The notes under the pieces: generated by a model
Told to the model about the DNA's origin: nothing
Database searches by the model: none
The model's input: the letters and a program-made list of their open reading frames with translations, nothing else
Assembly (NCBI GenBank): GCA_963662275.1
Contig: OY759316.1
Coordinates: 1,856,001-1,920,000 of the forward strand
Origin: Candidatus Cloacimonadales bacterium
GTDB taxonomy: Bacteria > Cloacimonadota > Cloacimonadia > Cloacimonadales > DAONDQ01
Length of the DNA stretch: 64,000 nt
Reading direction: 5' to 3'
Shown here: positions 1 through 64,000 of the stretch, in pieces
Numbering within the stretch: the stretch's first letter is position 1
How the letters are laid out: every line of letters starts with the position of its first letter
Made by a program: the position numbers and the translations under genes

Positions 1-3000
1 TTATCTGTTATTTCAGCTTTCACTTCGTATGTGTTTGATGCTGTAAACAGATGTTCAAATGTATTTAAACCAACATTTTGATTAACACCATTAATATACC
101 AGCGATAACTAATAGCACTATCTATATCACTGGCAGCCACACTGAATACTTGTGAATCATTAATATCCACAGTTAGAGTTACCTGTGGAGGATTGAAGCT
201 ATTGATTACAGGCGGATCATTCACACCGTTGATCGTGATAATGAAAGTATCATTACATGTAGCACGTGTCTTAACTGATGATTTTCTTGCCATCTGTGCT
301 TGAAGATAAAGATCATCTGCTGTCACGGTTACACTCGTTGTACCATAATAGTTTAAGAACGGAGTGATTGTCAGAAGATTATTAGTAATCGAAGCAGTTA
401 TCTGATTGTTGTTGTTATCTACCGTATAAATGAGGATATCTCCATCATAATCTGCAAAGTGACTGGAAAGATTAATTACAAGAGGAGTAAAATCTTCATT
501 CTCAGTCAGATCAGGGAAAGGTTGGATTAGGAGTGGAGCTTGATTTGTTGCACTGATCATATCCTGTAATGTCATTGTATTCGAAGCAGTACTTGAATCT
601 CGAACAGTTAGTGATACCGTATATATTCCCCTTGAATATATATGAGTAGGGTTCTGTTCTGTAGAAATCGGAGTGTTATCCCCAAAGTTCCATTCCCATG
701 AAGTAATTGGACATGTACCCGGAATCGAAAGATCATTGAAAGTCACACTGAGCGGTGCTAATCCGGTACTCACATTAGAAGTGAAGTTAGCAGCAGGTGG
801 AACGTTAGGCACAAGTGTCAGAGTACCCATATTTAAATTCGTTTCCAAAGTAGTTATACTTCCTGTTACAGGCTGGAACCCGCTTGCTGTGATCGTGTAA
901 TCATATGTACGATTGGCATATACATTATTTATGTTGAAATCACCGTTTGCAACTGTATTTGTGCTGTAGGATTCATAACCTGTAAGATGAAGAACAGCTC
1001 CCTGGATACCTTCAGTTGGAGTTAAACTGGAAGCTACACGTCCGGACACACTAACTTGCAACATTTGAGTGAGAGAGATATTCAAAGTAATAAGACTCCC
1101 ATCAATAACATCCACTTGTTGTGTGTAATTAACATACCCATGCTTTTCAACGGTTAAGGAATATGTTCCAGCAGGTACATTATTCATATGAAAAACACCG
1201 AAATTGTCTGTATTAGTCTCTTGTAGTCCAGCTCCAAGATTTACTGCGGCGTCTGGAATCGGAAGAGAATTGGAAGTCACAGTGCCAGTAATGTAACCAC
1301 CACCTGAAATGAAATACAAGGAGACGTTTGGAAATTGAGTTATTATATTACCTGTTGGTGGTGCTGATGGGTCTGCATTAATGATATTATTATGATATTC
1401 ACGTGATCGACCTGCTCCACCCACAGATACGAAAAAATTATCAGCTACGTTATAGCTATTCGAATCTAGCGGTCGACTTACCATAATTACAAGATTACCT
1501 CCGGTATAGATAAATGGAGTCGTAAACTGAACTGTAATGATATTCTGCCCGGATGGGTAGTTCACAATTCCATTGAACACAGAAGTCAAAGCAGTGGAAG
1601 GAATCCACCCTGAGGTTAGATTTGTCTGAGTTGTAGTACCAACCCAAATATTGGTTGGCTTATTAAGAAGAGTTGTAGTAACAAAGTTATTATACCAGGA
1701 TAATCCTGTCAGTTGACCAATGGCATTGATTTCGGAAGCCAGGTAAATGGTCTCACTGATGTTATTCTTCCAGTTCATAGCGATGGGAATTGTATTTAAG
1801 CTGGAAACATCATTTCCGATAGTAACTGCATTTGTTCCTGCTGCTATAACGTTGACGTTGAAATGCGAGGTTTCATTATTTAGAGGATTTGAATCTCCTG
1901 CTAAGACTACTATCCCATAAACAAAGGTTGGACCAGTATCTGCTGGAATCCAGTTGAGAATAAAGCTTTGTTCAGCCCCTGCTGCAAGGATTGTTCCGGG
2001 AACAGAAGCAATTTCAATATTTCCAGCTTTCATAAGCTTGACTGAATAACCAGATTCAGGAGTGTCACCCAAGTTCTTCACAACAATAGTATAGGGAGCT
2101 GCAGCTCCAACAACAGGTATATGATTTCCTGCAATTGAGAATGCCAGCATGTCATTCGCAGTTGTCGATCCCCAAATATCTGTCTTACGTTCACTATCTG
2201 TCCAGGAACCTGAAACCATCTCCTGTGATAAATCCTGGTAAAGATTTCCGTATATATCATAAGTATAAATGTTTTTGGTTCCATTATCAAAGGTTGAACC
2301 ATCCCAATAATGGTACTCATATCCGATTAACTTGTTAGAGCCATCATATGTATAGTGCGTATTTGAATCATCAACCCAATTGCTTCCAGACCATTTTCTG
2401 TATATTTCACTATTAACCATTCCAAATGATATAGAATTACCGGTAATCACTGACAATGCGTATTCATGTGCGAGATTATTATTGAAAATGGCACCTGTCA
2501 TTGTATCATTAGGGTGATATGTTCTGGTAACCTGTTCATCATTTGCCCAGTATAATGAATCCGGAGAAGTTTGATTTGTTTCAAGAATGATTCTTCCCTG
2601 GATATCTAAATCGAAAGTTCTCTTCTCATAATAGGGAAATGTAGTGTCATCTCCAGCATTCCAATTGACAGATGAGAAAAAATTATTATTAGAATACATC
2701 AAGCACATTCTTGCTGATTCAGACCAGTTTCCTGTTTGGATATTATTGATCATTAGGGAAAAATTAGATAGATAACCATTATTATTATAGGCAAGATGCT
2801 CCATCAAGAATGGGAATCTCATCACAGAAGGTACAATAAAGTACAGTACCACTGCAATAACATGTTCATGTGTTGCATTATAAGTAAAAACAGCAGAAGA
2901 TGATAATGTCCAGGACGAATTACTTTGATCATAATTAAAGGTTAATAGACTATCTACAGCATTTGGATGTACAGAATTGTAATAATACACTTGTTTAGTG

Positions 3001-3179
3001 TCATTAACCCAAGAATTATTGTCTCGAGTCTCCTGAATTTGTTGGCTTAAATGCCAAATCCGCTCAGAGTTGCGTAATCCCATGGTTTTATGATTGTGAT
3101 TACTGAAAGGATTAACCGTAGTATTTGCCCAAGAGATCATCGGTATTAATAAAAAGAAAAGAATCAAAGTACGATGCAT
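1..3179 (-). CDS. Large secreted multidomain protein (PKD and Ig-like/carboxypeptidase-regulatory-like domains); 3' end runs off the window
   Basis: Not in the ORF track (no stop inside window). ATG at 3179 with AGGAGG RBS upstream; signal-peptide-like N-terminus MHRTLILFFLLIPMISWA; in-frame PKD motif PITSWEWNFGDNTPISTEQNPTHIY near 640-710. Frame spot-checked, not read codon by codon. Confidence 0.75.
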   Translation of the reverse strand, partial: MHRTLILFFLLIPMISWANTTVNPFSNHNHKTMGLRNSERIWHLSQQIQETRDNNSWVNDTKQVYYYNSVHPNAVDSLLTFNYDQSNSSWTLSSSAVFTYNATHEHVIAVVLYFIVPSVMRFPFLMEHLAYNNNGYLSNFSLMINNIQTGNWSESARMCLMYSNNNFFSSVNWNAGDDTTFPYYEKRTFDLDIQGRIILETNQTSPDSLYWANDEQVTRTYHPNDTMTGAIFNNNLAHEYALSVITGNSISFGMVNSEIYRKWSGSNWVDDSNTHYTYDGSNKLIGYEYHYWDGSTFDNGTKNIYTYDIYGNLYQDLSQEMVSGSWTDSERKTDIWGSTTANDMLAFSIAGNHIPVVGAAAPYTIVVKNLGDTPESGYSVKLMKAGNIEIASVPGTILAAGAEQSFILNWIPADTGPTFVYGIVVLAGDSNPLNNETSHFNVNVIAAGTNAVTIGNDVSSLNTIPIAMNWKNNISETIYLASEINAIGQLTGLSWYNNFVTTTLLNKPTNIWVGTTTQTNLTSGWIPSTALTSVFNGIVNYPSGQNIITVQFTTPFIYTGGNLVIMVSRPLDSNSYNVADNFFVSVGGAGRSREYHNNIINADPSAPPTGNIITQFPNVSLYFISGGGYITGTVTSNSLPIPDAAVNLGAGLQETNTDNFGVFHMNNVPAGTYSLTVEKHGYVNYTQQVDVIDGSLITLNISLTQMLQVSVSGRVASSLTPTEGIQGAVLHLTGYESYSTNTVANGDFNINNVYANRTYDYTITASGFQPVTGSITTLETNLNMGTLTLVPNVPPAANFTSNVSTGLAPLSVTFNDLSIPGTCPITSWEWNFGDNTPISTEQNPTHIYSRGIYTVSLTVRDSSTASNTMTLQDMISATNQAPLLIQPFPDLTENEDFTPLVINLSSHFADYDGDILIYTVDNNNNQITASITNNLLTITPFLNYYGTTSVTVTADDLYLQAQMARKSSVKTRATCNDTFIITINGVNDPPVINSFNPPQVTLTVDINDSQVFSVAASDIDSAISYRWYINGVNQNVGLNTFEHLFTASNTYEVKAEITD

Positions 3180-3442
3180 TTCAACCTCCTTTTTAAATAA
3201 AATTATTAATCCGGAAATTGTGAATATGTGTCAAGAAAGTATTATTAAAAGGGAGATTAATTGTAAGATGATGTTCTTTCAAAGTTTTTCTATAGTGGAA
3301 GTAACATCAGATGTACAAACTTGTTTCCGTTATCCTGGAGTGTAATTTCTTTCATTGCACTTCCAGCTAAGTCTGTAGTCTGATTCACTTTTATTATAGC
3401 AATTCCTGCAATGCTTCGTTCGTTTTTTGTTGATATTCCTGT

Positions 3443-3594
3443 TATAAAGAGACACCTATAATTTCAAATAGGGACACTTAAAATTACCGAGATAACGCTT
3501 TGAGTGGTGGAGAGTTATAGCGGATATGTTTTGGACTGTTGCAGATGGACATTTGGACTGTTTTGGCATCATTTAGGACACGAAAACTGCAAAT
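3443..3594 (+). repeat. Left transposon end: terminal inverted repeat and putative transposase-binding sites
   Basis: TATAAAGAGACACCTATAATTTCAAATAGGGACAC (3443-3477); GGACACGAAAACTGCAAAT (3576-3594) is the exact reverse complement of 35447-35465. Confidence 0.8.
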
Positions 3595-4088
3595 TTGGAC
3601 TGGTTATGGACTGGTTTTGGACTTTGACATTTTTACGTAAAAAAGTGCTATTCTGGAAGCTCGCAATTGGTTTGATTTTACACCGATGAGCAGTTTGTCA
3701 GAAGTCTGAAGTCAGTCTAAATTAGGACGCCGAAAGTCCATAGTAAGAGGTTGTGGGATAATATCTTCCATTCTGTAGCCGATAATCGTATTCTTTGACT
3801 CGCTCCCAGTTTAGAGCCTGTTTTGAACTCTGCATTTCATTCTATTTCACCAACTGATTCAATACATATTACTGCGAATTTCTCTGCTTTTATCGCATAT
3901 TTCAATTTATACTTTATAGGATAGAGCCACCATCTTTTTCGGTGTGCAGATTGTTTCCAGAATGAGCGGAAAGCCCTTCCCAACATATTGCATACAAGGT
4001 AGTTAGCACCCTAACTAAAGTATATGTGAGGTGACTATGAACCCTGTAACGAACAGAAAAAACAAGAACAGAGACTGCCTCGAAAAAA

Positions 4089-4531
4089 ATGTCCATGTGC
4101 TGAAGCGGATGGACACACTTGGACACAAATCATGTCCAAGTGCTTCGAAAGTCTCTCTACGTAAGGCTTCGAGCCAAAATGTCCAAGCGCATCCAAGATT
4201 TATGTCCATGTGCTTCGCAAAATGTCCATCCGCTCCCTTGAACTTGGATGTTTTTATCATGGATGATATGACCAAGTTATTCTGGAAGCAAGGCAAAACT
4301 GGAGGTCAGCATGAGTGCTGATAACCTCGAACCCAAGCAGTCAGTCTTTGACAGTGTCGAAATAACCAGTTACCAATCAGACCATTACATCGTAAGAGAC
4401 AGGATTCTATCCAGACAGCAGATTGTAGGATCGACTGAAAAGAAGCTTTTCCCGATAGAATTAGAAGCCACTAAAACAGCCCAAAAGAAGACTAAAATCG
4501 AGTCGAAGCACTTGGACACGGATGGACATTT
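4089..4531. repeat. Cluster of about nine TGTCCA-core repeats (consensus roughly RTGTCCAWGTGCTTCG) in both orientations
   Basis: Forward copies at 4089, 4132, 4179, 4202, 4222; reverse copies at 4102-4116, 4117-4126, 4504-4519, 4519-4531. Confidence 0.7.
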
Positions 4532-6383
4532 TGAAAATGAAGATGTAAAGACTGTTTTTATAGATATGGTACCTTCTGAAAAGCTACCTTATACCCATGA
4601 TAAAGAAGCCAGATTATTCGGAGCTTTCTGCTCGGAAGTGTTAAATCGACTCGAATTATGTGACTCCAGAGTAGATGAGTGGAAACATATAGTGGATGGT
4701 TTCAACTCTGGTGGTTTTATGCCAGAGCTTTTCAAAATCAAGGGTAAACGCTCTGAGCGTTGCTTGAGACTGTGGTTAGAAAACTATACCCAGAGCAACT
4801 TTGATATGTATGCTCTTCTGCATAAACGCAAGAATGAGATCAGAGGTCGCAAGGTGACTATTGCCGAACAGAACTACCTGCTGAACTTATTACTCACACC
4901 TAAGCAGGTCAAGATCGGCTCTGCCATTTCACTTTTGAAACGCATGGATGCCCTGAAGCTGGTGGAATCACCCAGCAGCACCAAAACCCTCAAACGCTGG
5001 ATTATCGACTGGAGAGCCAACCATCCAGCTGAGTGGGCGCAAGCTACCAAGGGCAGTAAGTATGTCGCAGAGCATATAGTGAAGTCTATAATGAGAGATG
5101 CCAATCTGCTATCTGTCGGTAATGTCTGGGTAGCGGATGGACATACTCTGGCATTTGATATCTATAACCCGGTAACCGGGAAGACCCAGCGCATGACCCT
5201 GATTTTGATAATCGACTGGGCAAGCAGATATCCGGTGGGTGCTGCTCTGGCAGTTACCGAAGACAGCCAGCACATTTGCGCTGCGTTTAGAAATGGCTTT
5301 CTGAACTGGGGTGCTTTACTTGAGTATGTGTATCTGGATAATGGCAAAGCCTTCCGCTCCAAGCTGTTTAATGAGAAATGGGAAGACCATGACCTCTCGG
5401 TCGAACTGGGTGGCATCTTCCCCAGACTGGGCATCGGAGTATCCTTCGCACAGAAGTATAATGCCAGAAGTAAAATCATCGAACGCTTCTTCTTAACCAT
5501 GCAGGAGCAGTTCGAACGCTTTATCTCCACCTTTAGGGGTGCCTCAGTCGCAGACAAACCTGCTACTCTGATGCGGAACGAAGTCTGGGCTAAGAAGCTG
5601 TATGAAGGCACCGCACCCACAGTGGAAGAGACGATGCAGATGATTACTTTCTATATCCGGCACATTTATGGCGAGACACCGCACTCGGGAATCGGCAACA
5701 GAAAGCCGTATGAAGTATTCAGTCAGGCTGCTCTGCCGGAAGAGAGAATCATCACTGCCGACAAACTCAACTTCCTGATGCTATCCGCAGAACGCAAGCG
5801 GGTCAGGTCGGAAGGCATCAGACTGAATCACATGCTCTACTGGCACGATGCTCTGGTCGACCATATCGGCAAACCTGTCGTGATTAGATACGACCATGCC
5901 GATGCCAGATGGATACTCATCTTCACACAGCAGGATCAGTTCATCTGCCAGGCAGAACTACGAAGAGCGCAACACCCCTTTATCCACTTAGTCAAAGACG
6001 ACCCTATAGCTCATAAAGAACTTAGCCGGGAATATAACCAAATCAAAAAACTCCAACGCAAGACCGAGCAGAAGACCAAGCAAATCGTCAAACAAACGCA
6101 GGAAGCAGTCGACCGCTTAGTCAAACCCATCCCAGTGCAACTGCTGGAGCCTGATGGCAAGCTCTTCAATAAGACACCCATGATAGCTGCACCTATTGAT
6201 AACTTGGATATAGTAGCCTCGCATGTCTATGAGCAGATCGTGCCGAGAGTGGAAGAGCCACCCCGGATTATCACCAACCCATTTCCACAATATGTAGATA
6301 ACAGCCTGGATAATGAAGATGATGAACCGGTCTTAAAGCAAAAGACCTTCGCCGAGATGATGAAGATAGTCGGGATTAAATAA
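4311..6383 (+). CDS. Mu/TnsB-family DDE transposase
   Basis: 690 aa; DDE triad motifs WVADGH, YVYLDNGKAF, SKIIERFF; Mu-transposase-like C-terminal segment (GIRLNHMLYW...VVIRYD); GGAGG RBS upstream. Confidence 0.9.
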   Translation: MSADNLEPKQSVFDSVEITSYQSDHYIVRDRILSRQQIVGSTEKKLFPIELEATKTAQKKTKIESKHLDTDGHFENEDVKTVFIDMVPSEKLPYTHDKEARLFGAFCSEVLNRLELCDSRVDEWKHIVDGFNSGGFMPELFKIKGKRSERCLRLWLENYTQSNFDMYALLHKRKNEIRGRKVTIAEQNYLLNLLLTPKQVKIGSAISLLKRMDALKLVESPSSTKTLKRWIIDWRANHPAEWAQATKGSKYVAEHIVKSIMRDANLLSVGNVWVADGHTLAFDIYNPVTGKTQRMTLILIIDWASRYPVGAALAVTEDSQHICAAFRNGFLNWGALLEYVYLDNGKAFRSKLFNEKWEDHDLSVELGGIFPRLGIGVSFAQKYNARSKIIERFFLTMQEQFERFISTFRGASVADKPATLMRNEVWAKKLYEGTAPTVEETMQMITFYIRHIYGETPHSGIGNRKPYEVFSQAALPEERIITADKLNFLMLSAERKRVRSEGIRLNHMLYWHDALVDHIGKPVVIRYDHADARWILIFTQQDQFICQAELRRAQHPFIHLVKDDPIAHKELSREYNQIKKLQRKTEQKTKQIVKQTQEAVDRLVKPIPVQLLEPDGKLFNKTPMIAAPIDNLDIVASHVYEQIVPRVEEPPRIITNPFPQYVDNSLDNEDDEPVLKQKTFAEMMKIVGIK

Positions 6384-6393
6384 GGGAGCAAAC

Positions 6394-7107
6394 ATGTTAC
6401 AAGGAAAATTAGTCAAAACACGCAATGTTCTGGAAGCTGATAACTGCATCCAGTATCTTTTAGAGAGACCCAAGATGGAGATGGTGGGACTGGGACTGAT
6501 CTATGGCAAGCCTGGACTCGGCAAGACCACGTATGCCAGCCGGGTTGCCTTCAGTCGGGGCTATCTGTATCTCAGACTGGAAGCAACCACCACAGCCAAG
6601 TCCTTCGCTGCTGAGCTTCTGCTCGCACTCTATAAACGCTTTAACATGGGAGAGTTCCTGCCCTACGGCACAGCCAACGGACTGTTCAAGAAGTGCCTGG
6701 CTATCCTGGAAGACAATGCTGATACGATTATCGTCATAGATGAGATAGACTATGCCTTCCGGCATCCTCAACTCTTGGGAGCGATTAGGGATATCGTGGA
6801 TGAGACTCTGACTATTGTCCTGCTGGTGGGTATGCAGAATGCCAGAGACCGGCTCCTGCAAATCAATGAGTATTACTTCGATAGATGCAATTACTTCTAT
6901 GAGTTCACTCCTGTGACCCAGAGAGATACCAGACAGCTCTGCAAGGAACTGCTGGAGATACCTTTTGATAACGATGTCTCGGACTTCATCCACTTCCATA
7001 GCAGTGGCAACCTCAGAAAAGCCATGAAGATAATGTATGAGATGGATAACACCATCAAAAAGCATAGCCTGACCAGCATCACTCTCAAGGACATGGAAGC
7101 ACTATGA
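6394..7107 (+). CDS. Transposition AAA+ ATPase (MuB/TnsC/TniB-like)
   Basis: Walker A GKPGLGKT, Walker B IIVIDEID; 10 bp downstream of the transposase. Confidence 0.85.
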   Translation: MLQGKLVKTRNVLEADNCIQYLLERPKMEMVGLGLIYGKPGLGKTTYASRVAFSRGYLYLRLEATTTAKSFAAELLLALYKRFNMGEFLPYGTANGLFKKCLAILEDNADTIIVIDEIDYAFRHPQLLGAIRDIVDETLTIVLLVGMQNARDRLLQINEYYFDRCNYFYEFTPVTQRDTRQLCKELLEIPFDNDVSDFIHFHSSGNLRKAMKIMYEMDNTIKKHSLTSITLKDMEAL

Positions 7108-7673
7108 CCGAGACTGAACTGCTCACCAACTTTGTAAACCAGTACAGCAAACCCTTCACAGTGGATACGGCAGCCATGCTGACCGGGATAGCCAAAGATT
7201 CGGTCGCTCCCATCCTGAAAGAACTGGAAAAGCAGAAGCGGATTAATCGCATCTATGAGAAGCCAGAGGTGATTTATGTGCGTAATAACCGCTATAATAC
7301 CAGCCTGTGTGCCACCAATGACAAATGGAACCTTAACCTGTCGCAGGCGAATGAACTGCTCAACCTGCTGGAAAAGGGCAGATATACATCTCTGCGGGAT
7401 ATCGCAACAGAGATCGGCAGAAGCAGACAGTGGGTCTATATCTATCTGGAAGCTCTGGCATCCATCGAGTGCATTGACCTGCGTGGTTATGTGTATGTAG
7501 TCATCTCCCGCAAGAACCTGCCTAAACTCGGCACTAAGGTTACCAAGGGCATCTTGGGTGACTTGAGAAGTCTGAACCGGCTCGGTGGCTACCGGGACTT
7601 AAGAGAAAAACCTAAGAAAACAGATAAACAGAAACGCTCAGACTCAAAGCGAACCTATTTTATGATATTCTAA
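7104..7673 (+). CDS. Putative DNA-binding protein with two HTH-like segments
   Basis: ATGA overlap with the ATPase; HTH-like segments FTVDTAAMLTGIAKDSVAPILKELEK and TSLRDIATEIGRSRQWVYIYLEAL; basic C-terminal tail. Confidence 0.6.
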   Translation: MTETELLTNFVNQYSKPFTVDTAAMLTGIAKDSVAPILKELEKQKRINRIYEKPEVIYVRNNRYNTSLCATNDKWNLNLSQANELLNLLEKGRYTSLRDIATEIGRSRQWVYIYLEALASIECIDLRGYVYVVISRKNLPKLGTKVTKGILGDLRSLNRLGGYRDLREKPKKTDKQKRSDSKRTYFMIF

Positions 7674-7883
7674 ATGATCACGAGTTAAGCCATTTCTCAA
7701 CGTCTCATAAGTTTGAGTATTGCGCTTAATGTACATCTATCTAACTATTCACACAATTCATTACTATTAATCGAATCACACATTGGAAAGCTACTCGAGA
7801 AGTTGAACCGTCGCCATCCTAGCAATTTCTTATTGACTTTTCAATAGTATCAGCAGTATTTATTTCAGGAGATAAGATAAGTC

Positions 7884-10351
7884 ATGGATTCAGAAACAAA
7901 TAAAGAAAAACTCAAAGAAGAATTAGCAAAAAATCTTGAAGAGATAAGCGTTCTCAAAGAAACGAACTCCAGTCTTAAGGCTCAACTCGCAGAGTCAGGT
8001 TCACATTACGATTTAGTTTCTGAGTTACAGCTTGCAATTATGATGAAGAAAACGTCATACCTATAGACAGTGACTATATAATAAAGGATGCATCTCATTT
8101 TTATCAGGTAGATAACCAGTCCTACCCAATAGCGAAAGTCGCTTTATTTCGAAGTCTGTTCAAAGGTCGGGAGGATGTTTTTGCTATTCGTTGGTCTGGT
8201 AAAGATGGCAAATCAGGATATTCTCCTGCTTGTTCTAATGACTGGAAAACTGGAGTATGCGGGAAATTTAACAAAACCTCGTGCTCAAATTGTGACAACA
8301 GAGAATTGATACCCATTACTGATGAAGTAATCTTTCGACATCTCAATGGTGATTTCGTCATAGGTGTATATCCTTTAATGCCAGATGATACATGCTATTT
8401 CCTCGCTTTAGATTTTGATAAGAAAGAGTGGCAAACTGATGTATTAGCTTTTCATGAGACTTGCAATGAAATCGGTATTCCCGCTTATATAGAAAGATCA
8501 CGTTCAGGGAAAGGGGCACATGTTTGGATATTCTTTGAGCAATCCATTCCTGCTCGGATAGCAAGAAACTTGGGATGTGCTTTATTGACGGCAACTTTGG
8601 AGAAACGTCATCAGGTTGGATTGGATTCATATGACCGACTGTTTCCCAATCAGGACACAATGCCAAAGGGCGGGTTTGGGAATCTAATCGCTCTCCCGAT
8701 GCAAAAAGATGCTCGAAAACATAGCAATAGCATCTTTGTTAATGGACATTTACAGCCTTATGAAGACCAGTGGGCATTTCTATCAAAAATGATAAAACTC
8801 TCACTGGATAAGGTTAACCAGTTTATTGCATTGTTGACTAAGGAAAACTCACCCATTGGCAGCCTGAGGATTACTACCGATGAAGATACATTGCCTTGGG
8901 AACAAGTATTCAGAAATGAACCTGTGTTTAGTGATCTTCCATCTCAAGTTAATGTGTTCATTAGCAATATGATATTTATAGAGAAGGAAGGCTTACCTCA
9001 GAAACTAATAATCAGTATTATTCGGCTAGCCGCCTTTCTCAATCCCGATTATTACCGAACTCAGGCTTTGCGCCTCCCCTTATACAACAAACCCAGAATC
9101 ATAAATCTGTCAGTAGAAAGCACAAATCATATCGGTATTCCCCGAGGTTGCTTAGATGAACTGGTGAAGCTATTTGAGCAGTTAGAAATAGAGGCGATAA
9201 TACATGACAACACAAATCATGGTATTTCAAAGGATTTTGAGTTTGAGGGAAAGCTATATGATGAACAGTTAAATGCAGGAAAAGAACTGCTCTGTTACAA
9301 CAACGGCATATTATCCGCGTCGACTGCATTTGGCAAAACGGTGGTAGCTCTATGGTTGGTAGCTCAAAGGAAGACAAGCACATTGGTTATAGTTCATCGC
9401 AGGCAACTGCTCCAGCAATGGAAAGAACGCATTGCAAGTTTCTTGAACATTCCAATCAAAGATATTGGAGAGATAGGAGCAGGCAAAGACAAGCGAACTA
9501 TGAAAATCGATGTTGCTATCATTCAAAGCCTTTATCACGACAAAGAAGTGAAAGAATTTGTAAAAGAATACGGCATGGTTATCGTTGATGAGTGCCATCA
9601 TATCTCTGCATTTTCATTTGAACAGGTTCTCAAAGATGTTAAAGCTAAGTATGTCTATGGGCTTACTGCTACTCCAGTTAGAAAAGATGGTCAGCATCCT
9701 ATAGTCATTATGCAGTGCGGATCTATCAGAGTGAAGATTGATGCACGTAATCAGGCAAATTCCAGAGCTTTCAGTCATTCAGTAATCGTCAGGCATACAA
9801 CATTTCGATTGCCAGATAGTCTGGCTCGTATTGAACCTAAAATTACCGATATCTATCAGGCTTTAGTGGATGATAAAGAGCGAAATGATTTAATCATAGA
9901 TGATATTATAGCAGCGATTGAAGCTGGCAGAAGCCCTTTGATTCTCACTGAACGCATTGCTCATGTGGACTTCTTCATGGAGAAGCTGACAGGTTTTGCG
10001 AAAAACATCATTGTCCTCAAAGGTGGTATGGGCAGAAAGCAACTCAATGCAGTCATGGATAGACTTCACTCAATACCGGAGAATGAGGAAAGAGTGATTA
10101 TCGCCACCGGTAAATACATCGGTGAAGGCTTTGATGATAACAGACTGGATACTCTGTTTCTAACAATGCCAATCTCCTGGAAGGGCACTCTTCAACAATA
10201 TGCAGGCAGACTGAACAGAGTAAATGATTCAAAGACTGAGGTCATCATCTATGATTATGTGGATCGTGAAGTCCCGGTTTTGGCTGCAATGTATGCAAAA
10301 CGAGTCAAAGGCTATGCTTCGATAGGATACAGTATCACTGATAAGCAATGA
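7884..10351 (+). pseudogene. AEP-type primase domain (TOTE-associated type) fused to SF2 DEAD/ResIII-like helicase; apparent -1 frameshift near 8024-8066
   Basis: The frame of the 8306-10351 ORF is open from 8024 with no ATG and encodes conserved-looking LFRSLFKGREDVFA...GYSPAC upstream of 8306; the ORF 7884-8066 has an AGGAG RBS in another frame. AEP motifs LALDFD and RSGKGAHVW; helicase motifs TAFGKT, DECHH, TAT, QYAGR. Confidence 0.7.
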
Positions 10352-13300
10352 TCAATCAGCAGTCGACAAATATCTGCAGCCTATACCTGTAATAATACTA
10401 ACTCCACCTGCCTGTGGGATTACTTGGATTTGATTTGTGATACGTTCTTTGATTGCTGGAACATGTGATATGATGCCAATTAATTTCCCTTCATTGTTTA
10501 ATGCGGCAAGATTTTCCAGAGCTATTTCTAAGCTGTCTTCATCCAATGAACCAAATCCTTCATCCAAAAACAGAGAGTCGATCCTTACTTTCTGGCTGGA
10601 CATCGCTGATAAGCCGAGAGCAAGGGATAAGCTGACAATGAAGCTTTCGCCACCTGATAAATTCTTGATAGTTCGAATCTCTCCGCCTTGGTAATTGTCT
10701 ATAATATTCAGTTCCAAGGAATCACTTTCACTATTAATTAGAAGGTAGCGATCAGATAGTTTTTGTAGTTGAGCATTGGCATGAGCTATGAGCATTTCAA
10801 AAGTAATGCCCTGAACAAAACCGCGGTACTTCTTGCCATCAGCAGAGCCAATCAAATCGTTTAGCATTTCCCAACGGGTAAGCTGCGATTTTTGCAGGTT
10901 AATTTGGTGATATTGCTCAGCTTGTGCGGTTTTTTGTTTATTATCTTCTTTCAGTTGCGCCTCGATGGTGCCACTTTCACGGTTTAATTGACTCATTTGT
11001 TCCAAAAGGGTTGCGGAGTAACTTTTAAGCTCATGCATTTCGCTTGTGGTAAGCTGCCTGGCGGTTTCAGTTTGTAGCTTTGTGTTGTTGTCATCGATCA
11101 GGGATTGAAGCCTGTTCTTCTCCTGATTAAGTTGTTCATCTCTATGGTTTAGCTCTTCAAATGTTTTCAGCGGCAGGATGGCTGCTTCAAAATCCTGAAG
11201 CGTAGTAAAGCCAGTTTGGGTAATGGCAGTTATAAATCCTGCACTGCTTAGCGTGTGCTGCTTCGTTGTTTCGCTAAATTGCTTCTCGGTTTTTTGCATG
11301 TTTTCCATTGCTCCTTGCAGATCAGAAGTGCTGGTTCCAAGCTTTAATTGCAGAGAGTTCAGAGTGGATTTTTGTTTGTTTAACCGCGTTATCCAGTTTT
11401 GTTCTTCGCTTTGCACATCTTTATCACCAAAGAGCTGTTGCCTCAGTCCAACTTTATCTTTTATTTGGGCTTGCATTGCCTCTATCTTCTGCAATATAGT
11501 TGCTGTCTGGTTGAGGTGATCTTGTGCTGTGGATTGCTTGGTTAACAATATTGTTTTCTTCTGGTTTAGCTCTGCTTGAAGCAATGCTTCATTATCTTTG
11601 TGCTTCTTCCAGTGATCCCTGGCAGTTTCCAGCATGGAAATAAGAGCTTTAGGTTTATCCAGATCAACCAGTTTCACATTCTGGGTATTGAGTTTGTTTG
11701 CTATGATTTGCTTTTCGGCAAAGATTTTGTCTCCCAAGTTGTTAACGGACTCAAAGCACCGATTATACTCCTCAGTAATGGCTTGCATTTCATATTCGAG
11801 ACCGAGCTTTGCTTGCTGCAATGTAGAAAGGCTTTGTTTTTTCTGATTATGCTCCCGCTCCAACGCTATGATTTCTTTGCTTAGCTTTTCTCCTTTGGCG
11901 ATGATTGCAGCCAGTTTTTGATTTTCTGTGCGATTTGTGGAAATAAGTTTTTCAATCTTAAAAGCAGAAAGCTCGCTCAGGGATAGCTTGAGTTGTGCAC
12001 ATAAGGTTACCAGGCTCTGCCGATTCATGGTATCTTTCGTTTCATGATCCTGCAATAGTTGTTTTTGGAACTGCAGCCTTGTGCGAGTTTCTGTATGATT
12101 ATGTTCCTTGGCTTTCAGTTCCATCTGGAGCTTATTGTAAATGATGTTAAGTTCTTGCATGTCTTCAGCAAGAATATTCGGCACTGACGTTCCAGTATCG
12201 GCATAGGGATGATGCAGTGCTCCACAGAGGGGGCAGGCTTCATTGTCTTTCAGCAGCTTGCGTTCATCTTCCAGATTCACTTTTTTCTGTGAGAGTACTA
12301 ATATGGCGTTTTTATCCTCGAGGCTTTGCTCGGTGGATGCCAATTCTTTATTAAGCACAGTGATTTCACCGTCAAGCTGTATAATAAGTGCATTATCTGT
12401 GCTTATCTGTTTATTCGTAATACTTATAGCGCTTTGGCTTGAGGTATGGGCATTGTATAGGTTTTGCAGTTCAATGAGCTTATTGGCATAGTCGCTAATT
12501 TCTTGCAGATTATTGCGATAGTACGTGATATCATGTTCACATAATAGATCTTCCAGGGATGCTGTTAGGTCATTTTTGCTGATTTGAGTGACAGAGAGAG
12601 CGCTCTGCATGGCTTCCATCTGTAGGATAGTATTCTGTAGTTCGGTTGCCTTGGCTTTATTATCAGCAGCTATAAGTTTGATCTTGGCTTTGCCCTGCTC
12701 CTTTTCCATATCTACTAAGCGCTGGAATTGGTCTAAAAGCAGCGGAAGAGAGCCCTCAAGCTCTGCGTCCTGTGCGTGTTTTTCCTGATAATCGTGCACG
12801 GCTTTAAGATTTTGTTCTGCAGTATTTATTTCAGCTTCGAGACCACTGATTTCTGTGGCAATACCTTGGTATTTGGTTTCTAAATCCCTCTTATCGTCCT
12901 GCAGGGTTAAAAGGGCACTTTGTTGGGTCTGGATCAGAGTGTCCAATTCTCTTACCTGAAGGAAAATCTTCTGATTAGTGGTATCTTGCAATTCTGCTGC
13001 ATTTACCAGTTCTTGTTGCTGTTGTAACTCGAGGGTAACAGACCTGGTAAGGATTTCCAATGTGGTAGTCTTTTCTTGGTATCCCTCAAAATCAGACTTA
13101 AGCTCTTCAAGACGCTTAGCAAGAGATTTTACATTACTGTGCTCCCCCAAAAGAGGCTGAGTTTTACGGGCATTTTCCAGATGTAAACGCTGGGGGGCGA
13201 AATCCTTGATCTGATCCTGCAGTGCGCATAGATTTGTCTTGCTCTCGCTAATCTCTTGGTTTAGACGCAGCAAATTTTCTTTCCAGGAGATCAGAGCATT

Positions 13301-14029
13301 GGCTTCCTCGATGTTTTGTTTCAAGCCCTTTTCTTGTGCGCCTAATTCCATCAGCCTGGCTTGCAGTTCACCGCATTCATCCTGGCTCAATACCTGATAG
13401 GCATTCACCAGTCCCAGTAATCTGCTAAGTAATTCCCGCTCGTGATTCCTGCGTTGAAACACTTCTACCGAAATTTTACTATATATATCTGTACCTGTGA
13501 TTTGCTCCAGAATGGTTGCACGCTCATTAATATCAGCTTTCAAGAAAACATCAAAACCACCTTGCGCCAAGAGCATGGAGCGGGTAAAACGCTTGAAATC
13601 CATGCCGGTGACTTCTTCTACCTTATCCTTCACAGTGACAATTGTACTGGCTATGATAGTAATTTCTTCTGCAACCAATGCAATTTCATGGCTGGGGTTT
13701 TGCAACTTTCCATCTACTTTGTTTCGAGCCTTTTTTTGACTCCAATGGCATAAATAGCTTCCTTGACTTGTCTCAAACTGAACTTCTGCAAAACAACTTG
13801 CCGTCTTGCGAGACATTATATCGTTTCCTGATTGATTTACTCGTTTCAGACGCGGTGTCTCTGCATAAAGGGCAAGACAAATTGCATCCAATATAGTAGA
13901 TTTACCAGCTCCAGTAGGTCCGATTATTGCAAATATTCCATTATTGACAAAGCTGGTATTAGTAAAATCTATCTCCCATTCTCCCTCCAAGGAATTCAAG
14001 TTTTGAAATCTCAGCTTTTGTATTCTCAT
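10352..14029 (-). CDS. sbcC: SbcC/Rad50-like SMC ATPase
   Basis: Walker A GPTGAGKS, long coiled coils, zinc hook CPLCG, signature LSGGESF, Walker B LFLDEGFG. Confidence 0.93.
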   Translation of the reverse strand: MRIQKLRFQNLNSLEGEWEIDFTNTSFVNNGIFAIIGPTGAGKSTILDAICLALYAETPRLKRVNQSGNDIMSRKTASCFAEVQFETSQGSYLCHWSQKKARNKVDGKLQNPSHEIALVAEEITIIASTIVTVKDKVEEVTGMDFKRFTRSMLLAQGGFDVFLKADINERATILEQITGTDIYSKISVEVFQRRNHERELLSRLLGLVNAYQVLSQDECGELQARLMELGAQEKGLKQNIEEANALISWKENLLRLNQEISESKTNLCALQDQIKDFAPQRLHLENARKTQPLLGEHSNVKSLAKRLEELKSDFEGYQEKTTTLEILTRSVTLELQQQQELVNAAELQDTTNQKIFLQVRELDTLIQTQQSALLTLQDDKRDLETKYQGIATEISGLEAEINTAEQNLKAVHDYQEKHAQDAELEGSLPLLLDQFQRLVDMEKEQGKAKIKLIAADNKAKATELQNTILQMEAMQSALSVTQISKNDLTASLEDLLCEHDITYYRNNLQEISDYANKLIELQNLYNAHTSSQSAISITNKQISTDNALIIQLDGEITVLNKELASTEQSLEDKNAILVLSQKKVNLEDERKLLKDNEACPLCGALHHPYADTGTSVPNILAEDMQELNIIYNKLQMELKAKEHNHTETRTRLQFQKQLLQDHETKDTMNRQSLVTLCAQLKLSLSELSAFKIEKLISTNRTENQKLAAIIAKGEKLSKEIIALEREHNQKKQSLSTLQQAKLGLEYEMQAITEEYNRCFESVNNLGDKIFAEKQIIANKLNTQNVKLVDLDKPKALISMLETARDHWKKHKDNEALLQAELNQKKTILLTKQSTAQDHLNQTATILQKIEAMQAQIKDKVGLRQQLFGDKDVQSEEQNWITRLNKQKSTLNSLQLKLGTSTSDLQGAMENMQKTEKQFSETTKQHTLSSAGFITAITQTGFTTLQDFEAAILPLKTFEELNHRDEQLNQEKNRLQSLIDDNNTKLQTETARQLTTSEMHELKSYSATLLEQMSQLNRESGTIEAQLKEDNKQKTAQAEQYHQINLQKSQLTRWEMLNDLIGSADGKKYRGFVQGITFEMLIAHANAQLQKLSDRYLLINSESDSLELNIIDNYQGGEIRTIKNLSGGESFIVSLSLALGLSAMSSQKVRIDSLFLDEGFGSLDEDSLEIALENLAALNNEGKLIGIISHVPAIKERITNQIQVIPQAGGVSIITGIGCRYLSTAD

Positions 14030-15264
14030 TTTGCTTCCTCCGCGTTGGGATCACTCTCTGATAGCATTTGCATAATTTCGTTATAGCAGTTTCGCAGTTC
14101 TAATGATTGAGGTTCATCAATCCCATGCTTTTGAAGGCAGCGTTCAAAAACTTGAATCGTACTGAGATCATCCAAACTCTCATTCAAAGCAGTAGCTGAA
14201 AGTGCCCTACGCATTATACGTTCATTTTTCAAACGTAAAAGCTCAACATCAGTACCAGAAATAATAGACTCAATATCTTCTTTGAGAGATGGTAGAATTT
14301 CATCGCCTGTATAGTAGACTTCAATCCAACATGGTTCACCTTGTTCAACAATCAAATTTAGCTCACTTAAAATTGCGTCCCAGTTACCTTCTATGCTCAA
14401 AAGTCTATTATTCTGTGGGATAGTAATCGGATTGACTGTGGTTTGGGTATCAGAAATATCAATAATTAGCACCTGTTTTTCGTGATCAGCTTCCTTAAAA
14501 CTTAGAGGAAGAGGTGAACCGCTATAACGCAGATTATCCCTACCTTTGATTATTTGCTGTGAATGCAAATGCCCCAATGCGACATAATTGATCTCTGCGG
14601 GGAAAAGGTCTGCCGGAACATACAACAGATTTCCAATATATAGCTCTCTGACTGCTTCCCCTTCTTGTAAGCAGCCTCCAGAAGCAAAGAGATGCCCCAA
14701 TGCAACGATCGGTGGATGGTTTTTGTCTTTTGCTTGAACATCAAACGCTATACTAAAGACATCTTGATAATGTTTAGTGATCCCTGCAAGTAACTTCTGT
14801 TCTTTTTGCTCAATGGATTCATAGGCTTCTATACTACGGATATCGCGTTCTCGGAGGTATGGTACCGCACAAACAATCAAAACACATTTGCCTTCTGCAT
14901 TCTTTATCAGCAAAACCTCATCCGAGGGATTTTCAGTCTTACTTCCTACAACGTGAATTCCCAAGTGCTTAAGCAACCCGCCAGGGGCATTTAAAAAAGT
15001 GGGAGAATCGTGATTGCCACCGATTATGACAATATTTTGACAAGAAGTTTGTTTCATCTGCCACAAGAACTCGTAATACAACTCTTGAGCCCTGCTTCCC
15101 GGCAACGCAGAATCAAACACATCACCAGATACCAAGAGCACTTCTATTTGCTCAGTATTAATTGTGCTAATTAACCAAGATAAGAACTCCCGCTGTTCTG
15201 CATAGCGTTTGTGTCCCATCAAACTGATACCCAGATGCCAATCAGATGTATGTAGAATTCTCAT
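14026..15264 (-). CDS. sbcD: SbcD/Mre11-like nuclease
   Basis: Phosphoesterase motifs HTSDWHLG, GDVFD, GNHD, LGHLH; 4-bp overlap with sbcC. Confidence 0.93.
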   Translation of the reverse strand: MRILHTSDWHLGISLMGHKRYAEQREFLSWLISTINTEQIEVLLVSGDVFDSALPGSRAQELYYEFLWQMKQTSCQNIVIIGGNHDSPTFLNAPGGLLKHLGIHVVGSKTENPSDEVLLIKNAEGKCVLIVCAVPYLRERDIRSIEAYESIEQKEQKLLAGITKHYQDVFSIAFDVQAKDKNHPPIVALGHLFASGGCLQEGEAVRELYIGNLLYVPADLFPAEINYVALGHLHSQQIIKGRDNLRYSGSPLPLSFKEADHEKQVLIIDISDTQTTVNPITIPQNNRLLSIEGNWDAILSELNLIVEQGEPCWIEVYYTGDEILPSLKEDIESIISGTDVELLRLKNERIMRRALSATALNESLDDLSTIQVFERCLQKHGIDEPQSLELRNCYNEIMQMLSESDPNAEEAK

Positions 15265-15394
15265 ATTCTCTCCATTAAAATAAGCATTGAATTCATCTGT
15301 AATCCATAAGATGTATTACTCTTTTTTCTTTATCATATAGAAATTATAGATCCAATCGATTAATCCAATTTGATTGATTACTTATGACAATTCA

Positions 15395-17509
15395 CTAATT
15401 GACATCCAGACATAGTTTAACAGCCAGTTCCTTACTAATCTCTACTGGAGTACTGTTTTTCAGTCTTTTTAATATTGCTTCGATAGATTTATCTTTCAGC
15501 CAGTATTGTAGATACTCGTGAAGTTGCATCTCAAGTGGAAGCATCATTTGAAATATGGATTGTGCAGTGGTCTTATCAAACAATTTATGGAAGATATCTT
15601 CGTATTCTAAAGGATTATCAGGGAGTGACGCCCATGATAGCGGAGAACTTATGGTCATCGATATGTCATCAGTTTCAAATTCAAAATGACCTGCTTCCAA
15701 TGCTATTGCTCTATTGACTATCTTACCACCAAAAGTGTAATAACGGATACTACCCAGGGATTTTACATATGGGATCGACATCAAGTTTATTGTGTCATGG
15801 GCAACTTTCCGTAATGCATCAAAATAGGAGCAAAGTTTTGGTTCTATAAACTTAAAACAATCAGAATCTGAGTTTAGCATTCTCCAGGTGCGGTCGACAA
15901 TAAATGGGTCAATACAAATTTTGCCACCTGGATACATAAAATCGATTGGATTTCTTCTATTTTCAGTAGGATCAAGTGTTATGGAATCCGGAGAAATTTT
16001 CTTTACGATCCAATATTTACCATGAAAGCGAACAACACTACCCTTATGCAACTTAATTAAGTTAATCTCTGGTACTTCTCCCAGATTCTTAGCCCCATGC
16101 TGAATCCTAATGGATTTTGATCCTAAGCTGAAGTTTCCATAGATCATCCGTAAGTCAACAAGCTGGAACAGTTTCTCGTAAGCCGCATACTTGTATTTAT
16201 AATCGTGTTTAAGGACATACTCTTTATCAGCCAATTCAGAAAGAAGAGAGTCAAGTTTAGGTCTATCAAGATAAGAAATATAACGCACAAGATCATTTAA
16301 ATCAGCAACTTTTACAAATTTTCCTTCATTTGCAGCAATGATACTTAAACACTGTTGTGTTAAAGCACCATACAATTCATAAGGTGTCCTTTGGGAAACC
16401 TCTCCATTAATAGAGCAATCGGTTAAAACACAGAACTTTAAAACATCTATCATTAGCTTCTTACTTGTATCAGGAATCAGGCATATGACATTTACTTTGT
16501 TGGACCTTCTGTTTCCTCTCCCAATTCTTTGCATAAATGCTTCAACACTACTTGGAACATCCCAAACTATTACTGCATCTATATCTCCAATATCAATACC
16601 TAATTCTAGGGTACTTGTCGCAATGCATATCGCTGAGTTTAAAGACGCAAATTTCTCTTCAGTCTCGATGCGAACTTGTTGAGATAAAGATGAATAATGC
16701 ACTAACAATCTTTGTGACAGCATCGTTGATTGACTCAAGCATGAGGCAAGACGCTCACATTCTTTTCTGGAGTCGGCAAAGACCAACAGCTTCAGATTAT
16801 TGCCCATCATGAGCCTTTCAATTAACTGCCGGAACTCTGACAAGTGCCTAACATGTCTTATTTGACAATCAATCATTCTTTCAGATGGGTAGTTAAAGAA
16901 ATCTGCTTTTTCCGTAGAACCCATCAAAAAGTCGCGGACACAAGACACATCACCAATTGTTGCAGAAAGTGCGGCCCATTGAATTGGCTGACCTACTAAA
17001 CCCATTAAACGGTGTAGAAGAATCGATAACTGCAACCCACGTTGCGTATTGTATAGTATATGAACCTCATCCAAGATGATAGCTTTTACAGTTTGAATAC
17101 ACTTTTCTTTTCTAAAGAGAAGAACGTCGAGTGATTCTGGAGTAGTTATCAGGATATGTGGTTTTTGGCAAAGGACAAGATCATCTCGATCTCCGTGCCT
17201 AATGCCAACCTTGAGACCAAGGGAAGCGAGAGGAATTGATAATCGTTTTTCAAGGTCATTGACCAGGGCTTTTGTAGGCGAAATGTAAATCAGAAACAAC
17301 TCATTGTTTGTGATTGCATCAATCCAGAACCTACTTACAATAGGGGCAACTACTGCTTCAGTTTTCCCTGAGCCTGTCCCTGAAGTTAGCACTATATTCC
17401 TCCCAGTCACTAACGGTTCTATCACCGCTTCTTGAGAAATACGTATTGAACAAAAACTGCCGTAAAAAGCAGTTGCTACTCTTTTGTCTAACAGATCTAC
17501 TGATCTCAC
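15395..17509 (-). CDS. Lhr-like DEAD/DEAH-box helicase (BrxHI/SngC-like)
   Basis: GTGSGKT, ITTPESL, DEVH, SAT, TSTLELGIDIG, QRIGRGNR; GTG start overlaps upstream stop. Confidence 0.85.
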   Translation of the reverse strand: MRSVDLLDKRVATAFYGSFCSIRISQEAVIEPLVTGRNIVLTSGTGSGKTEAVVAPIVSRFWIDAITNNELFLIYISPTKALVNDLEKRLSIPLASLGLKVGIRHGDRDDLVLCQKPHILITTPESLDVLLFRKEKCIQTVKAIILDEVHILYNTQRGLQLSILLHRLMGLVGQPIQWAALSATIGDVSCVRDFLMGSTEKADFFNYPSERMIDCQIRHVRHLSEFRQLIERLMMGNNLKLLVFADSRKECERLASCLSQSTMLSQRLLVHYSSLSQQVRIETEEKFASLNSAICIATSTLELGIDIGDIDAVIVWDVPSSVEAFMQRIGRGNRRSNKVNVICLIPDTSKKLMIDVLKFCVLTDCSINGEVSQRTPYELYGALTQQCLSIIAANEGKFVKVADLNDLVRYISYLDRPKLDSLLSELADKEYVLKHDYKYKYAAYEKLFQLVDLRMIYGNFSLGSKSIRIQHGAKNLGEVPEINLIKLHKGSVVRFHGKYWIVKKISPDSITLDPTENRRNPIDFMYPGGKICIDPFIVDRTWRMLNSDSDCFKFIEPKLCSYFDALRKVAHDTINLMSIPYVKSLGSIRYYTFGGKIVNRAIALEAGHFEFETDDISMTISSPLSWASLPDNPLEYEDIFHKLFDKTTAQSIFQMMLPLEMQLHEYLQYWLKDKSIEAILKRLKNSTPVEISKELAVKLCLDVN

Positions 17510-18693
17510 ATTGATTCCTGAAACAGATCGTCGAGAGCTTCCACAACTTTTATGATTACATTTCTGACCCTATCCTGAATTTGAACAGCAGCAGCTTTTC
17601 TAACAACCGATTTGAGCTGTGAATCCAACATTATGGTATCAGGTTCCCAATCATATGCAATACCATGTACATCAAAGATTAATAGTGATAGCTCCTCAAG
17701 TTCAATTGTTTGCAATGGACTCATTTCATAAATAGGTAGTTTATCGAATCTAGCGTAATCAAAATCCCACCTTTCCTTCCTCAGTAGAACGCCTTTGCAC
17801 TTTTCAGCAAATTCAGGTGTCACGGCATAGAAAGTTTTTCCAGGGAATAATTTCCCTGAATAAAAATGGAAAAGATTCCAAAAAGCAGTTTCTTGAAATC
17901 TAATATTCCTAAGGTTTGTGATAACATCTTCAAACTCGTCAAAAAGAACAATGAATCCACTTAGCCCAGACTGTTTGCACAAAGTATTAATATCTCTAAG
18001 GATTGCCCAACTCTGTTCATGCCCGTTTTTGTTCATCACAAAAACGTCATCATCGTAGAATTTCCAATCCGGTCTGGGGTCTCTGAAATAAATCCGCAAA
18101 TCAGTGACCAAAGTCTTAAATAGTATTCTTCTCTGACTATTATAAGCTGATGGTTGGTAAAACCAATCCATTATTGTTTCTTGAACTGATTCAATTCCTG
18201 TTGCCCAAGCTCTTATTGCTACATACATTGCCTTAGAATCAAGTACTTCAGAATAATCCCATTTACCATTATTGCACAAATTTTTAAAGTACTCATTATC
18301 AGCTAGTCCTTGATTAATTTTCTTCGTGAACAAATCAAATAAAAGTGATAGTCCCTTATAGTTTTGTAATCCTGGTATTTGGATATTGCGGCATACAGCA
18401 CCAAGAATCTGATCCATACGATTAAATCGGACTGCTGAGTTAGCATCTAAAGTAACAGAACTTACAGCATAGTTCTTTTCTAAGGCTTCTTCTCGAATGA
18501 ATTTCAATAAATGTGTTTTCCCTGAGCCATAGTTTGCCTTTAATAAAAGAACTGTACCGTTGTGTGTATTTAGTCTCTCTGAAAGATCATTAATCTCATG
18601 TTTGCGTCCTACAGTAAAATGCCTTACAAATCCTTCCGGAGGGATACCATTACGAAGCGATTCGATAATAATCTGTGCTTGTTGGGTATTCAT
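17506..18693 (-). CDS. BrxD-like P-loop ATPase (DUF2791 type), copy 2
   Basis: N-terminal IIESLRNGIPP...VGR, Walker A variant ANYGSGKT, Walker B VLFDEFE. Confidence 0.8.
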   Translation of the reverse strand: MNTQQAQIIIESLRNGIPPEGFVRHFTVGRKHEINDLSERLNTHNGTVLLLKANYGSGKTHLLKFIREEALEKNYAVSSVTLDANSAVRFNRMDQILGAVCRNIQIPGLQNYKGLSLLFDLFTKKINQGLADNEYFKNLCNNGKWDYSEVLDSKAMYVAIRAWATGIESVQETIMDWFYQPSAYNSQRRILFKTLVTDLRIYFRDPRPDWKFYDDDVFVMNKNGHEQSWAILRDINTLCKQSGLSGFIVLFDEFEDVITNLRNIRFQETAFWNLFHFYSGKLFPGKTFYAVTPEFAEKCKGVLLRKERWDFDYARFDKLPIYEMSPLQTIELEELSLLIFDVHGIAYDWEPDTIMLDSQLKSVVRKAAAVQIQDRVRNVIIKVVEALDDLFQESM

Positions 18694-18698
18694 ATCAC

Positions 18699-19967
18699 CT
18701 ACTCGTTTCTTAAACGCTCCATAACATCGTCGTAGAGCTTTTCTGTGGGTCTAACTTCTCCCTCGAGATGATCATCAAAATCAGCTATCATGGAAGAAAC
18801 CAATAATCTCCAAAACCTGATACCTGCTAAATGAGAATGTTGCTGGAATAAATCAAGGACACGTTTTTCGACAGCAGTATCCTCAGGTAGTAAGTCAGAA
18901 GCTTCAGGGAATGCACTTATGTATATTTTTTTTATTTTAATTGCTGCCTCTTGATAGTCTTTTAGCTCAGTTTGTACAGCATCAAGATTCCATATCGTAT
19001 CCAAGGCTCTTGGATATCTATTGTCGTCTGGCTTTCCTATTCTTCCAGATAATGCTCCATATATCACAATTCCAAACTTAGGATCTGAGTAAAAGTCAGG
19101 GGTCGTCGCATATATCAAAAACAAACCAGGAAGAGATTCAATGTTGTTTATTAATGATAATAGATTGTTATGAGCTTCTCTCAATACTGATTGACGCATT
19201 ACTGAATAAGCTTGCTCAGCTTCATCAAATAGGATCAATAATCCCTTGTAACCTGATAATCTGACAAATCCTGCCAATGATTGTAGCATGATCTTAGCAT
19301 TATCTTTTGTAATCAATTTACTAACACCAAATTGCTTTCTATATACTCCAATACTCCCTTCTCCACAAAACCATTGCAGTATTTCACCACGAGCTTGTTC
19401 CACAATGGATTCATCTGGAGCTTCAGGTAAGAACGTTTCCCAATACTTCTTAACCATTTTCTTAAAATCGATATCAATACTATGATCAGCCATTAACTTT
19501 TCAGTTGCCTTTTGGTAGTTATCATAGGATATATTGCTTTCTGTGGAGTGTACTCCTGTCGATAGCCAAGCTAATGATTCTCGAATTACTGTTCCGAATG
19601 GAGCAATTTCATTTATACAGTTACCGGCATAGTACGATGGAGTTGCTACCATCCTTACTATTGCTGCAAAGACACTTTGGAATTTATTTAGAGCTGCGCT
19701 ACTCTTTTCAAGTTCTACATTTGAGACTAGGCAGTTGTTCTGCAAAGCAAGTTCCCTCAACTGGCGGAAAAAATGTGTTTTTCCAGAACCCCAAGAACCA
19801 CTAACAAATCTGATAATGCCATGATTTGACATACCGGAAAAATGGAATCGTTTGATTCCATCCATAATTTTCTCATTACCCACTGAGTATAAATCAACGC
19901 CTTTTTGCGGAGGAATTCCGGTACGTAATGATTCAACTACCTGGGATGCAATATTCTGATTACTCAT
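18699..19967 (-). CDS. BrxD-like P-loop ATPase (DUF2791 type), copy 1
   Basis: N-terminal VVESLRTGIPP, Walker A GSWGSGKT, Walker B ILFDEAE. Confidence 0.8.
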   Translation of the reverse strand: MSNQNIASQVVESLRTGIPPQKGVDLYSVGNEKIMDGIKRFHFSGMSNHGIIRFVSGSWGSGKTHFFRQLRELALQNNCLVSNVELEKSSAALNKFQSVFAAIVRMVATPSYYAGNCINEIAPFGTVIRESLAWLSTGVHSTESNISYDNYQKATEKLMADHSIDIDFKKMVKKYWETFLPEAPDESIVEQARGEILQWFCGEGSIGVYRKQFGVSKLITKDNAKIMLQSLAGFVRLSGYKGLLILFDEAEQAYSVMRQSVLREAHNNLLSLINNIESLPGLFLIYATTPDFYSDPKFGIVIYGALSGRIGKPDDNRYPRALDTIWNLDAVQTELKDYQEAAIKIKKIYISAFPEASDLLPEDTAVEKRVLDLFQQHSHLAGIRFWRLLVSSMIADFDDHLEGEVRPTEKLYDDVMERLRNE

Positions 19968-20791
19968 AGTTTCTCCTTAAAAATCATAAAACCAATATAT
20001 CCCCGAGCGGCTGCACCACTTAAAAGGATGCCTTGGTTTGTATCTTTTGTTTGTTGCAAATCAATAGCACGACCATCTATTTCAAAAGGACCCTTTTCAG
20101 CTAAGTATGACAGATCAGTAATGAACTCATCCATACGAAATCCCTTGTCTTTCTTTCTTAGAAGCTTGGTTATATCTTTGATTGGTACACTCGAACCATC
20201 CGGCAAGTGTTCTTTATTTATAATGTACTTATAGTTAGCCCGTAATTGTTTGAGAAAATTACTGCCATGAAATCTTCTGCCAAAAACACGAGTATATTCC
20301 TTTCGGATGATTTCAACAACAGCTTCAATATCTGCAGGTATTTCTGCTAATTTACCTTCATTGTCAATAAGTCTCGCCATGCGTTTAGTTTCGAGTATTT
20401 CCAGTCGAAAAAAACCATTTTTGATACCGTATTTAGGATGAGGGCTGTTCACATCCAACAAAATTCTGGATGATTTACACGCTTCATCAAGTAGCGACGG
20501 ATAACGCCTAAATATCCTATCCGCATCTTCTTTCGCAAGTCGGTATGCCTCTTCTAAATAATTCAGTTCAAGAGGTTTATCCAACCGCATCTTTTTTAGT
20601 CGTTCTGCTTCACGATCAGCCAATGTTAAGAAGTGCATTGACCACCCCTTAGACAGACAATCTAACAAATCGGTGAATAACCGCTCTCTTTTAAAGGTCT
20701 CCTCAGTTTCAGCTTTTAGCTTTTGGTATTGTTCACTTAAACTATTCTTAAGCTGTCGTACTGAGTTAATAATGTCATTATTAAACTCCAT
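19964..20791 (-). CDS. Hypothetical protein (275 aa) coupled to brxL and the BrxD-like pair
   Basis: Start overlaps the brxL 3' end by 11 bp; stop overlaps the next ATG by 4 bp; GGAG RBS; helical N-terminus; no recognised family motif. Confidence 0.75.
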   Translation of the reverse strand: MEFNNDIINSVRQLKNSLSEQYQKLKAETEETFKRERLFTDLLDCLSKGWSMHFLTLADREAERLKKMRLDKPLELNYLEEAYRLAKEDADRIFRRYPSLLDEACKSSRILLDVNSPHPKYGIKNGFFRLEILETKRMARLIDNEGKLAEIPADIEAVVEIIRKEYTRVFGRRFHGSNFLKQLRANYKYIINKEHLPDGSSVPIKDITKLLRKKDKGFRMDEFITDLSYLAEKGPFEIDGRAIDLQQTKDTNQGILLSGAAARGYIGFMIFKEKL

Positions 20792-22868
20792 GTTTTGCTC
20801 CGTCTATTTGTAATTCATGCTGTTTTACATACGTCACTTCAAAAGCCCGACAAAGTCTATACCTTTGATTTCTGTTAGTAATCGCAAAGGCATCTTTGTA
20901 ATCATACTGCTGAAAGATGTCGAGTCCTCTACCAAGGATTATCTTCCAGCCTGTATCAGTTTGGATGTAGCGGTCATGTATGGATTCATCGTATTCATAC
21001 GTGAAGAGGATACCCATTGCGATACATGACTCCTGGATTTGTTTAAGGAAAGAATCCTGCTGAGAATCGTCAAAGTCACTGGGTTTGGTTAACAGGTGCA
21101 CTTCAACCTCATCAGCATCTGATTTTCCGAGAGCAATAGTCTCCATCAGTTCCATCAGGTTCTTGGACTGATAGAAGGCACTGATGTAGGGGTCTTTGAT
21201 TTCTAACTTAGTTGCTCCCTCCAGATACTTCCCGAAAAGCTTCTTATAAGATATTCCACTTTGGTTCTCTTTGATGACTATATTCCCTGCTTTGAGAATA
21301 AGCGTTTCTGGCGCATCTTTCTGCTTGGGTTGAGTATTTTCACCAGATACGGGTTCAGTCGCCAAAATGGGCGTTAAATCGTCCTCTGTTTCGGGAATTT
21401 GAGCATTATAGTAAAGCGGATATTGAATCTCCTCTGTGGTTTTCACAAAATACAGCTTTTGCTCTTTATCAGAATAGGCAAAACGCACCGGTTCATAAGT
21501 GGTGTCAATTCGCATAAGCTGGTCTTTGACTCGTTTCCTGCCTTCCATAGAAAATTGAAGTAATTCTTCAATTTCTTCCTTTGAAGCTTTTTGATTGGGA
21601 TAGATAACTTTCATCAACCCGGAGAATGTCTTTTGCACACCATCCCGGTCACGAGTCGAGATATCTGAAACGAGATCAAAGTGCTCTTTATACAATTGCG
21701 AATAATCAGAATTACGAAAAGCTCTTAGTATCTCTGCCAGATAATCCACTACAAACCCATAACCATCAGAGAACATCTCTCCTCTGATTATTGGCACTTC
21801 CCAACCGGGCAGATAGCCATGCAACCTATCAAGAAAGGCTGAATCATAGTACTTTTCGGGCAGCTCGTCAAACAGGTCAGAGTTCTTCAGCATGTAAGCT
21901 ACATTATGGCGTGTATTGCCCACAAATGTCATCGAAGCTTCTGCACCCAAGGTTTCGATACCTCTGGAGAAGGTCTTATTTGCCATATAGTTTTTCATGA
22001 TGTCCACTAAGGCTTTATCCACCGTCTTTTTCTTTCCGGCAAATTCATCAAAGGCAACCACATCCCAATAGCCTACCAGTCCGATTCTGCCATTGGAGTT
22101 ATTCACGAATAGCTTAGGAACAGACACTTCTCCACCTGAGATCAAAATCCCATGAGGAGAGAACTCAGAATAGATATGTGATTTTCCGGTACCCTTAGGT
22201 CCAAGCTCTATTAGGTTATAGTTTCTTTCACAATACGGCACCAGACGTGTAAGCTGCATTAGCTTCAATCTGCGGCTCATGGTTTCAGGGTTGAAGCCGA
22301 TACTCTGGATTAGCAGGTCTATCCACTCATCAGAAGTAAATTCTGTCCGCTTTTCCAGGAAGGCATCCATATCAAATTTGGATAGCTGCACTGGCTTTAT
22401 GGAACTCATTATCCAAGGGACGCTGTTCTTATCCTCAGTATAAACGTATTCAAGCTCTGAGATGCACCAGACACCGCTCACTAAGAGCTTCGGGTGCTTC
22501 TTTATAGTGTCAGAATCAACTACGACCTTACTGATACCCAGGCTGGAAAATGAAGCTTCATAACAGTCGTTTTTATCATTCAAAGATACGGAAATTTTAT
22601 CTATGACTTTATGCCTGCCCTTTTCCTTGATGATGGATTTGATAAGACCAGCTTCATTGCGATGCACATAATGCTTGGCAAGGATATCTTTGACTGTGTC
22701 GATGCCTGCCAAGATAGTCGCTTCGTCAGATGATGCACAGTATTGCCCAAGAAGGTATTCCAAAACGTATGTCGGGACAATTGCATTACCCTTTACGGTT
22801 TTGACTAAGTCTTTCCTGACTACCAAGCCCTGAAAGTGTTCATTGATTTTCTCATCCAATTTGGTCAT
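20781..22868 (-). CDS. brxL: BREX BrxL AAA+ protein with C-terminal MIT-C/PLD-like domain
   Basis: Likely start MTKLDE at 22868; VPTYVLEYLLGQYC, Walker A GPKGTGKS, VAFDEFA; C-terminus DPYI...IHDRYIQTDTGWKIILGRGLDIFQ. Confidence 0.85.
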   Translation of the reverse strand: MTKLDEKINEHFQGLVVRKDLVKTVKGNAIVPTYVLEYLLGQYCASSDEATILAGIDTVKDILAKHYVHRNEAGLIKSIIKEKGRHKVIDKISVSLNDKNDCYEASFSSLGISKVVVDSDTIKKHPKLLVSGVWCISELEYVYTEDKNSVPWIMSSIKPVQLSKFDMDAFLEKRTEFTSDEWIDLLIQSIGFNPETMSRRLKLMQLTRLVPYCERNYNLIELGPKGTGKSHIYSEFSPHGILISGGEVSVPKLFVNNSNGRIGLVGYWDVVAFDEFAGKKKTVDKALVDIMKNYMANKTFSRGIETLGAEASMTFVGNTRHNVAYMLKNSDLFDELPEKYYDSAFLDRLHGYLPGWEVPIIRGEMFSDGYGFVVDYLAEILRAFRNSDYSQLYKEHFDLVSDISTRDRDGVQKTFSGLMKVIYPNQKASKEEIEELLQFSMEGRKRVKDQLMRIDTTYEPVRFAYSDKEQKLYFVKTTEEIQYPLYYNAQIPETEDDLTPILATEPVSGENTQPKQKDAPETLILKAGNIVIKENQSGISYKKLFGKYLEGATKLEIKDPYISAFYQSKNLMELMETIALGKSDADEVEVHLLTKPSDFDDSQQDSFLKQIQESCIAMGILFTYEYDESIHDRYIQTDTGWKIILGRGLDIFQQYDYKDAFAITNRNQRYRLCRAFEVTYVKQHELQIDGAKHGV

Positions 22869-22881
22869 GTTTACCCCTTGA

Positions 22882-25377
22882 TTAAAAATCAAAATCCGAT
22901 GTGAAAGAGCGTCTCAAAGTATAGCTCTCGGTTTTGTATATCTGGAATTTGTTTGTTCCCGGTATCGGTTTTTCCAGCCTTAGGATTACATCCTGATTAT
23001 TAGCTTTTTCTGCCTTTCTTGACAGCATCAGCTTACAGGTTATTTCTCGTTCTCTGGGACTATCAGATGTGTAATTAAACGAGATATTCTTTTCTTCTGA
23101 AATCAACTCATCTTGCTGATTGTAAATCCCAATCCGCAGATTAATAGGCTGCAATTTATCGCTAATCGGTTCTTTCTGGTAGAGATTTATGACTAACTGC
23201 CCGGCTGAGATGATCCTTCCACTACTGCTAATGATCTCGACAGTAACAAAATCGACATCACTTACCCGTTTTTTATTGATCTTCAGCACAGGGATAGTGA
23301 TTTCCTGTAATGATGCTCCACCATGCACATACCTACTGCCGGAGCCACTCAACCTCATTCTTTGATTCCCTCTCGGAATGAGAGCTTCTATAGAACCATC
23401 TAAGCCCAATTGCTTTGACTTGAAGTGGATTAAAGAAGGATTAGCTTTCAATTCCTTTCCCAAGATAAAGCGTCTATCTTTATACAAGACTTGTCCTGAG
23501 ATTGTATCCTCACTCAGGAAGTCACTGGTATCCAGTTCACTATGTTGGTAGAGGAAACCATGATCAGCAGTAATTATGATATTGTTGGCATTGCCGGAAG
23601 TAAGCTTACGAACCACATCTATCAGCTCATATAGAGAGGCTTCCACCGCTTCAAAGACCTTTGTTTCAGTAGGCAGTTTATCACCCATAGCATCAATTCT
23701 ATTATGATAGATATAAATTACATCATATTCCCGATAGAGCTTCTTGCTTTCATCCGAAGTCTTTGCCAAAACCTCATCAACAGTCATAATCAGCGTTCTC
23801 TTGGGAAGGTATTTGTCCATTATCTTTGCCCGATTCTCTCTTCCACTGCTATTCATGCCATCTACTATTACGTTCCCGGTCACATCATCAGAAATAGATA
23901 ACAACTGATGCGGTAGCAGAGCAGCCATTCCCAGTTGAGTATAGCTCGGAATCATACCCAGCGTAGCTTCTAATTCAGCTTCATATCTATCTTCCTGACG
24001 GATCAGGCTCATCAATTCAGTGGCTATTTCATAACGCAGAGCATCAGAGATTATCACGAATATCTTTTTGTTTGTCTCCAGATATGGAGTAATCTGCCTT
24101 TTCCAGAAACTGCTTTGAGGATAACTCTCAGTAGATCTCCATTCATTAGCATGATATACCTGCTCTGACCATAATGTGTTTAGCTTGAGCAGATACTCAT
24201 TTACATACTTGTTTTCAATCTGCTCATACAGATCGTTTAGTAAAGTTCGTTGTTTAGCCTGGCTGAAATGATAGATAAACTTACGATAGAAGAAGTCAAT
24301 TTTATACCACTCAGAGGTATAATATCGGATTCCATCCTGCATAGAATTGATTTGATAAAAGCTTGTTTTGATTAATGTCAGGAACTTAGCTGCCGCATCA
24401 AGGCAATCGTATTCATTGGAATAATCATCATACCAATGACTCATCATTCGCTGTCTTATTATAACCTCAGTTTCTCCTGTGGTAATAGTACCTTCATTAA
24501 TGAATTTGGTCAGCTCTGAGAGGATTTTACGTTCGATTAGTTCAAAGTAGTCAATGTCCAGCAGTTCTTTCAGTCCTCTTTTGTTTAGGTCGTTTTCTAT
24601 TCCTAACCATTCAGAGCAGTTTTCAGATAGAACTCTGAAAGCTCTTTTATGATGGATATTATCTTTCCATCGCTTTAGCAGGTAGATGGCTTCTATATTC
24701 AGCTTGGCTTTTTCATCAAATCCGGACTGGTAACATGCCTTGAAAAGCTCATAGGTAAAGTCTTTCACACTCGATTCACCGGACTCATAAGCAAGTAGCT
24801 TTTTTATCTGTTCCCATAAGAAAGTGCCGAGTTTGGCTTTTTGTATGAGGTTGTACTTCTCGCTTTTACTCAAAGCACATTCAGATAGCAGATTCATGAT
24901 TACTTCATCCCATCTGGCATCAGAACCGGCACACACAGCCAGCATTTTCCACATAATCTTGTTTTCTGTATCATCTGCAGAGAGCATCTTCTTGAGAGCT
25001 TCTATTCGTTTTGCTGAGGTAAAGAACTCCGTATGTTGTCTGGGAATATCAATAAACTCACGTCCCAATCCAAGTTCTGAAAGCCATAATGAAGGTTGGT
25101 CTATCTTTAGCTCTGCATTTGACAGCAGGATATCAGCCAACCAGTTTTCTTCAATAGAAGGTTTTATTCCTGCATTATACAATAGAAACTTGGCTTCTGG
25201 TTCGGATATCAGGACTCTGTACTTGATTCCATACTCGTTATTATCGATTACGATTCTTTGGATATCAGGTAAGTCAAAAGTATCAAAGTCAAAACGAAAT
25301 TCTTGATTCTCATCATACCAGAAGATGATGCGATGCTTGTCAAAGTGGCTTTTGATGATATTGGTTATTCTATCCAC
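22882..25377 (-). CDS. pglZ: BREX-1 phosphatase PglZ
   Basis: RIIFWYD N-terminus, IISDALRYE, PSYTQLGMAALLPH, TADHGF, YVHGGASLQE. Confidence 0.92.
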   Translation of the reverse strand: MDRITNIIKSHFDKHRIIFWYDENQEFRFDFDTFDLPDIQRIVIDNNEYGIKYRVLISEPEAKFLLYNAGIKPSIEENWLADILLSNAELKIDQPSLWLSELGLGREFIDIPRQHTEFFTSAKRIEALKKMLSADDTENKIMWKMLAVCAGSDARWDEVIMNLLSECALSKSEKYNLIQKAKLGTFLWEQIKKLLAYESGESSVKDFTYELFKACYQSGFDEKAKLNIEAIYLLKRWKDNIHHKRAFRVLSENCSEWLGIENDLNKRGLKELLDIDYFELIERKILSELTKFINEGTITTGETEVIIRQRMMSHWYDDYSNEYDCLDAAAKFLTLIKTSFYQINSMQDGIRYYTSEWYKIDFFYRKFIYHFSQAKQRTLLNDLYEQIENKYVNEYLLKLNTLWSEQVYHANEWRSTESYPQSSFWKRQITPYLETNKKIFVIISDALRYEIATELMSLIRQEDRYEAELEATLGMIPSYTQLGMAALLPHQLLSISDDVTGNVIVDGMNSSGRENRAKIMDKYLPKRTLIMTVDEVLAKTSDESKKLYREYDVIYIYHNRIDAMGDKLPTETKVFEAVEASLYELIDVVRKLTSGNANNIIITADHGFLYQHSELDTSDFLSEDTISGQVLYKDRRFILGKELKANPSLIHFKSKQLGLDGSIEALIPRGNQRMRLSGSGSRYVHGGASLQEITIPVLKINKKRVSDVDFVTVEIISSSGRIISAGQLVINLYQKEPISDKLQPINLRIGIYNQQDELISEEKNISFNYTSDSPREREITCKLMLSRKAEKANNQDVILRLEKPIPGTNKFQIYKTESYTLRRSFTSDFDF

Positions 25378-25385
25378 TTTAGTTC

Positions 25386-28300
25386 CTACTCCTCGCTCTT
25401 ATCCAGCCCAGGAATCTTCTTCAAGGCAGTACCGAATTTAGCATAGTTCACTTTCACTCCATCGTCCAGATCTATTTCTATCTTGGCAGCAGCCAGGTTG
25501 AAGATAACATTTCTTTCCCAGTTTTCGAGTTCAAGGATAGTAGCGGTGATCTTTTCCAGTTCTTTGCCTGCGATGATTTTATCTCTCTGGCAAGTGGAAG
25601 AGCTGATAATCTGATGTTCAAGATCAGCTTTCTTGGCATTGAGCTTAACCACAAATTCCCTTAAGTAATCGTTCAGGATAATTGAAGCCGTGTCAGGTGT
25701 GTAGCGGTGCATATAGATCAGGGCATTAAAACTGTCTTTGGGGCTGCTGAACAGCCAATAAATAGGTCTCTTCTTATAGCGTTTGATGTGGTCATTATAG
25801 AAATCCTTTAGGAAGTAGGAGCGCAGATCTTTGCCAATAGCTTCTTCAATGAACTGCAGATTCTGGCTGAAATTACTGTATCCAAAAGTAACCTTCAGGA
25901 ATTCCTTAAATCTCTCTACGATATCATCGGTAAACCACTCACCATCCAGAATGGGAATTACGTTGTCCTTATCCGGTATGAAGCTTGGATTAGGGACTTG
26001 CTTCAGATAATCATCTATAGTCTCTCCCTGATTAGCAAGGATCAACCCCGGCTTGTCTATTGAATATCTGCCAAGCATACATCCTAGAGCATAGGAAATA
26101 TACTCCTTCATAGTGTCGGATAGTAAGTCTGCTTCTAACTTTTCGTTTAAGGGAAATTCCTCTTTGAATTCTTGATTTGCTTCTTTAGAATAGCGATAGT
26201 AAGGATTGCAAGTAAGAGTGATTTCTTTGAGTGGAACGTCGGGAGAAAATTCGTTCTGTAGACCATATGCTTCTATGAAGATGCCGTTATTCTCTTCTTC
26301 TAAGCAATGCATTTCGATAGTATTATCTATCCATTGCTTTCTAAGATCAAAGTAAACTTCTTTTACAGACATTTGATCTAAATTCAACATCATTAAAAGA
26401 GGTGATCTTGTAAAGTTCCAGGAGGTTTCAAATGAATCCCAGTCTTGCTTAGAGACATTTAATAATAAATTGCTTAAATGGTCTATATTCCTTTTATTGA
26501 CTATGATTTTACTCTCTAACCATGGCAACGAGCCAACATTACCTACCTGAAAATTAAGAGTGGGATTAAGTATTTTCAAGAAGTTGAAGACTAATTTAGA
26601 GCACAAATAGGCAGACAATACCAATTGATAATCAGCTTTTTTTAAAAATGCTGAGCACCCCCCCATATCAAACAAAAACCCCGGATCAGATACTCTGACT
26701 CCAAAATAAGAAGAGCTCACGAACGACCATGTAATCGATTCTTTGTAATAGAAATTTTGAGACCTAGCAAAAGCCCTGCCGTTCGTAATTACATCATATC
26801 CATCATTTCCCCAATTGATAACGTACTCATTGTTGCCAAACCATTTTCGAAAAGAGCCTCCTTTGTTGTAAGGAAACCACTTATTTTTGCTTAAGATAGC
26901 GTCATTTTTACATGTATAACCGAATCCTGTTTTGGCATGACTCACCTCAAACCATAGTCTCAAAAATTGATCATTATCTCCCGTAGTCATACCACATACA
27001 ACGTTAGCAATATCAGATACTTTATCGGAATTTGCATAAATACTTCTAACTCTTTCGCTGACCCAATATGCTATAGGTGTTCCAGGAATATTAATAAAGT
27101 CAGAAGAAGAAGCCACAGCTAATCGACTGTTTTTGACTGGAAATTCTTTCGGAGTATTATTTTCATCTAAATCTTGGCAACTTAAATAGGAATAAGACCC
27201 TTTGAAGTTTGGATTTAAGAACTTTTGCCAAACTGTTGCAGATGTTCCAAAAGCTATACCCATAACCATATTATCCATGTGAACCATGCATTCAATAGTG
27301 TAATTATCTAAGAGATGACTTCTAAGTTTTTCGTATGAAGAAAGAAACATCCAACTTTGCATTGTTACTAATGCACAAAAGCCTCTATCTAAAACAAGTT
27401 CCAAACAGCGTTGAATAAACATTGCAAACAAATCTGATTTAGCTAACGGATAATTAGTTTTGGCAAAATCACTCAAGGTGTTATTCATCCCCTTACTTCC
27501 CATGTAAGGAGGATTTGTGACTACGATATGGTATTTGGAATTGAGATAATCTGCTTGTCTCAGGATTTTTACCACTGCTTTATGGGTTCCATAATACTCA
27601 GTATCATTGACTATCTCATTGTTATCTATTAACATGTTATAAGTTTCAACAACGTTGGTATCAGCAGGTACAATCAAAGAACCATATGTATTCGTTTCAG
27701 TAAATTGTTTCAGAGTGGTTTCCAGCTTTGCTGAAAAGACATCGTAACCAATCTTACGCATGTATTTATCAAGTTCATCTTCTGCTATGCTAACACTCGC
27801 CAAGACGCAAATGTTAGGTTCAATCTTCCGATTAAACCACAGCTTATCTTTGGCACGTGCTTTCATTGTCAATGCAAAGGCAGCCAATTCGCCAGCACGT
27901 TCATCGATTTCTATTCCAAAGAGATTGTTCTTAATGATCAATTGAGGAATCTCTACCAGATTAAAGCCATCTTCTTCATACATCGCATAGAGCAAGTCAA
28001 AAGCATAAGTAAGAACATGACCGCTCCCACTACAAGGGTCACAGAAACGAATCTCTTGTGGAGTATTTATTTTATGATAAGCAGTTTCAGATTGCTCTGC
28101 CTTTATGTAGTAACGCATGTTTTCCGATAAACTTGAATTCGCATGATTCAGTATCCACAATCTACCCAATGAATTCTCAACCATGAATCGTACAATCCAA
28201 TGGGGAGTAAATATCTGAGTGGCAGAAGGGATATCTTCGCTTTTTATCTTAATATTCTTACTTAAATCTTTAAAGACCTCGTCTTTCTTTTCTGAAATAT

Positions 28301-28913
28301 AGTATTGATACAGCCAGCCAATGACTTCGACATCTTTGCAATTGTCTTGAGTCATAGCTTCGCAGATAATAGTCAGAATGGAATTACTACTCAGCAGGTC
28401 ATCCGGCATCAATAGCTCTGTCCAGTCCGCTATCCTTTCAAAGAGGAAAGGCATTATTAGGGCATAGTAGTTACAGGAAGCCATGATCAGGATACGGTAA
28501 GCTTCACTTTGAGGGTCTTCATGTTTTGCTGTTCCAGAAAGTAAATCATACACTTTTTGTTGGTTATCTTTGGTAACCATATCTTCATCGATATGACCCA
28601 TTTTAGCTTCTGCCAGTATCTCGGGCTGAGATTGACCCGGCAGAGGAGATAAAATACCTATCCGGGTATAACGGTTTACATCCATAAAACGCAAGGCACA
28701 GAAGCGGTTGAACCATGTATAGGCGACCTTGTCGATTAAGAGGTCTTTACTCTTAAGCCTTTTAAGCTCTTCTTCTAATGCCAGAACTTGTTTGGAATTG
28801 CGCCTTCTTTCATCACTCCCATCTGCCAATACTTTATCCAGCTTGATTCTAACCTGCTCCAGCAGATAACGACGTGCATACTTAGCAAAGCGTTCGAGTT
28901 TTGATGTATCCAT
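25386..28913 (-). CDS. pglX: BREX-1 adenine methyltransferase PglX
   Basis: AYTWFNRFCALRFM, ATQIFTPHWIV, SAM-binding DPCSGSGH, catalytic NPPY, C-terminal KRPIYW and IDLDDGVKVNY. Confidence 0.93.
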   Translation of the reverse strand: MDTSKLERFAKYARRYLLEQVRIKLDKVLADGSDERRRNSKQVLALEEELKRLKSKDLLIDKVAYTWFNRFCALRFMDVNRYTRIGILSPLPGQSQPEILAEAKMGHIDEDMVTKDNQQKVYDLLSGTAKHEDPQSEAYRILIMASCNYYALIMPFLFERIADWTELLMPDDLLSSNSILTIICEAMTQDNCKDVEVIGWLYQYYISEKKDEVFKDLSKNIKIKSEDIPSATQIFTPHWIVRFMVENSLGRLWILNHANSSLSENMRYYIKAEQSETAYHKINTPQEIRFCDPCSGSGHVLTYAFDLLYAMYEEDGFNLVEIPQLIIKNNLFGIEIDERAGELAAFALTMKARAKDKLWFNRKIEPNICVLASVSIAEDELDKYMRKIGYDVFSAKLETTLKQFTETNTYGSLIVPADTNVVETYNMLIDNNEIVNDTEYYGTHKAVVKILRQADYLNSKYHIVVTNPPYMGSKGMNNTLSDFAKTNYPLAKSDLFAMFIQRCLELVLDRGFCALVTMQSWMFLSSYEKLRSHLLDNYTIECMVHMDNMVMGIAFGTSATVWQKFLNPNFKGSYSYLSCQDLDENNTPKEFPVKNSRLAVASSSDFINIPGTPIAYWVSERVRSIYANSDKVSDIANVVCGMTTGDNDQFLRLWFEVSHAKTGFGYTCKNDAILSKNKWFPYNKGGSFRKWFGNNEYVINWGNDGYDVITNGRAFARSQNFYYKESITWSFVSSSYFGVRVSDPGFLFDMGGCSAFLKKADYQLVLSAYLCSKLVFNFLKILNPTLNFQVGNVGSLPWLESKIIVNKRNIDHLSNLLLNVSKQDWDSFETSWNFTRSPLLMMLNLDQMSVKEVYFDLRKQWIDNTIEMHCLEEENNGIFIEAYGLQNEFSPDVPLKEITLTCNPYYRYSKEANQEFKEEFPLNEKLEADLLSDTMKEYISYALGCMLGRYSIDKPGLILANQGETIDDYLKQVPNPSFIPDKDNVIPILDGEWFTDDIVERFKEFLKVTFGYSNFSQNLQFIEEAIGKDLRSYFLKDFYNDHIKRYKKRPIYWLFSSPKDSFNALIYMHRYTPDTASIILNDYLREFVVKLNAKKADLEHQIISSSTCQRDKIIAGKELEKITATILELENWERNVIFNLAAAKIEIDLDDGVKVNYAKFGTALKKIPGLDKSEE

Positions 28914-28926
28914 ATTTTCTGCCCCT

Positions 28927-30090
28927 TTAATCCTGACCTAAGGCTTCATGCATTTGATCTTTAATGAATTTCTGAATCTCTTCAGGCTTGGGAAGTTCAA
29001 GCAGGTATTGCGAAACAAAGAGTTGGTTATCCATGCCTGCTAAGGCATATTCGACTAAGATGTCATCTTTTTCGGTGCAGAGCAGTATCCCGATGGGGGC
29101 ATTATCTCCATCAATAATTATATTCTTGCGATACCAACTTACGTATGTATTCAGTTGTCCAATATGCTCGTGATTAAATTCGGACAGCTTGAGTTCAACT
29201 AAGATATGGCATTTCAGGATACGGTGATAAAAGACCAAATCAATAAAATATTGGGTATTACCGATTAAAATTCGCTTTTGTCTGGATTCGAAACAAAAAC
29301 CATGTCCCAGTTCAAGTAGAAAGTCCTGTAGTTTATCCAGCAGTTGGTCTTCAAGATGAGATTCGCTCATAACTTCCCGAGGCTTCAGACCAAGGAACTC
29401 AAATACATAAGGGTCTTTCACTGTAAGGGCAGGGTTGTATAGGTCAGCATTTTGCTTACTTTGTTTTGCTAATTCACTTTTATCTATCGAGAGTCCTGTA
29501 CGCTCATAGTATAGAGAAGCAATCTGACGGCGAAGCTGCCTCACAGACCAGTTTCCCCTGATGCATTCAAACTCATAAAAAGATCGTTTTAGAGTGTCCT
29601 CAATATTCAAAAATTCACTGATATGCGAAAAAGACAACTTAGTAACCAATTGCCTTACATCAATCTGTAATTGTGGAGACACTGTCTCCACAATCAGACT
29701 TGCGTGCTTTTCGATCAGTGACAATTGATTATTTACATACCCGGTTGTATCAGAGATGTTGATTTGGGCGAGCAATTGTGGAGACAGCGTCTCCACAATT
29801 TGAGGATAAGTCTTAAAAAATTGGTAATAACGGTAAAGCTCACGTTTATCCGTGCGGAGTACCATCTGAGATTTTAGTTCAACGGCAAGACGCTCTATTA
29901 GTTTCTCGCCATATTCTGCCCGGTCTGTGCCTTTAATCTCAAATTCAGCTATATAATACCCTATTAACCAATTCCTGAGTGTAAGTGCTACATTTACAGA
30001 TTGAGTAGCCTGATGTTTTAGATCATTATGAATCGTCTGTATCGCAGTAACAAGAGCTGTAAAAGTCAGTTCAGAAGTATTTGTTTGCAT
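28927..30090 (-). CDS. YhcG/DUF1016 PD-(D/E)XK nuclease-domain protein
   Basis: RNWLIGYYI, WSVRQLRRQI, KDPYVFEFLGL, FLLELGHGF, IDLVFYHRILKCHILVELK, PIGILLC. Confidence 0.9.
   Translation of the reverse strand: MQTNTSELTFTALVTAIQTIHNDLKHQATQSVNVALTLRNWLIGYYIAEFEIKGTDRAEYGEKLIERLAVELKSQMVLRTDKRELYRYYQFFKTYPQIVETLSPQLLAQINISDTTGYVNNQLSLIEKHASLIVETVSPQLQIDVRQLVTKLSFSHISEFLNIEDTLKRSFYEFECIRGNWSVRQLRRQIASLYYERTGLSIDKSELAKQSKQNADLYNPALTVKDPYVFEFLGLKPREVMSESHLEDQLLDKLQDFLLELGHGFCFESRQKRILIGNTQYFIDLVFYHRILKCHILVELKLSEFNHEHIGQLNTYVSWYRKNIIIDGDNAPIGILLCTEKDDILVEYALAGMDNQLFVSQYLLELPKPEEIQKFIKDQMHEALGQD
29670..29800. repeat. Two near-identical DNA palindromes inside the yhcG-like gene
   Basis: ATTGTGGAGACA-C-TGTCTCCACAAT (29670-29694) and AATTGTGGAGAC-AGC-GTCTCCACAATT (29774-29800). 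Confidence 0.9.
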
Positions 30091-30098
30091 ACCTTACC

Positions 30099-33000
30099 CT
30101 ACAATTTAATGCTATTGCCGTCATTGATTGCGTCAAGATAAGCTTTCTTGACCGCTTCGATATACTGATTCAACTCTTCTATATTATTGATATCTGTCTT
30201 GTGATATGCTATTGGAATATCAATTCTATCGATTCTTTTACTTTTTTCCTTTACCACATCATTAATAGGTTCTTTGGAACCCTTTAATTGTATCAAGATT
30301 AGAGGATAATCAACTTCTTCAAACCTACGGATCAAATCCTTGATTACGGCTATTATTGTTGCAGATGAGATGCTGGTTTGTACGGATAGGATGGTGCTAT
30401 CAATAGAGGCTTTAATCTCATCAGATGCTACTTGAAATTGCTCAGACGTTGTTATCTCTTCTGACCTGTGAGTTAAAGCATTCAAAGCTTTATTCTTTTC
30501 CGTTTCAACTATCCTGCTGAGTTTATCCTGCAAAATATCAAGCAGTGGTTTCAACTGCTGCATCCGATTACCTTTGTAGCACTCAGAATCTGTGAAACCA
30601 CTCTTGAGTCGATTAATGTCGTCATGATTCAAGTAGGCAAGATTTGACTCCTGCTCACTCAGGAACATTCTGATTGAATCATAAATGCTCTTTTGATTGC
30701 CGGACATGAAGGCTAATATCGGGTCAATGATCTCTGCCTTGATTTGCACAAACTCATCATCATGTTTAACGAAATCAGAATAAAACCAATTGTAGGGTTT
30801 ACCTTTGGCTTCTTTGAATCTCTCTGTAATGGGAGCTAAGTCTTGCGTAAAAGAATAGATTGCTTTCTGCTGAATTAGCTTCTCCAGCTTTTCTGTATGC
30901 TGTGCAAGTGTCTCACCTGTTTCTTTGGCAAGAGCCTTGACATCATTACCGGATGGAGGAGCGTCAAAGAGATTATTGTATAGGTCTTTTAATCTGCGTA
31001 CCTGAGAAGGAGTATATTCCTGCTGAGGTTGCAGAATCATACTTGAATGTTTGGCAGTGTTCTTGAGAGCTTTATCGAGCAAGCTGTTTTCTAAAAGCAC
31101 TCCATCGGCATAGACTTCCACTTTGCCGTTTGAGTAAAGCTTGGCAATCTGGCACAAAATAGCATAGAAACCCCATCCATAGGGCTTGTGACTAAACTTA
31201 TCCATTACATCATTCAAAGTGGTGCGTTTGGCGATTCGGCTATTTGCTGTGATGTGAGAAAAAACTTCCTGCTCAGCTTCAGTTAATTGAGCTGCATAAT
31301 CTGCCGTTATTTGACTGGTATCCAGATACCTAATGATATCTTGTTCAGAATATGATACTCCCTTAAGCATCCTTAAATTGGGATATACTTTGCTGACTAC
31401 TGTTTGAAACCCTTGCACAATACGGGTATTGGCATCCTTAACATCGATATCAAGTGCATCTCCACCTGCATAGAGCTTTGCTTCTATAATCAGCTCTGTT
31501 AATCTGGTTTTGATAATCAGTGCTCTATCTTTATTCTGGTGCTGTTTCTCAGATAGAATCTTCCGGGTGGATTCGTTTTGCATCGATGAATAGGTTTGTT
31601 GGAAGCATTTCTCGGTTTTGATATACATTCCCAAGTCATCCCAAAATCTCTTATCAGCAGGTATGACTACAGTGAGTTCAGGTTTTCCCAATGAATGAGC
31701 TATTAGCTGCTTATCATTTTCCAAGTCATAGAACTCATAAGACGGAGTAACAACATGAATAGTAATTTCGTGTTCTTTCCCAGATTGCTTATAGTCAATC
31801 CTCCGGGTAAACTGGAAATCCTGCTTGTTCTCTTCATAGCGGATTTTAAGAGATTTCACAATCTGTCCACTCGAGAAAAGCACTTTATCAAGCTCATCAA
31901 ACAAAGCCATGTTATCAATCTGAGTATTCTTTATCTCCTGTTCCACGTTCTTTTCTTCATTGGTCAAAAACTCATATAGCTCTCCATTCCTTTGAATGTA
32001 GGTTTGAGTTTCCAAGAGGATCAGTGCTTCATCTATCTGCTTTCTCAGCTCATTGATATCAGTTTCAAAGCTATCCAGAAGCAAGATACTTACATTGCGG
32101 ACTGTAGCTTTAAAATCTTTAACATACTTAAGCATGAAGAGGATTTTAAGAACTCGAGTGGCAAATACGTTTCCGAGGTTATTCTCGGCATTAATGATGG
32201 CACCCTGAATCTGGCTTTTAATTGAAGATCGTATTCCATCGAACATCAAATCGAAGGTGGCGACATTACCTATTTCTGATTGCACGATAGATTTAACCAC
32301 GTGTTGGAATACACCCAGCATAGAGCGTTCACCAACCGAACTATGGGTTCCTTCAAATGCTTGGTTCAAGGATAGCGATTTGATAGCTTTTTGAAACAAG
32401 GAAAACTGATAGGGGATAAAGGGATAGCAATAGATAAAATCTTCTTTATTATTGAAATTCCTAAAGGTCTGGGCTCCATCCACAAAATGAAACATGGTCT
32501 TAAAATTATTCACGTGCAAATGATAAAGCTCTGACAGCAGATCAATGGATTCATCCTTTTTCTGCAATAGTCTTTTTTGAATCACCTCTCCCACATTGGC
32601 ACTGGTAAGGCTCAGACGAGTAGCAAACCGGGCTTGTATTTTGGAGAAATCATTGCCCTGATGCTTATTGAGTTCACCGAGAACAGCATCTAAATCTTCC
32701 TGTGAAGTGACAACCACCCAAGCTCGCCCTTTGCATATCGTTGCCAGGCTTTCCGCTATAGTTTGGAGGTTCAGCATCAGCTTGGTATTTTCTGCGATGT
32801 ATTGCCCGACCTCATCCACAAAGAAATTCAGCCTAAAGTCTTTATCCTGAGTTTTAATGTAATCAAAGACCTGGATGGCAAAGTCTTCAATCGACACTCT
32901 ATAATCTTCTCTATATTTATCCAGAATGTTTTTTAAGTTGTTTGCCTCACTACCTGTCACTTTAGTAAAAGCCAACGAGATGTTATGGGATTCAAAGATA

Positions 33001-33584
33001 GATTCTTCTCTGCCAATCGACCAGTCTTTACCTGAGATGGTTTTATAAGTATCTTGAAATGATTGGTATATACCTTTTTTATCGAGATCTCTTTCAAACT
33101 TGGCAATATAGCCTTGCTTGCCATAATATCCGCAGAATTCATCAAACACCTTAATAAAGACCGATAACAAAGCATCAGTCTGAGTTTTAGCTACGATATC
33201 TGCTTTCTGGTCGATGTTAAAGAGAATACTCTTAGATGGTATAGCAACCGCTTTTTTAAGATCGGCACATAATATCACATCACCTTTGCACTTATCAGTA
33301 AAAGTAGTCAATATCGAGAAATCATCTTCAGTCCAGTTTTGTAACAATAAAGACAGCATTTTTAGAAGGTGGGATTTACCTGAACCAAAGAAACCAGATA
33401 TCCATACACCATTGGATGCTTCTTTACTCAGATAAGCATCTAAAAATGACCCAAGTTTAGTGCTTACTTCATCAGTAACTACATATTCTTCTACTTCTCG
33501 TTTCAGATTGCTGTTATCATCGGCTTTGATAACACCTTCAATGGGACGGTCTACTGCTTTGAGGAAAATATCATTAATCTTCAT
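30099..33584 (-). CDS. brxC: BREX P-loop ATPase BrxC
   Basis: RPIEGVIKAD, EEYVVT, GVWISGFFGSGKSH, FFVDEVGQYI, YPFIPYQF, GERSML. Confidence 0.93.
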   Translation of the reverse strand: MKINDIFLKAVDRPIEGVIKADDNSNLKREVEEYVVTDEVSTKLGSFLDAYLSKEASNGVWISGFFGSGKSHLLKMLSLLLQNWTEDDFSILTTFTDKCKGDVILCADLKKAVAIPSKSILFNIDQKADIVAKTQTDALLSVFIKVFDEFCGYYGKQGYIAKFERDLDKKGIYQSFQDTYKTISGKDWSIGREESIFESHNISLAFTKVTGSEANNLKNILDKYREDYRVSIEDFAIQVFDYIKTQDKDFRLNFFVDEVGQYIAENTKLMLNLQTIAESLATICKGRAWVVVTSQEDLDAVLGELNKHQGNDFSKIQARFATRLSLTSANVGEVIQKRLLQKKDESIDLLSELYHLHVNNFKTMFHFVDGAQTFRNFNNKEDFIYCYPFIPYQFSLFQKAIKSLSLNQAFEGTHSSVGERSMLGVFQHVVKSIVQSEIGNVATFDLMFDGIRSSIKSQIQGAIINAENNLGNVFATRVLKILFMLKYVKDFKATVRNVSILLLDSFETDINELRKQIDEALILLETQTYIQRNGELYEFLTNEEKNVEQEIKNTQIDNMALFDELDKVLFSSGQIVKSLKIRYEENKQDFQFTRRIDYKQSGKEHEITIHVVTPSYEFYDLENDKQLIAHSLGKPELTVVIPADKRFWDDLGMYIKTEKCFQQTYSSMQNESTRKILSEKQHQNKDRALIIKTRLTELIIEAKLYAGGDALDIDVKDANTRIVQGFQTVVSKVYPNLRMLKGVSYSEQDIIRYLDTSQITADYAAQLTEAEQEVFSHITANSRIAKRTTLNDVMDKFSHKPYGWGFYAILCQIAKLYSNGKVEVYADGVLLENSLLDKALKNTAKHSSMILQPQQEYTPSQVRRLKDLYNNLFDAPPSGNDVKALAKETGETLAQHTEKLEKLIQQKAIYSFTQDLAPITERFKEAKGKPYNWFYSDFVKHDDEFVQIKAEIIDPILAFMSGNQKSIYDSIRMFLSEQESNLAYLNHDDINRLKSGFTDSECYKGNRMQQLKPLLDILQDKLSRIVETEKNKALNALTHRSEEITTSEQFQVASDEIKASIDSTILSVQTSISSATIIAVIKDLIRRFEEVDYPLILIQLKGSKEPINDVVKEKSKRIDRIDIPIAYHKTDINNIEELNQYIEAVKKAYLDAINDGNSIKL

Positions 33585-33599
33585 TTATGCCCTCTTTAA

Positions 33600-34208
33600 T
33601 CAGATTTGGCAGTGATAGATATTAAAGGCTCGATAATATTTATCGTCTAATTTACTGAACAGTTTCAGAGTTGAACCACTTAGATTATTGGCATTATACT
33701 CACCGGGAAAGAAGAAAACTGTTGGTTTATCCTTTGCGACTTTTTGCAGATTATTCAGGATGTTGTGAGATCGGATATAAGGGAATACTTCTCCTATACC
33801 TGTGATAAACATGATCTGGAATTCTCCGGTAAGCATCTTTTCTGCAATAGCCGGAATAAGGTATTTCTCAGTAGCTAATACGCTTTCAAAGTGCTCAAAC
33901 AAGGTTTCCTTCGGGAAAGTTGCTTCTGACTCAATGATTTTCTCTAACAGACCCCTTTTTGCTAAGAGTTCTAAGGTTAATCTGTATAAATTGATTTCGA
34001 GTATAGTAATCGTCTGCTGACCAAGCTGGGTTATCAGTTGTCCTATTGCCCGATACATTTCGTGGGTTTCTTCCACTTTAAAAGGGCAAATAAAGAAGGG
34101 GACTTCGTTACCCAAACCTTCCTTATTGAGGAATCTGGAACTGCTCATCAATTTGAGCAAGTGGTCAAACCTATCTCGCATTTTTGATGTTTCTAATGTG
34201 TTTTGCAT
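33600..34208 (-). CDS. brxB: BREX protein BrxB (DUF1788)
   Basis: GLGNEVPFFI, GIGEVFPYIRSH, FFPGEY, YYRAFNI; position between brxA and brxC. Confidence 0.9.
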   Translation of the reverse strand: MQNTLETSKMRDRFDHLLKLMSSSRFLNKEGLGNEVPFFICPFKVEETHEMYRAIGQLITQLGQQTITILEINLYRLTLELLAKRGLLEKIIESEATFPKETLFEHFESVLATEKYLIPAIAEKMLTGEFQIMFITGIGEVFPYIRSHNILNNLQKVAKDKPTVFFFPGEYNANNLSGSTLKLFSKLDDKYYRAFNIYHCQI

Positions 34209-34217
34209 AACTAATGT

Positions 34218-34808
34218 TTATCTTTGTTGGGGGTATATAGTTAGTGGTACAGCACTATCAGCGTTTAAAATCTGCTGAACATGCTGAGCTACCATAATGG
34301 GTTTAATTGTGTTCTCAATTGTTAATATACCGGCATCTCTGAGCATTTTAAATAAGTTCTTGGTAAGCTTGTTCTTGGATTGTGATGAGATAGTATTGAG
34401 TTCATCATGCTGGATTGCTTTATTATTGTAGAATATGTTAAAATCGGCATCGCTCAGTTCATTGTCATAATTTGACATCTTATACCCGATTACATCTATG
34501 GCAAAATCTCTTATAAAGTGGTATTTCTTACATATAGCATACCAGATGACCTGAACCTGCTCATCTCTGTTTCCATTGGCAATCATAGAAAGGGCTTCAT
34601 CACTTATCAGTTTAATCCTGGTATAGGTTTCTGAATAGATTCTTCTCTGAGCAGCAAGTGTTCTGATTTGAAGTAAATTGTGCTCAAGCACCTGTTTTCT
34701 CACAGCATCCCAATCTTTCGTTTCAATATAGAGTTTAGCTAATAATACTGAATCCCGATAGAGAAGTGCTCCCGCAGTAAATCCTAAATTATACTTTGGT
34801 TCAGTCAT
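34218..34808 (-). CDS. brxA: BREX protein BrxA (DUF1819)
   Basis: Likely start MTEPKYNLGFTAGALL at 34808; NLLQIRT and KMLRDAGIL motifs; operon position. Confidence 0.85.
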   Translation of the reverse strand: MTEPKYNLGFTAGALLYRDSVLLAKLYIETKDWDAVRKQVLEHNLLQIRTLAAQRRIYSETYTRIKLISDEALSMIANGNRDEQVQVIWYAICKKYHFIRDFAIDVIGYKMSNYDNELSDADFNIFYNNKAIQHDELNTISSQSKNKLTKNLFKMLRDAGILTIENTIKPIMVAQHVQQILNADSAVPLTIYPQQR

Positions 34809-35001
34809 TGGTTGAACCCTCTGAACCATCCTTTATAGAATGGGCTTTAACCCATTGATCAATATCCTCTTTCTTGAACTTCCACAGTCTGCCAATCTTG
34901 TGAGCGGGAAGCTTCTTTTCACTGAGCCATTTATAGACTGTGTCTCTTGTCACTCCAAGGTATTGACTAATTTCTTCAACGGATAACCACCTGTCTTCCA
35001 T
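34801..35001 (-). CDS. Excisionase-family HTH DNA-binding protein
   Basis: MEDRWLSVEEISQYLGVTRDTVYKWL...LPAHKIGRLWKF; GGGAG RBS; overlaps the brxA start. Confidence 0.88.
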   Translation of the reverse strand: MEDRWLSVEEISQYLGVTRDTVYKWLSEKKLPAHKIGRLWKFKKEDIDQWVKAHSIKDGSEGSTND

Positions 35002-35089
35002 TTGGTGCTCCCTTCTTATAAATCGATGGGTATCTTGAATTCTGATGTAAATCAGATACTAATAAACAAGGACAAAACAGAATAAAAGC

Positions 35090-35117
35090 ACTGTATTCAA
35101 GTAGTGTTTTATGTCAA
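35090..35117 (-). promoter_or_regulatory. Candidate sigma70 promoter of the BREX operon
   Basis: Minus-strand TTGACA (35117-35112), 16-bp spacer, TACAGT (35095-35090). Confidence 0.4.
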
Positions 35118-35446
35118 AGAATTTCTCTTTTTCGGTACAAGTCTATGTCCTTCAATATGGTTCAAATTGTTTAGATTCTCTCAGAACCCCTTTTGGGACA
35201 TTGATACAGATATACGAGATTTCAAATTGATGTTTTTTGTAGTCTACCGATCACTTCTGTTATGTGATGTATCGCTTCATTATTCTCAGATTACTTAGAA
35301 CTATGGATTATTCAAATTACCAATAAACTCGTCTCACCAAGGGCAACCATTTAATACAGCTAAAATCATCTTTGAAAAACACAGACGAGTAAATCTCAGT
35401 TTGCTATCCAATTGCCATCAGAGAAGTTATGAAATCACAAAAAGCC

Positions 35447-35610
35447 ATTTGCAGTTTTCGTGTCCCAATATGAAATTTTGGTGTCCTTATTTGAAATTTT
35501 CGTGTCCCTTTTTGCAGTTCTTATGTCACTTTCTAAAGCCAGATGAATGCCGATTTGATGCGATATGAAATTTTCGTGTCCTTATTTGAAATTCTAAGTG
35601 TCCCTTTATT
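35447..35610 (-). repeat. Right transposon end: array of GTGTCC-core putative transposase-binding sites and terminal inverted repeat
   Basis: GTGTCC at 35460, 35481, 35502 (21-bp period), a degenerate copy at 35523, then 35576 and 35598; several are followed by TATTTGAAATT-like sequence. Confidence 0.85.
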
Positions 35611-35645
35611 CCTGTCCAGGTTCTAGCTGCATTTTATCTTTCTAT

Positions 35646-35674
35646 TTGACAAAATACATAACGATACATACATT
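35646..35674 (+). promoter_or_regulatory. Candidate sigma70 promoter
   Basis: TTGACA, 17-bp spacer, TACATT, 60 bp upstream of the ATG at 35734. Confidence 0.4.
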
Positions 35675-35733
35675 GCACATATGTGTAAAACAAGACTATA
35701 AATCTATACTGAATAATAATGTAAGGAGAAGTT

Positions 35734-36504
35734 ATGCGACATGTTATCATTCAGAAAATGAAAGAAGAACTCATGAAGTATGAGGAAGTTTTATCTTTTT
35801 TCGAAGCTGGTTCAGCAGCATTTCAGAGAAATGATGAGTATTCTGATATTGATATGGGAATCATCGTAAAGGATGATTTTCTTGAACAAGCAATCAATAT
35901 TGTCGAAAGCACGATCAGTGCAATTTCACCACTCGAGCAAAAATATGTTATTCCACAACCAACTTGGCATGGTCATTGGCAGGCATTCTACCACCTTAAG
36001 GATACCAGTCCATATCTGTTGCTGGATGTCGTTATTCTCAAAGAATCCACACCTGATACCTTAGCAGAAGTAGAAGTACATGGTAATCCCATCGTATATT
36101 TTGATAAAACAGGAGTTGTTGGAACTGAACATATTGATTATGCTCAATTAAGGGATGGTATTCTGAAAAGAATTGATAGTATCAAATTCATTAGTGGGAT
36201 GCTATCCAATTTTGTTGAAAAAGAAATCAAACGCAGCAGACTGATTGATGCCATAGATTTTTACAACAACATGTTTCTTCGCTCTCTTGTGACTTTGCTC
36301 CGTATCAAGTATGATCCGACTCGTTTTTCATGGGGGAATCGCTATCTGACTCATGTGCTGCCCGAAGATATTTATAACGAGATTCAAGACTTATTTTTCA
36401 TTCAGGATGCAAAAGACTTAGATAATAAACAAAAAATTGTTATGTTAAAAATTCATTCAATGCTTAAGGAAGATTTGCTAGTAAATGTCCCGATGGTCTC
36501 ATAA
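35734..36504 (+). CDS. Nucleotidyltransferase-domain protein (Pol-beta superfamily)
   Basis: GSAAFQRNDEYSDIDM (GS...DxD) motif; AAGGAG RBS. Confidence 0.75.
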   Translation: MRHVIIQKMKEELMKYEEVLSFFEAGSAAFQRNDEYSDIDMGIIVKDDFLEQAINIVESTISAISPLEQKYVIPQPTWHGHWQAFYHLKDTSPYLLLDVVILKESTPDTLAEVEVHGNPIVYFDKTGVVGTEHIDYAQLRDGILKRIDSIKFISGMLSNFVEKEIKRSRLIDAIDFYNNMFLRSLVTLLRIKYDPTRFSWGNRYLTHVLPEDIYNEIQDLFFIQDAKDLDNKQKIVMLKIHSMLKEDLLVNVPMVS

Positions 36505-36566
36505 AATATCAATAAAAGAGGTATTAAACAAAAAGTAAGCATAAAAGAAGGAAAAACTAAAAAAGT

Positions 36567-36610
36567 CTAGATGATCCCTAGATGATGCCTAGATGATCCC
36601 TAGATGATGC
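36567..36610 (+). repeat. Tandem 11-bp repeat CTAGATGAT(C/G)C x4
   Basis: Read directly; related array at 56365-56408. Confidence 0.9.
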
Positions 36611-36840
36611 TTACGTAATAGTATAACAGACTTCTTTGTGAATATGTAGGGATAGACCTGTGTGTCTATCCGTGTGTCTATCCAAATTAATATATTCAAA
36701 TGTGTTTATAGACCTATGCGTTTATTGAAAATTCTCCTGTGTCGATTGAAATAGATGATTTTATGAATTCATAATTTGACAGAGATCTATCAGTATTCTA
36801 TGTTTCTCTTTTCAAAATAACATAAATCGGAGCAATTATC

Positions 36841-37803
36841 ATGAGCTCTTATACTAAGGAAACCATGCTGAATGCCTTGGAGCATTTCAAGGATGCAAAT
36901 GCTGAATTTATTTTGCGAGCTCTTTTTTCTGAAGATGAGAGCATTATCTGTATTGCTGCAAAGATTTGTGGATTAAAAAGAATCTACTCTTCTATTCCCA
37001 GATTAAAACAACTGAGTGTAAATGAATCATACGATTCAGAATTGAAAGACCAGGCTGCCTGGTCTTTAGCGCAGATGGAGGAGAAAGATATTTCGGTTGA
37101 TAGCAGGGAATCTCTTCATCTAGAATTGAAATCAATTACTATGAACAATAGAAGATTTACTTCCTCCACGATAAATCAGCTAATGCAATTTATAAAAGAT
37201 ATGACTGTTTCTATCGATCCGGCGCATGGAGCCTGGCATGCAAAACGGGTTTGGGAAACAGCTTTATGGCTTTCTGATGCAATGGATGTTGATTTAATTG
37301 TTGTGCAGCTTGCTTCATTACTTCATGACACTTGCGATTGGAAGTATCCCGAAGCAGAAAAAAAACAAATGGTTGTACGAAATTATCTGACTGCTTTCCC
37401 TATATCTGAATTACAGATCAATCATATCATGGATATTATCGGGAATATGTCATATAAAAAAAATAAAGGTGTTCTTTATACAAAATCCCTCGAAGGTCAG
37501 ATTGTACAGGATGCTGACCGTTTGGAAGCCATTGGTGCTACAGGTGTGATTCGTGCCATGATGTATTCCGGTTCGAAAGGGAATGCGATAACTGCGTTTC
37601 GAGGCAATCATCTTGAAGATTTGATGAATTGTCGTAATGATAGCATCACGATGCATCATTTCTATGAAAAACTATTACTTCTCAAAGAAGGAATGAATAC
37701 TGAAAAAGCAAAAATTGAAGCGCTACGAAGACATGAATTTATGCTGCAATTTATTGATGAGTTTTATGGGGAAATAGAGAGAACGGAAGAGACAAGGGAC
37801 TAG
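36841..37803 (+). CDS. HD-domain phosphohydrolase with N-terminal HEAT-like extension
   Basis: HGAWHAKRV, LLHD, QDADRLEAIGA, HHFYEKLL. Confidence 0.8.
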   Translation: MSSYTKETMLNALEHFKDANAEFILRALFSEDESIICIAAKICGLKRIYSSIPRLKQLSVNESYDSELKDQAAWSLAQMEEKDISVDSRESLHLELKSITMNNRRFTSSTINQLMQFIKDMTVSIDPAHGAWHAKRVWETALWLSDAMDVDLIVVQLASLLHDTCDWKYPEAEKKQMVVRNYLTAFPISELQINHIMDIIGNMSYKKNKGVLYTKSLEGQIVQDADRLEAIGATGVIRAMMYSGSKGNAITAFRGNHLEDLMNCRNDSITMHHFYEKLLLLKEGMNTEKAKIEALRRHEFMLQFIDEFYGEIERTEETRD

Positions 37804-37954
37804 GGACTTGAGACAAGCAGCAGGTAAATACATGTCAATTTTTCAATAGTATTTCATAGGATTACACCCTAAAGTAGGTGTTTCCAATAAACAATTCTTG
37901 ACAGACATTGACCAATAATAAATGATTAATACAATATATAGGTGAGGAGCAAAT

Positions 37955-40234
37955 ATGAAACGGGTTTGGTTTTTATTTGCCATTTTTTTATTGTTGTTTA
38001 CGTCCTGTCAGAAACAAAGCAATGTAACTAAGATTCATCTCTGGCATCAGATGGAGCCAGCCAAACGTCCTGTTCTTGCTGCTTTGATATCGGAGTTTGA
38101 AAAGCAGAATCCTGATATCAAGATCATCACACTTGCTAAAGGTACTGAAGAAGTACGTACAGGTTACCAGGCTGCTTCTGCGTTTACGGGTGGTGGTCCT
38201 GAATTGGTGTATGGTCCTATGGATCAGGTCGGTCCTTTTGAAGCAATGAAGATGAAGAACAGTGATAAGTCAATTATTATGCCATTAGAAAATGTCTTTC
38301 CCAAGGAATTCTTCGATCGCTTCAATGATATGGCTGTTGTCCACTATCATGGGCATATATACCAAATAGGGGATAGGCTAGGCAATCACCTTTCTATGGC
38401 TTACAATCAAAAACTCTTCAAGGAAGCCGGATTGCCCGGTCCGCCACAAACTGTCAACCAACTGATCGAATATGGGCAAAAGCTGACCAAAGATACAGAT
38501 GGTGATGGAAAACCTGATCAGTACGGTTTAGTTTGGAATTATACTGAACCTTTCTGGGTAATACCTTTCTACGGTGGCTATGGAGGTAAGGTCTTCGATG
38601 CAAACAATAAACCTACCATAGATAATCCTGCCGCAGTAAAAACTTATCAGTTAATTCTCGATATGAAGAACAAATACAAAATTATGCCTTCCGAATGTGA
38701 TTATGACATTGCAGATAATATGTTCAACCAGGGAAGAGCTGCAATGATCATCAATGGTGACTGGTCATGGCAGAAATACATTGATTCTCCTGATGTTGAA
38801 TTTGGACTAACTAAGATACCGAAAATTGATGAAACAGACAAATGGAGTGCACCTTTTGTCTCTTCCACAGGTTATTCCATCAATAGCAGTGTGACGGGTG
38901 CAAGATTAGAAGCCACAAAACGCGTACTTGAATTCTTATTATCAGAGGAAGCGCAGCGTCGATTCACAAAAGAGCATAAATCAATTCCAAGCTTATTAAG
39001 CTTGCAGAACGATCCTACAATTAAGAATGACCCAATCCTTAAGATTTCAGCAGAACAGATAGCTGTTGGTGAACCGATGCCTATCATTCCTGAAATGAGA
39101 GCTGTTTGGGATGCCATGCGTCCTTCCCTGCAAAGCGTAATTGCCGGTTCCCTGACTCCGCAGGAAGCATCTGTTGCACAGCAGAAACTTGCTGTGGAAA
39201 AAATCAAATCTATGTTTGATACAGGTACAAAGAATGAAAAGAGTGGTGGTATCATTGTCAGAGTTCTTTACATTCTAGGATTGCTTGCAGTACTCTATGT
39301 AACATATTTAGTTATTTATAAATTTATCCTTGTTCTCCTGAGAAATCCGCAGAAAAAGGAAACAAGGGAAGCACGTTTTGCTGTATGGATGGCTTTGCCG
39401 GCAACGCTGATTATGTTCGGTGTCGTTATTTATCCTTTCATTTATAATATCATCATTTCCTTCTCAAATATGAGCATGACGACTGTCAATTCCTGGCAAG
39501 TCATTGGTTTTGGACAATATCTGAAGGTGTTTAGTGAAACTATCTTCTATGCTATCTTTACTAAAACAGTAATTTGGACAGTTGTGAACGTGACAATGCA
39601 TGTGATCATCGGTGTATTCCTGGCATTACTGCTGAACCGTGCATTACCATTCAAATCGATTTTCAGAGTCTTATTAATATTACCCTGGGCAGTTCCTCAA
39701 TATATTACAGCACTTACCTGGAGAGGAATGTTCAATGCAGATACCGGGCAGATCAACCAGATACTGAATGCCATCGGAATGCAATCGATCAATTGGTTAT
39801 CTGAACCCACATCCGCCTTCATTGCTTGTATCATCACAAATATTTGGCTGGGATTTCCCTTCATGATGATCATAGCCTTGGGAGGTCTGCAATCCATACC
39901 GGATGAATTATATGAAGCTTCCGAGATGGATGGTGCCTCGAAATGGAAACAGTTCTGGAATGTGACTGTACCATTATTGAAACCTGTCATGATTCCTGCG
40001 ATTACCCTAGGAATTGTTTGGACATTCAATAATCTCAATGTCATGTGGTTAGTAACAAACGGTGGCGAGCCTGCCGATCATTCACATATACTTGTTTCTT
40101 ATGTCTATCGGGCAGCATTCAACTTGTACGAATACGGCTATGCGGCAGCATTTTCCATGATCATCTTCCTGATCCTGGCAGTGTTTAGCATCAGCTTCAT
40201 GAACCGTACCCAAGCAACGGAAAATGTGAGGTAA
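37955..40234 (+). CDS. Fused sugar ABC solute-binding protein and permease (MalE-MalF-like)
   Basis: Lipobox-like LLLFTSC; SBP motifs (AAMIINGDWS); C-terminal TM helices with EAA loop ELYEASEMDGA. Confidence 0.85.
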   Translation: MKRVWFLFAIFLLLFTSCQKQSNVTKIHLWHQMEPAKRPVLAALISEFEKQNPDIKIITLAKGTEEVRTGYQAASAFTGGGPELVYGPMDQVGPFEAMKMKNSDKSIIMPLENVFPKEFFDRFNDMAVVHYHGHIYQIGDRLGNHLSMAYNQKLFKEAGLPGPPQTVNQLIEYGQKLTKDTDGDGKPDQYGLVWNYTEPFWVIPFYGGYGGKVFDANNKPTIDNPAAVKTYQLILDMKNKYKIMPSECDYDIADNMFNQGRAAMIINGDWSWQKYIDSPDVEFGLTKIPKIDETDKWSAPFVSSTGYSINSSVTGARLEATKRVLEFLLSEEAQRRFTKEHKSIPSLLSLQNDPTIKNDPILKISAEQIAVGEPMPIIPEMRAVWDAMRPSLQSVIAGSLTPQEASVAQQKLAVEKIKSMFDTGTKNEKSGGIIVRVLYILGLLAVLYVTYLVIYKFILVLLRNPQKKETREARFAVWMALPATLIMFGVVIYPFIYNIIISFSNMSMTTVNSWQVIGFGQYLKVFSETIFYAIFTKTVIWTVVNVTMHVIIGVFLALLLNRALPFKSIFRVLLILPWAVPQYITALTWRGMFNADTGQINQILNAIGMQSINWLSEPTSAFIACIITNIWLGFPFMMIIALGGLQSIPDELYEASEMDGASKWKQFWNVTVPLLKPVMIPAITLGIVWTFNNLNVMWLVTNGGEPADHSHILVSYVYRAAFNLYEYGYAAAFSMIIFLILAVFSISFMNRTQATENVR

Positions 40235-41073
40235 TGATGAGAACCACTACGACAAAAACTCAGTATTTTTTCATTTACCTGTTTTTAACAGTATTTGTGA
40301 TTATCTCGATTTATCCAATTCTGACAGTATTTACAGTTTCACTTCGACCTGGTGATAACTTGCTGGATAAGTCTTTACGTATTATTCCAATACATGCAAC
40401 TTTCGAGAACTACACACGTTTATTCACGGAGAAACCTTTTCTGCTGTGGATACGCAATAGTATGTACATCACATTGGCGGTAACAATCATTGGAGTCGTT
40501 CTAGCATCCATATCAGGCTATGCTTTTTCCAGGTACAAATTTCCAGGGAAACGGGCAGGATTGATGAGTTTACTGATTACCCAGATGTTTCCTGCCACCA
40601 TGCTGTTACTTCCGTTATTCATTATGCTATCCAAACTGCACCTGATAAACAGTTTCATGGGTTTGATCATTATGTACAGTGCTACTGCCCTGCCATTCAG
40701 TATATGGCTGATGAAAGGATATTATGATACGATACCGTTCAGTTTGGAAGAGTCTGCCATTGTAGACGGTGCCGGATTGTTCGGTTCCTTCTATAAAATC
40801 ATCTTGCCTCTTGCCGCACCAGCTTTGGTGATTACGGCTCTGTTTTCCTTCATGTCTGCTTGGAATGAATATGTTGTCGCTGCCCAAACGATCTGGTATG
40901 AAGATATGTTCACCATACCCCTCGGGTTAAAAAGCTTGCAGGGTAACATGACCACGGAATGGGGCATGTATGCCGCAGCTTCCCTAATAATAACAATTCC
41001 TGTAGTTGTTCTGTTCCTTTCGCTTAGCAAGTGGCTTGTTTCTGGTCTAACTCTTGGCAGCGTAAAAGGATAA
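40234..41073 (+). CDS. Sugar ABC transporter permease (MalG-like)
   Basis: TM helices; EAA loop SLEESAIVDGA; C-terminal GLTLGSVKG. Confidence 0.9.
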   Translation: MMRTTTTKTQYFFIYLFLTVFVIISIYPILTVFTVSLRPGDNLLDKSLRIIPIHATFENYTRLFTEKPFLLWIRNSMYITLAVTIIGVVLASISGYAFSRYKFPGKRAGLMSLLITQMFPATMLLLPLFIMLSKLHLINSFMGLIIMYSATALPFSIWLMKGYYDTIPFSLEESAIVDGAGLFGSFYKIILPLAAPALVITALFSFMSAWNEYVVAAQTIWYEDMFTIPLGLKSLQGNMTTEWGMYAAASLIITIPVVVLFLSLSKWLVSGLTLGSVKG

Positions 41074-41155
41074 GGTTGCTATTTAAAAATTGTGAATTAA
41101 GTAAATCCGACTTAATATATAATGAAAAGCATTGAATGTAAAAAGGAGTTCAAAA

Positions 41156-42727
41156 ATGAAAATGACACGTTTATTATTGGTTTTTTGTTTACTTTTCGTG
41201 ATCAGTTATGCATTCGCCATCCCTAAATTGGTTGGCACATTTGCCCAGGCAGGGCATTCTGATTGGGATACGGCTGATACCACATTGACCATGACTGCCC
41301 TTATGGACACTACCTTGTATTCCATCACACTCAATCTTCCAGTTGGAACTTATCTGTATAAGGTCGTAGATGGATCAACTTGGAATGATCCAAATTATCC
41401 ATCTGAGAATCAAACTATTGAAATTACCGAACCTAGAAATGTAACCTGGTTTTGTAATAATGTCGCTCGGTTAGTGATGCACACTGATCCAATCGTTGCC
41501 GGTAGTTTTTTTTCCTTAATTGGAGGAACAGACTGGGATCCAACGAATGGATTGGGAGCAATGGCTTTTCAGTCACAAGCGACTATGATTTATACTTGGG
41601 AAGGTTTGATTCCAGCAGGAACATTTGCATTCAAGGTGACTTTGAATCATAACTGGATTCAGAATCCAACAACAAACGACATCGGTTTTGTTTCTGATGG
41701 TACAACACCAACCTTGATCACATATAATTTCTATACGAATGTTGTGACAACAAGTGCAGGCGCACCACCATCAGCTACGATCACGTTTACAGTTAATGAT
41801 ACAGCAGGTCAAACACATACAGCCTTCTATTTGAAAGGTTCATGGAATGTGAATGGAAATTATGATCCTACATGGGGACAAGGAATGGAACATATTGTCC
41901 TGACGGATGATGGTTTGAATGGCGATGTAACAGCAGGTGATCATATCTTTACTGCGGTTCAGAGTTTAGTGACTGATGCTGGTGCTAGTACCTGGTCTTG
42001 GGGTGTTAATGATGAAACTCATACATGGGTGAATGTTACTTACCAGACTTTCAATCTTCCTACAGCAGATCCTCAGGCATTTGGAATTGTCTTATTGGGT
42101 GGATTAATCCAACCTGTGTCAGTACTATTTCAACTAAATGTAGCTGGTGGAGATCCAGCAATTTATGCACATGGATTAAGTGTACAAGGAGATGTTCTTC
42201 CATTGGATTGGACAAATGGAAGTCACATGTTAGGACTTATTGATAACATCTATACAATGGATGTAATATTTCCGGTAGGTTCACCACGATACGTTCAATA
42301 CAAATTTGGTGCATTTGATTCTCTGGATACTTGGACTTGGGAGTCTTTTGGTGGAAATCACTTTTTTATCATCAATGATTCTTCCGGCACTCAAATCCTA
42401 CCAGTCGTTGATTTCTTCCCTGTAGCTAATAATGATCATACGGCGAATGCATCTTCACTCAAATTATCGAATAGCCCAAATCCATTTATTGGCAATACTA
42501 CGATTTCCTATGAAACCAGCAAGAGCGGACGAACAGCGATCGATATCTATAATCTAAAAGGTCAATTGGTTCGTACACTTGTTTCTGGACAAATGGAAAA
42601 GGGAAATCATATAGCCAAATGGGATTCCCGGGACAAGGATGGAAGACAGGTAGCGAGTGGAGTATATGTCTACAGATTAAGGAACAATGGACAAATAATC
42701 GGTAAAAAAATGGTTTTACTGAAATAA
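41156..42727 (+). CDS. Secreted protein with starch-binding-like modules and FlgD/T9SS-type C-terminal domain
   Basis: AAGGAG RBS before ATG 41156; signal peptide; Trp-containing beta modules; C-terminal NSPNPF...IYNLKGQLVRTL...WDSRD...SGVYVYRL...KKMVLLK. Confidence 0.7.
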   Translation: MKMTRLLLVFCLLFVISYAFAIPKLVGTFAQAGHSDWDTADTTLTMTALMDTTLYSITLNLPVGTYLYKVVDGSTWNDPNYPSENQTIEITEPRNVTWFCNNVARLVMHTDPIVAGSFFSLIGGTDWDPTNGLGAMAFQSQATMIYTWEGLIPAGTFAFKVTLNHNWIQNPTTNDIGFVSDGTTPTLITYNFYTNVVTTSAGAPPSATITFTVNDTAGQTHTAFYLKGSWNVNGNYDPTWGQGMEHIVLTDDGLNGDVTAGDHIFTAVQSLVTDAGASTWSWGVNDETHTWVNVTYQTFNLPTADPQAFGIVLLGGLIQPVSVLFQLNVAGGDPAIYAHGLSVQGDVLPLDWTNGSHMLGLIDNIYTMDVIFPVGSPRYVQYKFGAFDSLDTWTWESFGGNHFFIINDSSGTQILPVVDFFPVANNDHTANASSLKLSNSPNPFIGNTTISYETSKSGRTAIDIYNLKGQLVRTLVSGQMEKGNHIAKWDSRDKDGRQVASGVYVYRLRNNGQIIGKKMVLLK

Positions 42728-42760
42728 ACGATAGAACCTAAATAGTTTATATCATCACAC

Positions 42761-42798
42761 GGCTTGTCTTCCAAGTTGTGAAGACAAGCCATTTTATT
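42761..42798 (+). terminator. Stem-loop, possible intrinsic terminator or mRNA stabiliser inside the operon
   Basis: GGCTTGTCTTC-8 nt-GAAGACAAGCC followed by ATTTTATT. Confidence 0.55.
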
Positions 42799-42813
42799 GT
42801 AGTGGATGGAAAG

Positions 42814-43926
42814 ATGACTAAAAATGTATTAATTTTAGTATTCTCTTGTTTTGTCTCGATGTGTATAGGTATCACGGATTTAGATATTTCACAGCGTATC
42901 AAGGTAGATTCGCTCATGGTGAGTTATTTTACTGAAGATGAAGTACTGATGAAAACAGGAAGCGGAACATTATTGGAATATCCTGATGATTCTTTTTGGG
43001 GGATCAATAATGATGTAAAGCAACTCAAAGTATCCTGGGACAGACAATACTTCTATGTGGAATTAGATGCTGCCTGTTGGGGAAATAATGTTATTCTGTT
43101 TTTCGATATTTATGATGATTATGGTTTTACGAATATGCGAGACCTGAATACCTGGAAGCGAGCATTCCAGTTTTATGGAATGAATCCTGATTTCCTGCTA
43201 GCAACTTGGGATGGTAATACAATACCTCAATTTTGGAAAGTTCGTGAAGGAAGTATCAATACTGCTGACCAAATAACAGTTGAATCATATGCTTCCATGA
43301 ATACTGGAAATCTAGGGAGATTCATGATAGCGAAGATACCTTGGTCAGTTTTATATTATAATACCCAGCGAAAGATGGCTGATTATCCATTGATTAAGAT
43401 GGTTGCAGTCATCACAGGGAAGGATGATAATACTGGCGGACCTGACTGTATGCCGGATAACCTGGGTGGAATGAACAATGAATCAAGTGCCACTGCTTTC
43501 ATCGATAATTATGTATCCGTTAATGTAGATGCTGATAGTTCTGATACTTCTGACATTGGGGTCAATCCTCAGACCATTAGAACCTTCTTTAAACAGCCCC
43601 CTTTCCAATCAGTTGCCTTAAAGTTAAATCAGTTTGCTTTTGATGAGGGAAGAAAGTTGAATTCAGGTAGGGGTCAGATTTTACATTTTAGAGTTATTCC
43701 AAACAGAGCAACTAAGCTCAAAGTTGAAATTTATAATATGAAAGGCGAAATGGTCAATTACGCAGTACTTTCCAGTTCATCCATCATAGGTGCTTTAGAT
43801 CAGAATTGGTATTGGGATGGTAAAGATAAGTCTGGAAAAGCAGTTCCCTTTGGTTTTTATATTCTAAGAGCAATTACGGATAATGGCGAAGTTAGTAAAA
43901 AAGAAACGATAGTTGTTTATCATTAA
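42814..43926 (+). CDS. Exported protein with C-terminal FlgD-like Ig domain
   Basis: Likely start MTKNVLIL; C-terminal IYNMKGE...WYWDGKDKSGKAVPFGFYI. Confidence 0.65.
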   Translation: MTKNVLILVFSCFVSMCIGITDLDISQRIKVDSLMVSYFTEDEVLMKTGSGTLLEYPDDSFWGINNDVKQLKVSWDRQYFYVELDAACWGNNVILFFDIYDDYGFTNMRDLNTWKRAFQFYGMNPDFLLATWDGNTIPQFWKVREGSINTADQITVESYASMNTGNLGRFMIAKIPWSVLYYNTQRKMADYPLIKMVAVITGKDDNTGGPDCMPDNLGGMNNESSATAFIDNYVSVNVDADSSDTSDIGVNPQTIRTFFKQPPFQSVALKLNQFAFDEGRKLNSGRGQILHFRVIPNRATKLKVEIYNMKGEMVNYAVLSSSSIIGALDQNWYWDGKDKSGKAVPFGFYILRAITDNGEVSKKETIVVYH

Positions 43927-43935
43927 AGAGGTTTT

Positions 43936-44796
43936 ATGAATAAATTTATCCTCAATCTAAGTCTTTTTATTCTCTTCATTCCCATGATGTTAAATGCTGA
44001 TTTTACCGGTATGAATTTCGGAGCGAAAGCGATGGCAATGGGAAATGCATATTTAAGTATAGCAGATGAACCTGCAGCAATCTATTGGAATCCTGCGGGA
44101 CTCGCTTTTCAAAACAAATATGTGATGTCTTTGTCTCATGAGAATATTTATTCAATACCAGGATTCTATAACGATTTGGCAGCTATGAATATACCTATTA
44201 AGCCGATTCATTTGGGAGTTGGCTGGTCACAAATGATGTTGTCGGGAGAATATGCAGAACAGGTTGCAGTCTTGGCTGGTGCATATCAATTGAAATTGGG
44301 AGATGTAGATGTTGGAATTGGTATTAGCGCAAAGAACTACTATGCTCACTTACTTAATACATTCACAGGCAGTAATCCTGTTACTGAAATAGGAAAAATC
44401 AAGCTTCCAGGCAAATTCGATACAGATGCTGGTGCTTTGATCAAGTATCAGCAAATAACTGTTGGCGCTTCAGCAAAAAATATCTTTCAGCCTAAATTCA
44501 AATTTGATAGAGTATCTCAACCGGTTTTGGCAACTTATGGTGTTGGTGCCAATTATTCATGGAAAGCAGGTTTGGTTGTTTCCGGAGATTATCAATGGGA
44601 TAAAGATAACTCATCCTGGCATATTGGTTCTGAAATTTGGTTCTATGATGTTTTTGCACCTCGTATCGGTGTCAGCGATACCAATCTAACTGCTGGATTT
44701 GGATTAAAGTCAACCCAATGGATGCTGGACGGTGCAATCTATGCTCACGAATCTTTGGGCAGCACATACCGAATTGAAATTAGTTGGATATTTTAG
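43936..44796 (+). CDS. PorV/FadL-like outer-membrane beta-barrel
   Basis: GAKAMAMGNAY...DEPAAIYWNPAGL motif; terminal Phe. Confidence 0.75.
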   Translation: MNKFILNLSLFILFIPMMLNADFTGMNFGAKAMAMGNAYLSIADEPAAIYWNPAGLAFQNKYVMSLSHENIYSIPGFYNDLAAMNIPIKPIHLGVGWSQMMLSGEYAEQVAVLAGAYQLKLGDVDVGIGISAKNYYAHLLNTFTGSNPVTEIGKIKLPGKFDTDAGALIKYQQITVGASAKNIFQPKFKFDRVSQPVLATYGVGANYSWKAGLVVSGDYQWDKDNSSWHIGSEIWFYDVFAPRIGVSDTNLTAGFGLKSTQWMLDGAIYAHESLGSTYRIEISWIF

Positions 44797-44813
44797 GTAA
44801 GGGGGATCATATT

Positions 44814-46346
44814 ATGAAACTAAATATTCTGATTTTCATCTTGTTGATGACCCTTATACCTCTTGTCGCCCAGGTTAGAGTTGAAGGTAATATGGAAGGT
44901 CAGTTTGGAGCAACACAAACAGCCAATTATTTTAATTGGAATATGTGGGATCCGAATTTCAATATTGAAACGCGCTTCTATGCAAATCCTGCCGCCAACA
45001 CAGAAGCCTATATGAAACTTTATGCAGAAAAGTATGATAAATCCAACACCTTGCTTCAGAATACAGAACTTGTTATGACAGAGGCTCATATCAAGTATCG
45101 TACGGAAGCTAAAAGTAGAGGAATGGGTGTGGCGTTATTTACCAGGGATCAAAGCTTCTACTGGACTGATGGCTCCATGCTCGGGTTATTAAATACAGGC
45201 TCAGTCAATGATGGAGGAAATGGACAAGGAGGAAGACTCGATTTGTGGTATCCGGGAAATGGTAGTCTCACTTACGTGTTTTCCGATTATTCAGGGGGGC
45301 AGAGTGACGATATTCATTTGTTGCGATTCAGGCAGTCTATCGTCAAGGATAAGCTTTTCATGGGTGCATTCTACCAACGGAAAAACTATACAACATCAAC
45401 GAGCAGGTTGAATTATAATGAAATCTATGCCTCTGATATCCGCTGGACGATTGCTAAAAAATACTCTATAGCTGCTGAATTTGCCTGTAGTGCTGTTCCT
45501 TCTGAACCACTTGTAGATGCAGAAGCAATCAATTATCAGGATTCCTTTACCCATGACTTCAGCTTTTCCCATTTTGCATCTTTGAAAGATATTGGGAATG
45601 ATACAAGAAATCTGCTTAAAAGTAACTTTGCTACCCAATTTGAATTTCGTGGATTTAGATTAAGTAATCCTAATTATGGTTCATGGTTCGTTAATCCAGG
45701 AGCTTTTTCTTATGGAAAAGATTACAGAAACTATATGGGTACAAATACAAATGATAAACTAGGGTATTATATCAATACCTACTATATCGTTCCCCAGCGT
45801 GCTGTCACATTAACTATGAATTATAATTATAGCAGCAACCAGGGGAAGAACATTGTTCATGAAACAGAAATGATTATGGATAAGAATACTAGCCTTTATT
45901 CAGAAGCTTATATCGAATTTGTGAATGGATTCAAGGGCAAATTCTCATACAATGTCAAAGATGATTGGTGGAAAGGAACTCATTATGATCATAATGATTT
46001 CTTCAGTGAATTAGGTGTGGAAAACCGAACTGCTAAACTATTACTGCAATTCAAGATTAAGGATTTGAATATCCCTCAGGAAAAACAGATTGTTGGTATT
46101 GAAACTGGAATCAATCTTACCACACATTGGCGTCTCTTTGCCAGGGGAATGATTCTCAACAATCGTGCAGAAGCAAACCACAGCATATTTGGTGAAGTAC
46201 AATACATCCCTGGTAACAGTACAGAATTTTACCTGCAGTATGGTCCCAGTTACTGGGGACAGTATGGTTTGGTTAATGATGACGGATTTACAAACAATGG
46301 CACAATGCAACAAGAAATTAAACTGATCGTCAAGTGCTGGTTTTAA
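44814..46346 (+). CDS. Putative outer-membrane beta-barrel protein
   Basis: Signal peptide MKLNILIFILL; aromatic-rich amphipathic strands; ends in WF. Confidence 0.6.
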   Translation: MKLNILIFILLMTLIPLVAQVRVEGNMEGQFGATQTANYFNWNMWDPNFNIETRFYANPAANTEAYMKLYAEKYDKSNTLLQNTELVMTEAHIKYRTEAKSRGMGVALFTRDQSFYWTDGSMLGLLNTGSVNDGGNGQGGRLDLWYPGNGSLTYVFSDYSGGQSDDIHLLRFRQSIVKDKLFMGAFYQRKNYTTSTSRLNYNEIYASDIRWTIAKKYSIAAEFACSAVPSEPLVDAEAINYQDSFTHDFSFSHFASLKDIGNDTRNLLKSNFATQFEFRGFRLSNPNYGSWFVNPGAFSYGKDYRNYMGTNTNDKLGYYINTYYIVPQRAVTLTMNYNYSSNQGKNIVHETEMIMDKNTSLYSEAYIEFVNGFKGKFSYNVKDDWWKGTHYDHNDFFSELGVENRTAKLLLQFKIKDLNIPQEKQIVGIETGINLTTHWRLFARGMILNNRAEANHSIFGEVQYIPGNSTEFYLQYGPSYWGQYGLVNDDGFTNNGTMQQEIKLIVKCWF

Positions 46347-46362
46347 GGATAAAGGAGAATTC

Positions 46363-48294
46363 ATGCGCACAGTATTTTTTATTATTTTAACTTTAATGAT
46401 TCCCCTGTTGCCCCTTTACGCTGCGATATCTGATAATGCAGGCGGTATCGAATTTTCTTATGATGCTCCCAATGCTGGTTCCATCAGTATTGCAGGATCA
46501 TTAAACGGCTGGAATACAACTGCAAACCCGATGAAGAAGGATACTAATGGCGTTTGGAAGGCAATCATTCCTTTACAAGCCGGGAAATATCAATATAAGT
46601 ATGTAGTTGATGGTACTTGGAACTATGATCAGGATAATAGTGAGACAGCCGATGATGGTTATGGCGGTCAGAATTCTTCCTTTGAAGTAGGTTCAGATGG
46701 TAAGTTGCTAACAAAAGCAAAAGTGGAAGCAGGTGGAATTAAAACCAGCCTGAATCCTAAGATCACTTTTAACGGCAGATATTATACAGAAAACATCTTC
46801 AAAAAGAACACATTTTCTCGTTATACTCTTCAAAAGCCTTTACATGACATTAACCTCATCCCCTCCCTGAAATTCAGCAACAATTTCACCGCCCGATTTG
46901 TCTGGAAGATCAATAACCAGCTCGAAGGTGCTGATATGTATAAAACTCATCTCAAGTATTTAAACAGCGAGATTAATTTACATACTGATGCCTTCGATCT
47001 CTATGCCTTTGATAACACTGGCAGGATTCGTTTTGATGATCCCCTTCATTTCCTTGGTGACGATGGCAAGTATCATTATGACTTTGGTTGGGGATTCCGA
47101 GGAATTGATGTCAAGTCTCCTGATTATAAATGGCATATATTGATACCTTCCATTGAAGGTGTATTTTCCGATGGTACAAGAATCACAGATTTTCATGAAG
47201 GTGATTTGAAAGCAGGAAGAGCCTCGCTGAAATTTGATGTTCCTTTCAGTCCCAAGTTCGGATATTCCGCAATGGATGTAAGAATCCCTGTCGTGAATCG
47301 TGACTATAATAATCATTTAAGTAATGAATTTGACCTTACTTTGACCAAAGACCTGAATAACTGGGGTAATGAAAAACCCTTACGTTTAGAACCTTATGCC
47401 GAATACTACAAATTCATTAACCAAGTCGCAAATGATACATTGAAGGTTCAATGGTTGGAAGGTAACAAGATCTATGGTGGAATGAATGTGTATTTCCCAA
47501 AAGCCTTGAATCTTCATGCTTCCTATGAGCAGGTTGAATTGAAGTTTCCTAAAGTAATTTCACGGAAACAAATTCAAGTCAGTGGAGAATTTGACTTATC
47601 CAACATCTGGCTTCATTGTGGTGTTGAGTACAGACATAACGTTTATCCTGATAGTGCACAAGTACCATGGTCAGATTATTACAGATTCATGGAAAAAACC
47701 AATGGAAATGGCAGATGGTTCCAACAATATACGGATGTTCCCTGGGAAAGATTTACTAACCTGGGATATGAAGAAACCATGCTTTGGAACAGTGATATTG
47801 GGTATCGTTTTTCTTTGAATAAGTATTCTCATTTTATCCAGTTGAAGTCGAAGGCAGCCCAAACGAAGATTACTTCTCAACCGAAATACATTGAGAATAT
47901 CCTTATCGTGGAACTGCAATTGGCTAAATCTTGGTTCATTGGTTCTGATACTAGGGTTCCATATTATAATGACAATTTCCATGGTATTAAAACAGATATC
48001 GGTAAGAAAAGGGATTTCTTCTGGTCTAATTATTCTCAGCTTGAGTATAGAATCGCCCCAAATGTTAAAGTAGCAGTTGGTTGGGGTGTGAATCCCATAG
48101 TACTGAGCAGTGTTACTGACAATGTTGTTAATGCAGGTCGTGAGAATTTCCTTGGTGCATCTTCACTCATCGGAAACGCAGTAGAAACACAAGTTCAAAA
48201 CGCCTATTTCGGAATTGGTTCATATATCCGCAATGCTGAAAAAGCTTTGAAAAATGAACAAAGAATAAATGTCACTGCCACTATGAGTTTTTAG
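46363..48294 (+). CDS. CBM48/AMPK-type glycogen-binding domain fused to putative beta-barrel
   Basis: Signal peptide; IAGSLNGWN...GKYQYKYVVDGTW...DDGYGGQNS; beta-strand-rich remainder ending in F. Confidence 0.7.
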   Translation: MRTVFFIILTLMIPLLPLYAAISDNAGGIEFSYDAPNAGSISIAGSLNGWNTTANPMKKDTNGVWKAIIPLQAGKYQYKYVVDGTWNYDQDNSETADDGYGGQNSSFEVGSDGKLLTKAKVEAGGIKTSLNPKITFNGRYYTENIFKKNTFSRYTLQKPLHDINLIPSLKFSNNFTARFVWKINNQLEGADMYKTHLKYLNSEINLHTDAFDLYAFDNTGRIRFDDPLHFLGDDGKYHYDFGWGFRGIDVKSPDYKWHILIPSIEGVFSDGTRITDFHEGDLKAGRASLKFDVPFSPKFGYSAMDVRIPVVNRDYNNHLSNEFDLTLTKDLNNWGNEKPLRLEPYAEYYKFINQVANDTLKVQWLEGNKIYGGMNVYFPKALNLHASYEQVELKFPKVISRKQIQVSGEFDLSNIWLHCGVEYRHNVYPDSAQVPWSDYYRFMEKTNGNGRWFQQYTDVPWERFTNLGYEETMLWNSDIGYRFSLNKYSHFIQLKSKAAQTKITSQPKYIENILIVELQLAKSWFIGSDTRVPYYNDNFHGIKTDIGKKRDFFWSNYSQLEYRIAPNVKVAVGWGVNPIVLSSVTDNVVNAGRENFLGASSLIGNAVETQVQNAYFGIGSYIRNAEKALKNEQRINVTATMSF

Positions 48295-48303
48295 GAGAAT
48301 GCG

Positions 48304-48705
48304 ATGAAAAGAATAATCATACTATTCATCATGGGATTTCTCCTATTATCAACTGTCTCATGTTCATTGAATTTCATAAAGAGAAGGTTAACGCCTCCCC
48401 ATCCTGTATCTGGTGGAATTATGTTTCAGTACGAAGCACCATCAGCCAGAATTGTCAACCTGGCAGGTGATTTCCCTGATATTCTCTGGGATTCTCAGAA
48501 ACAGCCAATGTTTGACGATGGTACACATGGTGATAAAGTTGCTGGAGATGGTATCTGGACTCTAGTCAAAGAACTGACTCCAGGACGATATACATACAAA
48601 TTCGTTATAGACAGAAACTCCTGGGTTGCAGACCCGAATAATTTTGAAGTAGCAGATGACGGTTATGGTGGGAAAAACTCCGTAATTGTCGTTGTACCAG
48701 AATAA
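48304..48705 (+). CDS. Small (lipo)protein with a CBM48/AMPK-type domain
   Basis: Lipobox-like TVSC; GRYTYKFVID...DP...DDGYGGKNS. Confidence 0.75.
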   Translation: MKRIIILFIMGFLLLSTVSCSLNFIKRRLTPPHPVSGGIMFQYEAPSARIVNLAGDFPDILWDSQKQPMFDDGTHGDKVAGDGIWTLVKELTPGRYTYKFVIDRNSWVADPNNFEVADDGYGGKNSVIVVVPE

Positions 48706-48726
48706 ATAGCTATTATTGAGGTATAT

Positions 48727-49758
48727 ATGAAAAAGATATTTATCCTAGTCATGTTATGCAGCTTGCTTGTTATCTTTGGTTGTTCTAAAAAGGATATCCA
48801 GTCTCCTTATTCTTATAATTGCTCACTTGAAGGTAAGGTCTCTTTTACTGGCATGCCTCCAGATAGTGTGTCTGCATTAGTATCGTTATTCACGATTGGC
48901 ACAATAACCCAGCCGAGTATCTTAGTTGCTGATACTTATACCGATAATACCGGATATTACCATTTTGAGCATCTAACAAATATCAAGGTAGATATACATA
49001 TCGAAGCAGATCGTTTCGATACACAGATCATCAGCAATGTTGTGCTGCACAGTACTCAGACTGATTCTGTGCATACCGTCACTCTTCTTCCACTACCTGT
49101 AATCCAGATTCTTACACCTGTGTTAGATGGTGTTGTTGATGCCGGATGGGATCCAACCTATGTGAATACGATTACTTCGACTGTTTCAGGTTGGGGGAAT
49201 AATGATTTGAAAAATCTATATCTTGCCCGTGATTCAGTGAATCTTTACATTGTTTTAACAGGTATGTTTCCAACTACAGAAAATACAGTTAATTTCTATC
49301 TTGATAAGGATTATGGAGTTACAACTAAGACTGGTATCAGCGATTTCTCATTAATTTCAGGTGGTACAACAGGTGATCATCTTAGAAAAAATGTAACAAC
49401 TCCAAGTAGTTTTGGAGCGGACATTGGCTTCAGTGCCTGGCATTTCAATACAGATATGTCCATGGCTCAGTTAAGCACAACTGGTGCTGCAACGGTTATT
49501 ACAACACCAATCTATCATATTATCAATAGCCCGGGTACGGGCGATGATGTTATTGAAATATCAATTCCTCTAACGGAAATTTATGGAAGTGCTAACATCC
49601 CAGCAAATACAAAAATCGCTATTGTAGCCATCATTGCTGGTGTAAATGATGATTTATATATTGATAATGACACTATTCCCATGATGTCGTCTCAAGCTAA
49701 TCCACATCAGACAACAAATCCATTTGTCTTTTCTGATGTTATACGCATTAAAATGTAA
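48727..49758 (+). CDS. Lipoprotein with Ig-like and carbohydrate-binding (DOMON-like) domains
   Basis: Lipobox IFGC; PVLDGVVDAGWD...LYLARDSVNLYI pattern. Confidence 0.55.
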   Translation: MKKIFILVMLCSLLVIFGCSKKDIQSPYSYNCSLEGKVSFTGMPPDSVSALVSLFTIGTITQPSILVADTYTDNTGYYHFEHLTNIKVDIHIEADRFDTQIISNVVLHSTQTDSVHTVTLLPLPVIQILTPVLDGVVDAGWDPTYVNTITSTVSGWGNNDLKNLYLARDSVNLYIVLTGMFPTTENTVNFYLDKDYGVTTKTGISDFSLISGGTTGDHLRKNVTTPSSFGADIGFSAWHFNTDMSMAQLSTTGAATVITTPIYHIINSPGTGDDVIEISIPLTEIYGSANIPANTKIAIVAIIAGVNDDLYIDNDTIPMMSSQANPHQTTNPFVFSDVIRIKM

Positions 49759-49809
49759 TGTGGCATAAGATTGGAATCTTACGCCACAACTGCAAAATAA
49801 GGAGTGAAC

Positions 49810-52800
49810 ATGAAAAATAACCTTTTAAAATTGATACTAATTTTCACCGGAATTCTCTTACTACTCGCTGGCTGTGCTGCCGTCGGTATGAGTGAAAAAT
49901 CAACTCCTGTTCAAAAAAAGAATCAGCCTGTTTCCATTAAGACAGATGGTGTTAGTTTCAGTTTTGTAGCACCTGAAGCACAAAATGTTGCTTTAGTGGG
50001 TGAATTTAATAAATGGGATGTCAATGCCAATCCAATGAAGAATGAGGGTGGTACTTGGAAAATATCCGTTCCTTTGGCACCAGGCACATACCAGTATAAA
50101 TTCTTGGTGAATGGTACTGATTGGAAGCTTGACCCAACCAACACCAATAGTGCAGACGATGGCTACGGTGGGAAGAATTCTCTGGTTACCGTGGGAGGTA
50201 CGCAAACTGCACAACCTGCAAAAGCTCCTGCTCCAGTAGCAAAAGTAGCAAATTCAAATGGTATTGAGTTTACTTTTAGTGCACCTGATGCAAAGTCTGT
50301 CAATATTGTAGGTGATTTCAATAAATGGGATACCAATGCCAACCCCATGAACAATGTAAATGGTACTTGGAAAGTGTCGTTACCACTAGCCTCAGGTTCT
50401 TATCAATACAAATTCTATGTGAATGGTTCGGATTGGAAAGAAGATCCTAACAATACAAAAAGTGTAGATGACGGATATGGCGGAAAGAATTCTTTGATAG
50501 AAGTCGGTACTCCAACAACTCCTGCTGCCGTTACTCCACCAGCTAATACCCAGGGTAGTGCTGCTCCTGCTACCAAAGATACATTCCCAGTGAAATTTGA
50601 GTACAAGCCTTTAACAGGAGGTTCTCATACGGTTTTTCTTGTCGGTGATTTCAATACTTGGTCATCATCTGATACACCGATGATTGAAAAGAATGGTAAT
50701 TATGAAGTCACTCTCAACCTGAAAAAAGGAAAATATGGTTATAAGTTCTTTGTTGATGGTAATTGGGTAACAGATGAAAATGCCAAGGACTTTACAGACG
50801 ATGGTTATGGTGGAAAGAATTCCCTCGTATTTGCAGGAGCTCCTGCAGATATCAATGCCTTACGTAAGGTGACTTTTACCTATAAAGGCAAAGGGACAGA
50901 ACAGAATGTTCATCTTGTTGGTTCTTTCAATGCCTGGAATCAAACTGCTACTATAATGGACAAACAACCAGGTGGTTCCTATGTCATGACATTGCTTCTC
51001 AAACCGGATCAATACACATATAAATTCGTTGTGAATGGAACTGAATGGTTGACTGACCCCAATGCTACAAGCTCTGTAGATGATGGTTTTGGTGGTAAGA
51101 ATTCCATGATTGAAGTAGATGATACTTATCCCAAAGTTACGATAGCGAAAGGTGATGGTCAGATATTAACTTATGGTATCACGATTGACCAGAGTCTGGA
51201 GAATATCAATCCTATATCAGAAAAACAGATCGAATTTAAAGCAAAAGCACATATGAATGATGTAGAACATATTGATATCGTAATCAATGAGGTTACGCAT
51301 TCCATGGCTATGGTGGGTGATGACGGTACATTCTCTTATTATCGCTATGTCTATAACATGAAGACGAAAGATGAACCTCTTAGTTATTACTTTGTTTATA
51401 ATGATGGTACATCGAAAATGTATCTTGAGCGGCTTGTCTTCCAAAAAGATTTTGATAAAACTCTCTTATATGAATATCCAACTGCTTCTATCCAACCTTT
51501 CTTTACACCTGACTGGGCAAAGAATGGCATCATCTACCAGATATTCCCGGAGAGATTTGCCAATGGGAATACTGCCAATGATCCTGATTTCAAGGAATGG
51601 TATTACCAGGGTATAAACGTTGGTCCAAAACCTGGTTCACTGCTTCCTTCCAATAAACCTTATTATCACTTGATCAAGGATTGGTATGACATCTCAGGTC
51701 TTGTAAAAAGTCCTTATCACCAAGGGAATCAACCTGACTACAATTGCTTCTACGGCGGTGATATTGCCGGTATCGACAAGAACATTCCTTATTTGAAAGA
51801 CTTGGGAATTACCATTATTTATCTCAATCCGGTTACCCAGGGTAAATCCAATCATAAATATGATGCAACGGATTATTTGTCCCTTGATCCTCACTTTGGT
51901 ACGGAGGCTGATTTCCAGAAGTTTGTGAAAGATGCACACATTGCTGGTATCAAGATCATTATCGACGTTGCCTATAACCATACAGGCGAAACTCATTGGG
52001 CTTTCCAGGATGGTATGAAAAAAGGCAAGGATTCACAATATTATAACTGGTATGAATGGAAGAAATGGCCTTTACCCAGTCCGATGCCTGCCGGTGACAA
52101 AGAAAGCAATTATTATGACTGCTGGTGGGGATTTGGTGAAATGCCGAATCTCAATTATGACCTCAAACATGTCAATTCAGAAGAAAATGGATTTAAGGAT
52201 ACATCTAGTGTAGAGCCAAACACTGCACTGGTGAACTATGTTTTGAGTGCTTCCGATTACTGGATTGGCAAAATGGATATTGATGGATTCCGTCTGGATG
52301 TTCCAAATGAAGTTCCATTCTGGTTCTGGGAGAAGTTCAGAGCAAAAGTGAAGAGTATCAAACCGGATGCTTACCTTGTCGGTGAAATATGGACGAATGC
52401 TTCAGACTGGGTGAATAATAAATACTTCGATAGTGTGATGAACTATGCCTATTTCAAAGACCCAGTACAACGATTTATCATAGATCATAAGACTTCTGCT
52501 AAGAAATTTGACCAAGAACTGAAACCCGGTGTGATGAATTATCCTGTTCAAGCTAGTGAAGTGATGATGAATCTCATTGATAGTCATGATACTTACCGTT
52601 TCCTGGAAACTGCGAAGGGTGATGTCAGCAAACTGAAACTCGCTGCACTGTTCCAGATGACTTGGATGGGTACACCAAATGTATGGTATGGCGATGAAAT
52701 TGGGATGATGGGAGCAAAAGATCCTGACTGCCGACGTCCATTCAACTGGAAATACACGGAAGACCAAAGTAAAGTGGCTCTTCATGATTACTATAAAAAA

Positions 52801-53079
52801 CTAATTTCAATCAGAAAGCTGCATCCCGCACTTAGAACTGGTACTATTACACCGTTAGTAACCGATGGCATGGTATATGGTTTCTTAAGGAACTTAGATA
52901 ATGAGAATGTCATAGTAATTCTCAATAACGATATTACTGACAAGACAGTTGAGGTTCCTGTTGTGTTACCGGATGGTACTTGGACAGATGAAATGAATGC
53001 GAAGACTTATCAGCTTAAAGCCGGTAAAATGTCAATTCCGGTCTCTGCTATGAGTGGAGCGATACTCGTTCAGAAATAA
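49810..53079 (+). CDS. Lipoprotein GH13 alpha-amylase (neopullulanase/cyclomaltodextrinase type) with four N-terminal CBM48-like repeats
   Basis: Lipobox LAGC; four DDG(Y/F)GGKNS modules; GH13 regions DVAYNH, GFRLDVPNE, VGEIW, LIDSHD. Confidence 0.9.
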   Translation: MKNNLLKLILIFTGILLLLAGCAAVGMSEKSTPVQKKNQPVSIKTDGVSFSFVAPEAQNVALVGEFNKWDVNANPMKNEGGTWKISVPLAPGTYQYKFLVNGTDWKLDPTNTNSADDGYGGKNSLVTVGGTQTAQPAKAPAPVAKVANSNGIEFTFSAPDAKSVNIVGDFNKWDTNANPMNNVNGTWKVSLPLASGSYQYKFYVNGSDWKEDPNNTKSVDDGYGGKNSLIEVGTPTTPAAVTPPANTQGSAAPATKDTFPVKFEYKPLTGGSHTVFLVGDFNTWSSSDTPMIEKNGNYEVTLNLKKGKYGYKFFVDGNWVTDENAKDFTDDGYGGKNSLVFAGAPADINALRKVTFTYKGKGTEQNVHLVGSFNAWNQTATIMDKQPGGSYVMTLLLKPDQYTYKFVVNGTEWLTDPNATSSVDDGFGGKNSMIEVDDTYPKVTIAKGDGQILTYGITIDQSLENINPISEKQIEFKAKAHMNDVEHIDIVINEVTHSMAMVGDDGTFSYYRYVYNMKTKDEPLSYYFVYNDGTSKMYLERLVFQKDFDKTLLYEYPTASIQPFFTPDWAKNGIIYQIFPERFANGNTANDPDFKEWYYQGINVGPKPGSLLPSNKPYYHLIKDWYDISGLVKSPYHQGNQPDYNCFYGGDIAGIDKNIPYLKDLGITIIYLNPVTQGKSNHKYDATDYLSLDPHFGTEADFQKFVKDAHIAGIKIIIDVAYNHTGETHWAFQDGMKKGKDSQYYNWYEWKKWPLPSPMPAGDKESNYYDCWWGFGEMPNLNYDLKHVNSEENGFKDTSSVEPNTALVNYVLSASDYWIGKMDIDGFRLDVPNEVPFWFWEKFRAKVKSIKPDAYLVGEIWTNASDWVNNKYFDSVMNYAYFKDPVQRFIIDHKTSAKKFDQELKPGVMNYPVQASEVMMNLIDSHDTYRFLETAKGDVSKLKLAALFQMTWMGTPNVWYGDEIGMMGAKDPDCRRPFNWKYTEDQSKVALHDYYKKLISIRKLHPALRTGTITPLVTDGMVYGFLRNLDNENVIVILNNDITDKTVEVPVVLPDGTWTDEMNAKTYQLKAGKMSIPVSAMSGAILVQK

Positions 53080-53087
53080 ACTATTAC

Positions 53088-53269
53088 GTAGAGCAGGACG
53101 CCGTTCCTGCTGAATTTGCACGTAGGGGTCTGCTGACGCGGACCCCTACGTTATATTTCATATCTCATCGCATCTAGTAAAAGATGGGTCTGCTGACGCG
53201 GACCCCTACGTTATATTTCATATCTCATCGCATCTAGTAAAAGATGGGTCTGCTGACGCGGACCCCTAC
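53088..53269. repeat. GTAG-type REP-like hairpins with a 60-bp tandem duplication between convergent genes
   Basis: GGGTCTGCTGACGCGGACCCCTAC at 53126, 53186, 53246 with identical 36-bp spacers; GTAGAGCAGGACGCCGTTCCTGCT at 53088, related copy at 63286. Confidence 0.85.
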
Positions 53270-53270
53270 A

Positions 53271-53966
53271 TTACTTTGTGATGTTTAGTCTTTTATCCCT
53301 AACTACCTCAGCTTGTGATTTTCTAAGATACATCGGCTCGAGATTGGCAACAGCTTCAAAATCGTATTTCAAACTATGGGGGAACAACTCTAACAAACTG
53401 AATAATCCTGTAGCCATAGGTAAATGCTGATGGGGAAGAGCAGGATGCAAATCTAGTCCATCTTTTACCAATTCCTGCCCATATTTAAGGAAACCACTTC
53501 CCACAGCCAGAACAGGTTCTGTTACTAATTTCAGCAAATCAGATGGATCTATGGTTCGCGGACTCATCAATTCTTCCAAATCAGGGGAATACAAAGCACA
53601 GTAAATTTCATTCATTTTAGCGTCAATCATACTTAGTACAGGTAATTTACTGCCATAACAATTTGAAGCCAGCAGCAGTAATGTGGAGAAGGGAATAAGA
53701 GGTATTTCATTAGCCATGCAGATACCTTTTGCCGTTGCCAGTCCAATTCTTAATCCTGTGAAAGAACCTGGTCCATTTGCAACGATCAGGGCATCAATAT
53801 CCTGAATTGTCAGCCTATTGGTTTTAAGACAAACATCTACTTGAGGAAGGAGTGTTTCCGAATGTGTGATATGAATATCAAAAAAGGAAGCATATTTAAT
53901 TATACTATCCATTGTAAGTGCTATGCTTCCAGAAGAGGATGATGTATCAAAGGCAAGTATATTCAT
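53271..53966 (-). CDS. tsaB: tRNA threonylcarbamoyladenosine biosynthesis protein TsaB
   Basis: MNILAFDTSS, HSETLLP, GPGSFTGLRIG, IDAKMNEIY, EPMYLR. Confidence 0.93.
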   Translation of the reverse strand: MNILAFDTSSSSGSIALTMDSIIKYASFFDIHITHSETLLPQVDVCLKTNRLTIQDIDALIVANGPGSFTGLRIGLATAKGICMANEIPLIPFSTLLLLASNCYGSKLPVLSMIDAKMNEIYCALYSPDLEELMSPRTIDPSDLLKLVTEPVLAVGSGFLKYGQELVKDGLDLHPALPHQHLPMATGLFSLLELFPHSLKYDFEAVANLEPMYLRKSQAEVVRDKRLNITK

Positions 53967-54251
53967 AAATCCTGCTTTTTTTCGAAATAAAAAAGTGAAA
54001 GATGATATCAGTCAAGGGAAAAGTATTCAACTGTCAGATTAGATGTATTCTAAAATGAAGAGAATAACTTAAAAAAATATTGATTGACTAACTTTGACCA
54101 ACTCATCAAATTAAGTTTGAAAACGTTGACTATAAAAATACTTGCATGAAAGAATGGCGATTGTTAGGAACTGATAGCAATCCGAAGATGCTGTTATGAG
54201 TACTATGCTGATAAAAAATTGAATTCGATCGTTAAATAGGGGGCGGTTTAA

Positions 54252-56174
54252 GTGAAGATACCAAGTCGAATTTATACTTATATTTTTGAACACTCTGATA
54301 ATATGATCATTATCGCTGATGCTGATTTGAATATCTTAGACTGTAATCAGGAATTTTCTAAAGTATTTGGTAAATCAGATGAAGATTTACGCAAACTGAG
54401 TATCAAAGATGTATTTCCATCAGACATTTATTCTCAAATTTGTGATTGGATACAAACAAGTCAGGTTCAACAGGAAAACTGTAAAAGAGCTGAATTGGTC
54501 AATCATAATAATGAGGTCATTCATGTATGTTATAAATTATTGGGATTGGAATCAGAAGGTCAAAAATTTTACCAGATTCGCTTCAAGGACGTTTCATCGC
54601 AGAAAAAGATGGAAACAGATCTTTCAACTACAGAAGAGCATTTCAAAGTTCTTTTTGAACAGAATATTGTAGGTGTTTCAGAAATCGATTTAAAGAAGGG
54701 ACGATTTATTAACATCAATGAAAAATTCTGTAGTATTCTAGGCTACACTAAACAGGAAATGCTAGCCCTTCATTACCAATCAATCACTCATCCTGATGAC
54801 TTACCCAGGAATTTAGAACTAACTCAACAAACGCTTGAAGGGACATCAACTGGCTTTACCTATGAAAAAAGATACATGACGAAGTCTGATAAATTCATCT
54901 GGGTTTCTTTGACTGTCACCTCTGTGCCAGTTCCAGGCAATAAACGCAGGCGTTTTTATGCGATTATTCATGATATTTCTGACCTTAAGAAAGCACAAGA
55001 AGAAGTGAAAATTTACCAGGATAGAATGCAAATCCTGCAGGAAGTCGGACTTGTATCAAATTGGGAATATTATTTGGATTCTGATATGGTTTGGACTACC
55101 GAAAGCGGTTTTGCATTGATCGGCTACAAGCATCCTACAGGTGAAATGGATGTTTCGAAAATACTGGCAACCGTACCCCATGTAGAAAATATACATAAAG
55201 CTTTAGAAAAATTTATTGCAGGAAAGGGAAATTTCCAGATAGAGATGGTTATCAATCCTGCTGATGGTTCATCACAGAGAACTCTCACAGCTTCTGGTGA
55301 GTTAGTTAAGGATAAGGACGGTATTCCTGTAAAAATCAAGGGTGTGACTCATGATATTACAGATATCAGAAAGATTCAGAAAGAGCTTCAGGAGACACAG
55401 AATCAGAATTTAGTGCTTGCTGACTTAATTAATCGTTCATCCCAACCAATGGTTGTCGCATACTTCGATGGCTCCATTGGAATTCATAACCAGGCTTTGT
55501 TAGATTTACTCGGATACCAGGAAAGCGATGTTCCCTCGTTGAATTATATGTCACCAAATGTCACTCCTCCTGAATGGTTTGATATTAGGAAGAAAAGTCT
55601 TGATAAACTGATTCAAACGAACAAGTCGGTCAGATATGAAATTGAGTATTATCGTAAAAATGGTTCCAGGGTACCTGTTGAAATCTTTGCCGATATCGTA
55701 AAAGATGAAAACCACAATCCTAAATATTTCTATGCTTTTATTACAGATATAACCGAAAGAAAAGCTGCCCATCAAGCCCTTGTCAATAGCGTTACCAGTT
55801 TTCATAACTTGTTTGAACAAATAGATATTGGGGCTGCCTTTGTTAAGTGTATGCGCAACGAGAATGGTGAACCAGTTGATTATCGCATTGTTCACAGCAA
55901 CATTGCTTTTGAAATTTATACTGGATTCAAAGTTGGAGATGACATCGATCCTTTAAACAGAGAATTAACTGAAGATAATGAACCTCTTTGCTGGCATTAT
56001 TATAAACAGGTTTTCAATTCACATGTATCAGTCAAATTTGAAACATCAGTGCCTGTTCTTGATCGCTTTTTCCTTGTCAGAGCCTACCCAACTGAAGCTG
56101 ATTCAGATACGTTAATTACTTTTGTAAAAGACATTACTGATGTGAAATGGGTGGATACGCGGAATAGGGAATAG
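54252..56174 (+). CDS. Multi-PAS-domain protein without a recognisable output domain
   Basis: Repeated PAS/PAC motifs (ITHPDD, IHDISDLK, THDITDIR, ITDITERK, VKDITD). Confidence 0.8.
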   Translation: MKIPSRIYTYIFEHSDNMIIIADADLNILDCNQEFSKVFGKSDEDLRKLSIKDVFPSDIYSQICDWIQTSQVQQENCKRAELVNHNNEVIHVCYKLLGLESEGQKFYQIRFKDVSSQKKMETDLSTTEEHFKVLFEQNIVGVSEIDLKKGRFININEKFCSILGYTKQEMLALHYQSITHPDDLPRNLELTQQTLEGTSTGFTYEKRYMTKSDKFIWVSLTVTSVPVPGNKRRRFYAIIHDISDLKKAQEEVKIYQDRMQILQEVGLVSNWEYYLDSDMVWTTESGFALIGYKHPTGEMDVSKILATVPHVENIHKALEKFIAGKGNFQIEMVINPADGSSQRTLTASGELVKDKDGIPVKIKGVTHDITDIRKIQKELQETQNQNLVLADLINRSSQPMVVAYFDGSIGIHNQALLDLLGYQESDVPSLNYMSPNVTPPEWFDIRKKSLDKLIQTNKSVRYEIEYYRKNGSRVPVEIFADIVKDENHNPKYFYAFITDITERKAAHQALVNSVTSFHNLFEQIDIGAAFVKCMRNENGEPVDYRIVHSNIAFEIYTGFKVGDDIDPLNRELTEDNEPLCWHYYKQVFNSHVSVKFETSVPVLDRFFLVRAYPTEADSDTLITFVKDITDVKWVDTRNRE

Positions 56175-56228
56175 CAGAAGGTGACAGGTAACAGGTGACA
56201 GGTAACAGTTTCAGAACAGAAAGAGGAG

Positions 56229-56270
56229 TTTTCCAAGTGATTGGATTTATCCAATTGTATCGAGGAGACG
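56229..56270 (+). repeat. Dispersed hairpin repeat (AGTGA-stem-loop-TGTATCGA); further copies at 60889-60930 (+) and about 56729-56762 (-)
   Basis: Direct comparison of the three copies. Confidence 0.75.
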
Positions 56271-56364
56271 TCATATGTGAAAGCCAATTATAAGTCTCAT
56301 GGAAGATAAAAAATACAAAAAAGAAACAAAAACTAAAGAAAATCTAAGGAAAATCTAAAAAAGT

Positions 56365-56408
56365 CTAGATGATCCCTAGATAATGCCTAGATGATGCCTA
56401 GATGAAAC
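56365..56408 (+). repeat. Second CTAGATGAT 11-bp tandem array
   Basis: CTAGATGATCC CTAGATAATGC CTAGATGATGC CTAGATGAAAC. Confidence 0.85.
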
Positions 56409-56808
56409 CCAGCTCAAAAAGAAAGTGCGAAGTAAGAGGTTCGAAGTCCGGTGTGTCAGGAGAACTGAATCACAGATTCAGTTCGCAGCTATAAGAGATA
56501 TGAGGATTTGGCTTCTCGGGAAGGTCTTACAGGAGAACTTTCCAAACCACCTGCTACTGCATTAGTAAAGAGCTTTTGTCGTGAGCGAGCAGGGAAAAGG
56601 CATAGTAAGATATGTCAGGTGCGTATTAAAGAGAAGAGTGCAAGCGAACTATTGTTGAAGAAGAATTTGCCTCGCACGCCGAAGAGGAATCAGCGTTCCA
56701 GATGATTCATTCTATCTCTCCGGTACATTTCGATACAATTTCTCCTTCTTCGAAATCACTCAATGAACCATCATATCTTCAATCTTCTTCAATCTTCAAT
56801 CTTAAATC

Positions 56809-57783
56809 TTAAATGACCCCTTTTACAAACTCTTCTCTCACTCGTTTTGCATCTCCGTACTTACCGAAGAGTGCCATGAGTTTCAGTCTTGCTTTTGGTC
56901 CTCGTAAATCTCCACCCAGGATGACACCCATGTTCTGCAAGTCAAATCCACCACCGATGTAACCATACTCGGGAAGGACTCTTCCTGTATTTGTACGGGA
57001 AACAACAACCACAAGAATACCGGCATCAAGTGCTTTGTGTATGGAAAGAATAAGGTTGGGTGGGAGATTACCTCTGCCAAAGGCTTCAATAACGATTGCT
57101 TTGGCACCGTGGGCAATTGAGCATTCAATATACCTGTCATCCATACCGGCAGTCGCTTTAATGAGATCGATGTTTGTTTCCAGATGATCTGTCTGAACGG
57201 ATTCACGGTAAAGCGCTTGTCTGTAATAGATCACCTTATCAGGATCAATAATTCCCAGTATACCATAACCAACTGAGTCAAAAGCATCCAGCTTTCCGGT
57301 ATCTGTTTTGACAACATCACGAGCAGTATGAATCTCATCGTTCATGACAACCAGGACATCCTTGTCTTTTGATGCTGCATCACTGGCAACACGTACGGCA
57401 TTGATGATGTTCCTGGGTCCATCCAAACCTACTTCAGAACCGCTGCGCATAGCAGCAGTCAGGACAACTGGTATTTTAGTAACTAATACTAAATCAAGCA
57501 GATATGCTGTCTCTTCTAATGTATCAGTTCCATGTGTAATAACAATACCGTCATAATCAACCGATTTCACATCAACCAGCTTTGCCAATTCAAACATCAT
57601 CTCTGGAGTCATGTATGGACTTGGGATATTGGCAAACTCCAATATTTCTATCTTTGCTACAGCATTCAATTGCGGAAAGGAATGCAGGAAAGCTTCAAGA
57701 TCATGTGTGGGGACAGTTCCTTCGGGGTCGATGGTCTTCATGGCGATCGTTCCGCCTGTGAGGATAATAAGAATTTTCTTCAA
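56809..57783 (-). CDS. L-asparaginase family protein
   Basis: TGGTIAM and HGTDTLEETAY motifs. Confidence 0.92.
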   Translation of the reverse strand: MKKILIILTGGTIAMKTIDPEGTVPTHDLEAFLHSFPQLNAVAKIEILEFANIPSPYMTPEMMFELAKLVDVKSVDYDGIVITHGTDTLEETAYLLDLVLVTKIPVVLTAAMRSGSEVGLDGPRNIINAVRVASDAASKDKDVLVVMNDEIHTARDVVKTDTGKLDAFDSVGYGILGIIDPDKVIYYRQALYRESVQTDHLETNIDLIKATAGMDDRYIECSIAHGAKAIVIEAFGRGNLPPNLILSIHKALDAGILVVVVSRTNTGRVLPEYGYIGGGFDLQNMGVILGGDLRGPKARLKLMALFGKYGDAKRVREEFVKGVI

Positions 57784-57797
57784 ACCAATACCTCAAT

Positions 57798-58253
57798 TTA
57801 TTCGAAAAGTGCTTTTACAAGCGTTTCAGGTTCCAGGCGAAACACCGAGCCTTTCCCTTCAAAAAAGTGGTGTACCTGTATGAAATGGACGCTTAACGGT
57901 GTCCATTTAACAGTAATCTGGTTTGCTAGATTCGTTAATTGAATCAAACCTTTGGCGATTGCCCCAGTATGACCAAAAGGACAAATTATCTTTCCCCTGA
58001 CATAATCGACCTCAATCTTGAAGTGACCATCAACCAGTATCGATTCCTGGTATGATTCACCAGCAAGGTTCATCAGTTCCTGCATACGTTCAGCGATGGC
58101 TTCCGCAGTATAGTTCAGCTTAGAAAGAGCCATCTCATCTTCTTCAATAATCGCATGAAAATGTCTGTTATCAATACCTAAAAAACCAGAAAGAGTCAGG
58201 ACTCCAGGTTCCATCATGGATTGAATTTTAATCTCTTTTAGTGTCTGTTTCAT
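57798..58253 (-). CDS. Hypothetical protein
   Basis: 151-aa ORF with GAGG RBS, spaced like an operon member. Confidence 0.7.
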   Translation of the reverse strand: MKQTLKEIKIQSMMEPGVLTLSGFLGIDNRHFHAIIEEDEMALSKLNYTAEAIAERMQELMNLAGESYQESILVDGHFKIEVDYVRGKIICPFGHTGAIAKGLIQLTNLANQITVKWTPLSVHFIQVHHFFEGKGSVFRLEPETLVKALFE

Positions 58254-58265
58254 GTAATACCTCAG

Positions 58266-59276
58266 TTAAAAACTATCAAAATAAATCTTTTCTTTGGGAA
58301 TGCCCAATTCAGTCAATGCCTTTTGTACAGCATTGATCATACCTGGGCTGCCGCAAAGGTAAGCCTCGGTATTCTTTGGGTCACGTATCTTTTCTTGAAA
58401 AAATGTCATAGTATAACCCGTTTTTCCATTCCAATTATCTTCAGGATCAGGAGAGGAAAGCACAGGAATATATTCATAATGGGGGAATACGGAATTAAAA
58501 TGATTCATATAGTCTACCAAGTATAAATCCTTTAATGATTTTGCACCAAAGAAATTAACCATATATCTATTTGAACCGGTGACTTCTAAATGCTCCAGCA
58601 TCGCTTTAATAGGAGCTAAACCTGAACCACCGGATATAAAGAATACATCAGCTTGGGTATCTTGGATGATGAAATTCCCCCAGGGACCAGTCATACTAAC
58701 TTCATCGCCGACTTTCAAGTAATCATGTATCCATGTTGTTACAATTCCTTCAGGTACTTTTCGAACAATTAACTGCAAATGATCTTTCATTTCAGGTTTG
58801 GATGAAATGGAATATGCCCTGGTGGTGGAATGCGTTACCCTTTCATAGGTATGAGATTCTATTTGAACGAATTGTCCTGCTTGAAATTCAATCGAATCCG
58901 GTAACAGTATTTTGAATGTGATACCCCTTATATCATAGGTATAATCAGTGATTTCTTCAACCACTGCTATGAAGCGTTTAATATTGATAATAGATTCTGG
59001 GAGTAAAATACGTATATCATTTATTACTTGAACCTGGCAGGATAAACGTGTTTGATTTGAAATATCCAATGGGGACAGGATTACTGTTTCCCTGGGTGAT
59101 AATTCTCCACCCCCTTCTAAAACCTTACATCTGCAAGTTCCGCAAAATCCTCTTCCTCCACAGGCAGATGGAAGAAATATCTGTTTTTCTGCAAGTGAAG
59201 ATAAAAGCGAAGCTCCACCAGTCACAGTAATTTCATGTTCATTGTTGATGTTGATCCGATACTGCTTGTTATCCAT
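58266..59276 (-). CDS. 2Fe-2S / FAD / NAD-binding oxidoreductase (NqrF/DmpP-like)
   Basis: CGGRGFCGTCRC...RLSCQ, RAYSISS, GGSGLAP, YLCGSP. Confidence 0.88.
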   Translation of the reverse strand: MDNKQYRININNEHEITVTGGASLLSSLAEKQIFLPSACGGRGFCGTCRCKVLEGGGELSPRETVILSPLDISNQTRLSCQVQVINDIRILLPESIINIKRFIAVVEEITDYTYDIRGITFKILLPDSIEFQAGQFVQIESHTYERVTHSTTRAYSISSKPEMKDHLQLIVRKVPEGIVTTWIHDYLKVGDEVSMTGPWGNFIIQDTQADVFFISGGSGLAPIKAMLEHLEVTGSNRYMVNFFGAKSLKDLYLVDYMNHFNSVFPHYEYIPVLSSPDPEDNWNGKTGYTMTFFQEKIRDPKNTEAYLCGSPGMINAVQKALTELGIPKEKIYFDSF

Positions 59277-59471
59277 ACATACAACCTGGATAAAATATAC
59301 AATAGTTTTTCATGATTCCTCAAAGAATATTTTTCTTCATATTTAATCACTATCTTCGCAGAAAGAATAGGGAATTTGTCAATAAAAGAATATTTTGGAT
59401 TGTTAATTTTCCTTGACCAAATTGCCTGTTAAAAGAGGTATTCAATAATCATTCTCTATAGGAGTATTCTT

Positions 59472-60332
59472 ATGAGTAAAATCGCCATTTATTACTTTTC
59501 CGGAACAGCTAATACGGAATGTGTCGTTAAACTCTATCGTGACGAATTGAGCAAGTTAGGTAACCAGGTCGATATCTTCAGGATGGAAGAACCACGAGAG
59601 AACCAGGTAGATATCAATGTCTATGATATGATAGGTTTTGCCTATCCTGTTCATGCTTTCAGCGCTCCGCGTCTAGTTTTCAAATTTATTGAAAGACTAC
59701 CTGCCGGATTGAATAAACCTTGTTTCATATTCAGAGTGTCAGGTGGGTACAGTACCATCAATAATGGCTCTGCAATCTTCGTGAGAGAGAACCTGGTGAA
59801 GAAAGGCTACAAAGTATTTCATGAAAGTGCTCTGCTGATGGCTACAAACTTTATCGTTAAAAACTCTGACGAGGAAATTAAAAAGCTTTATAAAGTAGCT
59901 CAAGAAAAAGCGGTGAAATTCTCGAAAGAAATACATGAGCACACTAAGAGACTTGAAAAAGTCTCTGAATTCAATCGCTTGATCAGCCATCTTGCTGACT
60001 TCGAACATTTTGGCGGAAGGATGCTTGGAAAGTTTCACTACCATACAACCGCTGATTGTATTCTTTGTGGGAAATGCGTGCAAAGCTGTCCTGCGAAGAA
60101 CATATATCTTAAACACGAATGCATCAGATTTGGCTTTGAATGCACGCTCTGTATGCGATGCCTATATGTGTGTCCTGTAAATGCGATTAAAGTCAGGTTG
60201 TTTGATTTTATCAAGGTAAAGGACGGTTTTAATTTGAAGGCAATACTTGAGAATGATGCCATAATAGACTCATTTGAAAGGAATAACGAAGATTCGTTTT
60301 ATAAGAAATATAAATCATACATTGAAGCGTAG
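59472..60332 (+). CDS. EFR1-family flavodoxin-ferredoxin fusion
   Basis: YFSGTANT N-terminus; two 4Fe-4S motifs CILCGKCVQSCP and CTLCMRCLYVCP. Confidence 0.88.
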   Translation: MSKIAIYYFSGTANTECVVKLYRDELSKLGNQVDIFRMEEPRENQVDINVYDMIGFAYPVHAFSAPRLVFKFIERLPAGLNKPCFIFRVSGGYSTINNGSAIFVRENLVKKGYKVFHESALLMATNFIVKNSDEEIKKLYKVAQEKAVKFSKEIHEHTKRLEKVSEFNRLISHLADFEHFGGRMLGKFHYHTTADCILCGKCVQSCPAKNIYLKHECIRFGFECTLCMRCLYVCPVNAIKVRLFDFIKVKDGFNLKAILENDAIIDSFERNNEDSFYKKYKSYIEA

Positions 60333-60371
60333 CAGTACTTCCTAAAGAAGGTGGTACATTAAAGGAGTAAC

Positions 60372-60839
60372 ATGGAACATTCCACTTTCAGTAATACCTA
60401 CCAGCATGTCAAATCTCCATCCAAGGTAGCTCTTGCCATAATGGAGACACCCGAAGGCAAATATAACCTCATCACTTTGAAATGGTTCATGCGTACTTCC
60501 ATTGAACCTGAAATGTTTGCAATTTCGATAGGATTATCGAGATTTAGCCATGAATGCCTGCAACAGGCTAAGTACTTTAATCTTTGCATTCCTTCAGAAG
60601 ATATGAAAGATCATACTATGTTTTGCGGTACTGTAAGTGGTAGAGTATCAAATAAACTGGAAGAAATAGGGGAGGAGTGGTTCCCTGGAAAACTGAATAA
60701 ACTTCCCATTCTAAAGAACGGAGCAGCTAACTTTGAATGCGAGATTGTTACCCAGGTTAGAAGTGGTGACCATACTATCTTCGTCGGAGTTGTCAAGCAT
60801 GCCTGGGTTGATGAAGATAAGAAGATGCTGCTGCTCTAA
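60372..60839 (+). CDS. Flavin reductase family protein
   Basis: SIEPEMFAISI, GTVSGR, FECEI...GDHTIFVG. Confidence 0.88.
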   Translation: MEHSTFSNTYQHVKSPSKVALAIMETPEGKYNLITLKWFMRTSIEPEMFAISIGLSRFSHECLQQAKYFNLCIPSEDMKDHTMFCGTVSGRVSNKLEEIGEEWFPGKLNKLPILKNGAANFECEIVTQVRSGDHTIFVGVVKHAWVDEDKKMLLL

Positions 60840-60994
60840 GGAAGTTCGAAGTTCGAAGTTCGAAGTGCGAAGTTGAAAAAAATCTAAGTTCTCCGAGTGA
60901 ATAGATTTATCTATTTGTATCGAGGAGACGACATTGGAAGTTTGAAGTGCGAAGTTCGAAGTAGCAGAATAAGAAATAAGCATAAGAGGATATT

Positions 60995-61495
60995 ATGGAT
61001 AAAATCATACTTAACAGAATATTAGCATTGCCTTTCAGTGCAGAGCTAACATTAGATATACCTGAATCATCAGTCAATTCGCTGATGCAGGACTGTCTTG
61101 ATCTATCCTATATTGAGGAACCAACAATTATCTTTCATGAGGGTTATTTCACATTTTCAGGGAATGTCAGTATGATAGTGACTTCAATCAAAATACATTT
61201 GGATTTGGAGATTCGTGGGATATTCTTTGATGGAACACAACTCATCATAGATTTCAAGGATCATGGAGAGACAATATCCGGTATTACTAAAATATTGAAA
61301 TTCTTAGGATCTATGTTCTCTAAAACGCTTTCTATTGAAGGAAAAGTAATTCGTATTGATCTTTCCTCCAAGATATCCAGCCTAATGGAAAAGCAAACTC
61401 TCCGAATGCAGAATATCATTAAATCTATTCGCCTAGAGAAACCAGAAATCACGGAAGGTAGTATTAAGTTAACTATGAAGAGAGAAGCGTGGTAA
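60995..61495 (+). CDS. Hypothetical protein
   Basis: 166-aa ORF with GAGGA RBS; no recognised motif. Confidence 0.65.
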   Translation: MDKIILNRILALPFSAELTLDIPESSVNSLMQDCLDLSYIEEPTIIFHEGYFTFSGNVSMIVTSIKIHLDLEIRGIFFDGTQLIIDFKDHGETISGITKILKFLGSMFSKTLSIEGKVIRIDLSSKISSLMEKQTLRMQNIIKSIRLEKPEITEGSIKLTMKREAW

Positions 61496-61540
61496 ATGTT
61501 ATAAATAACGTTTTACGACGCAATCTACTAAGCAATCATA

Positions 61541-63253
61541 CTATTTCAATAAGACCATCTTTCTATTCACGGTTGCATTGTTCATGCTGATCATGGCAAA
61601 ATAAACTCCGGAAGCCACTGCATTATTATTGTCATCTTTCCCATTCCAAGTAACTGAATGTTGTCCCGCTATTTGGTTTTCGTTGATGAGAGTTCTCACA
61701 TGCTGACCTTTAATATTATAGATACTCAGTTCTGTTTGCCCTTTTGTTGGTAGGATGTAGGATATGGTTGTTGTGGGGTTGAAAGGGTTGGGGTAGTTAC
61801 TTAAACAAAGACATGAACCAAGAGATGGAATATTGTTATCCTCCACTGCTACCGGTACACCGAACTCATAGGCACCCATATCAACACGAGTAATACTATC
61901 TCCATTCCCATCCCATAAACGAGCACAACCAGCTAAATCCATTGCTGGAAGATTTAATCCAGTTATGTCGGGTACTCCTGTATCAATACACGGAGACAAC
62001 ATGGTTAATGAATAATTACAATTGTTAGGGCTTGAAAAGAGAGGGTTTTGATCAATATTGTTTGTATATAAGGAAGTATCATAAGGTACATCACTAAAAG
62101 CAAAGTCAGCTAATCCATCTTGGATATCGCAATAACTGATAATCGGTTGGCTATTATCTGAACCTGAACCTGAATCTAAGGATACTTGGTTACCTTCGTC
62201 TGCGCTGTTACCCCAAATGATATTATTTATTAATGTTGGAGAACCACCGCCACATTTAATTCCACCTCCTTTATCATGTGCAACATTATAAACAACAGTG
62301 TTATTGGCAATAATACCTGCGCCATATTCAACATTTATACCCCCAGCATTATTGTCAGAAGAAGTATTGTGAGCAACCAGATTTCCGATAATCATAGGAG
62401 AACCATAACCACATGATATTCCGCCTCCCGGTGCTCCAGCAGTATTGTTGACAATTATATTATTAATTATTGTAGGTGAATCATATCCGCATAAGATTCC
62501 CCCCGCTGATCCATCTACTGCACTATTGCTCATTATTGTGTTATCGCATATATTAGGAGAACCATAAAGGGAAAAGATTCCACCACCATCTCCAGATGCG
62601 CTATTGCCAATTATTAAATTATTGCTTATTTTCGAAGAACTATAATAACAGAAAATTCCAGCGCCAGCTTCTGAAGTATTGTATTTGATTTTATTGTATG
62701 TTATGATAGGCGCGCAGTTGTAAATAAACACTCCTCCACCAACAATGACATATACATCTAGTGCAGGAGAGACAATATGTACTAAAGTGCTGGCAAGATT
62801 GTTCGATATTCTATTGTGTGATATCCTCAGCTTGGAGAAATTACTTACATTGATTCCGGAATTATTGCTGTTTTCGATTATTGAATAGGTTATGAAGGTC
62901 GAGTCGTTTGCAACCGAGGTGCTATCAAATTGAATACCACCCCATCTTTGACCAACCACTGCAGTATTAAAATGAATACTGTCCTGTTCTGTACCTTGAG
63001 CCAAAAGTCGCCCGAATACTTTCAGGCTGTAATTTCCCTGGAAGGATACGCTAATTCCCGGATTGATTGTAAGGGTAATCCCGTTGTTCACGGTAATATC
63101 ACCGGTCACACGTACAGAATCTACTCCTGACCAAATAGTGTTTGTGGTTATTGTTCCTGAAGCGTCGAAATACGTTGCTTGAAGCATAAGAGGAAATACC
63201 ATAACCAACATTGTAATGAAGAAAAGTAAATAGATTCTGTTTTGTTTAAACAT
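61541..63253 (-). CDS. Secreted right-handed beta-helix protein with FlgD/T9SS-type C-terminal domain
   Basis: Signal peptide; repeated N...GGGI motifs; SPCIDTG...DMGAYE; NYPNPFNPTTTISY...KMVLLK. Confidence 0.85.
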   Translation of the reverse strand: MFKQNRIYLLFFITMLVMVFPLMLQATYFDASGTITTNTIWSGVDSVRVTGDITVNNGITLTINPGISVSFQGNYSLKVFGRLLAQGTEQDSIHFNTAVVGQRWGGIQFDSTSVANDSTFITYSIIENSNNSGINVSNFSKLRISHNRISNNLASTLVHIVSPALDVYVIVGGGVFIYNCAPIITYNKIKYNTSEAGAGIFCYYSSSKISNNLIIGNSASGDGGGIFSLYGSPNICDNTIMSNSAVDGSAGGILCGYDSPTIINNIIVNNTAGAPGGGISCGYGSPMIIGNLVAHNTSSDNNAGGINVEYGAGIIANNTVVYNVAHDKGGGIKCGGGSPTLINNIIWGNSADEGNQVSLDSGSGSDNSQPIISYCDIQDGLADFAFSDVPYDTSLYTNNIDQNPLFSSPNNCNYSLTMLSPCIDTGVPDITGLNLPAMDLAGCARLWDGNGDSITRVDMGAYEFGVPVAVEDNNIPSLGSCLCLSNYPNPFNPTTTISYILPTKGQTELSIYNIKGQHVRTLINENQIAGQHSVTWNGKDDNNNAVASGVYFAMISMNNATVNRKMVLLK

Positions 63254-63420
63254 TTTCTCTCCTTATCGTTTTTTAATGCTTTCATGTAGAGTAGGACGCT
63301 GTTCCTGCTTTCTGCATTCGAACTTCCCCAGACTCCGTTCCTGCTGAATCTACCTTCTTGCAGAGCAGATGTTGAAATCAATTCAACAACCACCGAAAGC
63401 AATTCGGCGTTCCTTCTGCA

Positions 63421-64000
63421 TCACCTGACTGCCTTCACATAGTAAAACAATCGTCTGTTTCCCATCCTACTGCATGTCCAGGTGATACGAGTTGAGCGTG
63501 ATTTTAGATCGGCTCTTTCAGTACCAAAGGTGCCATATCCAGTCCATTCTGAATAATTTTCATTCGGGAAATTGCTGACAAAAACCTTGTATGAACTTGC
63601 TGTATAAACAGCATCCCAGCTTAGTTTGACATTCTGCCCTATCATTTCAATTGCCAGATTTTGTGGTATACCCAGAGTTTGAGGCGGATTAACATGCAAA
63701 CTTATGGGAATCGTATATTGAGGATTTCCAGGTTCATCGCTGGTTATGATTACATTACCTGTGAAATCTCCTGCCCACAATGCGTCTGAAGCTAATTGTA
63801 TAGTTCCATGGTTTGTGCTACTTGCATTGACAGTACCAGACCATGCATTTACGGAGATCATCGGGCAAATTCGTATTGCTAAATTGCTATGAATATAGGA
63901 AGCATTACGCACTATTTGCAGTCCCTGAGTACCATCCTGATTTTCAATTCCAACTGCACAAAGGTTGTTTAATGCACTCGCATTCAGATATTGCATCGTT
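63421..64000 (-). CDS. C-terminal part of a secreted Ig/FN3-like domain protein; 5' end probably outside the window
   Basis: ORF reaches the window edge; PQNLAIE...LSWDAV...YKV...FYYVKAVR FN3-like end. Confidence 0.65.
   Translation of the reverse strand, partial: TMQYLNASALNNLCAVGIENQDGTQGLQIVRNASYIHSNLAIRICPMISVNAWSGTVNASSTNHGTIQLASDALWAGDFTGNVIITSDEPGNPQYTIPISLHVNPPQTLGIPQNLAIEMIGQNVKLSWDAVYTASSYKVFVSNFPNENYSEWTGYGTFGTERADLKSRSTRITWTCSRMGNRRLFYYVKAVR

Follow-up and report, generated by a model that had tools for sequence, protein, structure and literature searches.

Defence islands are known to travel on Tn7-like transposons, phages, and satellites. Tn5053 generates a 5-bp target-site duplication (TSD) and encodes TniQ and a resolvase with a res site, while Tn552 encodes a resolvase and generates a TSD of 6-7 bp. 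Mini-Mu can be packaged by a helper. Cloacimonadota, the phylum considered here, is uncultured and common in anaerobic digesters. Mini-Mu elements are described in the introduction of PMC8705779, and an excerpt of the same study gives TA-TA ends and a flanking 6-bp repeat in 28 of the 74 complete transposable prophages from Leptospira. According to an excerpt of Benler et al. 2021 (PMC8649781), Tn7-like cargo transposons carry defence systems including BREX. The literature searched, which included excerpts of PMC10293859 and PMC8649781, contained no account of a Mu-type A/B module as a pure cargo transposon.

The window analysed here is a 64,000-nucleotide stretch from a Candidatus Cloacimonadales bacterium. 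Its positions 3443-35610 (32,168 bp) very probably represent a complete, phage-less member of a Cloacimonadota family of Mu-like transposable elements. The left end reads TATAAAGAGACACCTATAATTTCAAATAGGGACAC from 3443, and the right end, with its last base at 35610, reads AATAAAGGGACACTTAGAATTTCAAATAAGGACAC as the reverse complement; counted position by position, the two are identical at 30/35. Copies of CCTGT lie directly outside the left end (3438..3442) and the right end (35611..35615), without strand, and form part of a 9-bp direct repeat, TATTCCTGT, at 3434-3442 and 35607-35615. The end match, the flanking CCTGT, and the 9-bp repeat had been noted earlier and were confirmed by recount. The insertion site is intergenic, and there is no tRNA in window 1-40000.

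By a rough estimate, a lone 30/35 inverted repeat carries only weak significance in an AT-rich sequence of 64 kb, and the inverted ends and flanking repeat might be chance matches that delimit no discrete element. The inverted ends were judged decisive because of their context, namely the enrichment of transposase sites at the ends, a Mu-type transposase gene starting 868 bp inside the left end, the left boundary in the metagenome locus L090, and the right junction in sequencing runs. The site core RGGACACNWA has eight matches in the window against 1.43 expected, a number attained in 0/100 shuffles, and seven of the eight are found no more than 165 bp from one of the two ends, oriented inward. 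L090 has a 97%-identical transposase with another flank and another cargo, and its left end is the same from the exact equivalent of 3443; within 10 kb downstream, no right end was found in it. Homologous ends with 5-bp TSDs also occur in nine other elements. A chance origin is therefore extremely improbable, and by these sequence comparisons window 3443-35610 is a real, discrete element.

Site repeats of about 22 bp are present at both ends. The left terminus consists of two adjoining 22-bp units, L1 and L2 (3443..3486, plus strand), with GACAC cores at 3451-3455 and 3473-3477, and its boundary at 3443 is confirmed by L090. There is also an internal left site, L3 (AGGACACGAAAACTGC; 3569..3590, plus strand). 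On the right, the internal sites R5, R4, and R3 (35451..35514, minus strand) have GTGTC cores at 35460, 35481, and 35502, spaced by 21 bp, and the terminus consists of R2 and R1 (35567..35610, minus strand), with a deviant terminal base pair (reverse complement AATAAAGG, as against T first in all other family ends). Between and beyond the left sites is a conserved cis region (3497..3625, plus strand), made up of the box GCTTTGAGTGGTGGAGAG and a series of repeats resembling TTGGACTG, exact at 3531, 3553, and 3595. This region is colinear in 15 elements, and the left-end 230 nt as a whole are colinear in 15 elements, phage and phage-less alike.

The register of the ends was set by nine other complete elements. 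The distance from the terminus to the first site core is 8 nt in all nine, and the TSD is 5 bp in 10/10 complete elements, all at different targets and unambiguous in the nine others. One prophage is inserted twice in genome G003, with TSDs GTGAA and AGAGA. The original prediction, in which a Mu-type cargo transposon is present in full with precisely defined ends and, in the symmetric register, a TSD of 5 bp, is thus supported by all nine. A start at TGTT (3440) was excluded by L090, whose flank already departs from the window at the base preceding 3443, and a 7- or 9-bp TSD was excluded by the constant 8-nt spacing. The TSD-plus-repeat scan did not locate ends for G063a, G067a, or G127a; an end candidate in G048a (16/24) was too weak and was left uncounted.

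Among the 20 ends of the ten complete elements, the terminal dinucleotides are TA in 16, TG in two, TT in one, and AA in one. The first base is T in 19, the sole exception being the right end of the window element (A, as AA, i.e. ...TT-3'). With TA on the left and AA on the right, the window element lacks the 5'-TG...CA-3' termini of Mu-like elements. The family's usual terminus is 5'-TA (3'-...TA), with TG as a minority and an almost invariant first T. Termini mostly other than TG/CA had been anticipated, and the 16 TA ends agree. 'Atypical end chemistry' is not a novelty, since TA-TA ends were already reported for Leptospira transposable prophages in an excerpt of PMC8705779, and the ...TT-3' right terminus proved to be a lone deviant and not a family feature. 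There is no sign of a suggested preference for targets resembling the ends: past the 5 bp, the direct repeat continues for 0 or 1 base in the nine other elements, as against 4 in the window, and by this comparison the 9-bp flanking repeat is not a family trait. Since the window element has A at the right terminus where the family has T, this copy may be impaired.

The left part of the element encodes a conserved trio of proteins. A MuA-type DDE transposase of 690 aa (4311..6383, plus strand) matches Pfam rve (7.2e-6), the Mu C-terminal domain (Mu-transpos_C, PF09299; 4.9e-18), and phrog_310 (5.9e-74), and alignment to the ShCAST TnsB motifs gives D276, D343, and E391 as candidate catalytic residues. 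Directly downstream is a MuB-like AAA+ ATPase of 237 aa (6394..7107, plus strand), which matches phrog_296 'DNA transposition protein' (6.4e-23), AAA_22 (2.7e-13), and, weakly, TniB. The third member is a winged-helix (wHTH) protein of 189 aa (7104..7673, plus strand) with a weak TrmB match; its Atlas neighbours are generic wHTH regulators. Its position is occupied by a gene of 163-218 aa in L023, G236, G040a, G121a, and G063a, of which only L023 has a wHTH-type Pfam match. All three reading frames are intact. A 96-aa ORF at 4031-4321 was not counted as a gene because it has no family match and an odd composition. There is no repressor or Ner-like gene in the element. The Mu C-domain DDE transposase, the MuB-type ATPase downstream of it, and 5-bp TSDs at many sites place the element among Mu-like elements.

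Transposase-ATPase pairs with a 5-bp TSD are also found as TnsB/TniA with TnsC/TniB, and membership in the Tn7-like or Tn5053/Tn402 transposons was considered. The TSD together with subterminal site arrays would fit, as in Tn7, Tn5053, and Tn552 (excerpt of PMC8649781), and so would the weak TniB match and the PDB sequence search, in which the transposase retrieved only ShCAST TnsB (6e-7) and not MuA. In such searches, the ATPase gave generic AAA+ matches only, and the wHTH protein gave none. However, none of 22 ORFs scanned (18 within the element) has a Pfam match to the TnsA, TniQ/TnsD, or resolvase families, so that neither the TnsA and TniQ/TnsD of Tn7-like elements nor the TniQ and TniR resolvase that, with a res site, define Tn5053/Tn402 are represented. 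The ten elements occupy ten different targets, as opposed to attachment-site targeting. Furthermore, the ends are TA and not TGT/ACA, both core proteins score far better against Mu-type phage PHROGs, and some of the nearest relatives are prophages that have complete virion modules. Overall, a Tn7-like or Tn5053/Tn402 assignment is very unlikely.

The remainder of the element is cargo. A TOTE-type AEP (PrimPol) fused to an SF2 helicase (7881..10351, plus strand) is frameshifted near 8024-8066, with its longest ORF at 8306-10351, and is 92% identical to an intact 820-aa protein of the relative G040a. All further cargo is on the minus strand. Profile matches identify an SbcC-like (1225 aa) and SbcD-like (412 aa) pair (10352..15264), a BrxHI-type helicase (15395-17509), and two BrxD-like ATPases, the first of which (17506-18693) aligns with no more than the N-terminal third of its profile; the second lies at 18699-19967. 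A 275-aa ORF (19964..20791) has no family match in the profile search. The cluster at 20781..34829 encodes BrxL, PglZ, PglX, a nuclease, BrxC, BrxB, and BrxA. With brxA, brxB, brxC, pglX, pglZ, and brxL in one cluster and strong Pfam and PADLOC matches, it is a predicted BREX type I system. The nuclease inserted in it is a DUF1016/YhcG PD-(D/E)xK protein (28927-30090; PADLOC PDC-S02). All scanned ORFs of the element belong to the core or to defence, the cargo being made up of defence and DNA-conflict genes only, and the earlier description of a defence island is upheld by Pfam and PADLOC over the window ORFs. There are no virion, packaging, or lysis genes among the window ORFs, and the element is therefore not a transposable bacteriophage.

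The transposase family is present in 78/232 Cloacimonadota genomes. The relative in G236 is a real prophage with terminase, MuF-like protein, portal, protease, endolysin, and tape measure; terminase matches also lie inside G003a/b, G127b, and G104a, and the Mu-like prophage relatives in Cloacimonadota are about 34 kb. By hand comparison, 29 of the 78 transposase-positive genomes are without a terminase match. The phage-less relatives are G040a, G040b, G121a, G063a, and L090; phage-less elements range from 10 to 33 kb (10,177 bp in G121a), and their cargo includes BREX, PglZ systems, a Type ISP restriction enzyme, and other genes. In G040a the cargo comprises BREX and TOTE, virion genes are absent, and no terminase match occurs in genome G040; a PglZ system is found in G063a. 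Phage-less relatives fall in at least three clades, and the phage-less label changes at least three times, in a tree from a quick search with aLRT support in which five 'no terminase' labels are based on absence from the contig or genome. Judged from this tree, phage-less lineages arose several times inside one transposable-phage family.

The element occurs only once in its genome. Its left flank DNA has no match in 40 relatives; in the same-genus genome G001, the right-flank protein has no match and the left-flank protein has only paralogue-like matches, without synteny. The right junction is unchanged, with 0 differences, in X18 record 13 and X21 record 20, runs that may include the source sample. 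Contigs in run X1 are about 93-98% identical (read from differences per piece) and reach 35463 only. None of the loose ends listed lies at 35610/35615, and neither an empty site nor a second junction was seen in these relatives and runs. An exact degenerate pattern spanning both window ends has 0 matches in viral_contigs and 0 in metagenome_contigs. Elsewhere in the window's genome there is a solo right-end remnant (G000:C1:1505208), for which no partner end was found, as well as a second, distant Mu-like prophage.

It could be argued that the locus is a decayed remnant of one Mu-like prophage, in which host defence genes took the place of the late genes and which is now fixed and belongs to no self-sustaining lineage. 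The deviant right terminal base, the frameshifted TOTE gene, the single copy, and the lack of a repressor gene would be consistent with decay, and the solo right end in the same genome indicates that such decay does occur. However, none of the A, B, and wHTH frames is broken, and the element retains its two end arrays and a perfect TSD; the 97%-identical core in L090 is at another site with other cargo; and G040a and G040b, in another bacterial family, persist phage-less with a window-like layout, 64-66% transposase identity, and a TSD of their own each. A remnant is therefore an unlikely explanation, and a phage-less transposable element is preferred.

Transposition of this element is deduced from genomic scars, and a possible scheme follows from Mu and Tn7 biochemistry. 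The transposase would assemble on the end sites, expose a 3'-OH located 8 nt outward from the core of the terminal site, and join both ends to target phosphates with a 5-bp stagger, and the ATPase would serve target choice and target immunity. Since there is neither TnsA nor a resolvase, simple insertions would result either from Mu-style nick-join-repair or from replicative transposition and then recombination. The window element, L090, L091, G040a, and G040b probably form a long-lived cargo transposon lineage, derived from or sister to the transposable phages, in which cargo turns over faster than core.

Another scheme, which we consider doubtful, is that phage-less elements are natural mini-Mu satellites, packaged by headful into a related phage's capsids. 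They would have kept all phage left-end cis elements along with their own A and B genes, and the GCTTT-GGTGG-GAG box and TTTGGAC repeats may hold a packaging or enhancer signal. Transposition and packaging would take place whenever their host cell also harbours a replicating transposable phage related to them, and the second Mu-like prophage in this genome could be such a helper. BREX and other defence islands would then spread between bacterial families, which would explain the 92%-identical PrimPol-helicase despite transposases only about 65% identical.

Taken as cargo transposons, the phage-less elements offer a natural series for studying the conversion of a virus to a transposon, the end-base needs of MuA-type transposases (T first, second base free), and the movement of defence systems in an uncultured phylum, and the A-B pair with TA ends is a compact candidate tool. 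With Mu and saltoviruses, the window element shares an A (DDE, Mu_C domain) and B (AAA+) pair beside the left end, several asymmetrically arranged transposase sites at each end, a 5-bp TSD, and many insertion sites. In contrast, its lineage is without virion, lysis, packaging, repressor, and Ner-like genes, the family termini are TA instead of TG/CA, the cargo consists of defence systems, and sizes are 10-33 kb. The Leptospira TA-TA prophages, as described in an excerpt of PMC8705779, are likewise Mu-like with TA at both termini; however, each is a full prophage, 38-40 kb long, with 6 bp duplicated, whereas the window element has 5 bp and no phage genes. Tn7-like cargo transposons share a TnsB/MuA-superfamily transposase, an AAA+ regulator, site arrays, a 5-bp TSD, and defence cargo (excerpt of PMC8649781), but the window element has no TnsA, TniQ/TnsD selector, or attachment-site targeting, and has non-TGT ends and a phage Mu-type core. 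The combination of transposase, ATPase, and end site arrays is shared with Tn5053/Tn402 and Tn552 (same excerpt); unlike Tn5053, the window element is without TniQ and resolvase, and unlike Tn552, it is without resolvase. Engineered mini-Mu also has Mu ends with the A and B genes, lacks the late genes, and still transposes. However, mini-Mu is a laboratory construct, whereas the window-type elements are natural lineages with defence cargo.

The element occupies 3443-35610 of the window (32,168 bp), and a re-reading of the sequence bore out the originally predicted ends and flanking repeat. The inverted ends agree at 30 of 35 positions when one of them is reverse-complemented (counted by hand), CCTGT adjoins both ends, and the direct repeat TATTCCTGT is present at 3434-3442 and 35607-35615. 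Both ends were also located for nine other elements from relatives in the Cloacimonadota (G041, G042, G040a, G040b, G121a, G003a, G003b, G127b, and G104a). All nine have an unambiguous 5-bp target-site duplication (TSD), different in every case, and in all nine the terminus lies 8 nt from the first site core. These independent insertions, proposed as a check in the original prediction, fix the termini and a TSD length of 5 bp, and the symmetric register favoured there agrees with both the duplication and the spacing. A left start at 3440, another register considered, is ruled out by the metagenomic locus L090, whose transposase is 97% identical to that of the window element and whose left end begins at the equivalent of 3443 beside an unrelated flank. 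A preference for targets resembling the element ends had also been suggested; however, in the other nine elements the direct repeat is at most one base longer than 5 bp, as against four bases longer in the window. Therefore, the 9-bp repeat is a local coincidence and not a sign of target preference.

By our own reading, TSD position 4 is a purine in all ten complete elements, while position 2 is a pyrimidine in six of the ten. Mu prefers N-Y-S-R-N targets, and the purine at position 4 fits a Mu-like preference in this small sample (n = 10). A single prophage occurs at two sites of the same genome, as G003a with the TSD GTGAA and as G003b with AGAGA, which is direct evidence that the family is mobile. 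The window element itself is inserted between a divergent gene pair, at a point 263 bp upstream of the gene for a large surface protein, and no tRNA genes were found in window 1-40000. No empty allele of this insertion site was found. Just to the right of the element, a small dispersed repeat occupies 36548-36614; in sequencing run X18 its depth is about 16 times that of the neighbouring contig, and three runs show many loose ends there.

The 64-kb window contains eight copies of the core RGGACACNWA where 1.43 would be expected, a count reached by none of 100 shuffles, and seven of the eight matches face inward within 165 bp of the element ends. Two adjoining 22-bp units form the tip of each end (L1-L2 on the left, R1-R2 on the right); farther inside, the left end has one more unit (L3) and the right end has three (R3-R5). 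Between L2 and L3 (3497-3625), a conserved box, GCTTT-nnnn-GGTGG-n-GAG, is accompanied by successive TTTGGAC(T) repeats. The left-end 230 nt, including both features, are colinear across 15 elements, phage and phage-less alike; the box and repeats could be an enhancer, an operator, or a packaging signal.

The ten complete elements have 20 ends, at which the terminal bases are TA in 16, TG in two, TT in one, and AA in one; eight further left ends, whose right ends were not seen, have TA in five and TG in three. The first base is T everywhere except at the right end of the window element. An assembly slip at this base is ruled out, since contigs of runs X18 and X21 agree with the window across it, although the source sample may be among these runs. 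The terminal A:T pair of Mu ends is reportedly more important than the neighbouring pair; a free second base would fit this, and by analogy the window copy may be impaired by its right-end base. The predicted non-TG/CA termini are thus real, and TA is typical of the family. They do, however, have a precedent in Leptospira transposable prophages, a survey of which found both termini to be TA, with a 6-bp repeat, in 28 of 74 complete prophages and TG-CA in the remaining 46 (PMC8705779).

Three left-end genes form the core of the window element: a 690-aa MuA-type transposase (A) with rve and Mu-transpos_C domains (phrog_310 at 5.9e-74; candidate catalytic residues D276, D343, and E391), a 237-aa MuB-like AAA+ ATPase (B; phrog_296 'DNA transposition protein' at 6.4e-23), and a 189-aa winged-helix protein (wHTH). 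The 22 ORFs scanned, 18 of them within the element, gave no match to TnsA, TniQ, resolvase, or integrase families, and the element has no virion genes. On the model of Mu and Tn7, the transposase would bind the end arrays and cleave 8 nt outside the terminal core, exposing a 3'-OH there; the target would then be attacked with a 5-bp stagger, while the ATPase would capture targets and confer immunity. Because neither TnsA nor a resolvase is present, simple insertions would arise by Mu-type nick-join-repair, or by replicative events followed by recombination.

The cargo includes a TOTE-type AEP (PrimPol)-helicase gene (7881-10351), whose reading frame is broken by a frameshift near 8024-8066, together with genes for an SbcC/SbcD-like pair, a BrxHI helicase, and two BrxD-like ATPases. 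The BREX type I cluster is complete, and a DUF1016 nuclease gene is inserted in it between brxC and pglX. The first BrxD-like gene (17506-18693) matches the BrxD profiles only over their N-terminal third (residues 3-135) and may be a diverged or partial duplicate. G040a (28,986 bp, about 65% identity) combines the A-B-wHTH trio with BREX type I and with the PrimPol-helicase of the window element, here intact (820 aa, 92% identical), and has no virion genes. G040b (33,350 bp) has the core and right end of G040a but other cargo in the middle, and the genome of both, G040, gave no terminase match. In both elements the PrimPol-helicase adjoins the right end on the opposite strand; therefore, the window cargo is inverted relative to G040a. 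Between these hosts of different families the PrimPol-helicases are 92% identical whereas the transposases are about 65% identical, which points to recent horizontal exchange of cargo.

Cargo varies in other phage-less relatives: G121a, of only 10,177 bp, carries two secreted proteins, G063a has a PglZ/DUF6079 system after a full repressor-HTH-A-B-wHTH module, and L090 has a Type ISP restriction enzyme, while the 8.7 kb next to its trio contain no terminase. By hand comparison, 29 of the 78 genomes with a transposase match lack a terminase match at E<=1e-20, and 12 of these 29 are at least 97% complete. At least 405 transposase relatives were found at E<=1e-10 among 8,000 candidates scored, the sources being Cloacimonadota MAGs among the names shown; at E<=1e-50, matches occur in 78 of 232 genomes of the phylum, often with more than one copy per genome. 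IMG/VR lists three relatives (59-60% transposase identity) as proviruses, one of which, G236, encodes a terminase large subunit, a MuF-like head protein, a portal, a protease or capsid, an endolysin, and a tape measure. Internal terminase matches are present in G003a/b, G127b, and G104a (each about 34 kb), and in 15 of the 29 loci L042-L070 the transposase is followed, on the same strand of the same contig, by a terminase match about 5 kb downstream (hand comparison). Therefore, the family includes genuine Mu-like transposable phages. In locus L023 and G063a, A is preceded by genes for an S24 repressor and a small HTH protein, which complete the Mu-like layout.

Two loci of the source genome (G000) lie outside the window. 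A solo right-end-like sequence, TATAAAAAGACAC..., at G000:C1:1505208-1505390 (L008 1478-1660) is close to the right end of G040a; no partner with a matching 5-bp duplication was found within 80 kb, and it is probably a remnant of another element. At G000:C1:1527439-1543172, a distant trio (A-like, 784 aa, 22% identity, with 237-aa and 190-aa genes) and a terminase match 12 kb off probably mark a second transposable prophage, which is a possible helper.

In a maximum-likelihood tree built quickly from 42 transposases (aLRT support; a careful search is unfinished), the window element, L090, and L091 form one fully supported clade near G040a and G001. The phage-less label, which for several elements denotes absence of matches, needs at least three changes on this tree. 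Annotation of G041 and G042 covered their first 10 kb.

No description of Mu-type phage-less cargo transposons was found in the full-text literature searched, subscription journals being outside its coverage. Tn7-like transposons with defence cargo are well described, with BREX in 40 of them (PMC8649781), and the MuB clade is regarded as phage in a survey of TnsC homologues (PMC10293859). The window element differs from a transposable phage in having no virion genes, and is set apart from the Tn7-like and Tn5053 families by the lack of matches to TnsA, TniQ, and resolvase families and by its end sequence. By analogy, it would work as Mu does.

Follow-up and report, generated by a model that had tools for sequence, protein, structure and literature searches.

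The four-gene cassette described here is conserved and mobile. On balance, it is probably a helicase-loading machine directed against invaders, with Shango and the BrxD-BrxHI pair as its relatives, and in this genome it has been appended to a BREX type 1 (BREX-1) operon within a transposon. It lies in a window of 64,000 nucleotides (the whole stretch of DNA that was analysed) and comprises the following genes:

19964 to 20791, minus strand: ORF275 (275 aa), the first gene, of an unnamed family (ORF call)
18699 to 19967, minus strand: ATPase 1 (422 aa), a BrxD/SngB-related AAA+ protein (library matches, conservation and motif alignment)
17506 to 18693, minus strand: ATPase 2 (395 aa), an Orc1/Cdc6-like AAA+ module (conservation and structure model)
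15395 to 17509, minus strand: helicase (704 aa, GTG start), an SF2 DEVH protein related to BrxHI, SngC and Lhr (library matches and motifs)

Once recomputed from the ORFs, the first two genes overlap by 4 bp, the two ATPase genes are 5 bp apart and the last two genes again overlap by 4 bp, so that the tight linkage described in the initial annotation stands, as does its statement that no described system could be recognised: the cassette has no catalogued match in the libraries and literature searched. No paper naming a two-ATPase cassette was found in that search, which was made mostly outside subscription journals and outside the neighbourhood supplement of PMC12839542, where the cassette may be shown. 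The cassette is a third, as yet unnamed, branch of the Shango / BrxD-BrxHI ATPase-helicase group. As a side observation, its proteins carry the annotation "BREX system ATP-binding" even at BREX-free loci, which can mislead BREX typing.

Gene order, mobility and genomic neighbourhoods

The gene order is conserved. It is complete in 34 of the 36 genome loci anchored on ORF275 with room on both sides, and in 58 of the 59 metagenome loci anchored on ATPase 2 with the same room (37 of 38 clusters at 90% identity), a recurrence that argues against a chance arrangement. The hosts belong to many bacterial phyla and include one archaeon, and the distribution is patchy: within the host phylum, 3 genomes out of 232 encode a full-length ATPase 2, and none was found in a same-genus genome that is 99% complete. 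The cassette is mobile, since near-identical copies (at least 90%) are found behind McrBC with a type I RM system, behind PglZ-BrxL and behind SIR2-HerA, and it occurs on two plasmid records, one of them without any annotated BREX gene. No cassette matches were found in 50,697 phage records, and viral contigs gave no cassette loci among the matches listed, with 7 related stretches found. The neighbourhoods are rich in defence genes, a recognisable one lying near 22 or more of the 57 non-redundant loci, at 11 of them a BREX or BREX-related one (a hand count and lower bound, with no random-locus baseline). In the window, the cassette lies next to the first and inside the second of the following elements:

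20781 to 34829, minus strand: complete BREX type 1 operon (brxA, brxB, brxC, DUF1016/YhcG, pglX, pglZ, brxL)
3443 to 35610, unstranded: Mu-type transposon of 32 kb, carrying the cassette, BREX-1, sbcCD and an AEP-TOTE helicase gene

The transposon ends are inverted repeats (25 of 30 bases identical) flanked by a 5-bp target duplication, CCTGT, at 3438-3442 and 35611-35615, and matches to the Mu transposase C-terminal domain and AAA_22 lie at 4311-7107. The third-codon-position GC content (GC3) is 0.30-0.33 in the cassette versus 0.37-0.45 from brxC to brxL. The operon is of type 1, with brxA, brxB, brxC, pglX, pglZ and brxL all present, BrxA, BrxB and BrxC matched in Pfam, and the BREX-1 PglX (1356 bits) and type A PglZ (793 bits) above the NCBIfam cut-offs. 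Type 2 was rejected, as no ORF of PglW size is found in 8000-35000 and PglX and PglZ fail the BREX-2 models; type 6 was rejected as well, the BREX-6 PglX model giving 344 of 900 bits and that of PglZ 86 of 400 bits. For the type 6 protein BrxE, ORF275 has no match in NCBIfam, which presumably includes a BrxE model.

Could the cassette be a genome-maintenance machine, acting in repair, replication restart or the resolution of R-loops or stalled transcription, and merely be carried by mobile islands? Lhr helicases act in repair, and the cassette helicase is Lhr-related (it matches Lhr-type NCBIfam models, below cut-off); this reading would also be in keeping with the lack of an effector domain in the cassette, the sbcD-sbcC genes downstream of the helicase gene in the window, the housekeeping genes that surround several loci (L001, L016, L019 and L036) and a distant subfamily found in 6 of 62 genomes of one family, a distribution that fits vertical inheritance. 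Nonetheless, it is unlikely, given the sparse occurrence of the window's subfamily in its phylum, the movement of near-identical copies between defence systems and the insertion of the cassette into BREX operons, between pglX and pglZ, at three loci (L034, L089 and L118), while an sbcD-like gene follows the cassette at just one other locus (L013) among those compared.

A further reading, to which we give slightly less credence still, regards the cassette as a BREX accessory in need of a BREX-like partner, either as a plug-in helicase module or as a backup when the BREX core is inhibited. The local arrangement points in that direction, as 11 bp are shared by brxL (20781-22892) and ORF275, and the region upstream of the cassette gives no promoter signal above chance (10 sites against 21.3 expected, the strongest being one 9-of-12 site). 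BREX or BREX-related cores of several types adjoin 11 of the 57 non-redundant loci (each with at least 3 kb of flank), at varied positions and often within the operon, and the recruitment of auxiliary effectors by BREX loci is described in the available part of PMC12839542. Against a need for BREX, 46 of the 57 loci have no BREX core in the flank examined (a count for the flank and not for the rest of the genome), and a 27-kb Desulfomonile plasmid carries the cassette with no BREX genes annotated. Moreover, in Tolypothrix and Aulosira the cassette follows a BREX-6 operon that keeps its own brxD-brxHI, and hence it is not a simple substitute for that pair. The synteny comparison with and without BREX, which had been proposed at the outset, thus shows a conserved order in a mostly BREX-free cassette. 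As for the defence module first put forward, what stands is a self-standing conserved unit with the mobile distribution of defence islands, the local copy being attached to BREX-1.

The four proteins

ORF275 has 115 homologs and 323 representatives at 50% identity, and it gives no matches at E<=0.01 in PADLOC, Pfam or NCBIfam. A Pfam search with 120 of its homologs lent no support to a known family (the best one was matched by 4 of 120), PDB sequences returned only chance helical matches, the ESM Atlas only unnamed clusters with no usable named match, and Foldseek against the PDB nothing at E<=0.001. Its AlphaFold2 model (pLDDT 93) predicts three parts:

Residues 5-107: long N-terminal helices
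Residues 113-170: small beta domain and a helix
Residues 172-275 (window 19967-20278, minus strand): C-terminal winged helix

The last of them resembles many winged-helix domains in a non-specific manner (Z 5-6.4, none with Z>=8), and the middle domain gives only weak matches to the C-terminal part of T4 MotA (Z 4.9-5.3, taken from the full-length fold and not from the domain folded alone). Of the two roles first suggested for this protein, sensor or adaptor, the predicted winged helix makes an adaptor, or a protein that binds DNA, more plausible than a sensor of unspecified kind. Its identity with SngA was rejected, as none of five SngA proteins scores above 1.1 bits with a profile of ORF275, and an hhalign comparison with the last 200 residues of the five gives a probability of 1.4%.

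Both ATPases match the Pfam family BrxC_BrxD (PF10923), with 159 and 82 bits, and they are clearly divergent, as initially noted, sharing 25% identity with each other. Their catalytic motifs are intact:

ATPase 1: Walker A K63; Walker B D248-E249-x-E251; putative sensor II R387
ATPase 1: putative arginine finger R309 (codon 19041-19043, minus strand), by motif position only
ATPase 2: Walker A K59; Walker B D252-E253-x-E255; invariant R377

The Walker A motif of ATPase 2, ANYGSGKT, is present as reported, but what had been taken for a variant is the family norm (A53 and N54 in 80 of 81 non-redundant sequences; G56, G58 and K59 in 81 of 81). A degenerate site was rejected, because the motif is kept family-wide and fits the usual P-loop pattern, [AG]x4GK[ST]. 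Instead, the two ATPases differ consistently at the putative arginine finger, as assigned by motif position: the R309 position of ATPase 1 is Arg in 70 of 71 non-redundant sequences, whereas in the corresponding region of ATPase 2 no column has Arg in more than 49 of 81, so that the finger is not conserved there. In the motif alignment the finger motif is kept in five of five SngB and five of five BrxD proteins, and the same asymmetry is seen again in the distant subfamily (5/5). ATPase 2 retains K298 (74/81) and R161 (81/81), and one or the other might serve in trans. The idea that the two ATPases are functionally unequal is supported at the level of the sequence, with its site moved from the Walker A motif to the candidate finger.

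The model of ATPase 2 (pLDDT 87.8) has its best structural match in Orc1 (2qby_B; Z 15.1, rmsd 3.2, 236 aligned, chain residues 18-267); archaeal Orc1 proteins are the closest (Z 15.1 and 14.8), with TnsC nearly as high (Z 13.7). The last residue of the model, 395, aligns with Orc1 residue 267, so there is no fused winged helix after the lid, and ATPase 2 is predicted to adopt an Orc1/Cdc6-type AAA+ fold without that domain. It is improbable that ATPase 2 is an independent sensor or regulator and not a heteromer partner, with ATPase 1 and the helicase acting in the manner of BrxD or SngB. Such independence would be compatible with the low identity of the two proteins and with the presence in ATPase 1 of every motif of the single-ATPase systems, but Walker A, Walker B and R377 of ATPase 2 are invariant and its finger is not, so it would need the finger of a partner for hydrolysis, and it is found without ATPase 1 and ORF275 at only 1 of 64 loci with upstream room.

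The motifs of the helicase (GSGKT, DEVH, SAT and QRIGRGNRR) are likewise intact, as judged from conservation over 30 sequences. No long helicase-nuclease fusions were found among 2037 candidates of 1233-3520 aa searched with query residues 330-704, which is weak evidence.

Proposed mechanism and its significance

For the helicase-loading machine that we favour, the following order of events may be proposed. ORF275 would attach to DNA, or to an aberrant structure in it, and bring in the ATPases; the winged helix, which in Orc1/Cdc6 proteins is part of the same chain, would here be provided in trans. The arginine finger of ATPase 1 would reach into the adjoining subunit, so that ATPase 1 could stack both on itself and on ATPase 2; the latter would receive a finger and be unable to donate one, and might therefore cap a short open oligomer. 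In the available part of PMC13326643, arginine fingers used in trans are described for the back-to-face dimer of BrxC. The ATPase assembly would then load or activate the helicase, which would unwind or stall the replication or transcription intermediates of the invader or, alternatively, expose DNA to nucleases of adjacent systems, for example PglZ. This last, effector step is conjectural, because the four proteins have no recognisable nuclease or toxin domain and no conserved fifth gene was seen across the loci compared. A bolder version is possible, and we put it forward tentatively: the cassette may be a bacterial equivalent of ORC-Cdc6, split into a heteromer and devoted to immunity, in which a winged-helix adaptor nucleates a self-limiting ATPase 1-ATPase 2 oligomer on invader DNA and loads an SF2 helicase, and which would protect alone and be pluggable into any BREX type, as a DNA-opening motor or as a guard against BREX inhibitors.

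The mechanisms of Shango and of BrxD-BrxHI are not established in the parts of the sources consulted (PMC12839542, 10.1101/2022.11.11.516204). As the catalytic residues are split unequally between the two ATPases, single mutations can test the helicase-loading idea cleanly, the informative residues being K63, E249 and R309 of ATPase 1 and K59, E253 and R377 of ATPase 2. Cultured carriers (the plasmid of Desulfomonile tiedjei DSM 6799, with proteins WP_014813311-314, Tolypothrix PCC 7101 and Aulosira NIES-50) make the cassette testable.

Comparison with known systems

Shango, as described in the accessible portions of 10.1101/2022.11.11.516204 and 10.1101/2022.05.11.491447, consists of a TerB-like protein (SngA), an ATPase (SngB) and a helicase (SngC), and the first of these sources reports its anti-phage activity. 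Both it and the cassette are mobile stand-alone operons with no named nuclease, in which an accessory gene is followed by a PF10923-type ATPase and an SF2 helicase of the same group, and the cassette gives PADLOC matches to SngB and SngC (3e-70 for the latter). Unlike Shango, the cassette has two ATPases, and its first gene, of 275 aa and without TerB, has no detectable similarity to the five SngA proteins of about 650-1020 aa. In a quick tree, the five SngB proteins form their own clade (SH-aLRT 100), which excludes both cassette ATPases, and the cassette helicases split from SngC and BrxHI with a support of 100, in a part of the tree where long branches meet.

The BrxD-BrxHI dyad occurs, according to the available part of PMC12839542, in BREX type 2 (Pgl) and type 6, and the same source proposes that BrxD loads BrxHI and terms its role uncharacterised. 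It shares with the cassette a BrxD-like ATPase of the ORC/Cdc6 clade immediately before a BrxHI-like helicase, and it provides the best PADLOC matches of the cassette (4e-90 for BrxHI), which in turn is recurrently linked to BREX. However, both cassette ATPases score below the cut-off of the NCBIfam BrxD model NF033438 (125.6 and 64 bits against 350) and fall outside the BrxD clade in the quick tree, a second ATPase and ORF275 are added, the BREX linkage is not consistent, and the cassette coexists with a true brxD-brxHI. Having no TerB protein and an apparently separate helicase clade, the cassette is, by these sequence comparisons, neither Shango nor the BrxD-BrxHI pair. MANTIS / Gao_RL is BREX-related too and likewise has four genes, an AAA+ ATPase and a helicase gene among them, but in the accessible portion of 10.64898/2026.09.23.753747 it is described with a methyltransferase and a helicase-nuclease, and the four cassette proteins match no methyltransferase or nuclease family (Pfam, E<=0.01).

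Finally, the cassette resembles Orc1/Cdc6 and ORC in its unequal paralogous subunits, in the closeness of the ATPase 2 model to archaeal Orc1 and in having a predicted winged helix within its gene set. It differs from them in that this winged helix would be placed on a separate protein, ORF275, and in that the putative client, whose loading we infer, would be an SF2 helicase instead of a ring helicase.

Gene content and setting of the cassette

The cassette occupies the minus strand, and a check of its ORFs confirmed the lengths and junctions (4-bp overlap, 5-bp gap, 4-bp overlap) of the initial annotation:

19964..20791, minus strand, ORF275, the 275-aa first protein
18699..19967, minus strand, ATPase 1 (422 aa)
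17506..18693, minus strand, ATPase 2 (395 aa)
15395..17509, minus strand, helicase (704 aa)

The two ATPases, also rightly called divergent, share 25% identity and alike match Pfam PF10923 and the PADLOC models for BrxD and SngB (ATPase 2 mainly in its first 135 residues), scoring far under the NCBIfam BrxD cut-off. The helicase matches BrxHI, SngC and Lhr-type models, its GxGKT, DExH and SAT motifs being invariant among 30 sequences and the motif VI arginines present in 29-30 of them. For ORF275, the family search gave no match in PADLOC, Pfam or NCBIfam. Each gene is single-copy in the host genome.

The surroundings comprise the following features:

3438-3442 and 35611-35615, CCTGT target duplication flanking the transposon
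3443-35610, complete Mu-type transposon (32 kb) with BREX-1, the cassette, sbcCD and an AEP-TOTE helicase gene as cargo
4311-7107, Mu-type transposase and AAA ATPase
8306-10351, opposite strand, downstream of the cassette, AEP-TOTE helicase gene: 681-aa ORF combining a TOTE-system archaeo-eukaryotic primase domain with a ResIII helicase
10352-15264, downstream of the cassette, sbcD and sbcC, named from sequence motifs
20781-22892, brxL, its end overlapped by ORF275 (11 bp)
upstream of the cassette, pglZ, pglX, DUF1016 gene, brxC, brxB and brxA
28927-30090, DUF1016/YhcG PD-(D/E)XK nuclease gene between brxC and pglX, possibly an auxiliary BREX nuclease
about 36495-36645, short repeat (60-120 bp) matched at 37 or more other places in the host genome

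The transposon ends agree at 25 of 30 bases and their termini lack an initial TG. The neighbouring PglX and PglZ pass BREX-1 models. GC3 is 0.30-0.33 in the cassette versus 0.37-0.45 from brxC to brxL, which suggests that the cassette joined separately. As regards the other cargo, the Pfam match of the 681-aa ORF begins at model position 59, so that its N-terminus may be missing or split, and a second genomic copy of sbcD-sbcC was not found at E<=1e-8. In BrxL, a C-terminal MIT_C phospholipase-D-like domain replaces the Lon-like domain; this is the form mentioned in PMC12839542 as the HKD variant.

Conservation and distribution

Close homologs of ORF275 number 115, its representatives at 50% identity 323, and the genome scan anchored on it yielded 39 loci spread over many phyla and including one archaeon. 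Among named organisms, the nearest relatives come from Cloacimonadota genomes, and the host probably belongs to this phylum as well. Leaving aside three short loci, ATPase 1, ATPase 2 and the helicase are all present in 34 of the 36 having 3 kb or more downstream, one exception (L025) lacking the helicase and the other (L035) all three partner genes. Copies at L012, L028, L031 and L037 look interrupted; at L031 (11329-16673, an Egbenema complete genome) the cassette is broken by two IS66 transposase genes. In metagenomes, the best 80 of 187 relatives of ATPase 2 were kept; ORF275 and ATPase 1 accompany it at 63 of 64 loci with upstream room and the helicase at 68 of 68 with downstream room, and where there was room on either side the cassette was complete at 58 of 59 loci (37 of 38 once clustered at 90% identity). 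No conserved fifth gene was found in the neighbourhoods of the compared loci. Directly upstream of the cassette at one homologous locus (L097, 1437-5828) lies a 1463-aa ORF with RNA polymerase beta-prime domains and many TPR repeats, which could be real or a misassembly.

The same gene order recurs in a distant subfamily, in six further genomes of one family (L129-L134). Its ORF275-like gene is detected with profile E-values of 1e-13 to 1e-19 in single-sequence searches and accompanied by an ATPase-1-like gene, an ATPase-2-like protein with about 60 extra N-terminal residues lacking a Pfam match, and a helicase of 517-531 aa, about 180 aa shorter than that of the cassette.

Of 232 genomes from the host phylum, 3 encode a full-length ATPase 2, and a search of the same-genus genome (99% complete) gave none. 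The genes preceding the cassette differ within one cluster of copies at least 90% identical (McrBC with type I RM, PglZ-BrxL or SIR2-HerA), which shows that it moves between islands.

That the cassette depends on BREX is quite unlikely in our estimation. Of 57 non-redundant loci with 3 kb or more of flank, 11 have a BREX or DUF499 core next to the cassette, which follows brxL or brxHI, lies between pglX and pglZ, or is encoded on the opposite strand. Two of 72,556 plasmid records carry it: a 27-kb Desulfomonile tiedjei plasmid with no annotated BREX core, and a cyanobacterial one where it follows a BREX-6 operon having its own brxD and brxHI. In the BREX operon of one locus (L089, 3-15966), an Old nuclease, a HEC-05-like gene and the cassette all lie between pglX and pglZ.

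A role in genome maintenance is unlikely too. Four loci (L001, L016, L019, L036) lie amid housekeeping genes, which speaks against defence. On the other side, a hand count gave 11 further loci of the 57 with other defence genes (GmrSD, CBASS, two Eco57I-type enzymes, a type III CRISPR locus, a type II methyltransferase, a type I restriction enzyme, DruE, pAgo, a type IV restriction enzyme and a GajB-like helicase). A defence gene is thus nearby in at least 22 of 57 loci, a raw count not set against random loci and a lower bound because neighbours were scanned in part and with strict thresholds (Pfam for 136 proteins, of which 9 belong to the window; PADLOC for 97 of 159 metagenome neighbours).

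ATPase motifs, predicted folds and a possible loader

The Walker A and Walker B residues do not vary among 71 sequences of ATPase 1 and 81 of ATPase 2, and neither does a C-terminal arginine occupying the putative sensor II position (R387 and R377, respectively). The ANYGSGKT Walker A, initially regarded as a variant, is rather the family norm. The difference between the ATPases is located between sensor I and strand 5, where the ATPase 1 motif L-x-x-R-I has its arginine (R309) in 70 of 71 sequences and recurs in 5/5 SngB, 5/5 BrxD and 5/5 distant ATPase-1-like proteins, whereas the best arginine column of ATPase 2 reaches 49 of 81 and the motif is absent from all five distant ATPase-2-like proteins, in a poorly aligned region.

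In AAA+ proteins, the arginine finger acts on the neighbouring subunit. This has been described for BrxC, in a back-to-face dimer (PMC13326643). The presence of the putative finger motif in ATPase 1, and its lack of conservation in ATPase 2, points to an asymmetry of activation: by sequence and analogy, ATPase 1 would activate itself and ATPase 2, and ATPase 2 would terminate the chain.

The predicted structure of ATPase 2 (pLDDT 87.8) most resembles archaeal Orc1 (Z 15.1, rmsd 3.2, 236 aligned) and reaches no further than the end of the Orc1 AAA+ module, the next matches being TnsC, clamp loaders and BrxC (Z 11-14). Structure prediction of ORF275, among the checks first proposed, gave a model (pLDDT 93) made up of variable long helices, a small beta domain and, at the C-terminus, a winged helix (mean column conservation 0.30, 0.49 and 0.51, respectively), the winged-helix matches being generic, Orc1 and Cdc6 among them (Z at most 6.4). 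An Orc1-like ATPase 2 devoid of a winged helix, together with a predicted winged helix on ORF275, suggests a split loader in which ORF275 may provide this domain in trans. Further steps of this scheme would be binding, recognition of DNA, loading of the helicase and an effector step. The best reading, towards which we lean, is a defence role with such a heteromeric loader.

Relation to Shango, BrxD-BrxHI and other systems

The cassette was compared with five Shango and five BrxD-BrxHI loci (three type 2, two type 6) in quick trees that omit five cassette loci for speed. ATPases 1 and 2 fall outside the two distinct clades of SngB and of BrxD, with weakly supported deep branching (73-85); the helicases of both cassette subfamilies split from BrxHI and SngC with a support of 100, in a tree that calls for caution over long-branch joins. 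No similarity between ORF275 and SngA was detected. Separate clades and an ORF275 unlike SngA place the cassette in neither Shango nor BrxD-BrxHI. On a Deinococcus psychrotolerans plasmid (L141, 3599-8392), a 451-aa coiled-coil-like protein is encoded together with one BrxD-clade ATPase and a helicase of the BrxHI clade; the stretch has no annotated TerB or BREX gene, and the set is perhaps another stand-alone variant.

The literature offers parallels: BrxD has been described as an ORC-Cdc6 ATPase that stands alone, has an arginine finger and lacks a DNA-binding domain, and suggested as loader of BrxHI (Rakesh and Krishnan, PMC12839542); SngC, BrxHI, DruE and DpdJ have been placed in one antiphage helicase clade (Tuck et al., PMC12278908); and the protection conferred by Shango is modest (10.1101/2022.11.11.516204; 10.1101/2022.05.11.491447). 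MANTIS, by its published description, is a distinct system. In agreement with the initial view of an undescribed system, the literature searched names no such cassette. The cassette is real, conserved and unnamed, a variant of the Shango and BrxD-BrxHI kind that, judging from its sequences, would work like these systems while belonging to neither.
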